A stretch of 64,000 bases of DNA from Mytilus californianus (taxonomy: Eukaryota): assembly GCF_021869535.1 (NCBI RefSeq), contig NW_026262690.1, forward strand, positions 53,258,001-53,322,000, written 5' to 3'. Positions 1-64,000 of the stretch are shown here, in pieces. Within the stretch, counting starts at the first letter, position 1, and every line of letters starts with the position of its first letter. A model generated the notes under the pieces. The model saw nothing but the letters and a program-made list of their open reading frames with translations, was not told the DNA's origin and did no database searches. Made by a program: the position numbers and the translations under genes.

Positions 1-17
1 TTTTAAAACGTTACAAC

Positions 18-6035
<6,018 letters not shown>

Positions 6036-6232
6036 AATCAACGATTACATACTTGAATGTGGAAATCGTATCAACCCTGAAAAAAAATATATTTTGCAAT
6101 TCTCTCCAAGGTGTTGACGAAGTGCCTTGGTAATATTTACAGCAATATTGAACAATACATACAGTATCATACTGTTGTTGCTGGTCAACATTTTGTGATG
6201 CTTTATATTAGAACATGTATGCATTTGAAACA

Positions 6233-6238
6233 AATAAA
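6233..6238 (+). terminator. Candidate poly(A) signal, gene 1
   Basis: AATAAA about 200 nt after the stop codon. Confidence 0.5.
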
Positions 6239-7686
6239 ATTTGTATATTTTTAGAAATTATTTTACTACATAAATACAGTGACTGGTAACGCCTGATATA
6301 ATATCCAGTGTGTTGAGACCTGACATCTGCAATTCGCCATTTCAATAATATTTTTTTTTATAACTTTTAATATGAATAAATTTGACATGAAATGTCCTCC
6401 ATAAGATTTAAGACAAATATTTAGTATAGTTAAATGACGACCACATTCTCAAATCACTATTTAAAAGTAAATATCCTTATTGTTTACTTCGTGATATTTA
6501 TACTTTTATTACATTTACTTAAGATAAATCTTAACATAGTTTAATGTGATGTAATTCATGAAAATATAGATCTGGTTTTGAAAAGAATTTAAAGAGTAAA
6601 AAGAGGATAGACCTTGCATATACGTCTCTTAGACAGTAACCCAAACAGAACAAGCAACCAAAATGAGGAAGTTGACTTTTTTACAAAGCTTATGCATGTT
6701 TAATGTGGTATTAAGTATTAAAAAATTAGACTTGGTTAAGCCGGTTTTCAATTGAGGGCAGTTGACAGTTATGATTTATCTACTCTTTGTACTATACTAC
6801 CATATAATCCTTGTTCATGAAAATATTCTGTCAATACATTTGAGTATATTAGTATCTATCATGGTACAAATAAAGTAAAGTACTGATACTCCGATGATAA
6901 CCAACTTTGCCCAACGTATCGCCGATTTGATTTTTTCCTATTATATGAAATACATTTATCCTTTAGACTTCATAGAGACCCAACAAAAACCACTTTTTCC
7001 ATTGTTTAAGTAATACCTGCAGATATTTAGACTATAGTATCTAAATAATCTATATTTTCTCTATATCAAGGAAAACAACTTGTCCGTCTTAACATACTTC
7101 TTACTAAAAAAACTATATATAGGTAATACACATGTAGGTTTTTTCTTTTCCGAGCTTGAACCTATTATTTCTAGCTGAAAATGGGTAAAAAGTAGGTCGC
7201 GTTTCTTTCCTATTGTTTATTTTGTTCTTTGATTTGATAGTGTTGTACGGTATGCTTATAACAGAGTGTATATTTCTTACTTGGTTCGATATTAATTTGT
7301 TAAATTTTCATTTGTGAAAATTTATAAAACAGACATAATTATCGTGAATAGGTCAATGTTTTAAAGATGATCGAAGAATTATATCATCAAAACTTATTAT
7401 GAATTATGATCCCACTGCAGGTAATAGATTAATTGTGTATCGTATCTTTTTAATTTGGTAATGCCATAGACATTGAACAAGCTTAAGAATTGCACATCAA
7501 TTCTTTTGTGCTTACAGATTAAGGATGAGATTAAACAAATAAGATTATTGAATAAATAAATAACTATAAGAATTAATAGATAAAGCTGACTAAGCTGTTT
7601 AAGAATTAGAACTACTTTCAGGATTTGTTCTATGATAGAACTGTACAAACTGTTATATTAAGTTAGAGCTGTCAAAAACTTTCACA

Positions 7687-7930
7687 GGATAAAACTGTAG
7701 AATCTGTCCTAAATTAGAACTATCTAAAGGTGTTCTAGGATAAAACTGTAGAATTTGTCCTAGATTAGAACTATCTAAAGCTGTTCAAGGATAAAACTGT
7801 AGAAGCTGTCCTAGATAAGAACTATCTAAAGCTGATCTAGGATAAAAGTGTATAATCTGTCCTAAATAAGAACTATCTAAAGCTGTTCTAGGATAAAAGT
7901 GTATAATCGGTCCTAGGTTAGAACTGCCCA
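7687..7930. repeat. 51-bp minisatellite, about 5 copies, with degenerate flanks (about 7590-7995)
   Basis: GGATAAAA unit starts at 7687, 7738, 7789, 7840, 7891. Confidence 0.93.
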
Positions 7931-8527
7931 AAAACTAGTCTAGTGTAGAACTTTCTAACACTTTTCTATCATGGTAGAACTGTCCTAACTATTCTTAAGT
8001 AGAAAGGCATCTGTATTAAATGAAAAATTTCGTTTTCCAAATTTGGGAGTGCATACGATTCCCTTTTTTCTGCAGTATTCGTGTTGCTGTAAAAAAAAAA
8101 TGATATAAGAGTGTTATATATTTTTATAAGAAGATTAAACTGTAGTAACTCGTTTAATAAAAGGGATTTGTATGACGTGTATAAGCTAATATGCTTGTGT
8201 CGTTTGTAATACCGATTGAAAAGGAATTAAGTGCCTTTCCTAACTGACTTATTTTAATTGTGCATATGAAGTTCAAAGATACCTTCTTTTTATTCTTCAA
8301 GGGTAGTTACTGTATTTCAAATATGAATGATAAAGAAGAGGAGAGTAGGAATACAAAATATTGCATTCTTATCTATTTTTTGTAAAAAAAATCTACAGCC
8401 CTTAACACATCCTCGAAAAAAAAGGGGGCGGGGAAAAAGAAAACGGTATCAAAAAGAAAATTACATTTCCAAATTTCTACACAAAAAGTATTAAACTTTG
8501 TAATGTCACTTCATACTATTACAAATA

Positions 8528-9460
8528 TCTATAATACTAAAATAACGAGGTCCAATTTGTTAGCCGGCATGGGGTAAAAACGACGAATCAAAGAATTCAA
8601 TTTTATATATAACTAATATAGGACAATGGTGTTGATTAAAAATAACACCATTCCAGGCACTTTTGTTTTCCATATAATTATTATTACCAATAATTAACAA
8701 GTTCCGGGTCGAATCCGATACCGATACCAATAGTATATATATGTTACCTGTAACCTATTACCTAATCTATACGTTCCGCATCTGTCAGGCGCACCACCAA
8801 ACGGTGTATTTGTGATTTGCTATATGCAGTGGTCATAATAACACCTAATCTCCGTCATTATACAGGGTTGACACTACTAAATTCAATCATTCTCACTTTG
8901 TTTCCGGTTGTAGCATTTTAATCAGCATGACTTTATAAGATGACAATACGAATATTAAAAAATCAAGACTTAAAATAAGGCGTAGGTACAGTTTCCAATT
9001 TGTTAGCCGGCATGTCGTAAAAACGGCGAATCAAAGAATTTAACTTTATATATAACTAGTATAGGACAATGGTGTTGATTAAAAATTACACCATTCCAGG
9101 CCCTTTTGTTTTCTAAATAAATAATATTACCAATGATTTATAAGTACCAGGTCGACGGGTTCAAACAGAATGATTTTGAAAGCAGATAAACCGTACATCT
9201 TATTATCAGCATGACTTTATCAGATGACAATACCANNNNNNNNNNNNNNNNNNNNNNNNNNNNNNNNNNNNNNNNNNNNNNNNNNNNNNNNNNNNNNNNN
9301 NNNNNNNNNNNNNNNNNNNNNNNNNNNNNNNNNNNNNNNNNNNNNNNNNNNNNNNNNNNNNNNNNNNNNNNNNNNNNNNNNNNNNNNTTATTATATTATT
9401 GCTGCATAATTGGATACTTTAAATCAGTCACGGACCCGCGATGTCGCGGGTGTGTTCTAG
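8528..9460 (+). mobile_element. Non-autonomous Helitron copy 1 (internally duplicated, spans the gap)
   Basis: A|TCTATA 5' end; 3' hairpin CCCGCGA-TG-TCGCGGG (9435-9450) then CTAG|T. Confidence 0.75.
9236..9387. other. Assembly gap (152 N)
   Basis: Run of n; ORFs 9211 and 9224 are artefacts of it. Confidence 1.
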
Positions 9461-9664
9461 TATCTTCAAAATGATAGCAATGACCAAACCATATAAACCA
9501 GTGTACTATATAGTAGTAGTATGGGTTTTCCAAACCGGTTTTAGTTCGGGATTAACAAATAAGAATATAGCTTAGTGTTTTGAACTTTTTTCAAACTAGC
9601 TACAAAAACAAATAATCATGATTCATTTCATTAAACTTCTTCAAAACAAAAGACGGTTTTCGAA

Positions 9665-10190
9665 TCTATACTATTAAAATAACGAGGTCCAATTTGTTAG
9701 CCGGCATGACGAAAAAACGACGAATCAAAGAAGTAAACTTAATATACAACTAATATAGGATAATGGTGTTGTTTAAAAAATACACCATTCCAGGCCCTTT
9801 TGTTTTCCACATAATTAAATATTACCAATGATTTACAAGTTCCGGGTCGAATCCGATACCGATACCTTTAATATACTATGTCACATGTAGTTTCCGGTTG
9901 TAGTTACCTGTTACCTTCTGTAAATCCCTCCTCTATTAGGAGAACCTGGTTTTCTTTCAGTAGGTGTACCTAAGTTAATTAAAAAATTAAATTTAGTTTA
10001 TCAAGAGTAAGTTTATTGTAGTAAGAAAACCAGGAATGGTTCAAACAGAAAGATTTTGAAAGCAGAGAAAACTGTGCACCATACAAACAGCATGGCTATT
10101 TGATGATAATACGAATAATAAAAATCCAAGCTAAAAATATGGCATAGGTACTTTAATTCAGTCACAGACCATGTCGCGGGTGTGTTCTTG
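9665..10190 (+). mobile_element. Non-autonomous Helitron copy 2
   Basis: A|TCTATACTATTAAAATAACGAGG 5' end shared with copy 1; degenerate 3' end ...TCGCGGGTGTGTTCTTG. Confidence 0.75.
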
Positions 10191-10799
10191 CTCTGTGTAA
10201 GGTACAAATTTTAAACTTGAACTTTTGATTTTATAACTGTTAGATCCAGCGAGTAATGAGCCAAAACATGTTTGAAAGTATAAAATATGTAAAATCAGAT
10301 ATATTTTCCCAAACCTCCTTCAGAAAATGATGGGCAGCAGTAATCGGTATTCAAGCCTTACCTAATAGTATCATTATTTTGAAGTAAGGTTTAAAGTTAC
10401 ATGTGAATAAATCAATAATCTTTTTCTCATCACGACACATTTTACAATAAAAAAAGTATCTTAAGTTCTACTTATAATGTTCTTGACTTAACATTTTATT
10501 CTCTGAAGTCGCATGTCATTATTTGCCAGAAAGGTTGACTACAAAATACAAAATTGTCATTTTCATGATACTGTTATTTAGGTTTAAAAGCCATGCATCA
10601 AAACACAGAAGTGTATCAACTGAAACATATATCACAAACACGTGTATGTGATTGATAATTTCTCATTGCACAGTGATATGTGATATACACAACGTCAGCC
10701 CTCATAAAAAATATCTTTGATCTACGAGCAAGACAAACAAAAGGACCATTGTTCATGAAATTTTGTAACATAATGATAACAGTAATCAGTTATGGCAAT

Positions 10800-10934
10800 C
10801 CGTTTTACTATTTATTCTAGCTTCAAGATATCTCATATAATATATAAGATATCTTTAAGTTATATAATCTAGTTTTTATAAGATATCTTATAAACTATAT
10901 ATATATCTTGAAGTTAGAATAAATAGTAAAACGG
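10800..10934. mobile_element. Small MITE-like inverted repeat
   Basis: 32-bp arms 10800-10831 and 10903-10934 with one mismatch; internal palindrome TTTATAAGATATCTTATAAA. Confidence 0.7.
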
Positions 10935-12789
10935 CTTATCATAGTAAATCGATCAAGAGTAGTTCAAATTAAACGATAATGAAAATCAAAATTTATGAAT
11001 TACGTGCAACCGACGCGCTTTTATTGATTTACCTTCACCAGAAACAATAAAACCCAACTTATGAAATTAGCGTGGGGCGTTTGTCTTCATGTAGATAACT
11101 TTCCAGTGTATACTAACGAGGCAAATAAAATTCTGCAACTACGATAGGCTGTCACAAAACTGTCAAAATTCCATATACATTTACTTTTATTTGATCTCAT
11201 TGTCTTTATTTTATACACATATAACACTTTCCACCAAATAATTTTTCCCCTTAATTCCCAAACATATGTTTAGGCCTATTTGGCTATTCCATCTTATTTG
11301 GCAACTTAATTCGATATCACATTTGGCACAACACATTTTAATAAGTCTTTGCCTTCTTAATCTAGCTGCAGCGATGCACATTAAGTTTTGCCAATTGAAT
11401 GCATTAGTCACGTTTAACATGCATAAATTATCCACTCTTTATTTGTCTGCTGGAATAGCTGTAACTACGGCACTGTCGTTCTTTGTTATACTAGCTGTTT
11501 TGGTTTGTATCCTGTTCTCTTGGTGGCACGTTTGTTCTCAATAATGTCATGCCTTTGGCTCTATGTTTGGTAAATTTATCATTTATCTTATTAATTTATT
11601 TTTCTTAACTTGTCAAAGTGTTGCTTATCTTATGTTTTGTTTTAAAATATCGACATTTGTTTTTCTCTAATTTGAACATTTCATTTCATCAAAATATTAT
11701 TACATTTATTGTTTTTTTGTATAATGCTCCAAATCGCGTAAGCCATGGCTGACCGTGCGACTGAGACCCTCATTGGTAATCAACGTCGTTAAACATCCCC
11801 GTAGTAGTAAACCTAAACTTTTAAAAGTCAGGGATGTATAAATTCGTAGAAACATTAGAAGCTATATGACAAAAACGGACATATAAACAAGAATATCCAA
11901 ATTTAGTTAAGAAACACTTACAAATGTGATTGACCTGAAAAGAGCCAACATACATTAATAATTAACGTCTAAAGGGTATTATTAAAAGATAGACATTTAG
12001 CCTGCATGCTTTTTTATTCTATACATTTTATAATACTAGCGGTCATATCGGTTAACTGGCATAAGACAATTCGAACTTTTTTACTAGAGATACTGAGGAT
12101 TATTGCAGCGAATATTAATCGGGTAATGATTGGCTAATGGCATCAAAGATATACCATATCGGACACAAAATGAAAGGAATAGCGTACTTGCATAATGTTA
12201 CTTATCTGCCTGTGTTAGCTTATTAGACTGAAATTGGTCGATGTCTATAATTCAGGAGACAAACGCAGCTACATTAAAACAAACAAGATAACTAATAAGG
12301 TACTGTGCTATTGATTGCTAGTAGTTAATAAAAGCCAAAGGTTGTTATCACAATAATGTTATGCCTTCTTATCATGCTTATCGCACATTATTCAAACTAG
12401 GTGCATGTAATACAACCGGTCCAATTTTCTTCCGTTACGGATTGGGTTATTGAGCAACAAAAACCTATTTTGATTAAAAAAAAAGGTATTTACATTGTAT
12501 AAATGTATCAAGTTAAATAAAAAAATCCGTTAGTTGACCGCTTAAATCGCAAACTACATATATACATGAATACAGTCATTATGATGTTCTTGGATAAACA
12601 CACTTCTCGGGTTGGATTTAAATGGATCTTTTCTTGTAGGTCTACATTTAAAATCAATTTTAGTCAATAAAATATAATACACACGTCAACACACTATAGA
12701 AATATTCGCACAGTCAAATATAATCTATTAATACAAATCCAATACACTATATCAAAACATCTCATGTGAACTACGGCGGCGATAGCAAA

Positions 12790-12792
12790 ATG
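12790..12792 (+). CDS. Gene 2 candidate exon 1 (ATG only)
   Basis: gcaaaATG|gtaaga; best ATG|GTAAG junction found between gene 1 and exon 2. Confidence 0.6.
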
Positions 12793-15700
12793 GTAAGACT
12801 TTAGTTTTATAGATTAACAACTAATATTTATTACTGAACTACGGAGATCACTGTATATATAAGATGTAGCCCAACAAGTTTGTACATTATACAGATTTCA
12901 AATTAATTATTTACATTAGTTCTTCTGTACAAAATCAACTAACGAGATATTTTAATTAAAAGGTCGTAGAAAGTGAAATGTTGATAGAAAAACTAAATAA
13001 AGTGATGACCGAGTGAACGTTGCACCGACGTCAAAATATATTGAAAGGACATACACTCACGACTGACGTAATGAAATGACTACCGGAAGTATGACGTCAT
13101 AAATGTAAAAATCATGACGTCTTCTGATTTACCGTCGCAATATTGGGTAAGATCATACATTTTATATTCCTTATTCATGTTCATTATAATCCTTGCACCA
13201 GCTTATCTGAAACCAATGGCTGATATGCATGAATCATTTGCAGTGTGTCACTGACATGTGGAGCCAAACTCCCCGGCAGTTCCAGCTATACACCTTATTT
13301 GTCCGCCATTACTGGACATCACAAAAGTTCCCGTAAAATGTTGACGTCATAATAGAAAATATCTGACGCCACAATGGAAAAGTGATTGTCGTATGACGTC
13401 AAAAGTTCAAGCGGGACAGATTCTCGGGTCAACTGAGCGGGACAGATTTCCAAATAGCTAAAAGGTGTATTGGGGGGAGGGGGGGGGGGGGGGGGGGGGG
13501 TGTCCTTCATTTCTGTAATTTTTACGTCATTTTTCTCAATCTCTTTAAGGGAAAACAGTTCCGGAACGGAAACGATCACTGTACGGAGTTTGATGTGGAG
13601 CAGGCTCTGTTAACCCCTTCGGGAGCACCTGATATCACCACCGGTTTCTGGTGGGGTTCGTGTTGCTCAGTCTTCAGTTTTCTATGTTGTGGTTTGTAGA
13701 CTTTTGTTTATCTTTTCGTTGTTTTTCGCTTTTAGCCATTAAATTTTCTGTTCGTTGTCAACTTTAATATGAGTTTGACTATCCCTTTTGGTATCTTTCG
13801 CCTCTTTTTTGTTGTTGTTCTGAAATGTATTAAAGAGGCGAATGGTACCAAAGAGACATTCAATTTTCATAAGTCGATAAGAAATTGACAACGCCATGTC
13901 ATAAAAAAAACGACGGAAAGGGAAACAACAGTCAAAACAAAACACTTTATATTTTAAAAACATCTGACACGAAAATTCAAAAGACCAAAAACTGCCACAT
14001 ATGTTAATCCTTAATAACCGAACGTATGCTATAGGATATTGTCTGGGCTTTTAATACATACATTATGCATTGAATTGATTGCACAAAAAAACTAATTGAC
14101 GATAACAATCATCATCACTGTCTACATAATAATATACACTAGAACACACCCGCTATCTCGCGGTTCCGTGACTGAATTAAAGTAGGCTACCTACGCCTTA
14201 TTTGCAGTCAGGATTTTTATTATTCGTATTGTCATCTCATAAAGTCAGGTTGATTACAAGGTGTACAGTTTTCTCTGCTTTCAAAATCTTTCTGTTTAAA
14301 CCCATCCTGGTTTTCTTACTACAACCAGATGAGAGCGGACGTGAATATTTTTGCAAAGAGAATCCCTCAACGTCATTGAAATTGTTCTGTCAAATTGGTT
14401 TCATAGATAAATATTATCCTTACATCGTATATTTTATGTTTTGGACTACATTTTTTTGCTGAGGATAGTTTCTTCAGGAATTTTCAGGTTTGTTTGAGCA
14501 TGTGGTCAGATGGGATCCATTAGTAGTTTCCATGTGGGAAACTATCAGACCAATCTATTTGATGGCTGAGGGTTTTAGCTGTACCCCTAATGGATCGGTA
14601 GTTTCTGTCCGAGATCCTTTATCGTAGGATTTTCTGCTTTCCTCTACCAGGAATACAACTGGGCATTTAGCGGTAACGGTTTGGAATCCAAGTATGTCCT
14701 TACCGGTTTCCCGTTAGTTGTCATGGCATTTGTGCGGAATCCGGGGTGACATTTTCTCTTATTTTGTATATATTTTGCACTTTTATTTTGCACTATTTAT
14801 ATTTTGAAGATGACCGAATCAGGTGAGTGGGTGTGTTCGTATGTTGTATTGCATTGTATTTATTCATGTTTTGGGAAGGCTAACTTTCTGGAAGTAAGTC
14901 CCGTCACGGCCATGCTGGGAACTGGGTAGGCAAATGCTCACATTAAATCTGTGTCGATACAGTGTTCTAAATGTCCTCCTTTACACCATAACTCATGATG
15001 GTGCTCCTAATGAAAGGAGGCTTATACGTAGCATACATACCGGAAACTACATGTGACATATATTATTGATATCGGTATCGAATTCGACCCGGAACTTGTT
15101 TTAAATTATTGATAATATTAATTATGTGGAAAACAAAAGTGCCTGGAATGGTGTAATTTTTAATCAACACTATTCTCTATATTTGTTATATATACAGTTG
15201 AATTCTTTGATTCTTCGTTTTTATGTCATGTCGGCTAACAAACTGGACCTCGTTATTTGAGTAGTATAAATGTTATACTATCAAAGAAATCATGAAATTA
15301 AAAACAGAAGTTGTTTTTTAAGAATTTCTAGCAAATACCTTGAACACTTTGACCTTGACTTATTTTCAAAAACCGTCTGACAAGGCAATCAGTAAAGTGC
15401 AGCTCTTTTGAAATAAAAGAGAATTTATTTCTAGGTATTTAGTGGTTGTCGTTTGTTTCTCGTTTCTCGTTTTTTATGTAGATTAGACCGTTGGTTTTCA
15501 TGTTTGAATGGTTTTACACTAGTCATTTTGGGCCCTTTATAGCTTGCTGTTCGGTGTGAGCGAAGGCTCCGTGTTGAAGGCCGTATTTTGACCTATAATG
15601 GTTTACTTTTACAAAGTGTGACTTGGATGGATAGTTGTTTCATTGGCACTCATACCATATCTTCTTATATCTATTTATCCAACATATGTTTCTTGTTCAG

Positions 15701-18700
15701 TCTGTAAGTTTGAAAAAATGATAACAACTTTGCAATATACAAGCATGACAGTTGTGTGGTAGTTGTGTTTAAAATTAGAATGTGAAAATACACTAAGATT
15801 AGGGTTGATAATTATTATGTATTGCTAAGATTATTTCATTTACAACCCTAAAATCCACAATGCAGGTATTAGACATCAACAGTTCTATAACCTTATAGTA
15901 TGCTGAATATTTCCTATTCCAATGAAAAATGATGTGGTTCATACATTTTTGTATTATTCAAAATTATCAGTCAATTATGTGTTCTACAAGGATCACCAGT
16001 CTTCACCTTTCATCTGATACCTTAATTACTAAAATATATGCTACATAGTTTTAGATTTACACCTATGCGTAGGAATTATTTTGTTTTAAATATGTACTAC
16101 TTTCCAGTATGTTCTTCTTTCCCGGGCCCGATTAGGTGGTGTTACATCTTACAAAGTCTATCCAAATTTATATTTGCAAAGACTTCCGCTCAAGCCGGTG
16201 CTAGGGGCCGTCTTAAACTTGCAGGGAGGTTAGAGTTGTTTTTTGTTTTTTGTTTTTTGTTTTTATTTTGATCCGTCTTGAAGGCCTGACTGTGACTTTG
16301 AGATGAAGAACAGCAATAAAAGCGCTGTTCCTTTGCTTATTGTGTGTTTTTTTGCTGTGCATGTACTGATTTTGTGTCCTATATCCTTTGTTTTTTTCTA
16401 TTATATTATCGGTTTGTTGTAGATTTGAGCTTATATCGAAGGTAGTGACAATAACATGCATACTTTATAGAACAGTGTATTTTTTATATCTTTGTTTCAG
16501 AATGATCCAAAAGAACACTTGAAGTTAGGTATGTTCCCAATCCAGCTTGATATTAAACTTATCTATGAAACTATATAAAACATATATGTGCATTATACAT
16601 TAGTCCTAAGACAAACTTGAAAGTAACAATCTTTTGAACGGTAATTGCACTTTAAATACTACCTTTGAACAGTGTACTTGTCGTTTTGATTTAGAATATG
16701 TATTAATGCATAAAGATATGCATGTTTAAAATTGACTACATTTTACAGAATTGCCTAAATGCTCTCCAGCGTCGCACTAAGGTGCAGTAAGTCCCGGCTC
16801 CGGTAGCAAGATAGTTAATATTAACCAACATCTTCTGAAATATTCTTGACACCATATGTTTGATAGGAGTTATAATACATATGAAACTTTTTCGGATTCA
16901 TAGTTAATATGAAAGTTCTAAATAAATAAGTACTGTATACATCAATTTATTTCTACGAGTTCTGTCAGTGGTAGCTTGTTTGCACACAAAACAGTTCGAT
17001 TATCACTGAGGTCGTACGCTCAATTTTTGGGACTACGAATCATAGGAATTTCAGGATTTACTAAAATTTTTAAACGACTAGTTACCTTCATCTTCATATA
17101 CAATTTCGTATTCTTTCACTACATAACATTTTTCAAATTAAATCAATTTCCTCCAGTGGCAAATATTTCATACTTATCTAGTACAATTAGAACATGTGTT
17201 AAGGTCAAGCCTGCATTAACACTTCATTTTGACTTATTACATTAATAATCCATATTACAGAGTTTAAAGAAGCATTTTTACTGGTTGATAAAACTGATAC
17301 GGGACTTATACCGAAAACAGAACTTGGAAAATGTGTCCGAGCCTTAGGACTGAATCCTCCAGAAATAGAAATATCAGCAATTCAAGGAACGGTTGATCCA
17401 GAAGGTAAGCATACATGCACAGAAACAACATGGTTAAGAAATACTGGTTCAAAAGCCTGGTAAAAATATGCCTTGATTTTATCTTGACATTCTCCCGTTT
17501 TAATTACAATGTTGAGTGCATGTAACTAATCTTAATGCGTTTCTAATAGTATACATGCTTAACTTAACAGTATCTAATGTTTTTTTTTATAAACACATGG
17601 AGATTGTGTCCATGGGACACAAATGATGCCCCCTCTTGCATGTAACGTTATAAAGGGTTATAACTCCGGAACGGTAAAAGTGACGCCACCCAAATTCGAA
17701 CTTGATCTGTGTTTTGTGGTAATAAGCATTGTATATAAGTGTAATAACATTTGGTTCAGGCAAACTAAAGTTAGAGAACGGAAACTAATTTTGGGACATA
17801 CGTACGAACGGACGGACAAGGGTAACACTTAATGCCCCTCCGCCGCGGCGGGGGCAAAGTGAGTTAGATACAGATGTATCTCTGCATTCTAGGAAATCAA
17901 AGTTGTAAGTAAAGTTCACAGGTTAGGTTTTATGGTGTATTCCTTTTTCCTTATTAATCGTCCCGAACATGCATGAAATATTTGCCACCGAACTTTAACC
18001 AAACCTCAATCAATCAAGCAAGTAATCAATCTTTTTTATGAACAGTTTTTAGTGTTTTCCGACTCTTTTTTCTAAATTTAAATACTAAAATCGCATCAAT
18101 TTTTACAATTGAATTTTACCAGGTAATGAATCAATAGACTATGAGACGTTTCTTTCATATGTGGAGAACAAGGCTCAAGAAGTTCACCCAGACGATGAAC
18201 TGCGAGAAGCTTTACGTGTTTTTGATAGAGATGATAATGGATATATTAGTGCAGAAGAGTTAAAGCGAATGATGTTAACATCCGGTGAAAGTTTAACGGA
18301 AGAGGAAGCAGATGAGATGATGAAATTGGCGGACAAAGAAGGAAATGGACGAGTAAACTATGATGGTAACTGTAATACATTTACTCAAAACCATTACTTA
18401 TTATACAGGACATGATATCATTTCATTTACAGGAATAAAAAGCGGGCTACATATTTTAGTATGAAACCTGGTTGATTTGAGCAATATCCGCTTTAAATAT
18501 CCTTGCCTAAAATATAATGCAAAAGTTAACTCATCTGCTAAAATCACAATTTTTTATTCATAGATAAGTGAATAATTTAACATAGTTACATGAACTTGAA
18601 AAACCATGAACCTCGAAGAAATAAAACGGTAAAAAATAAAGATATGCTTGTTTGTTTCTTTTCAGTTCCAATCACCTTTACACTTCACACTTGATATATT

Positions 18701-18913
18701 TCATTTTACTTGTATATTTGATCCGCTGGCTTTTATTAAAAAACACATTAATATATGATCATACTCTTCGACTTATGAGTTTTGAATGTCCCCTTTGTAT
18801 CTTCCGCCTCATTTTATGAAGCAGATATCCATATCATTTTGTATTTTTTCTACGGTGTTAATCAAGGTTTTATTTCTATTTCAGACTTCGTTAATATGAT
18901 GCTATCCGTTTGA
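12790..18913 (+). CDS. Calmodulin-like protein, cluster gene 2 (148 aa, N-lobe degenerate); join(12790..12792,16501..16528,17261..17404,18123..18365,18885..18913)
   Basis: GT-AG introns and calmodulin exon sizes; 447 nt. Protein MNDPKEHLKLEFKEAFLLVDKTDTGLIPKTELGKCVRALGLNPPEIEISAIQGTVDPEGNESIDYETFLSYVENKAQEVHPDDELREALRVFDRDDNGYISAEELKRMMLTSGESLTEEEADEMMKLADKEGNGRVNYDDFVNMMLSV*. Exon 1 position is the best candidate, not proven. Confidence 0.9.
13025..13529. promoter_or_regulatory. Cluster of CRE (TGACGTCA) motifs with an adjacent ETS-like CCGGAAGT
   Basis: Perfect TGACGTCA at 13092, 13342, 13394; near-matches at about 13026, 13063, 13114, 13365, 13522. Function not shown. Confidence 0.4.
13472..13500 (+). 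repeat. Poly-G tract (28 of 29 nt)
   Basis: Direct reading. Confidence 0.95.
13590..13900. mobile_element. Penelope-like terminal-repeat remnant(s), partly inverted
   Basis: GGAGCACCTG...GGGGTTCGTGTTGCTC block; related fragments near 4390, 23800, 33700, 49000; GGTATCTTTCGCCTCT followed by its imperfect inverse near 13831-13870. Confidence 0.5.
14139..15270 (-). mobile_element. Non-autonomous Helitron copy 3 with about 700 bp unique filler
   Basis: Reverse complement of the copy 1/2 termini; hairpin plus CTAG|T at 14139; A/T insertion site. Confidence 0.8.
15432..15672 (-). repeat. Dispersed repeat family R1 (AAGAAGATGTGGTATGA...GCCAATGAG head)
   Basis: Same block at about 27863-28255(-), 29680-29950(-), 33481-33660(+), 39376-39570(+), 51475-52030(+). 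Confidence 0.8.
16501..16528 (+). CDS. Gene 2 exon 2 (NDPKEHLKL-E)
   Basis: tttgtttcag|AATGAT...TTAG|gtatgt, 28 nt (3n+1), joins in frame to EFKEAF. Confidence 0.82.
17261..17404 (+). CDS. Gene 2 exon 3
   Basis: attacag|AGTTT...GAAG|gtaagc, 144 nt; EFKEAFLLVDKTDTG...DPEG. Confidence 0.94.
17590..17845. mobile_element. Short Helentron/HINE-like element in gene 2 intron 3
   Basis: GGAC microsatellite plus terminal GC hairpin GCCCC-TCCGCCGCGGCG-GGGGC. Confidence 0.5.
18123..18365 (+). CDS. Gene 2 exon 4
   Basis: ttttaccag|GTAAT...GATG|gtaact, 243 nt; overlaps ORF 18161..18415. Confidence 0.95.
18885..18913 (+). CDS. Gene 2 exon 5 (DFVNMMLSV*)
   Basis: tctatttcag|ACTTCGTT...GTTTGA; AATAAA at 19071 and 19085. 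Confidence 0.9.
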
Positions 18914-19119
18914 TGACTACAGCACAGTTTTATGCCTTTTTACAAACATTTATGCTGCGAAGTGTTCAGTACTGCATGGACAGTAAATGGATATAGCATT
19001 TAAGATGAACATGAACTTCATGTTAGACATATATAAACTGAATGTAATATCCATGATCGTTAAACAGAACAATAAATCTTCTGCAATAAAACACCTTTTT
19101 TCGTAACAGCATGCATGAT

Positions 19120-19700
19120 TTATTCATTATAGCCGTCCGTTCGTCTGTTCGTCTGCCACAAGTTTGGATTCTGGATGATAATTAAAGTATCGCTTGACCA
19201 AATCTTTTGAAAATAATGTCATCGACCATTAAATATAGGTCATGTTTGGTTTTGGTGATTTTGGCATTTACCGATCTAGATTTTTTACCCTTATAGTTAC
19301 CTTTAACATTGTGTTCTCTTCCGCTTCCGGATATCGATGATAATTAAAATATTGCTAGACTAAATCATTCGAAACTTAAACACAATGTCATAGACCATAC
19401 AATACAGGTCTAGATCGATTTTTGTGGTTTTAAAGTTATGCCTTAGTAGTTACTTTTAAGATTGGCATTGTACCACTTATCAATTAATTTGAAATCTGAA
19501 CACAATGTCATATGGATCGTCAAATAAAGGCCATATTGCATGTTGATGGTCTGACATATATATCGATTAAGAGTAATGCCACTTAAAAAATTGACAATTT
19601 GGGTTGCCAATGATAATTAAAGTCCTTCTTGACCAAATCTTTAAACATTTGAACACAGTTTCGTGGATCACTCGATCACCAAATTCTAGTTTATCATATA
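19120..19700. mobile_element. Degenerate HINE-like element with internal repeats
   Basis: CCGTCCGTTCGTCTG microsatellite; recurrent GATAATTAAA...TTGACCAAATC units. Confidence 0.4.
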
Positions 19701-19894
19701 TATGCATACATTGGTTCAGTAATTTTGATAACAGTATAATTACCAGAAACTCGCTTCATATGACTTTGAATGGAATTAAGAGAGATCTTTACTAAGTTTG
19801 GCCTTAAAACTGGCTTAGTGATTCAAAATAACACACAACTTGGTGCCAATAGGAATGCCTACATCATACAATACTATAGTACTAAAAGACATGA

Positions 19895-20130
19895 TCCCGG
19901 GTGCGGGATTTTAATTTTAGTTTCTTGTGTACAATTTGGAGTTTAGTATGGCGTTCATTATCACTGAACTAGTATATATATTTGTTTAGGGGCCAGCTGA
20001 AGGACGCCTCCGGGTGCGGGAATTTCTCGCTGCATTGAAGACCTGTTGGTGACCTTCTCCTGTTGTCTGTTCTATGGTCGGGTTGTTGTCTCTTTGACAC
20101 ATTCCCCATTTCCATTCTCAATTTTATTTA
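19895..20130 (+). repeat. Dispersed repeat family R2
   Basis: GGGGCCAGCTGAAGGACGCCTCCGGGTGCGGGA...CCATTCTCAATTTTATT; near-identical second copy at about 23495-23642. Confidence 0.85.
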
Positions 20131-21478
20131 TGATTGGTTTCCATATCAGCACAACCAATTTATACTTATAGCATTCTGGACAATCATTGCGAGTTTTCTT
20201 CCAAACGATCTTATTAAACTTTGTGTTACTCATACCAGTTTGTTTTCCGTCTGGAATGCTGCTATTAAAAAGCCTCCCCTGAGCTGATTTTCACCGCCAG
20301 TTCTTCTATGTACCATTTGGTTTTTCCGCTGATCGACATTATACCTGTTTGGGTTGCTAACCTAATTTTGTCAATATAACGGAAATATAAACAACCGTCA
20401 TACAAAAGGAAGTTTTAGCTAGCAATAAAACCAGGTTTAACCCACCATTTTCTTCGGGAAATGCCTTACAACGTCAGGAATATGGCAATTTATTTTCACT
20501 TGTTCCTTTGATTTATAGCGTTTGATTTTGTCAGTTTTTATGGACTTCCCCTTTTTTTAATTTGTCTTAGAGTTCAGTGATTTTGTTATACTTTTTTTAT
20601 AAAGGGGAAGGATTGAGATATAAAAAAAATACCCTGCCATGTTAAATTGTCTGACGTAATTTAAAAACTTCGTCTGAGATTGTTTGCCTTTTTATTTTGT
20701 TACTTTTTTGTTTTCTTTAATACATCAGTTGTTGTTGTCAAATCTTTAGTAATCTATTAATCAAATTAAACGGTGCAAATAAACTCATCATATATTAATT
20801 ATACTGTACCAGATGGCTATTTCGACAATACATGTCTCTTCAGTGATGCTTGAGGTCAAAATATTTGAAAACCAAAACATATAGAAACGTTGAGGGGTTG
20901 ATATAATCGAATTGCCTAATCCGTGCACGGAATCAGAGCTATGGCCGACGGATATGCCTTCCCAGAGACCTATATATACACACATATATATATATATATG
21001 TATATATGTCTCTGGCCTTCCTTAATTTCTATATTTTCTTAAGTTTTACAACAGCTTATTCAGATAAAACAATATCCGTATTTTTATGCCAGCACCAAGA
21101 CTATATCCTGTTACAAACTTATTCGGGGCGATTAAGTTAGCACTCCAAAGTTAGGAAATAAAATCAAAACTGACCCACAAAATGTTTAATCATCTTCTAT
21201 TCCTGGCTTTCTAATACATTAAGCCAACTGTTTGTGTCATACATATGCATATGTATTTAATCAGTATCTTCCATAGATTTGATTTTCAACAGTTAAAATG
21301 GTGAAATATAATATATGTATCCAAGGCAACATTCCGCATTTATTTATCATAAAATATTGCAAAAAGGGGCACAAAATGTCATAAATTCCCCAAAATTTGG
21401 TTAAAACTAGAATTTCAATCACTTAAAGTGATAAATTTTCTGAAATTATTGACATTAATCTATCAAATGATTAAATAA

Positions 21479-22775
21479 CTAGAGGCTCTAAAGAGCCTGT
21501 GTCGCTCACTTTGGTCTATGTGCATATTAAACAATGGACACAGATGGATTCATGACAATATTGTGTTTTGGTGATGGTGATGTGTTTGTAGATCTTACTT
21601 TACTGAACATTCTTGCTCCTTACTATTATCTCTATCTATAATGAACTTGGCCCAGTAGTTACAGTGGAAAATATTTTGTAAAAATTTACAAAAATTTACA
21701 AAATTTATGAAAATTGTAAAAAATTGACTATAAAGGGCAATAACTCCTTAAGGGGTCAATTGACAATTTTGGTCATATTGACTTATTTGTAGATCTAACT
21801 TTGCTGTACATTATTGCTGTTTACAGTTTATCTCTATCTATAATAATATTCAAGATAATAACCAAAAGCTGCAAAATTTTCTTAAAATTACCAATTCAGG
21901 GGCAGCAACCCAACAACATGTTGCCTGATTGGTCTGAAAATTTCAGGGCAGATAGATCTTGACCTAATGAACAATTTTATACCATCAGATTTGCTCTAAA
22001 TGCTTTGGTTTTAGAGATATGAGCCAAAAACTGCATTTTACCCTATGTATTATTTTTTTGCCATGTCGGCCATCTTGGTTTGCGGGCAGGGTCATCGGAC
22101 ACATTTTTTAAACTAGATACCCTAATGATGATTGTGGACAATTTTGGTTAAATTTGTCTTAGTAGTTTCAGAGGAGAAGATTTTTGTAAAAGATTACAAA
22201 AATTTACGAAAAATGGTTAAAAATTGACTATAAAGGGCAATAACTCCTTAAGAGGTCAACTGACCATTTTGGTCAAGTTGACTTATTTGTAGATCATACT
22301 TTGCTGAACATTATTGCTGTTTACAGTTTATCTCTATCTATAATAATATTCAAGATAATAACCAAAAACGGCAAAATTTCCTTAAAATTACCAATTCAGG
22401 GGCAGCAACCCAACAACGGGTTGTCCGATTCATCTGAAAATTTCAGGGCAGATAGATCTTGACCTGATAAACAATTTTACCCCATGTCAGATTTGCTCTT
22501 AATGCTTTGGTTTCAGAGATATAAGCCAAAATCTACATTTTACCCCTATGTTCTATTTTTAGCCATGGCGGCCATCTTGGTTGGTTGGCGGGGTCATCGG
22601 ACACATTTTTTAAACTAGATACCCCAATGATGATTGTGGCCAAGTTTGGTCAAATTTGGCTCAGTAGTTTCAGAGGAGAAGATTTTTGTAAAAGTTTACG
22701 GACGACGGACGACGGACGACGGACGCAAAGTGATGAGAAAAGCTCACTTGACCTTTCAGGTCAGGTGAGCTAAAA
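21479..22775 (-). mobile_element. Helentron-associated non-autonomous element (HINE/DINE-1-like) with a 500-bp internal tandem duplication
   Basis: GCTCAC/GTGAGC sub-terminal inverted repeats, terminal hairpins AGGCTC-TAAA-GAGCCT and GACCT-TTC-AGGTC, (GGAC/GAC)n microsatellite, CTAG end; AAATTGACTATAAAGGGCAATAACTCC at 21721 and 22221. Confidence 0.85.
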
Positions 22776-23494
22776 ATTGGGCATCTTTATATATCTTTAT
22801 TTCTCAACAAACAAAATTACATTGGTATAGAGATACACACAATAAATATTACATTATGTATATGTTACGAAAGCAAGGCAAAGGCAAATATCACAAATTA
22901 CAGTATACAGATTAAACTAAATGGTACCAAGTACATAAGTTACACAGGAGAGCCTACATGCATATTAAATAGTCTTATAAATTTACACAATTCACAAAGA
23001 TTTTTGCTATTCATCAGTTTATTAAATTTTTATGAATTTGGTTCATTTGCATATTTTTTTCTCAATAACTGTTAACGGTCATCATTAAATACAGAACATG
23101 TAAAAAATATAATGAAATTCATCTCCGATGTCACCGGGGTAACAAAGTAAGCATTTCCTATTTTCTCTTGCAATATTTTGCCATCTACCACTCTCAATAG
23201 GAAATCTATGATTTCTTGTTCTCAACCTCATTTTTTCGTAAATTTAAGTCACAAAGTTCGTGCGACAACAAGGTGGAAAAACATTCCAATAATTTCTGTC
23301 AGAAAAAAAACCACAATACATACATTACACAATCTTGGTGTTCATATAAACCCATTTTGAAGGCCATGTTAATCATCTGCTATCCAAAAATTAATTTCAT
23401 TGCACACTAGAATTCCAATTTTTCAAAATGCGAAAATACACATCTAACTGTGGAGTGCTACCTAAGAGATTGGCATACGCTTATGCTCTTTTCT

Positions 23495-23642
23495 ATGTTT
23501 TAGGGGCCAGCTGAAGGACGCCTCCGGGTGCGGGAGTTTCTCGCTGCATTGAAGACCCATTGGTGGCCTTCGGCTGTTGTCTGCTCTATGGTCGGGTTGT
23601 TGTCTCTTTGACACATTCCCCATTTCCATTCTCAATTTTATT
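23495..23642 (+). repeat. Dispersed repeat family R2, copy 2
   Basis: Matches about 19985-20130. Confidence 0.85.
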
Positions 23643-24827
23643 GAAATACGTACGTTGTTTTTTAGATAACTATCCATATTTAAAAAAAGGAGAAAAGATA
23701 CAAAAAAGGAGCAATAAAAACTTTAAGTCAAAGAAAAACACACATTGCCCAAAGAAAAAATGTCAAAAGACAAAGAACTGTCTACAAAAAACTGCACAGA
23801 AAACTGACAATTGAGCAACACGAACGACATCTATTAATTCTTATATTTTGCTGAGCTATTTGCTATTATTTAGAGCTTGTTTTTCTCTCTACAATTATCA
23901 GTGCTGTTCCTGTTGCTCAATTTATTTTTTATGCTTTTAATTTGTGTATTTTGTCAATCATTATGCTTCTATGTGTGCTCATTTGTTTTTGCTTTTTATT
24001 ATGCTACATGCTTTTATGGTTTTTGTTTGTACCCGTATATACGCAGATGTTTTAAATTATACGCTCGTGTTGCTTATTGATATGCATATATTTCCCGATT
24101 TTAATCAAAATTTACTTACTTTACTTACTTACAGACCTTAGTTTTTTCCATTGGTGCATCTCCAAAATTTGATATTATGTTTCTGATTTAACGAATGATG
24201 GATATAAATATTTGTTAAACATATGCTTTAACCAGATCAAAATGCGTCCACGAATTTTCATCAAACGACAATATATTTTAGTGACATGTATATTAACTGT
24301 TATCGATTTCGGAAAATATATATTATTCAAACCTGTAATGTATTTTTAATCATTTGTATTGTTTATTGGTTTATCACAAATCAGAGTTGATATTATTGTG
24401 TTGTGCGATTATATTGATAAAAAATCAATATCAACATAATATGGTTATATAAGAATTTCGATACTTTCACCTGCATGTTGGAACAGGTAAGACAATGAAT
24501 AATATACTTGATCTTTACCTATACGGATTTGGTGGTTTTCATTTTCTAATCCACATTTAATCATATGTATGCCTATTTTAAAAGGTATTGTATTATATTA
24601 CAATGAAATTACTATTTTTTATTTTTAAATTGTATAATGTATTTAAGTATGTTAATTTTTGTAATCCTCTTTTCCTAACGTTGTCAAGAAAATATTACCC
24701 TTTAAGGTACCTCTATTAATTTGGAATCCGTTTGATGGTAATACTGGATATATTGAATCAACAGGTGAAAACCAGAGATTTATGTCCACTTCGCTGTTAG
24801 CCACCAACCAGTCAGAACGTCACCAAA

Positions 24828-28902
<4,075 letters not shown>

Positions 28903-28987
28903 AAGACATGCCAAAACACTACAGTCTTCCGGTGGAAAAACTGAAAGCTTTCGTACAGATTTTATTTTTAGACGATTTTCTACCATG

Positions 28988-28993
28988 AATAAA
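28988..28993 (+). terminator. Candidate poly(A) signal, gene 3
   Basis: AATAAA 85 nt after the stop codon. Confidence 0.45.
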
Positions 28994-30007
28994 AGATATC
29001 ATTTTCCACCATGAACAACAACTGAAAATTTGCCATCCATCTATGTACATTGTATTTATTTATTGTTAAATATTGTGTAATTATGATTTTGTTCTGTTAT
29101 ATTAAATATTTTTTTTTGTTAAGATCGTGAATCTGACATTATTCTACATATTATTGCCCTGTGACTTACATCACGTGTATAAATATATAGTATCAGCATG
29201 TTTAGTACTTTGAGACGTCTAGAGGTCGGTCAACTTAATATATAAGTGCCAATACGAGATGTAATGTTGTCATTCGTCGCCGAGTGTAGAAAAATTGAGG
29301 TGAAACAGGGACTATAAAAAAATTGCCATCATCTCCAAATTCCCTAAATGAAAATAAACATAAAGATATAACGAAAGGAAACAATTTTTTATGAGGTTTC
29401 TCACTTGGGACAGACAAATGAGCATGGCTTATCTGAATTTGTTTTTTTTAAGATTCTTTACTCCTGGTTGGATAAAGATAGATTGAACGTACTACTGTAC
29501 TAGTAGGGATAATGTTACACTTTCAGGACGGTGTTTGGTGATCCCTGACGTAAAATCAGTATTATTCAGGTTGATTATATATTTTGCATAAATTTCGTGA
29601 TTGGGCATATATAATGTAGACATGCTGTTGTATTCTTATTTCTCTTGGGAGTACACTTCAAAAACTTTGTAAGAGGACATGATCGAGCCTGTAGTACAGT
29701 GGTTGTCGTTGGTTGGTGACTGCCATACTAATTTTTCGTTTATCGTGGTCGTGTAAATTAGGTTTGTTGGTCTGATTTTAGGAATCGTTTTGAATTTTGT
29801 CATCCCTGGGTCTTTTATAGCTTATTATACGATATGTGCTTTTCAAGTTACATATTGTTAAAGGTGTAATTATTCACATCTGTTGTTTTTTCTTTTGTTT
29901 TTTATTGAATGATTGTCTCATTGACAAGCATACTGTATTTTCCTTATTTGTTTATATGGTAGTTTAAGTCATTAGATCCGATCTTGATATCAGTTCCAAG
30001 TAATTTG

Positions 30008-30360
30008 CCCCTGTCTAGTCTCAAAAGTAAAATCTTAAATTTTCAAAAGTAAAAAGCCAAAAGATTGTTAGATATTCACCAGGAAAGCTCAAAACCAAAT
30101 ATGTGAAAGCCAAAGATTTAAGAGCTTTATGACCAAAAGATTGTTAGATAATTCTAACAATCTTTTGGTCATATAGCTCTTAGGTCTTTGGCTTTCACAT
30201 ATTTGGTTTTGAGCTTTCCTGATGAAGGTTCATATAATTTCGTGATTGTTTATGATAATTCTCTAATGGATATAAGTAATTCCCTATTGGAGGATTCAGA
30301 AGTAGCATTGGCTTTTTACTGTTGAAAATTTAAGATTTTACTTTTGAGACTAGACAGGGG
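30008..30360. mobile_element. MITE with 53-bp TIRs containing a 72-bp-arm fold-back
   Basis: TIRs 30008-30060 and 30308-30360 (1 mismatch); inner arms 30077-30148 and 30153-30224. Confidence 0.85.
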
Positions 30361-33300
30361 AAAACTACTATTCATGCATAAAATATAAAGAAATAAATTT
30401 GGAAAGTGTATGAAAAAAATTGCATGTTATACACTATCCACACTAGGGACTATATTTGTAGACAACGAAAATCAAAGGACGATAACTGTGTCCTCGGACC
30501 AACAGTCCACCAGCAATGGTATCGACTTAGTACTAGTATATAATAAATAACGCTTTATCAATTTCGTGCGTCCGAAGCACCTGTCTGGATTTACCTTCTT
30601 CAAGAACGCTCAAACCAAAGCATTTGAAGGCCCCGGATGTATAAGACATAAACCTGTAAAGAGCTATATGACCACAAGATTGCCAAAAAAAAAAAACCGT
30701 ACGGAAGCACTGACTATTGAAGTACAGAAACAGTATTAGATTAGAAAACGACGTGATTTCACAAGCATGAATAAACAAAACTGCAAACAAACAAACAGTT
30801 TTTATGCGGCAATAAAGTACATGTACATTTGTGTAAGCCTACAATTAATCAGACTCAAAGAACTTAATCTGCTTCTATGAAACCACGTCGTTCTACACTC
30901 TAATAGCGGTCTGTGAACTTGACAGAAGATTCGATACAGCAATAACATAAACAGTATAGGAAGACTTGACATGGCACAATGCCTTAAAAACAAATACAAA
31001 ACTGCAATGCCGAAAAAGAAAGGAACATTTTAGGATTTCTTCAAACACAAATAGCAAATTGATGCATACAACATTTACGTTGGTGGTTTGTACGCGTTTG
31101 TTTGCGCTTTGCAGTTGTTCCAATCCTTAAATCTTTGATACTGTCTTTTGCTTCAGTAATATTTCTTGTATATTTGACCACATTATTACATTTGTTAAAC
31201 AAGCCACTGCAGATAGAGCTCCACTTCTCTAAATATCTTAAACTGGAGCGATTTTTAAAAAAACAAGGCTGAAACGTCTTAACGTATTGTACAACACTGA
31301 CCGTTACTCGCGTATTAATGTACAACGATACAATATCGACTTTATACCAACGCTTTTCGAAAATCATCGAAATACATAAGAAATGTCACAAAGTTTAATT
31401 AGACTACTTATATATGACACATCATGAGTGCTTTATGAAGTAGAAATAAGATATTAGGTAGCAGCTTCTACAAAGAGACGTTATACACTGCTAATTGATT
31501 TTGTATTTGTCTGGTTTTTTTTACAGTTGTCTACCCTGATTTCAAGTTTCTAACACTGAGTGTTGGTTCAGTTTGTCTTTCAGATATATTTGTCTTTGAT
31601 CATATTTTTTTCCTTCTGTTAAATCCAGCGGCTACATATAGAGCTCTACGTTTGTACTTTTCGAGTTAAAGAAAAATATAACATATTTCATAATACCTAA
31701 AAAATTATAACGAAAAGAAAGAATATGTAAAAGAAAAAATTAATACCAAGGCAAAATATAAAAAAGTAAGCTATACGACAGCCAACTGACCTTATATATA
31801 CTAGAGTTATAGTTATTGCAAAATGGTATATGTGTGAGCCTTTAGTTTATGGACCAAAGTTGTACTAATTTCCTGTCTTTACGTTTAGAATGAGAAATAC
31901 ATGTGGGAAGAAGAGAAATCAAATATTAGAATGTTTTTGCTTTCACACATTTGAATTCTTTAATATCCACATCCGACTCAAAATCAGGGGCGGTAATAAT
32001 TTTATCAAGTTATCTGCGGTCCGTATAGGGTAAAAACAGAAAACTTGCTAAATTCAACCGAGCAGACCAAGACAACTTTTTTCTTTTAGACGATTTGGTG
32101 CTAAAAAATATATTTTCCAATCAAAGTGGGCGTGCGCCCTCTTTGCACCCTGAATCTGCCACTGTTAGAGCCCTACATTAGGTATATAGTTACTGTACTA
32201 AATTTGGAACGATGTTTTGGTAAACTCAGAATCTTGACATGCTTTGTAAGGACATGTAATTTGGTTACCAAGAGTGAAATCTAGAAGTTAGTAATTGTGG
32301 TTGAAATTTAAATCATTGTTCGAAATTTTCTTAGTGAGTGTTCTTTGAGTATAATTAGGTTACTAAAAGGTTTCCAAGTGAAAGCTCAACCTTATGCCCG
32401 TATCAAACGGTTTATATAATGTGATTTAAAGAGAAAAAATATATTGTTTGGGGCTTTGTCATTTTAGACATCAGCATCATTATCATGAAGGAATATAGGT
32501 GTTTTCGTAAAAACTATTAAGGAACTGAATGTTCACACGAGATTTATGAAGATAATGTTTGCCTAATAATATAACAAGTAGAAAAAAAGGAAATAGAAAT
32601 CAAAGGACATATGTAAATCTCAAGCAACAAGACATGTAATGGACGAACAAATAACGAAAGGCGTAAATAGACAACAAAACATCCAACTAATGTTTGTGCA
32701 ATAGTCATGATAATAGTTAAGTAACGATTGATAATGGTTTGCTTAATATCCAATGAACAATCATGTAGTAAAGATATTTTGTAAAATTTTACCACGAAAA
32801 CTGCTTAAACAAGGATATGCACAAGCGAACTGTATTCGAAAGATTAGGACTGTCATACTTAATCAATCTTATAGTCTCTGAGATGTGCCGGTTAACCGTC
32901 TCATAATATGTCTTGACCAAGGTTGTCATATAGCTCTGATCAATATGTATATCGACAAATGATGGATCATAATACATGTCTGGTTTTTGGTAGGTCGTAT
33001 TGATTTGTCTGTTATATTTCCATGTATGTGCCTTTTGCTAGACAACTGATTGTGATTAACTGGAGGATTCAGGTAGCCTGTATCGTTTAGCCGGTAATCT
33101 TTTAATCAGAACATAAGAATGCCTTTAGGAGCCATTACTTTAGTTACAATTTTCAGAAAAGACGTTGAAAATATGACTTTCCATAGAGTTTAATGGGATC
33201 TATTTGCCCCCGATCAACATTAAACCAGGATCGTTTGTATATCACCGACCTGTTAAGGTTCAAAACATGTCGCTTATATTTTGAGGAGACATTTTTTTAA

Positions 33301-34557
33301 ATTGGCCAATCAGACTGAAATATTGTTTCAGGAGTGCGTTTTCCGTCCGATTAGAATGAAATGAAGAAATTTTGTAAAGACCCTACGTATTTAAATTATG
33401 TTTGTCAAGTTTAATTAAACTTATGTAGTGAAAAAGAAATTAAAGAAAATAATATTTCTCTCAGGGTTTCGATATAAAAACAAGAAGATGTGGTATGATT
33501 GCCAATGAGACTCAGAGACCAAATGACAAAGAAGTTTACAACTATAGGCCACAGTACGGTCTTCAACAATGAGCAAAACCCATACCGCATAGTAAGCTAT
33601 AATAAAAGACCCCGAAATGACAAATATAAAAAAAATCAAATGAGAAAACTAACAGTCCACTCACATTCCACAGATCAGTACATAAAAATTCAAGAATACG
33701 CAACACGAGCCTCACTAAAAACCGGGTTAATCCCAGGTGCTCCACATGTAGCACTCAGTTGTTTTGTTGCTCGTGGTGGAAAGTACAAATTCGGTGACAA
33801 GCCTTATTCGGTGATTTAACAATCGAAGAAATGATGTCTGGACTGTGGTTACAGCAATTGGAACATATCCATGGTGACAAAGATATGTCACAACCGTCAA
33901 CCAACTCGTGATGCCGTCCGTAAAACTTTCTATACAGATAAACTTTTACATTTCAGCTTGCGTAATTGTATTTTTAATTGTACTTGGCTTGTATATTCAA
34001 GCAGCTTACAATTAGAGACTATATTGAATTATTTGTGCTGTAAATGTTTTTACGATGTTTATTTTATTTGACTATAGATTGGTATTGGGAAAACACAATT
34101 ATTCACTTAACAAAGCACAAAGATACCGGACAGTGGAATTAATTATTACATTAAAAACTCCAGTCATTTACCATTTAAAGACATAACCTTGATCTCTTAA
34201 AACATTAAAATATTTAAACAAAGGTAAAACGTCATTGTGCTTCTGTGATCTAGAATAATACAATTCATACTTAGCTTTAAATGCCATCACAGCTGAATAA
34301 AAAAAAATCAGTATATGAATGTATGAAATCGGATCTGTGAAGTATTGTTCCTATCTTAATCTTTTAATTATACCCAAAACAGCTAAATATTTTAATTTTA
34401 GCTTTATTTCAACACCGATTACGAATTGCTACGCACACCGCATTCAAGTAACATATTGTAACAGTTTTGAATTAGTCTATATATTTTTTTTCGACTGGAG
34501 ATGGCGCTCTGTTAGCACATCCGGGTTTAGAACGAAAGTAAACGTAACATCCTGAAA

Positions 34558-34560
34558 ATG
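34558..34560 (+). CDS. Gene 4 candidate exon 1 (ATG only)
   Basis: ctgaaaATG|gtaagc. Confidence 0.55.
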
Positions 34561-37500
34561 GTAAGCGCACTTTTCTAATTTACTGAATACTTTTTTTTCA
34601 GATTTAAGAACAATTCTCTTGATATGCGTGTTTTGACTTTGATAAATAGTTTTGTTTTCAATTTATACACGACTTTAACTCCATAAATATATTTATTAAG
34701 TGTATATAGTTTCAAGTGGTAGATTGATTTTTATTGTATTGTTATATACGATCTCTTTGAAATTCAATAAAACTCAATTGATCACACATTTTCCATTATT
34801 GTTAAATGTTCATATACAAAGTTTGTTAACAATGTTGTACAAAGTATAACGTAAGTTTTATATTTGATTGCGACTTTTTGTTGAGGATTAACCTACTAAT
34901 TGAATTCTATTTAATAAAATATTCAATGAATTTAATGTTTTGGCACTTCATTTTATTTGATATGTGACATTGATTTGTATTACTAATAAATACGTAGTCT
35001 TGTTAAATGTCATAAGCGTTATTGTATTAATAACTATGTATATAGTGTATACTGTTCGACTGAAAACATTAATCTGCCGTGGATAAATTCTAACACACAT
35101 CTCATTTATTTAGTAACGTACTTGTTCAGATGGATTTAGAATAGTATATATTATAAAAAATAATTTAAAACTGATAAGTTCTTGATTAAATCTGAAGTCT
35201 CAGTGTGCGTTAAGGGACATAAGCTGTCAAACCCATTACCTCCGATTTAACTCAAACTCCTTATTTTGATTTAAGATATACAGCAATAATCACCAGATTA
35301 CAAAAGTTCAATAGGAAACAAAAAACATTGCATGAAATCGTAATAAAGAATCAGCATTTCGTTCGTATTTAAGGACTAGACGCCGTCTAGTTAACCATCG
35401 AGATGACCTCCGAAGACTGCCGATGGTCAAGTGATCCAATATATATATAAATAGACAGACACACACGTACAATGGTAAGATGACGAGTGTTCTATGTCTG
35501 CTTGATTTCGTGTAAATGTAAATCATCATTTAACCTGTATGCGAATGATTTTGTTTTGGGGGTTGACTCTTTTGTTTCACTATTAATTAACGACAATTTA
35601 TTCTTTTTAATTACTGAACATGCTGAGCAAATGCTCAACCAATCCCCAAGTAAGGGTCAAATTAATGGTTGCATGCATACAGACCTAAAATGAGGTCGCA
35701 TTATTGTCTTTCAAATCAATAATATATCAACGATGGTTTGGTCTTATTTTTACAAAATTGAATTTAACTGGCTGCTAATAACGAATTAGTATTTCAATAT
35801 TCTGCGTGGAGAAAAAAACATACTGTAATTTGATGTCTAAATCGAAGTTAATGCTCCTTAAAGGTGGAACATAAACATATTTTTATATTCAAAACATTCG
35901 TCGGATTTTTTTGCAAACAATAACGACGGGATTACATTTGATAACGGTTTCTTTATTATCCGTTGATAAATTTAAAAACTTTTAAGAAAGTAAGGTTTCA
36001 ACTCCTTCAGGCAAAGTCGACATATGGATTTGGCTATGTTTATATCACTTTTGGCCCCAAAGTTCCTGAAAAGCGTTACTGGCGCAACAAATCTATAAAA
36101 TGTTATTTTCATTCACAGGTTATGTTCTTCATCTATTGCTTTTGTCTGAATTATATTTTCTTTGAATGTTTCAACAGAAAAAAAGACAAAGTATCCAGAA
36201 TGATTGTCATGCAAGCCACAGGTTTGGCCTAACAAACTGATTTAAAATAATTCAAGTTTTTTATATCAATGCCTACACTGGGTTTGGAATCACTACCATA
36301 ATGTTATATCATGGCCTGTCAATCTGGTGACTTCTTCTGCAGCAGCTAATGCATTTGACTTTCTATATTTTGTCATTCTTACCCTACCCTACTTTTACAA
36401 CCTTTGTTGCAATAATTCTATATGGTTTGTATAATCTGTTTTGTGTTATATTGGTAATTGGTGCACATTTATTGGCGAGGCTATTTTGTTTATACACTGT
36501 ATGTTTTAAATTTTTCTATTCTCAAGAATGTGGTTGATGGATCTCCGTGATCTACTCTGTATTGGTTCGGATTTAAACACGTGCTTTTGTAGCTACATTT
36601 AATGGCTGCTAACAATTAAATTAAACATTGATATGATCAGTACTTTTTCATTGTTTTCTGTTTGTACTTGAAAGTTTTTAACAATTCCTCTTCTGAAGAT
36701 GTCATATGCTGTATCAATTTCCTTGAATTTTAAGATAAATGCTGTAGATTGTTTGTCTGAAAGATTGCATAGTTAGAAGAGTACAAACGTTACTGCACTG
36801 GATAAAATTTGAAAGATATTTTATTTACTACATTGTATTAAATTTGACAAATGCTTTCTCAAATAAAATTTAAAAAAAACAGTTGTTAAAATTTCTAATT
36901 ATGGCTTATGCATCTATAATGTATTCCATATTGCATATTATGCATTTGTTCTATTGTAGACATCGACCTACGGTCTTACGCCTGTACAAGTAGAAGGTAA
37001 GTATGATGTTATAATTACACATAGACGAGCAGACTAATTGTATTGAAACAACGTGTTGACTTTAGAATTACTGCATTTCATTTATTCTATGCAAATGTTG
37101 ACAAGAATACTAGAAAGTAAACAGTGCAAACGTGAGAACGTATTGACACACTGAATAAATTTTATGAAGTTCAACGTACAATCTCTTGAACTGGGGTTGG
37201 TTGTTGTTTGTCAAAAGCGCATACGTTATATAATCCTTTTGTCTACTTATTCTTTTGGAGGAGGGATGGTCTACCGTATTTGGATGAAATATGATTCAAT
37301 CTAAGATGATATATCAATGCCACTACTTTTGTATGACTATAACTAAAACACCTCTCAGTGGCGGATTGAGTTTTCTCATTACAGGCAACAAGAGGGGCGT
37401 CGACAATTTCAGGAATGTTTGTTTTGTAGCAATGGCGGATCTAAAAAAAACCTGAAAAATAGCATCTTAAGGAATATGCACCTTCTCACGTATATGTTAT

Positions 37501-40500
37501 TTTTTTTTATATAATTTTAAAGAATGTTGTAAATATGCTTTCGATTTAAAGTTATAATTCGCAAGTTCCGTATAGTATTTTGTAAACAAGTAAATAGAGG
37601 TGTAATCCTAGGCCCCATTCTGTTTGTAAGTCGCGCAAAGTATTTCAAAATTAGATAGTCAGACCACACAGCCCCATTTGGAATGATTAATGATGTTATG
37701 AGAAAACAAATAAACCCACATATAATGACTCATTAAAAAGAGAAGATGACTTATTTTTAAATACATATTGTGGATTATATTTACCAGAACTTTTTTTTAT
37801 CAAACTTTTGAATTTTTTACCCAAACTTGTGTAATTATGTTGATTTTAATCATTTCATGAATTGAATAACCGTAAGGGATAAAACTGGGAAATTTAATTA
37901 TGTTCCCCGAGAAAAATGTCCGGCGGCATATTGTTTTACCCCTGTCCGTCCGTCTCACATAGGGTATGTTGTTTGTACGATTTCTCCTGTTTTCAATCTA
38001 CTAGTATTAATTTTATATTATTTAGAGAGTTAACACAAAGGTGTGCACTTTGTCAGGATTTTGATGTTGTTGAAACTTTCCTCAAATGACGTCAATTTTG
38101 GTATATTAGGCATACGGGGTACTGCATGGTTTGACCGGCTAACGTCGCTTACAGTGCTAAAGCCAAAACTTTTTTATTATGTAGAGTGTTTGTACATATA
38201 TCGGGAGTGTTTGTACATATAACGGTGTGCATTTTGTCAGGATTTTGATTTTCCTTAAATTTCAACAAATTTGAAATATTAAGCATACGGTACATGGTTT
38301 GTCCAGCTTACTCCTCTTATAGTTTTCAAACTAAAATATTTCTATCGTATAGGATGGTAGGTGTGAATATTAACAAGATTTAGAATGTTCATCAAATGTT
38401 TAGAAATGACAGAAGGTTATACTTGGACATTTTTAGTGAAATTATACATTGCTGATCATTTTGTTTGACGGGGGCATCAACTACGTTTTTTTAATACAAT
38501 CAAAGCAAATTGTACTTCAACATCACTGTTTAATAAATCCAATGTTTGTGGCACGACTTTTTTGCATGTAGTTTTGTCTAGTTTATCAAGTAGAACACAG
38601 AGGCAATTAGAATGCTGACATCAGGCTTATTTTGTAGTCTTACACGATTGCTAACCAAAGAATCGAACTTTTATAGAAGTATAGATATTATCCAAACAAA
38701 GTACTCGAGAGTCTTCTTTTAGCAGACAAGTTCTGCATATAAAAATCATTGTAACCCTAACATATAAATCTCTACAGCAAGCAGGAACGAGCACATTCAA
38801 ATAAAGAATTATTGAAAAATGAAAAAACAGCACAACTTCCGATCATCAAAATATTTTAGCAAACAATAAGATGATTGAATCAAACTACAACAAAGCATTT
38901 TCGTGGTCGGATTTGTCACTGTTTATTATGTTTTCCAAAATCTTTGCCGTTTTCAACAACAGTTGTGTATTTTCCATGAGTTTTACCTCTACACAAATAT
39001 TAAATTACTCTTTGGAAAATAGACAATATGAAATTTTAAAACCCAAGCATATACTTTTCGTCAAATAATCGTTTTAAGGCTATCGAAACTACCAGCTACC
39101 TCTACGCCCTTTATTAATTATCCTTTCAGTTGTTTTTGAATTCTAAAATAACTGTCTTTTACAGAGTTTCGACAGGCTTTTAGGTTATTCGATAAAGACG
39201 GCGACGGCACAGTGTCAACCAATGAACTTGGAGTAGTGATGAGGTCATTAGGTCAAAATCCAACCGACGAAGAGTTACATGCTATGATCAATGAAGTTGA
39301 TGAGGATGGTATGTATATTATACCTGGAATAAATGACATAAGGATCATTCAGTATCATTATAATCTATTGATATAAACATAAGGAGATGTGGTATGATTG
39401 CCAATGAGATAACTATTCATCAGAGACAAATTACGAAGGTGTGAACTATAAGACACGGTTTTGCCTTCAACATCAGAAAAACCCATATCATATAGTTAGC
39501 TATAAAAGACTCCGTTATGAAAAAATATGAAACAATTCTAAAGAGATAACCAACGGCCTTGTTTATGTCGATTTAGTATAAAACTGTGTTCATATGCATA
39601 TATATTATGTTTACTTATTTATTAATTAATATTTTCCTGTGAACATACGGGTCCATAACAAGGCTACTCCCGGGGTATATATAATTGAACTAATTTCCGA
39701 CAGAGGAGAACAATCCCCTCACTGTAAGGGGCATCCGTTTGACTGTGCAGGATGTATTAATATGCAGGCACGTCCGTTCAAAATAGGGACTTCAAACACG
39801 TTGACTTGTGTTTTAAATGTGTTCTACTGCGTTTTGCACGTTCAAAAACTCGTGCAACAACACTGATTGATCCTTAGTAGGCTATTGTAAGGCAAAATGT
39901 CTGCCCTATTACAAAAATAGTTACACTCTTTTGCCAGTGACAGTCAACTCTAAGGGCGTGTTGGGAATAGAAATATGGTCATCTTGGTGTCGTTTCGATC
40001 AGAAGGAAAACCCTTGCTTAAAATGCAGGTCTGTTTGGTTGTGCGTTACACGTCCGGTAAGAATAAGGATGTTAAATCTGATGGGTCGTATAAAGAGTTG
40101 CATCAGTGTCTGCACGTTAAAAAATCCAACTCTTTGAAGGGTCCGTAGGTGCCTCACAGAAGCTACCTATTGTATTATTGCTGATAGTTTCTCGTTCTGA
40201 ATATGCATACTACTGTACATTTCCTGAAAGGCAAAAATTAATCCAGTGGCAGTCCAAATTTTCTCTCCTGCCACACCGCTCAGCTCGCATATTATTACTT
40301 TGTTCTGGATATGCATAAAATATTTATACCATTGGACCTTAAGCAAGCAACAATCGATCGATTCATCAGGAAAACTTGTCACATTTGCCGCTCGACGTTA
40401 AAATTCTAGTTGACTATTAATTATACTATCCAAAACCAAACTTTACTGCTGGTTATGTAACATACTTTATATCGGTTTACAGTCATTGCAACACTAAATA

Positions 40501-41773
40501 TATAACGAAATTGAACTTAGCTTGGCTATTTGCGAGATATACATTACATTGCATTCAAACTGGTCACGATGGCGACTATAACACTTTTGCTGCGGATAAA
40601 TCCCATTATACCGTCAGGACACTTTGATTCATTAGATTTATTGGTAGAGCTAACCCTCATCACAGAGTCCTGATAGGAAACATAAGATCTGGAACATCGT
40701 ATTAAACGACAAAGATACTCACTTTATAAGCAGGTACTTGAAGTATTGTTAAATTCATTAAACAATTGAAAAGAAATTAAAAACCGCATTGAAGAAGTGC
40801 AGTGTTTTGATATGTCGTTCGCATTTATTTGGGAAATGTCGAGTCGAACTTCCTGAAGGGTAAACACTTTTCAATTACCTAGTTTTTTTTTAATATTTAT
40901 TATGTGAAACTGATTCTGTCACTTTAACCCTCATATTATCATAATTATTTACTCTTGAAATCAAAATTTTCAACTTTCAAAAAGCTCTATAAACATTTTT
41001 TACTTAAGCAAACACGTTCCTTTATCCCTATATATTGTATTTGTAATGAACTAAGTGAGAATCAATGTTTGGTTGAACTCCAAGTCCTGTTGACCTTTTC
41101 CCTTTGCTTTCTAAAACATGTGAGCGACGTGAAATATTTTCCAAACAACGAAAAATAATACCATACATTTTAGAGCTTCCAAACGATTTAAAATAATGCC
41201 TATAATTTAAATTTATCTAAATCAATTTGTCTTTACAGGAAATGGGGAAATAGACTTTGACGAATTTTTGTCGATGATTGCTAAAAAGATGGGGGATATT
41301 GATTCAGAGGACGATTTAATTCAAGCTTTTCGGATTTTTGACACAAATCGAACCGGGTACATTACATCACAGGAGTTCAGGGAAGTCATGATGAATCTTG
41401 GAGAACGGCTGTCATATGATGAGGTCACAGAAATGATAATAGCAGCAGACAAACATTCCACGGGAAAAATCAATTATGCAGGTACAAACAGTGGGAAAAC
41501 ATTATCATTTTTCGGATAATATTTGATAATTAAAAATCAATTGTACGATTTCAGTTTCAGTAACCTTGCATCTGAAGGTAATGAGTTATACATAAGGTAT
41601 GGGGTTAATCGTGAATGCAAGAGTCAGAAGAATATTAAACGTTGCGATTAAAATATTTCTGAAACAAAATGTACATTAAAATAAAAAAAAAATAGAATGA
41701 CAAACAGTGCATACGCTACTAATTTACCATTTGTTTCTTCTTTTCAGAGTTTTGCGCATTGTTAACAAAGTAA
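34558..41773 (+). CDS. Calmodulin-like protein, cluster gene 4 (150 aa, C-lobe degenerate); join(34558..34560,36960..36996,39165..39308,41239..41481,41748..41773)
   Basis: 453 nt spliced. Protein [151 protein letters not shown] second ATG|GTAAG candidate lies at 35472-35474. Confidence 0.92.
36960..36996 (+). CDS. Gene 4 exon 2 ([13 protein letters not shown])
   Basis: ctattgtag|ACATCG...GAAG|gtaagt, 37 nt (3n+1); LTxxQV resembles LTEEQI. Confidence 0.9.
37900..38490. mobile_element. HINE-like element in gene 4 intron 2
   Basis: CCCCTGTCCGTCCGTC microsatellite end, internal repeats GTGCACTTTGTCAGGATTTTGAT, terminal GGGGGCAT. Confidence 0.45.
39165..39308 (+). CDS. Gene 4 exon 3
   Basis: ttttacag|AGTTT...GATG|gtatgt, 144 nt; [13 protein letters not shown]. 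Confidence 0.96.
41239..41481 (+). CDS. Gene 4 exon 4
   Basis: ctttacag|GAAAT...GCAG|gtacaa, 243 nt; overlaps ORF 41268..41519. Confidence 0.96.
41748..41773 (+). CDS. Gene 4 exon 5 (EFCALLTK*)
   Basis: ttcttttcag|AGTTTTGC...AAGTAA. Confidence 0.92.
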
Positions 41774-43439
41774 ATGAGATGCTCTATCCTCAAAGAAGCA
41801 TCTTACGAAACTGACGTGTTACAAGAGAAATATGGAACCTGCTTACAAAGAGCAAAGTTGGTAGAATGAAAATGTAATGATGGACAGTAGATGTAAATAC
41901 TTTCACAAACATAACATGAGTAGAAATATTTATGTAGATGAAATGTTAATTTGTGGTTTACGGTTTACAATATTCAAATGTACATATAATTTCAAACATT
42001 ACACATGCCATTCAACGTCATTTTTTTTCTTTTGAAAATACATGTAATGCATTCAATTTAATCAAGATGCATTCCATACCAGCTGAAATAGATCTTGTCG
42101 CCTTGCCATATCTTTCATTTGCAATGTGTTTTGGTAATGGCTGAACAATTGTGATTATGACATTTTTCAGTATTTGCCTTTTTGTAATCGATCAAACGGA
42201 GGAGACGATTTTTTATTACAGAGATAAAATGTTAGATAAAATTACAGAAACAGAATGTTACACTAAAACAATTTGTATAGGGTTGTTGCACACAAGAATT
42301 AAAAAAAATTGTCTCGATAAGACTACCAAATTGTACGAGAATATTGTGATTAAAAATGCTTTGCCTCGATATATGTATATAAATCTCGTGCAATACAGTA
42401 TCATATATGTTAATACAATATTAAAACCATAATATGACTTTCTTCATTTCTTCCAAACTGTTTTTTTAACAACAACGACTGTAGCTCTATTTCTGCCATG
42501 TTTTTCTGTCTTTTTTTTTTTAGAAGTACAACATCGTTTTTAGTTAAAAAAAAAACAACTCTCTAGAGTCGACCAGACAATAAGGAAGAGTGCAAATTAG
42601 GGAAATAATTTTCCGGCATGCACTGTGTCTAACGATTCAGAATACTAGGTCTATAACGTTATCATCCAAGAATGACAAGTACAAGCAGCACTTCGTATTG
42701 TGTTTTGATTTTGCAAACAAAATCTATGGGAAATATTTTTGCAATAAACTATTGAAATATCAATCTATCTTATATGTACTCACGTCTTTATCTTTTAATG
42801 TTTTTACTTTAATTTTGAAAATAGTAAAAAAAAAACTTTACAAGAGAAACTTAACGTTTTGCAAAAGATTGTCGTATGTAGTGTGGATTTTTGGGATTCT
42901 ATGAAGATCATAATCATAGAATTTTGTGATATGTGTAAGATTTATTTCATTCTTTTTTCTTTTTCATAAGTATCACATATTTTGAACTTATAATGTCGGA
43001 AATTTGAAGCCACTAATGAGTGGCCCGTAGATACATTTAACATGGAAGTATTGTATGTGTTTATTTAAATGCACATCAAAATATAATAAATAATTATGTA
43101 ACAATGGTGTTGCGATTTCTTAAGCCGTTATATGCTGTGCACGTTTCTTTAAAATATTCCACTTATATTCATGAATTATATTTAGTACAGTTTTCGGATA
43201 ATATGTATTTGATCTACTGTTTAGTATTTAAAGGATTATATTTATAATAACAGCTTTTCTTTTTTTTTAAATTAAGACTATTTTCTAAATGTTTAATTCG
43301 TCCACTCGACGTTAACAACTAAAAAGTCAATGTGAAATACCAATGTTCTAGAAGTTTTCTAAAAATGTTTGCTAAAGATATTAAATTTTCTGAATAAGGC
43401 ACATTTAGTAGTTTTATATATATATATATATATATATAT

Positions 43440-44165
43440 CATACTTGGTTTGAACGTTGTTTTCAATTTAAACTTGTTTATATTTTTTCGTTTGTGCTTG
43501 TATTATATTTGCTACGGGTTTATATGATCCGTTCATCCTATTTCGACTCTTTAAAATTCAAGAGTCTATCCTAAATTGAGGTAAATTATATGGCCTTCCA
43601 AATACCGTTTCGATCCCTAACATCACTGAAGAGACATTAATTGTCGAAATCCAGATATGGTGTACACATTTTTGCACCTCATGTTTGCGGTATACCATCT
43701 TCTTTGCAAGTTTATTGTTTTCTGTTTGGTATTAAATTAATAATTAAGATCCATGTTACATCTCGTGATAAATTTATTTGGCAATCGCCAATGGCAGTCA
43801 GCAGGGTTTAAGAACATCAGTTGTTCGACCTGTAAGTCAAATGCGATTTGTTAAAATATACTTTTCACTTTTTTGGTCTTTTGGAAAATGTTGTTTGTGC
43901 TGTATTTAGACCCCTCTACCAAGACATTTGTTTTACATGCACACGTATAAAAATTACTGTTTTTATCCAACGCAATCATAGGTTTGAACGTTGTTTTCAA
44001 TTTAGACTTGTTTATACTTTTTCACATTTTTGGTCTTTTGAAAAATGTTGTTTGTGCTGTATTTAGACCCCTCTACCAAGAAATTTGTTTTGCATGCACA
44101 CGTATAAAAATTGCGGTTTTTATCCAACGCAATCATAGGTTTGAACGTTGTTTTCAATTTAGACT
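43440..44165 (+). mobile_element. Hammerhead-bearing repeat (Penelope-like or retrozyme-like) between (TA)n tracts
   Basis: GGTTTGAACGTTGTTTTCAATTT at 43447, 43981, 44138 (534-bp and 157-bp periods); (TA)n at 43415-43438 and 44165-44174. Confidence 0.65.
43621..43662 (+). ncRNA. Minimal type I hammerhead ribozyme
   Basis: CATCA-CTGAAGA-GAC(ATTAATT)GTC-GAA-ATCCAGAT-A-TGGTG: intact core, stem II, stem I CAUCA/UGGUG, AUA cleavage triplet, short quasi-palindromic stem III. Confidence 0.7.
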
Positions 44166-44512
44166 ATATATATAAATTAAAACGCTTCTACCGCTCTGAT
44201 ACACGTGGATAGCCCCAAATTCAAACGTACAATGCTCGTTTAATTAAAACAAACACTTATAAATCTGTAGAACATTGTTGCTTTTTTTCTCTCGAAATAA
44301 CGTTACTTGAAAACTAAGAGTCTTTCTGTCTAACCCAAATATGTTTTTCAATATGTAGGAGAAATTGTGTTATAGCTACTAAAAAAAACAAAACAAAAAA
44401 AGTTAAGCAAAGTATGTGAGCCCTTCAGGATAAAAAATTTCCAAACGGTATATTTGTTTGATCTTAAATGATAACATCATTGGAAGAGAAACATATCTTA
44501 ATTGATTCTATG

Positions 44513-45187
44513 GACCTGGCGTGGTGTTCTCGAAGCTATCTTAGGATTAGGTCGTGTCCTAAGACCATCTTATGACACGTCTTTGTCCTAAGTCGTGTTC
44601 TCGAAGCTCTCTTAACTTAGGATACATCGCATTTTTCGTCCTAACTTTAGGACACCTAATTAGGTGTCTTAAGATTATCCTATCTTCATCCTAACTTTTT
44701 GCATGCTTTTTGCTCAATTTTTTACGTGAAGATGAACATGAAATGAAACGCACCATCGGTAATTATTTAGTGTATAAAGCAATTGTGCATGATTTTAAAC
44801 TTTGAACTTCGTGTTTCACAATACGATGACACTACGAATTCAATTCTCATTTCAAAACAAATTGTTTTCCAGTTTAAAATTTACACTCTTTTTTCATATT
44901 ATTTTATTATAACATTTGAAACCATGCATTTAACTAAATACATGTAATTAGTAAATTTCGTAAACAATTTTATTAATTGGTTTCGTCTTTAATAAATGTT
45001 TTATCAAAAAAATACTTTAACTATTTAAAATTTCGCACTTTGGATATGTTAAGGACGTCCTAACATAAGATGCGTCTAAGATAGCTTCGAGACACAACTT
45101 AAGAGTGTCCTAAGATTATCCTAAGTCCATTCTAAAATTGGTCTTAGGACGAATCTTAGGATACTTTCGAGAACACCACCCCTGGTC
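44513..45187. mobile_element. MITE / non-autonomous TIR DNA transposon
   Basis: Ends GACCTGGCGTGGTGTTCTCGAA and TTCGAGAACACCACCCCTGGTC (20/22 inverted match); sub-terminal CTTAGGA/TCCTAAG repeats. Confidence 0.85.
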
Positions 45188-48100
45188 TCAAAAGGAAAAA
45201 CATATACAAATACAATACAACAACTAAACTTCTCTGTGTAAAAATAACAGTTCAGTTTGTTTGTATGCTAGGGAGACCACGAAATAACTATAATCTTTGT
45301 TTAATACCTATAAACAAGTAATAATATTTATTGTTAGCAAACCAAGTTATGCAGGGGACTGGTAAGAAAATGAAGACACAAGGACAAAAAATCTGTAAGA
45401 TCATTTTGTTAGCTACCAAAATTTAAGTTTATCTAAGACTATGAAACAAGCAAACCTTACTTTTATACATTAGGTACACACTTGAAGAGATCAGCTGTAA
45501 TAACCGTATCTGTTATCTTGTTTCTCAACTCAAGTAAGAATAAATGGGAAAGGGTTTGTTTGTTCGATACACATTCCTCACCAGGTCAAATCATAACTTG
45601 TTTGCTGTCTTCACGTGGCATAAAAAACTCGTAGGCTCGGGGTCAGAAAATGTGACTAGTTGGGTAATATATAAGCTTGTCAGTGACATACTATATGAGC
45701 TAGCAAATTAAATTATATTTTGGTAGTTTGGTCTATTGCAATGCGGGGCCAATACAAATAACACATGATTAAATGTTCTCCTTCTGAATATAGTAGGACT
45801 ACCCACGGGATGTAAAACAAGATTTTACAGGCATCAATCCCAGTCATAAAGAAATAAGGAGTCTTAACCTTACTTATAACGTCTTTAGCCAGTTCTGAAA
45901 CTTGAACAATAGCGAATTTATTCCATGTTAAATAACGACCAACCTTTCTGTGTCCACACTTATAATCATAAAGATACAATTGTAAGAGTAGCGTAAGTGA
46001 ACTCTAGGGACCATCCTGGTCTGACTGTATAGGTTGAGTTTATATGTTCATCGTTGAAGATCATCCAGCAAGTATGAAGATGAAGGACAACAATAAAAGC
46101 GCTAATTTCTTTTTTATTAAGATTTTGGTTTTTACTAGTAATTCATGGACTTGCACGTCTCGTCTTATCCATTTCGCTTGCAATTGTGTTTCCATCTATC
46201 TATTAACAGCCTCTAGATGTATTTAGGGCACATTTTGTTGTCTTCATCTATTTATGGATATGCTATCTAGTTACATAGGAAAATCCTCTTGGATACCGAA
46301 AAATTGAAATTAACGCCCTTGTCTATGGTCTTAAACTGATCGTATGATATTGTGCATAAATAAGGTATGTAACAACACGTTGTCTTGCTTTCTATTTTGA
46401 TTTAGAAATTATTTTTGTTTATGCACCGCTTTTTCATATTTAAGCGATTAAGGATTAGCCAGGATGGACACTCAATATAATAACTTTCATACATGTATTT
46501 GTAAACCAATTTAATTTCCTATCTACCTCAGAATGTGAAATTGATTTTTCTTTTTAATTTGATGAAATATAATTCTGATTTATCGCAGGTATAAACACGA
46601 TTATCATTTATTACACTGTATTATTTATCCAACACTTGATATATTGAGGTAATAAAATAGTCATAATCCCCTATTTACCCTCTTTGTAAATCTGCAAACA
46701 TAACAGAAAAGTAATTCAATTGAAAACTTATCTTTATTTGTTTGGAAAGCACATACAATGTACATGTAAATAGGTTGTCGCATTGCGGCAAATCACTAGG
46801 AACGGTACGATTTATTTAATCTTATAATATTTTAAGAGTCAATGTACCCCACATATTGGTATTTAACTAACGAGTGACAATGTGTTACATACATATATTT
46901 GTTACGTGAATTTTAGTGTAAAAAAGTATTTTTATTTAAAGTAACAATTTCATGTGATCTGAGACTACTATTAAACATGTTATAATAGTCTCCGATATTA
47001 TGTAAGCTAAACCCGTTTAATCAAATAGCTTTTGTTCCCAAATTCCTATAATCAAAACTATTTTCATTTAGATAAAATGACATGTTTGTGATAGGTCAAT
47101 GTGACAGCAACTTGGCAACACAAAACAAATGCAAACGCCATCTATTTCAAACCAAATCATATTGACAAAAATTTAACATATACAAGCGTTTTCATTTATT
47201 CAAATTGTACACGCCACACATGTTTCACAATGTCAAAGGTTACATGTAGCGGTGTTGAATATGAAGAGGAAATATAGTCATCCATTATCCTTTTGTGTAA
47301 AAACTAAATCTGAACATGCACTTGATTCACTAGGAGGATTAAGATTGGTCAAAATCAAAGCCAAAATCGACATACCTGGAAAAATATGTAAAATAAACAA
47401 ACGGAACAAATGAAAACAACAGCTGTACCATATTCCCTATTGGGTTAAGGCAATTTCAAAGGAATTTATATTTCGACCAATTGTAATTCGTCAAGATGTA
47501 AGGGGTTTCATTCAAATAGAGCAACATTCAATTTTCATCATTTCAGGCTGCATACATTTTACAACTATATTAGCAGAGATTGCGAGTAACAATTAACGTT
47601 AACATATAACCAATCTCTTGATAAACATGGGAAACGTGGTGTTAAACTACCCAACAGTTCCAGCTCCGTTCCAAAGTTTTATCGTACTAATTGATTGGGT
47701 ATGCAGGGAATGAATTGAGTGCAAGAACAATGGAGACGATCAATGTCCAAACTTTGACACGATGCTTAGTCTTAAGGATTGTTGTTCAATCTTTATTCTT
47801 TCCATCTTAGAGAACGTTTGTTCTCTTTGATTGGTTGTTTGGTACAACAAATGTGTATATCCATCGTAAACATTGTCATAAACTGAAATGAAAAGAAAGG
47901 GTTTGGTGTATCTATTTTAATTGTTAACGTATAAACCCTATTCGAACTTGACGAAAAAGAAACAGTGCTTTTATTGATGTTCTTCATCTAAAAATCATAG
48001 TGCTTCAAAACTCAGGCCGAAACAAAATATACCCCTCAGTGCTACTAGTATAGGACAGAGTATACTATAATTCTTTGTTAGATGTGGATCATGTAACATA

Positions 48101-48433
48101 AGAGCATTGAGGCACATTTTTGCAGGGTAATAAATGTGCAGTATTGACTATTCCCTATTTCTTTTTTCTTTACTAATTTTGAATGTATCATATCAATTTT
48201 TAAAATTCATTTGCTTTGCATAAAAAGATTCGATGTCACAATTAAAGAGAACGAAAAAGTATATCATCACCGTAATATTATATCCAACGAGCTGTGTACT
48301 TGTTCAAAGCGAGATAACTCATCATATATTCTTCTCAAACATTTACATTGTAAAAGTCTAAAGCGAATTCATGTACTAAAAAGAAGAAAAAAATCACTTA
48401 AACACACGAACGTATAAAACGTAAAGACCAAAA

Positions 48434-48585
48434 AAAGGTATAAATGCCATATACTTATATGAGTCGGAAGAAAGGTATAAATGCCATATACTTATATGAG
48501 TCGGAAGAAAGGTATAAATGCCATATACTTATATGAGTCGGAAGAAAGGTATAAATGCCATATACTTATATGAGTCGGAAGAAAG
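48434..48585. repeat. 37-bp tandem repeat, 4 identical copies
   Basis: GGTATAAATGCCATATACTTATATGAGTCGGAAGAAA at 48437, 48474, 48511, 48548. Confidence 0.97.
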
Positions 48586-49149
48586 AATGTCATAAAGATA
48601 TATGACATTAAAAGTAACTAAAATGGAATCAGCATGAATAATATTATGGCAGTGGCCTCTTCAGATTATGAAAGGCTTTTAATTTTATTCATTCTTACTT
48701 CGTCTCGTCATAATTACTCATCCGTCCCCAAAACATTTCCGTTTAAATTAGGGTCAGAATCCTTTATTTTGTAATACAATTTTGAAAAGGTATAAACATT
48801 TGCAAGATTTCTGAACATCCCGTAAATATATGGTTAAAAGTGGGGTATGATACCATGGCGGCAACCAAAAACAATATTTCGGAGAAAAACAGACAATACC
48901 ATTACCAAATAGTAAACCGACGAAAAGAAAAACAACAACCCAGAAAACATTGCACAGAAAAAACTAAAGATTAAACAACACAAGTCTCATATAAAACGGG
49001 TCGGTCTCGGGTGCTCCGGAATGGTAAACAGTTATTGTTCACTTCTGGCATCCGTCGAGATGCTTATGGCAATTGCATTTTCGGTAATAAGTTGCCTTCG
49101 GTTTTCTTACAACCGATGTTGAAGTGTCCATGCAAGCATCAATTTACCG

Positions 49150-49620
49150 TTTGTCTCTACAGTACTGGACAGTACAAAATAACCAAACTCTACTCCTCGG
49201 TTAGTTTTACAATAAACAAGTATACTTACTAAAAAGCTGTCTAAATTAGGAACATTCTAGCTTCAAAAAGGTTATTCGTGAGAGCATAAGTACATTGTAC
49301 TACCATCAAATAGGATAATCCCTCACGCCATATTGCGAATGTGGAGAAGAAGAAAAAACAGAACACTTCCTACCCAAGTGTGCAAGATACCAACAAGAAA
49401 GAACAGAAATGATACGACAGCTGGAAACATGGAACATCCAGACAGACACGACAACAGTACTGGCACCAACAAGAAAAGACACCAACAATAGAACAGCACA
49501 TATTAATGGGGAGATTTCTAGAACTAGTAAAGCATGAATCCCGATCCTGCACATAAAAAGTATACCCAAGTACCGAGAGATACTACTTAAAGAAATATGG
49601 TACCAGATTAAACAATTAGC
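49150..49620 (+). mobile_element. Degenerate LINE 3' fragment (C-terminal zinc knuckle of ORF2)
   Basis: Frame through 49334 reads YCECGEEEKTEHFLPKCARYQQER (C-x-C-x7-H-x4-C); upstream stops. Confidence 0.65.
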
Positions 49621-51474
49621 ACAACGTGACAAGTCGTATCAATGTATGTTTAACTTTGACCTTAGGATCAGGAACAGGATAATCCTTTTTGATATGTTTC
49701 AGAAAACAAGGCTCAATTCTCGATTAAAATTCATGAAAAAATTTATGGTACTAGACACATTCTTGACAAGTTTTACTTATTACACTCAACAATGGAATTT
49801 ATCTATAATACTCAATAATTGTCTTTCATACATTTTTAAAACAGCAAAAAGTAAATTAACAAAAATACCGAACTGCAAGGGAAATTCAAAACGGAAAGTC
49901 CTTTATAAAAATGGCAAAATCAATTGCTCAAACACATCTAACGAATGTTAAACAACTGTCATATTCCTGACTTGGTACAGCCATTTCCTTATGTAGAAAA
50001 TGGAGGATTAAACGTGGTTTTATAGCTAACTAAACCTCTCGCTTGTATGACAGTCGCATTGATACACTTTCCAAGTGAGGGATTATACATGGATGACAAA
50101 GTAAAATTATTATATACATTATACAACGAGTATTATATAATTATTAACATGAAGGTTTGGCTAATAAACTCATCATAGATACACTCGAATTAAAAATGTG
50201 ATAACAAATACGAAGTTGAAGAGCATGGATGACCTAAAACTTGTTAAATTATTTTAAGCAATTTTTAATTTTTTTGACTGATACTGTTTAGATCAGAGTC
50301 TTTATTAATAATGATTAATTATCTTATGTCTTTCACCTAAATTTCGAAAGGATTTTGATGTCAAAACAAATGGCGGGAGTAATATCGAATGAAGGAATGG
50401 ACACATTCACATTCTCATCAAAATATTGACTCAGAGGCAAACAAAACTTTCAACAATATCAATATTAATGTTGCTAAAGTAAAATCGTTATTAACGAGAT
50501 CCAGCTAACATAGATGCTGCCATCCACCAATATCCTCTACGTAGTCTGCTGGAACGTAAGATTCTTATCGAGGCAGTTGTAATAATCTTTTTGTTTTTGG
50601 TTTTGGATTGGATTTACGGTCTTGATTCGAAATAGCCTAACTATATTAATAGATGATCGAGTAGTCTTTTCTTTTACCGTTTTGTTTCGCGTTTAATGAT
50701 TGCCCGGCGGATACTATTTTTGAATCCACGGAGGATCCTTAATAATCATATATAAAAATCTATCTTTTTTTTTGTTAAGGATGTCCTGTGATTTATATTT
50801 ATACAAAAACAAGTATTTACATTTTCAAATCTAATAGGTTTCAACAAATTTCCGATTTCGACCGTGTAAGTGAAACAAATACTAAAGAAATTGACCATAT
50901 ATTAACATTCAAAGTTGGATGTAAAGCACAACCTGACATATGCTCATGTCCGTTGTTCCAAGTCAATTGCTTTTTATATCTGAAAGTTTTTATCATTTGA
51001 TAATTTGGTGTAGTCGGAAGGTCTTTGATAGTCAGACTTTGTTTTATTTTTAAACTTTGTTTACTCGGCCAATTAAAAGCTGGACATATTGCATATACAT
51101 TTGTCTATTGTAGAAGACCATGCAAGTTTACCTTTATAAATATGCCTCTTGTTTTTTTTGTGTGGCTATATATATATATATCTCGTCTCTGTTTATTATT
51201 ACAATTGTTATCAACTATAAAAGTATTTTTTGTAATAAAATATGACTTGTGTTCTACTTGCTCCATGTGTATGTTTCGTTTTAAGGCGTTTCTTTGATGT
51301 TCGCTATTTTAGTATTTCAATCGTCTATTTTATCTTTCTGTAATGTTAATTAATGGTTTTCTTACACTATTTAGAAAGTGTTATTTTCATGCAACCGTTG
51401 AAAAGAAAATTAAGAAGAAGACATGTGTATATCATATAATAAAATTTAAAAAAAAATCAATTTGTACATATATA

Positions 51475-52030
51475 TATAAGAAGATGTGGTATGAGTGCCA
51501 ATGAGACAACTCTCCATCCAAGTCACAATTTGTAAAAGTAAACCATTATAAGTCAAAGTACGGCCTTCAACACGAAGCCTTGGTTCATACCGTACAGCAA
51601 GCTATAAAGGGCACAAACAAAAATTACTAGTTTAAAAAATGAAAACAACACGTCATAAATTTCATGCGTCTGAAGCGCTTTTCTGGATTTACCTTCATTC
51701 AAACAGGAAAACCAACGGTCTAATCTATATAAAAAACGAGAAACGAGAAACACTTATGAACCACATCAACAAACGACAACCACTGAACATCAGGTTCCTG
51801 ACTTAGGACAGGTGCAAACAAATGCAGCGGGTTTAAACGTTTTAATAGTCGCCAACCTTCACCCTAACCTGAAACAATAGTGTAACATCACAACATAGAA
51901 AGACACACTATAAAATATCAATTGAAATGGCTTAACTCAATCAAAAGACATATTAACAAAAACAAGTGAATATACACTGAACGAATAAATTTGATCTATG
52001 ACACAATGTAAATACATACTCATAAAACAT
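51475..52030 (+). repeat. Family R1 long copy with an inserted hammerhead half-cassette
   Basis: R1 body interrupted at about 51650-51700 by GCGTCTGAAGCGCTTTTCTGGATTTACCTTCAT. Confidence 0.7.
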
Positions 52031-53448
52031 AGAGTAAATACAACGTTGGAGTCTCAGCGTTCTTTCTATCGAATTAACCCATTTTAAGTAACAATTTAAT
52101 ACATCTTGAGTTATAAATTTCGGATAGCTGTCGGTTTGTCTCGTAATTTTAGCTTAAGAATGATGATAATACCCCTGAAGACAAACATTTATCAGCTTTC
52201 GTATTGATTTATCATTGGGAATGTAACATGAAAAGCTGTCCTGAGAAATCACACTTCAAAATGGAATAATTACTTTTTTTCTTCTTTCTGGACAGTTATA
52301 TGTCAAGTTAAGTACAATTATGTTACTCCAGAATGAAATGTTTTAGGAAAAAGTATCACCAGATAATGTTCAATATATATACATTGTATGTTTGTGTGGG
52401 TGTTGGTGTGTGTTTATGGTTCTGGTACTTATTCCCAAGGTCTTTCTTTTGTTCAAATTTACGTTTGTTGGTGATTAAGGTTTGAATGAACTCAAAGAAA
52501 GGAAACCATATTGAGCTGAAAATGTATCTGCAGTCACTCTTGATATCAAAAGATATCTTATCATAGACTTATTTCAATTTTATATACTGTGTAGTATGTT
52601 TCTGCGTCAGGTGTAAAATAGTAGATTATACACTGATTTAAAAAATATGTGATTTCTATGTACGTGTAAAAAGGGGATATAAGGAAATACCTCCGATATC
52701 ATATGATAGGTAACGAAATACTGATTCCAAACATACACAATCGCTAGGTAGTTTTTTTGCGAAATAAGGAAGATATTTAGCTTCATCCGGTTTAAAAAAA
52801 GTCTCTTCAGGTGTCAAATGAAGCCAACTTAACTCTGATTTGTAACGAATGTGTGGTTCTTATGTACTTATGCTGGAAAGATGGAACATAATTCGCTACT
52901 TTTGGTTTTTATATTGGAACTGCCTGTGTCATAAAGATTACAATAAAAAACCACTGAGTAAAATGGGCGCAGTTATCCAATATGAAGAGTATGGCAAATC
53001 CTGATTGGTCGTTGTGTGGACCGGATGTTTGTTTTTAAACTATCGAGATTGGATACAACTTATAATCCACAGGTTACTATTTCAGAATCCGTTTCTCTAA
53101 TGATTATCAAATAAATTGTTGTTTTTGATAAACGAAAATCCCCTTCGAGTGCATTCCACATTCCGGATTTCTACGTCATTCAAATATAAGATGTCAATTT
53201 CTCGAACATCTATTAGCACATTTTTATCGAGAGAGCGGATAAAGGTTGTGACCTTTTTAACTTAGCCAATCAGCTTCCGAAATCATCGGCAGCAACACTT
53301 TGTGAAATTTTTTAAACAACGGGCCAAGAAAGGGGTTAAATTACCACAAAATTAGAAAACATGATTTGATGTATTAATTTTTTTCTTTAAGAATCGAGTA
53401 ATACTATCTTCATTCCACATTTGTTTACCGTTTCGTTCATCACGCCCA

Positions 53449-53494
53449 CCCCCCCCCCCCCCCTCCCCCCCCCCCCCCCACACACACACACACA
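53449..53494. repeat. Poly-C tract followed by (CA)n
   Basis: Direct reading. Confidence 0.95.
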
Positions 53495-54084
53495 TGCGCT
53501 GGGCGGTTGCCGAATTTCTAACGCAACAAGCGTAAAGAGGATTAAAATTACTCTCCCGCACCGTCAATAACCAGAAGGCGCTCTCTTCATCGTTTTATAA
53601 GGCCAGTGTTTGTATCAAAACGTACTGATGCAGATACAAACTTACTGCACAAACCCAGAGGTTTTTTGCCTCAGGTAATTGATAAATCAATATTAAGAGT
53701 GAGAACAAGAACCCTTTAAGGTCCTTGATATAACTCGTTCCGGTTGAAAAAATATTAGCCCAAACAGTATTTGTGTTTATGATAAGGTTTATTCTATAAA
53801 CAATATTTTGTATTAATAAATTAATACGAACGAATAAAACCAGTGAAATTTATCAAAACAAAAGAAGTGCCGTAAAAATAGACAGTAGAACAGCTTCTGT
53901 TAATGGAGAATATGTATCCCGGATGAAACAATGATCTTGATTGGGCTTGTATTTTTTGCAACACGATCATTGCCATAGGTGAAGCTGGAACTGTTGCGGT
54001 TATATTAGTTTTAAGGTGGGTAAAAAAAACAACAAATACACCGTTGATAAAATAAAAATGGACTTTTTGAGTAACAACATATTT

Positions 54085-54633
54085 GCTGTACTCATATGAA
54101 GTATAATTCATACAGAGCCTTGTCAAAGGCAAAAAGAAACATCATCTTGCAAACTTCTATAATTTAACTTTCAAGTGTATCGATGATGTCATGTTACTGT
54201 ATTACCCACATTTCAGTGAATGGTGCATCTCATATACATCCCAGTGAACTTATAAGGATCACAGAAACTAAAGGAACTAGAAGGTCTACTTCATATCTTC
54301 ATACGTACTCGATATTAAAACAGACAGACGACTTCAAACAAGAATCTATGACAAACGTGATGATTTCAACTTTCCTATTGTCAGCTTCCCATTTCTCAGC
54401 AGTAACATACCCTCTGCCTCATCGTATGGTATATTCAAATCTCGATGAATATGTAGCAATCGTGCATGTTCACACTATAAGACTCCATAAACAGGGATGT
54501 GATCCTTACACAAAAGCTGATCCAACATATCTATGAGGAAACCTTCACAAGTTTTACAGTCGCCAACACGAATTGGTTGACCGATACGATGTTTCTGTGT
54601 CAACTTACTAGCGACATGTTTTCATACTCTTAG
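54085..54633 (+). mobile_element. Penelope-like element RT fragment (pseudogenised)
   Basis: Frameshifted translation LYSYE..FIQSL..FKCIDDV..HPSEL..TSYL..YDKRDDFNFPIVSFPFLSSNIP; typical PLE RT palm/thumb with stops. Confidence 0.8.
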
Positions 54634-55419
54634 ATGATTGGGTAGCAAGTCATTTCGTACCTTCACCATTTCGTACCACTGCCATTTCGTACCCACAATT
54701 ATCATTTCACACCCAACATTTACCAATTCGTACCCATGATAAAAACCATTTCGTACCCTATGGGCCAAATGCATCTACCATTTCGTTACTAATGGACAAA
54801 ATACATGTTTACTATTTCGTATCATATATTTGTAAAAGTCCACATTTTTTTAAGATATAAAACATTTTGAGATGATTTTATTTATTTCTAAATAAACATA
54901 AATAAAATGCATCCTGTCGTCGAAATTTTATAAAGACCGATGATTGGTTTGATTAAGCAGCACTTGGAAACTTTAAAAGTTTTAATTACACTTTGTTTGT
55001 TTGCAGGATTTATCCTTAATTGATTTTTTAACTCTAAAAACAAGAGGTTAATTAACCAACAAAGGAATAATTATCTGCAACTGTTTTTATAGTTATTAAC
55101 AGTTGTTTTGTCAGGAAATGCAATGAAAAGGGACACAAACTGATATTCACCCAAGAAGGAAGCCATGGATAAAAATGTTTGCATAATAATTTGCACCTTA
55201 TGTGACCAATCAAAGAACTTTTTCAATATGAGAAATTACAAGTTCATCTATTTGGTATCCTTATATCTAAACTTTTAATTTCAAAAACGTTTGGTAGATA
55301 TCTTTTTTTTTAATGTGTATTATATATTTTCTAAAGGTTTTTTTTTAAATTCATGCATATGATATATACATTTAGGTTGAACTACACCTTCCGATAATCA
55401 ATTGAATATATTAATATTC

Positions 55420-58400
55420 AGGCACACATCACAATTTCAAATGACACGTGCAATATACTGTGAATCATGCTACTGCTGGTGGCATATCAAATGTGCAAAC
55501 ATCACCCCAACAGATTATAAGATGTGGGGCAATACTGACGATCCATGGGTATGTCCAGAGTGCAACTCGTTTCACTTCAACGACTCCTTTTTCAACAATT
55601 CCTATGAGAACAATAGTAATGAGGAAAACTCTTTCTTCTCACTTTCATCATCACTTACTTACCAAAATGATACATCAGCGAGTGATGAAAATAATCAATC
55701 ACAAAGTGAAAGTGATGTATTTGACCAACTCAGAGAACTTAAAAAGAGACATCCAATGCATTCACCTGTGCATACTTAAATATAATTAGCCTAAGGCATA
55801 AATTTTGCTTTATTGAAGATTTACTATCATCTAGTCTAGTTGAAATGTTATTTATTTCTGAAACAAAAAAATAGACAGTTCTTTTCCAGATGCTCAGTTT
55901 CGTGTAAATGACTATCATTTTTGGAGAGCGGATAGAAACCAGAACGGGGAGGACTTGTCGCATATGCTCGATCAGATCTGGTATGTGACAGGAAGTGTAA
56001 TTTAGAATTTAACTCAGTAGAATCAATTTGTGTAGACATATTTGTCAATAATAGAAAATGGCTGATAACAGGCTTATATAGACTACCATCTATGTCAAAT
56101 TCAGAATTTAGCAAAGACTTTATAGATACCTTTGACAAAGCTTCAACAAAATATGATAATATTTTAATGTTAGGAGATCTCATTTATGATATGCTAGTAA
56201 ACGAGAAAAGTAATACTTTAAGAGAGGCCTGTGATGTTTGTGATTTAACAAATCTGGTCCATGAACCTACATGTCATACTAAGGGGAATAATCCAAGTCT
56301 GATAGATGTTGTACTGACAAATAAATCTAGTTTATGTATGAATATAAGAAATTTTAATACTGGTCTAAGTGATGTACACAATATGACCAGTGTACAGATA
56401 AAGGGTCAAATTTCAAATAAGACCACAGAGTATAAAACGTATAGAAGCTTTAAAAAATTAGACCAAGAAAATTTTATTGCAGACTTAGAAAATATTGAAT
56501 TCTCTAGAATAATAGATCAAGATGATATAAATCAGGCATATTCAGATTTTGAAAAGACTGTGGTAAATGTTTTAGACCATCATGCTCTCTTGAAGAAAAG
56601 AAAACAATGTAAACAACCTGCACCATTTATGAACCAGGAACTACGAAAAGCAGTGTACAAAAAAAGACAACTGTACAACAGGTATAACAAACAAAAATCA
56701 AGTAATAACTGGGAACTCTATAGACAACAGAGAAATCTAGTTAATAAAATAAAGAAAAAACCCATTAAAACATACTTTTATGAACGCTTCATAGGCGGAC
56801 CAAAAACATCTGATTTCTGGCCAACTATAAAACCTTTCATTACAAACAAAGGCAACAACTTCACAAAAAATATAATTTTTATGTGATGAAGAAACTATAA
56901 TAAGTGACCAAAAGAAAGTAGCAGAACACTTCAATGATTTTTTTATAAATGTGGTAAAGATATTGGCAACAATACACCTGCTAATAATAACCATCCAAGT
57001 GTTACAAAAATACACGAAAACAAAACTGCCACACAAAAACTAGAATTTAGTGCCATCTCAAATGAATTTGTAGACAAACAACTTAAAAATTTAAACATAA
57101 AAAAGGCAACAGGAATAGATGGCATCTCAGTTAAAGTCCTAAAACTAGCACAACCAGTTATAACAAAACCAATAACTGAATTAATAAACAAGACTATAAA
57201 ATCAGCCACTTTTCCAGACCAACTAAAACAGGCACAAGTTGTACCATTACACAAAAAGAACAATGTACTTGATGTGGGCAACCATAGACCAGTAAGTATA
57301 CTTCCAGTTATTTCAAAATTTTTCGAACGAGCAATTTACAACCAGCTAGTTGAATACTTCAATACACACTTTCATCCATACTTATCTGTTTTTCGACCAA
57401 AATACGGATGTCAAACTACTCTACTCCGAATCATTGAGGACATGAAAATGGCACTTGATCAAAATAAGTTTATTGGATCAATAATAATGGATCTATCTAA
57501 GGCGTTCGACTGTCTTCCTCACGATCTTTTGCTGCTTAAGCTTGAAGCTTATGGTCTTTCAACTTCCTCTTTAGAACTGATAAAAAATTACTTATCCAAG
57601 AGGAAACAATGTGTTCGAGTTGGCTTTAGTCTGAGCCATTGGCAAAATATATACAAAGGAGTACCACAAGGTTGTATTCTTGGTCCTATACTTTTCAACA
57701 TCTTCTTAAATGATATCTTTCACTTCACCACACACAGTTCACTTTACAATTATGCTGAGGACAATACACTTTCTTATGCAAATAGAGATATAAACACAGT
57801 TATTTCCACATTTGAAAAAGACAGTTTGGCTCTGATAGACTGGTTCTCTTCCAATCAAATGAAGGCAAAACCTGAAAATTATCAAGCTTTGGCAATTGGC
57901 AAAAAAACAATGAGCAAAAACATTACATTTTATCTGGCAGGTAACAAAATAAAATGTGAAAAAGAGGTCAAACGATTAGGCATCACCATTGACTTTGAAC
58001 TAAATTTCAACACACATATATCAAACATCTGCAAACAATCATCCAGACAACTAAATGTCTTAAAAGACTTGGCAAATACTTGAATAAACTTGGAAAATTA
58101 ACAATTATATATCACTCTTTTATTATGTCAAACTTTAATTTCTGCTCATTGTCCTGGTATTTCTGCTGCGAGGCAAACACTACAAAAATTGAAAAAGTAC
58201 AAGAAAGAGCACTCCGCTTCATTTACCAGGATTACAATAGCACATATGAAGACTTACTTTTAAAATAAAAAATGCCATCACTTAAAGTAAGACGCCTAAG
58301 AACCATGGCAATAGAGGTATTTAGAACTTTTTTGTGTTTATTTGCTTAGCTTTTTATAATTTGTTATTGCTGTGCTTTATTTTTTATGCTGCCTTTAGCT

Positions 58401-58616
58401 TAGTGTTCATGCATGAATAAAATACATAGTATTTAAATTAGTTCAGCCTAAATTTGTATGAATTGTATGTTCTATGTCTTTTATGTTTTAATATATTAGT
58501 ATTGTGTATGATTATTGAGTAAATGTATGTATTTGTCAGTTATAAAAACTCAAAGAGCTTATGTTTATTTGTTATGTGACATGCCGACTATAAATAAAGC
58601 TTTGAATTGAATTCAA
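55420..58616 (+). mobile_element. CR1/L2-group LINE (PHD-APE-RT), dead and 5'-truncated
   Basis: PHD half YCESC..WHIKC..WVCPEC; APE motifs GDLI, EPTC, LIDVVL, SDVH; RT motifs RPVSILP, MDLSKAFD, GVPQGCILGP, YAED (57751-57762); frameshifts near 56885-56980; AATAAA plus TTGAA repeats at the 3' end. Confidence 0.93.
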
Positions 58617-58920
58617 TAAAAAAATATAATCCAATTAAATAGAATGCTACCTTTTTAAAACATAATACGCCAGTAAGGCGCGTGTCTTTAGTTACAAGTT
58701 TATACCAAAGTAAAAAAATCAAAGTTATCGGCAGAGATGTGAACTGTTACTAAAGCGCTAGCTAAAATTTGAAATAAATATCTTAAAAACAAAGTTTTAC
58801 ATATTTCAAAAAATTTCGTTTATTGACTTTTATTTTTATATAATATCTCATTGGTGCTCGTGACCTCTAACGCCTCACAGTAAAAAGTCATTGAGACTGT
58901 TTTAACCAAGAAATGAAACA

Positions 58921-59190
58921 CATATAAATCTTCCACGAGTTACGAAGTGGCATACATACAAACCTTCAATGAGGTATGAAATGGCATACATACAAATCTT
59001 CCATGAGGCACGAAATGGTATACATATAAATCTTCCATAAGGTACGAAATGGCGCACATCAATGAGATAGTTTTTACCAAGAATTCAAAATCATATAAAT
59101 CTTCCATGAAGTACGAAATGGCATACATATAAATCTTACATGAGGTACGAAATGGTATACATGTATATATTCCATGAGGTACGAAATGGT
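58921..59190. repeat. 34-bp minisatellite (about 7 copies) carrying GGTACGAAATGG
   Basis: CATATAAATCTTCCATGAGGTACGAAATGGCATA units at 58921, 58955, 58989, 59023 and onward. Confidence 0.85.
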
Positions 59191-61811
59191 CAAGGTACGA
59201 TATGGTCAGGGTACGATATGGTCAGGGTTCGAAATGGTTTTGCCAGGATACGAAATGATTAGGGTACGAAATGACTATAATTCGATATTTAAATAGCATT
59301 GTAGTCGTCTGACCTTTAAATTTACCGATTGTGTCATATTCTCGGTTGTGACAATTTGACTGAGTGTAGATTCGCATGCAAAACAGGAGACCGGTCTCGT
59401 TACTTAATCTGAATTATAAATGGATTTATGAGATTTGTAAATCGGTCAACTACTGTTGCCACTGATTCATATCTAGGTTTTCCCTCTTGAGGGACCACTG
59501 AAATGAAAGAGCTTTGATAAACCCGGTGATTTTTTCATTTGTCAATGGCTTAATCTCAAAGGATAATCATACCATCTTCCAAAGTATCTTACGATTACGT
59601 ATCTTACAAAAATGTAGTTGATAAGATACTCAAGAGATTGTTACATGCTGTCTATTTAACTACCAGGACACTACTCAGGCAAGACATTGTCAGTTTGTTT
59701 TCGACTTTGAGTTTGAATATCCCTTTGGTATCTTTCGCCTCTCTTTTGCAGAATCTATCATTCCACGATTATTTCGTATTCTCTTGCTATCATGAATCTG
59801 TTTACTATTAAAGTGCCACAGTTATTTATTACAACTTAAAGCTGTCAAACATTAGTAATATATTTTGATCTTAACCAATCATAAAGATTTAAGCAATGAG
59901 AATTTAAGTCATGTGCAGTGTTAGAAAAGTTTATCTTCATCAGTTTGGTAAATTACTCACTGTTCAGACCCTATGAATACTATCAATTAAGATATGTTTA
60001 CTTGCATCACAAGAGCGTTCGGTACCTGTGTTATAGACCTGTTAAAATCAAAATATATGGATTGGGGAAGCAAATTCGATTTTCACATCAAGGAAATAGT
60101 CACAGGAAACCCAATGATTAAGGTATAATTTGCAGTTGTCATTACATCTTAATATAAATTCGTAGTGATCGTATGCTAAAAATAGAATCCTGCATATATA
60201 ATAATGAGACGAGTAGATGCGTATCCCTGTACACTTGGAAATACGTCGTGTTTTATGATTAGTCGTCACTGTTCAATACATACAAGAAAGTAACACCTCC
60301 CGAAACGAAAGCTGGTATATAGTTAGCTATAGATAGAGATAGGCGGCGTTGCCATAAAAGTTGGAGGAAACAAGTACAGGTTCCAGACCCGATTGCGGAG
60401 GACGAACATAATCAGATATACTCACAAAAAACTTATAACTATTATTATTTTTCAATGCAAATGGGATGAATACTGTTGACATATTTTTTTAAAACCATAA
60501 CCCTTCTGTAAAAGTAAATAATATGCATCTATGGATATGATTTATCAATTACTTCTATTCCTGGTTTTCATTTACTAAAATACAATTACAGGTAGCTTTA
60601 CAATATAGTATTTAGTACTAGTCTGTTAAGAGCAAAACTATAATATGTAACTGTAACGAAAACATTATCTGTGAATTATACTATATTATGACTATGTTTG
60701 GTATTAATTAATTATTAAATATTTACATAGTTCATCTAACACTTACGACGTCTTTTACATGCATTGATTGGCAATCTTCTGAGATGTATCATTATAAGTT
60801 AAGTCATATATTGATGGAATTAGATACAACAAAAACCATATAGCTTGGATGTTTGTTGAGAAGTTTGACGTCGTTAACACTAAATGCTAAATTAAGCAAT
60901 CAGGAAGATTTCACCACATCACGTGATATTCCAGAAAATATTTAAGTCCAAAGAAGTGTGGAAATTGAAAAGACAAAAGAGATAATATTAACTACTATGG
61001 TAAGTTCAATTTTTATATTTAACGAATATTTTATTTCAATTGAACTTATTATTTTACCTCATATACAAAAATACCCCGCTATTACAGGTTTTGAAAGATG
61101 AAACGTTTTAGGTAAGAATTATTCATATCGATTCATAACTTCAAATATACTAGTTGTTTTTAAATAGTTAACGATCAGAGTTATAGTATATTTGAAATGA
61201 CTAGTAAGGCCTCGAATGCGAAACCATTCACTATGCATGATCTTTTAACAAAAACAGGTAAACATATCTGTTTTCGACTCATCACTATAAATGATGAATG
61301 AAAGATGATTTATAAATATTATAATTAATATCGAATTTAGTTTTAGTTTTTGTCGTTTATTGGTAAACAAAGGGATTTTTTTCTTCTGTTTAAAAATCAA
61401 TGAACTCTTTGATGGTAACGTTAATTTCTACGACAGTCCGTGTATGACCAACCAAGATTTTTTTTTATCGAATACCATTTTTGCTATTCATATGAGAGAT
61501 GTTCATTCGTATTCATAAGCAATCACATAATTCGAGAGAAACATTTCCAAAATTTGAAACCATCTATTGAATATTGAAAAAATTGACATTACAGGTTCTG
61601 GAATTTATTTTCTAGGAATTGAATTCGCTATCAAAGATTAAACATGTTACCTATGATTTATTTGCATCTTGGATTAAAACCGAGACTACGGACTTTAAAT
61701 GTTCTGCAAACAAATTGATCAAGTATGATACGAAATACGTAAAAGCATTCAAAGGTCATAGGAATAATTACTGAAATAGAAATTATATTCAAATGAATTG
61801 TTTAACTATGA

Positions 61812-62220
61812 ATAAACTCATCATAGATACCAGGATTAAAATATTGTACGCAAGACGCGCGTTTCGTTATCAAAAGACTAACCAGTGACACTCGAATCAA
61901 AAAGGATAAAAGGATAAAATAAAGTACGAAGTTGAAGAGCATTGATGACCCAAAATTCAAAAAGGTTTTGTCAAATGCATCTAAGGTTATCTATTCCTGG
62001 GATAGCAAATTCTAAGAATTTCAAAAATTTCAAATATTTGTAATCAGTTAATTAAAAATTATGACCATATCAATGATAACCCATGTCAACACAGAAGTGT
62101 TGACTACTCGGTTGCTGATACCCTCGGAGAGGAAACGCCCACAAGCAGTGGCACCGAGTGGTTTAAAATAAACTCATCATAGATACCAGATTTAGAATTG
62201 TGTATGCCAGACGCGCGATC
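61812..62220 (-). mobile_element. Penelope-like terminal repeat remnant with decayed hammerhead cassettes
   Basis: Minus strand CTGGTTA-GTCTTTTGATAAC-GAA-ACGCGCGT-C; the AAACTCATCATAGATAC head recurs at about 50166 and 62170. Confidence 0.6.
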
Positions 62221-64000
62221 CTAGATGCCCAACAATGACACATTTTATTCCTTGTTGGGGCTTTTCGTCATTCAAAGGCAAACTAATGGTTTTTCGGTCT
62301 TATTAGATTCACCCACATGTATTCCCGAAAATAAAAATATAAATGAAAAAGATAAACTTACATAAGACGTGTTTTCGTATGTTTAATATTGTGTTACTAA
62401 TGTTTCTGTTTAAATAATGTGGTAGTTGCTGTTTGCTTATAAATGAATTTTATCACAAGAAAAAACTTCAGAAACTAAAAATATATCATATTAAAGCATG
62501 TAATCCTTAAAATATATCAAGAACAAAAACGAATATAAAACTGTATTCGCTTGTTTGTGTTTGCCCGTTGTCCTTCGTAAACATGTAAGTAAACTCATGA
62601 AAAATACCAGGCTTAAAAGTTTGTTCGCCAGACAAACATTTTGCGTGCATTTCTAAAACTCATGAGATCAAACGCGTACAACTTCTCAATTTGATGATTG
62701 CATAAATTTGTACTCTCTGAACGATATTATAAATAGTCAAAACGTTGATACTTTTTTAATATCGGTTTTTAAACTTATGACTATAATTAATCAACCACTT
62801 GATTCTCTGAAATATACTGAACAGATCAAATTTTCCTGCAATGGAAAGTCTCAAGCGTTCTATACAAAGGATATTTTGAATCCACTTCAATGAGACAGTG
62901 AAACAACACCACAAAACAAAATATATTACTTAGGTTGATTGATTGATGTTTTTGCACATACTCAAGCATATTCATGGTGAGAAAAAGTTGAACAACACAT
63001 CAAGTAGTAGGATCTTCAAAGTTGGTCATCAGAAAGCGAGTTCAATTATAATCAGTTAAAACTACAGCTTGATTTCGTGGTAAATATGGAGTTTTATTTT
63101 GTTGTTGTCAATAATTCATGTAGTATTGATGCAAACTGCATAAAATTTATTAAATCGGTCTCTATATTAGATTTGTAGGGAAGTATAAAGTTGAACGACT
63201 GTTCAAAGCCAAATAAAACCGAAAGTTTCTTTGTAAGTTATCTAAAACAGTTATTATTTTGGTACTGATAAGCTAACCAATATAATCGTTATTTGGAAAC
63301 TTATTTACTGGTTTATTATTCTTATTTCATATTTCGATTATATGTACGGAAATCAAGTACTAGATAATCGAGAAACCAATGAGTTTAAGTCAGTACAATT
63401 GTAAAAAAATGAGAAGCTTACAAATTATTTAACTTTTTTCCTAATTAGCGACGCTTATGGCCACCAATTGGGATGCTATTTTACATTAACGCCTATAGAA
63501 AACATTTGTCTACCAATAATATGTAATAAAAATCTTTTTTGTGTATTTCTGAATTAGTTGATACAGATTATTTTTGAAGTTTTTTTGAAAACCCTACTAT
63601 ATATTGGTCATTTGATTGTTATAGAAAAATCAATGTTGACTTTAAAACGTTTTTTTGCCGTATTTTACACATTGGTAAGGCATTTTCTCAGAACACACTA
63701 CAGGAAAATTCAGTAAATGGATCGATAAAGCATATAATGTACATGAATGAAAAAAAGCTTTCGTGTGCACACTACGAAAACATATAACGATCATTTGAGG
63801 TTACTGGAAGAGAAAGCGGATCCAACCTTTCAAGTTCACCTGTTGTTTTGATCCTGACTAGTAAAAAATAGGTAATGCATCGGAAATATGAAATAAGAAT
63901 AATAAACCAGTGAACTAGAGAATTATTCTTATCTATGTTTTGTTTTAGTTTCTTTATTTGGCTTAGTAGCTTTATCTTGATAATTTTGCTGTTATTGACG

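Follow-up and report, generated by a model that had tools for sequence, protein, structure and literature searches.

The question raised by this stretch of the Mytilus californianus genome is whether two calmodulin-like genes, one diverged in its N-terminal lobe and the other in its C-terminal lobe, are the mirror-image halves of one divided calmodulin function, as a preliminary description had proposed, or two among many members of a very large family. The window, by which we mean the whole 64-kb stretch of DNA that was analysed, carries four calmodulin-family genes on the plus strand, in the order CaM, CaM-like, CaM, CaM-like, and the same order is kept in M. edulis and M. trossulus. The two CaM-like members, genes 2 and 4, bound the region singled out beforehand, which runs from the gene 2 ATG at 12790 to the gene 4 stop at 41773.

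Gene models and relation to calmodulin

Both genes are real, intact and already annotated. With their exons joined at GT..AG sites (Table 1), the spliced model of gene 2 (148 residues) is identical to RefSeq XP_052105396.1 ('calmodulin-like', Mytilus californianus) and that of gene 4 (150 residues) to XP_052105389.1 ('neo-calmodulin-like', Mytilus californianus); the eight EF-hand loops quoted in the preliminary description all read exactly so after splicing. An exon plan of 144/243/26 nt is common to genes 2 and 4 and to their calmodulin-type neighbours, genes 1 and 3; an ATG-only first exon was looked for in gene 3 and not located. The N-terminal exons of genes 2 and 4 are unlike those of calmodulin: a search for the second exon of either gene with a calmodulin-like 31-nt pattern gave no match, and these exons were recovered with ortholog proteins as guides. 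The candidate alternative first exon of gene 2 corresponds to the exon with which isoform X1 begins in M. edulis, M. galloprovincialis and M. trossulus.

Table 1. Calmodulin-family genes and exons in the 64-kb window, with the position of their EF-hand loops.
Feature	Position	Strand	Remarks
Gene 1 (context)	18..6035	+	calmodulin-type, 4/4 loops and 9/9 Met intact
Gene 1 exons	18-20, 995-1025, 3378-3521, 4846-5088, 6007-6035	+	
Gene 2 exon 1	12790..12792	+	ATG only, then GTAAG; homologous to M. edulis start; model = RefSeq
Gene 2 candidate alternative first exon	13114..13146	+	11 codons MTSSDLPSQYW, then GTAAG; frame and donor intact
Gene 2 exon 2	16501..16528	+	NDPKEHLKL + 1 nt; ortholog-guided
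Gene 2 exon 3	17261..17404	+	144 nt; EF1 DKTDTGLIPKTE 17287-17322; EF2 start 17395-17404
Gene 2 exon 4	18123..18365	+	243 nt; EF2 rest 18123-18148; EF3 DRDDNGYISAEE 18224-18259; EF4 18332-18365
Gene 2 exon 5	18885..18913	+	last EF4 residue, then FVNMMLSV and stop
Gene 3 (context)	26498..28902	+	calmodulin-type gene
Gene 3 exons	26498-26528, 27613-27756, 28367-28609, 28874-28902	+	
Gene 4 exon 1	34558..34560	+	ATG only; transcript contig's loose end = 30 nt ending in ATG
Gene 4 exon 2	36960..36996	+	12 residues + 1 nt; joint 36994>39163 GT..AG in transcript
Gene 4 exon 3	39165..39308	+	144 nt; EF1 39191-39226 and EF2 start; joint 39307>41238 in transcript
Gene 4 exon 4	41239..41481	+	243 nt; EF2 rest; EF3 41340-41375; EF4 41448-41481
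Gene 4 exon 5	41748..41773	+	EF4 position 12 Glu, then FCALLTK and stop

In the AlphaFold models each protein consists of four helix-loop-helix units, every one with a short strand in its loop. Pfam EF-hand families match both, and the top solved-structure matches are all calmodulin (E near 1e-43 with the gene 2 ortholog, near 1e-53 with the gene 4 ortholog). With four such units, a length of about 150 residues, and calmodulin as the source of both their nearest relatives and their exon plan, genes 2 and 4 are calmodulin-derived EF-hand proteins. Neither would be classed as calmodulin proper from its sequence, each departing from the four canonical loops, the nine methionines and Lys115, the trimethylation site, which as described is replaced by Ser in gene 2 and by Arg in gene 4.

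EF-hand loops and methionine positions

In gene 2 three of the four loops fail the PROSITE pattern PS00018. EF1 does so at positions 3 (Thr) and 9 (Pro) and EF2 at 3 (Glu), 6 (Glu) and 12 (Thr), and the reported breakage of the N-lobe loops was thus borne out; EF3 passes and is the sole fully canonical loop of the protein. EF4, DKEGNGRVNYDD, had been called near-intact, but its Glu at position 3 breaks the pattern as well, and position 12 is Asp. By Pfam, exon 3 has no EF-hand_1 match (EF-hand_6 reaches 20.7 bits, under the cut-off of 25), and exon 4 matches EF-hand_1 in two stretches (51.5 bits); the gene 2 ortholog also has two. Thr at loop positions 3 and 5 is still able to donate an oxygen. 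Position 3 is Asn or Asp in more than 97% of classical EF sites, and in a model loop Thr at this position lowered the affinity, whereas with Glu the loss of Ca2+ binding was likely catastrophic (PMC2233790). The forecast of about two Ca2+ sites in each protein is made doubtful by the failure of EF4, and gene 2 would appear to have one fully canonical site, EF3. Its nine methionine positions read VIYVAMMMM: the reported M36V, M51I, M71Y and M72V are all present, M76A is a further loss, and M109, M124, M144 and M145 are retained, so that all five of the missing methionines lie on the N side.

The reverse pattern claimed for gene 4 held for only part of the protein. EF1 and EF2 are canonical sites, as described (exon 3 scores 40.9 bits with EF-hand_1). 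EF3, which had been taken as degraded, meets PS00018 at all positions and is the best EF-hand_1 stretch of exon 4, at 56.9 bits; the ortholog of gene 4 has four EF-hand_1 stretches. Only one of the four loops, EF4, fails, and at a single residue, the His at position 3 (codon CAT, 41454-41456), for which two transcript runs and one DNA run have no letter differences. The reported degradation of EF4 therefore stands for M. californianus only, since the same position is Asn in three Mytilus species and in one distant mussel. Pattern and HMM criteria may misjudge Ca2+ sites, and His3 might prove either tolerated or disabling; by these criteria the C-lobe of gene 4 would retain a single canonical site in M. 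californianus and both of them in the sister species. The methionine positions read MMMIMMMLL, with the expected M144L and M145L, an additional M72I (three of the nine lost), and Met still at 109 and 124.

Conservation, selection and expression

M. edulis, M. galloprovincialis and M. trossulus have orthologs of genes 2 and 4, and two more distant mussels show them in the form of spliced transcripts; protein identity is 93-95% among the four Mytilus species and about 80-90% to the two distant mussels. When the gene 2 ortholog of a distant mussel was used for a word search, no ortholog came up outside mussels, identity falling from 82% to the 55% of generic calmodulins, though absence beyond mussels does not follow, the index requiring shared 5-mers. 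Spliced transcripts of gene 4 are directly seen in two runs, both with the joint 41478>41745 (GT..AG), and in one Logan transcript allele; one raw RNA run, sampled at about 6%, had no reads on the gene 4 exons and is uninformative on level or strand. For gene 2, expression in M. californianus was judged from word shares rather than aligned reads: ten probable RNA runs contain 0.21-0.29 of the sampled words between 17100 and 19000, in agreement with the 0.26 of that interval that is exonic, which suggests that the gene is expressed.

A large tandem array makes redundancy likely, and each gene has one lobe evolving faster, as would be seen if the diverged lobes were decaying neutrally on the way to pseudogenes. 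Against this, the frames and splice sites are intact, spliced transcripts are seen and the proteins are highly conserved within Mytilus. Over residues 11-148 dN/dS is 0.03-0.11 in both genes. By lobe it is 0.145/0.064/0.076 (N) and 0/0.025/0.051 (C) for gene 2, and 0.06/0.011 (N) and 0.18 (C, against M. trossulus) for gene 4; the values against the distant mussels are rough because dS is saturated there (1.8 to >4). The more diverged lobe of each gene is faster in dN yet under purifying selection (dN/dS 0.06-0.18), and neutrality is rejected within Mytilus for each of the supposedly degenerate lobes (p 0.0007 and 0.0025). A dN/dS near 1, which the preliminary description had named as one of the results that would speak against it, is found nowhere; both lobes of both genes are under purifying selection, and neutral decay is rejected, retaining next to no probability.

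In gene 2 every loop position that fails the pattern is invariant across four mussel lineages, and this, together with an N-lobe dN/dS of 0.06-0.15, points to conserved divergence rather than decay. The N-lobe also appears to keep the fold of an EF-hand pair (AlphaFold pLDDT 84-86), with non-canonical loops and the methionine pocket gone. The combination of such loops, five lost methionines and a conserved lobe fits an N-lobe that is insensitive to Ca2+ and, its role as a switch given up, would form an unchanging half of the protein for structure or tethering. The sensing of Ca2+ would then fall to the C-lobe, probably for the most part to EF3, EF4 being made weaker by its Glu3 and Asp12, and a sensor that relies on its C-lobe is a plausible reading of gene 2. 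The strictness with which the odd loops are kept means that they could still bind a cation. DKTDTG.IPK.E and DPEGNE.IDYET are invariant at every non-canonical position in deeply diverged mussels, and a bolder reading takes them on that ground for a new site under selection rather than dead ones, either preferring a different cation or fixed in the shape of a pseudo-EF loop, with genes 2 and 4 as old sisters that act on shared targets through complementary lobes; this reading strikes us as very unlikely.

One or both proteins might also have left Ca2+ sensing altogether, as constitutive subunits on IQ-type motifs of myosins or channels, in the manner of myosin light chains, with the divergence of the loops tuning binding in the apo state. 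The single canonical loop of gene 2 beside a conserved non-canonical lobe, and the strong constraint on both lobes in spite of missing canonical ligands, would suit such a role, and there is precedent for CaM-like proteins with few working EF-hands as IQ-binding partners (bioRxiv 10.1101/2023.03.09.531943). EF3 of gene 2 and EF1, EF2 and EF3 of gene 4 are, however, strictly conserved canonical loops, a sign that selection for Ca2+ binding persists, and we give the light-chain-like role only a modest chance.

The two genes within the mussel family

The genome carries at least 46 calmodulin-type genes (at least 46-48 copies of exon 4), with 15 gathered in a stretch of about 310 kb. A survey of loops that took in 32 of the 45 family loci beyond the window found at least one failing loop in 13 of these 32 paralogs, and both N-only and C-only patterns recur. 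With so many members and such varied loop patterns, the presence of an N-diverged gene near a C-diverged one is unremarkable. Nor are genes 2 and 4 particularly close: they are 38% identical, rank about 32nd to 37th in one another's paralog lists, and are each nearer to some 30 other family members than to each other (over residues 11-148, gene 2 is 50% and gene 4 60% identical to gene 3). In a maximum-likelihood tree, whose backbone has weak support, they group with different partners and are not sisters.

The proposal to be weighed against these data is that the two genes are daughters of one CaM-like ancestor that became a C-lobe-only and an N-lobe-only sensor, each with a Ca-independent tether for its other lobe. 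Genes 2 and 4 do lie near opposite ends of the range of lobe asymmetry in the family (N-versus-C divergence of -0.11 and +0.27, respectively, among 39 rows), and the faster yet constrained lobe of each gene would be expected under this proposal. Duplication of a two-gene unit could have produced the alternating order of CaM and CaM-like genes, and an AU test in which the two were forced into one clade gave p 0.33, so that a sister relationship is not rejected. The difficulty lies with the loops. The EF3 of gene 4 is canonical by both PROSITE and Pfam, three Mytilus species and a distant mussel have a canonical EF4 in this gene, with His3 a single lineage-specific change, and Leu at 144 and 145 is accompanied by Met at 109 and 124; on the other side of the supposed mirror, gene 2 has a pattern failure in its C-lobe as well. 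Adding the low mutual identity and rank and the different partners in the tree, we think it unlikely that the pair arose in this way. Of the mirror image, the N-lobe of gene 2 survives and the C-lobe of gene 4 does not; reliance of gene 2 on its C-lobe stays plausible, and an N-lobe-only sensor is not supported by the sequence of gene 4. Complementary subfunctionalisation is likewise not supported, the sequences showing no reciprocal loss. Since clear loop loss is confined to one gene, the apparent pair is no matched set but two ordinary members of a very large family.

We consider it probable, though by no means certain, that genes 2 and 4 are both old and have been maintained separately within a tandem-expanded and very large mussel family derived from calmodulin, and that their opposite-lobe pattern reflects independent specialisation. 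Sequence, splicing, conservation, selection and family size are results here; the Ca2+ stoichiometries and the roles of the lobes are inferences. On this account of independent specialisation, gene 4 would have a calmodulin-like N-lobe with two canonical sites and a C-lobe that evolves faster with loops still competent as EF-hands, presumably altered in affinity and target preference rather than dead. The pattern would then be no complementary split of one ancestral function, loop states varying widely in the family.

Comparison with other EF-hand proteins

The likeness of genes 2 and 4 to calmodulin lies in exon plan, length (148-150 residues) and the four helix-loop-helix units, and the difference in the N-terminal exons, the missing K115, the methionine losses and the failing loops. 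Centrins are calmodulin-sized and two-lobed, and in most of them one EF-hand or more does not function. Ca2+ is sensed in some by the N-lobe alone and in others by the C-lobe alone, and the lobe that takes no part in sensing often binds targets without Ca2+ (PMC8622359). The mussel genes differ in being derived from calmodulin, with calmodulin as best match and no centrin N-terminal extension. Among plant CMLs the number of working EF-hands varies. These families of calmodulin relatives have grown large through expansion within single lineages, often in tandem (PMC5983762). The mussel family resembles them in its size and variable EF-hand loops, but its expansion is independent, within bivalves, and has kept the intron/exon plan of calmodulin. 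Troponin C of the Akazara scallop, a mollusc EF-hand protein, reportedly binds Ca2+ at site IV only, which makes it a naturally occurring sensor of the C-lobe-only kind suggested for gene 2. Site IV is the site studied in PMC6414500. It belongs to another subfamily, as a muscle thin-filament protein, and the canonical loop of gene 2 is EF3, not EF4. The pearl-oyster CaLP, as cited in PMC9063065, is likewise a bivalve CaM-like protein distinct from calmodulin; it is tied to shell formation.

Lobe-specific loss of EF-hand function is already well known from centrins, troponin C, light chains and plant CMLs. With both genes annotated and their complementary pairing unsupported, the value of the present analysis lies mainly in annotation of the family. 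If biochemistry agrees, gene 2 would be a conserved animal descendant of calmodulin with a Ca-insensitive N-lobe, and lobe specialisation in calmodulin could be studied on the mussel array, where nature supplies on/off variants of the EF-hands in series.

Gene models and transcripts

Scanned in six frames for an EF-loop pattern, the window (29-36% G+C, in a genome of 1.65 Gb) shows four calmodulin-family genes, each on the + strand. With GT..AG at every splice site, the spliced models of genes 2 and 4 match exactly two RefSeq proteins of Mytilus californianus; both genes are already annotated. Genes 1 and 3, which are calmodulin-type, have the 144/243/26-nt exon plan in common with them, and in both all four loops and all nine methionines are intact. 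Sequence searches were run with single exons as queries and the exons joined in scripts; full-length analyses used database proteins equal to the models or orthologs (P0077, P0082, P0002, P0014).

Features of the locus, in window positions
Feature	Position	Strand	Description
Gene 1	18-6035	+	calmodulin-type
Run of N	9236-9387		152 N between genes 1 and 2, an assembly gap or masked sequence
Gene 2 exons	12790-12792, 16501-16528, 17261-17404, 18123-18365, 18885-18913	+	product 148 aa, equal to P0077, XP_052105396.1 'calmodulin-like'
Alternative first exon of gene 2	13114-13146		intact, 11 codons and GTAAG donor
Gene 3	26498-28902	+	calmodulin-type
Gene 4 exons	34558-34560, 36960-36996, 39165-39308, 41239-41481, 41748-41773	+	product 150 aa, equal to P0082, XP_052105389.1 'neo-calmodulin-like'
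High-copy stretch	within the bin 35900-36099		
High-copy stretch	within the bin 37900-38099		
Dispersed repeat	39371-39419		about 45 nt, gene 4 intron 3

In M. edulis, M. galloprovincialis and M. trossulus the alternative first exon has an annotated counterpart, the first exon of isoform X1; among the M. californianus cluster members of gene 2, the 148-aa form alone is listed. The stretch in gene 4 intron 3 is a very abundant dispersed repeat: many different flanks join it, and its summed depth is huge in all runs, at about 900,000 in the DNA run, where its surroundings have about 60, and at high values in the RNA runs too. Genes 1 and 3 differ from textbook calmodulin: several C-lobe and tail residues are not those of the canonical-looking copy at 43.5 Mb of the same chromosome (locus L023), their tails reading e.g. 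EFCKMMTNK and EFVRMMTSK. The dS between genes 1 and 3 is saturated, which marks them as calmodulin-type paralogs of old rather than recent origin.

Two contigs span splice junctions of gene 4. One, of 1055 nt from sequencing run X16 (depth 42.7), connects exons 2, 3, 4 and 5 exactly at the model boundaries, and its loose 5' end matches the 30 nt that end in the gene 4 ATG at 34558; the other, of 918 nt from run X13, connects exons 4 and 5. In gene 2, the share of sampled words of 17100-19000 that is present in each of ten probable RNA runs, which come from several studies, is 0.21-0.29, equal to the exonic share of that interval (0.26); from these word shares, rather than from aligned reads, we infer that the gene is expressed in M. 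californianus. The spliced coding sequences of both orthologs are found in another mussel, on contigs of about 1 kb from the same run set, and the gene 2 ortholog is on a transcript contig of one further mussel.

EF-hand loops and methionines

The loop strings and substitutions listed for genes 2 and 4 in the preliminary description are all correct in the spliced models, but its grading of the loops is not, as the PROSITE EF-hand pattern (PS00018) and Pfam, which agree with each other, both disagree with it. EF3 passes PS00018 in both genes. The other loops of gene 2 fail, EF1 at Thr3 and Pro9, EF2 at Glu3, Glu6 and Thr12, and EF4 at Glu3 (also Asp12), while in gene 4 EF1 and EF2 pass and EF4 fails at a single position, His3. 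Gene 2 exon 3 has no match to Pfam EF-hand_1, on which the calmodulin exon scores 43 bits and that of gene 4 scores 41; gene 4 exon 4 gives 56.9 bits, located at EF3, and there are four EF-hand_1 stretches in the M. trossulus gene 4 protein and two in a distant gene 2 ortholog. All five N-side methionines are gone from gene 2, and gene 4 keeps M109 and M124, with Leu at 144 and 145.

Asn or Asp occupies position 3 in more than 97% of classical EF-hand sites, and in a model EF-loop Ca2+ binding is likely lost catastrophically with Glu at this position and has a lower affinity with Thr (PMC2233790). On these data, taken with the loop patterns and Pfam, gene 2 probably carries a single fully competent Ca2+ site, rather than the two formerly assigned to it, and the C-lobe of gene 4 is diverged rather than broken.

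No difference is seen at the His codon (41454-41456) in the X16 contig, the X13 contig or DNA run X4, and DKHSTG is also present in the Logan transcript allele P0083; the two exonic differences seen in gene 4 (39277 and 41360) are both at third codon positions. EF4 is DKNSSG or DKNSTG, with the canonical Asn3, in all gene 4 orthologs save that of M. californianus.

Conservation and selection

Orthologs occur in M. edulis, M. galloprovincialis and M. trossulus at 93-95% identity, and also in two far more distant mussels, for which dS has reached saturation. Gene order is kept as calmodulin, gene 2, calmodulin in M. edulis and as gene 3, gene 4 in M. trossulus. Every failing position of the odd gene 2 loops is identical in all lineages (DKTDTG[LI]IPK[TS]E and DPEGNE[ST]IDYET), and Glu6 and Thr12 of EF2 are kept in two more partial sequences. 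Upstream of the M. edulis gene 2 ortholog (locus L002, 1-2800), the gene call that covers the gene 1 ortholog gives a product of 322 residues that runs off the locus; this is about twice calmodulin length, and the model may be that of a fused or extended calmodulin.

Per-lobe dN/dS, by the Nei-Gojobori method, is 0.145, 0.064 and 0.076 for the N-lobe of gene 2 and 0, 0.025 and 0.051 for its C-lobe; for gene 4 it is 0.06 and 0.011 in the N-lobe, and in the C-lobe 0.18 within Mytilus and low but poorly defined against a distant mussel. In each gene the diverged lobe exceeds the other in non-synonymous change (p 0.036 and 0.0018). Neutral decay, named in the preliminary description as grounds for refuting it, is rejected within Mytilus for each lobe that had been called degenerate (p 0.0007 and 0.0025), so these lobes are constrained.

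Family context and relationship of the two genes

Searches with exon 4 of each gene find 46-48 calmodulin-type copies in the genome, most on the same chromosome, with at least 15 in about 310 kb around the window (53.03-53.34 Mb). The nearest outside copies lie at 53252879, 5 kb before the window start, and 53339393, 17 kb past its end, and more clusters lie at 6.27-6.80 Mb and 47.5-48.6 Mb of that chromosome.

The preliminary description had proposed that genes 2 and 4 divided calmodulin's function between them, as a C-lobe-only and an N-lobe-only sensor. The two match each other at 37-38%, behind about 30 other family members. In a maximum-likelihood tree each of their ortholog groups has 100/100 support, the stems being long at 1.0 and 0.5 changes per site, and the two groups pair with different partners in a backbone that is weak; constraining them to one clade costs 3.55 log-likelihood units (AU p 0.33), so that sisterhood is neither supported nor excluded. 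Exon 3 and exon 4 peptides were taken from 35 fetched loci. Of the other paralogs, 32 have readable loops: every position passes in 19 of them, and one or more loops fail in 13, where the failures are N-lobe-only (e.g. in the copy at 47.62 Mb), C-lobe-only or mixed. N-lobe minus C-lobe identity to canonical calmodulin spans -0.25 to +0.30 in the family, and gene 4 (+0.27) and gene 2 (-0.11) fall within this range; the opposite-lobe tendency is thus real but on a continuum. Complementary subfunctionalisation of the pair is, on present evidence from sequence, unlikely.

A paralog at 47.60 Mb on the minus strand (locus L026, 1521-2912) has DTEGTGKLPQDD as EF1, in which the unusual 'TG.[LI]P' of gene 2 EF1 recurs, loop position 9 being Pro. 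The EF2 and EF4 of this paralog likewise fail the pattern. As the tree does not place it with gene 2, the likeness may be convergence.

Structure and interpretation

AlphaFold models, made from small alignments, give both proteins four helix-loop-helix units with a short loop strand in each. Confidence in the gene 2 N-lobe equals that in its C-lobe (pLDDT 84-86, mean 78.9), and the mean for gene 4 is 70.3. The nearest solved structures by sequence are all calmodulin for both genes.

Lobe-specific losses of EF-hand function are common in the superfamily: among centrins, the majority carry one dead site or more, in the N-lobe in some and in the C-lobe in others (PMC8622359). The preferred reading of gene 2 is a conserved descendant of calmodulin whose N-lobe has departed from the canonical Ca2+-switch design and whose Ca2+ response would depend on the C-lobe, and gene 4 combines a calmodulin-like N-lobe with a retuned C-lobe that probably still binds Ca2+.
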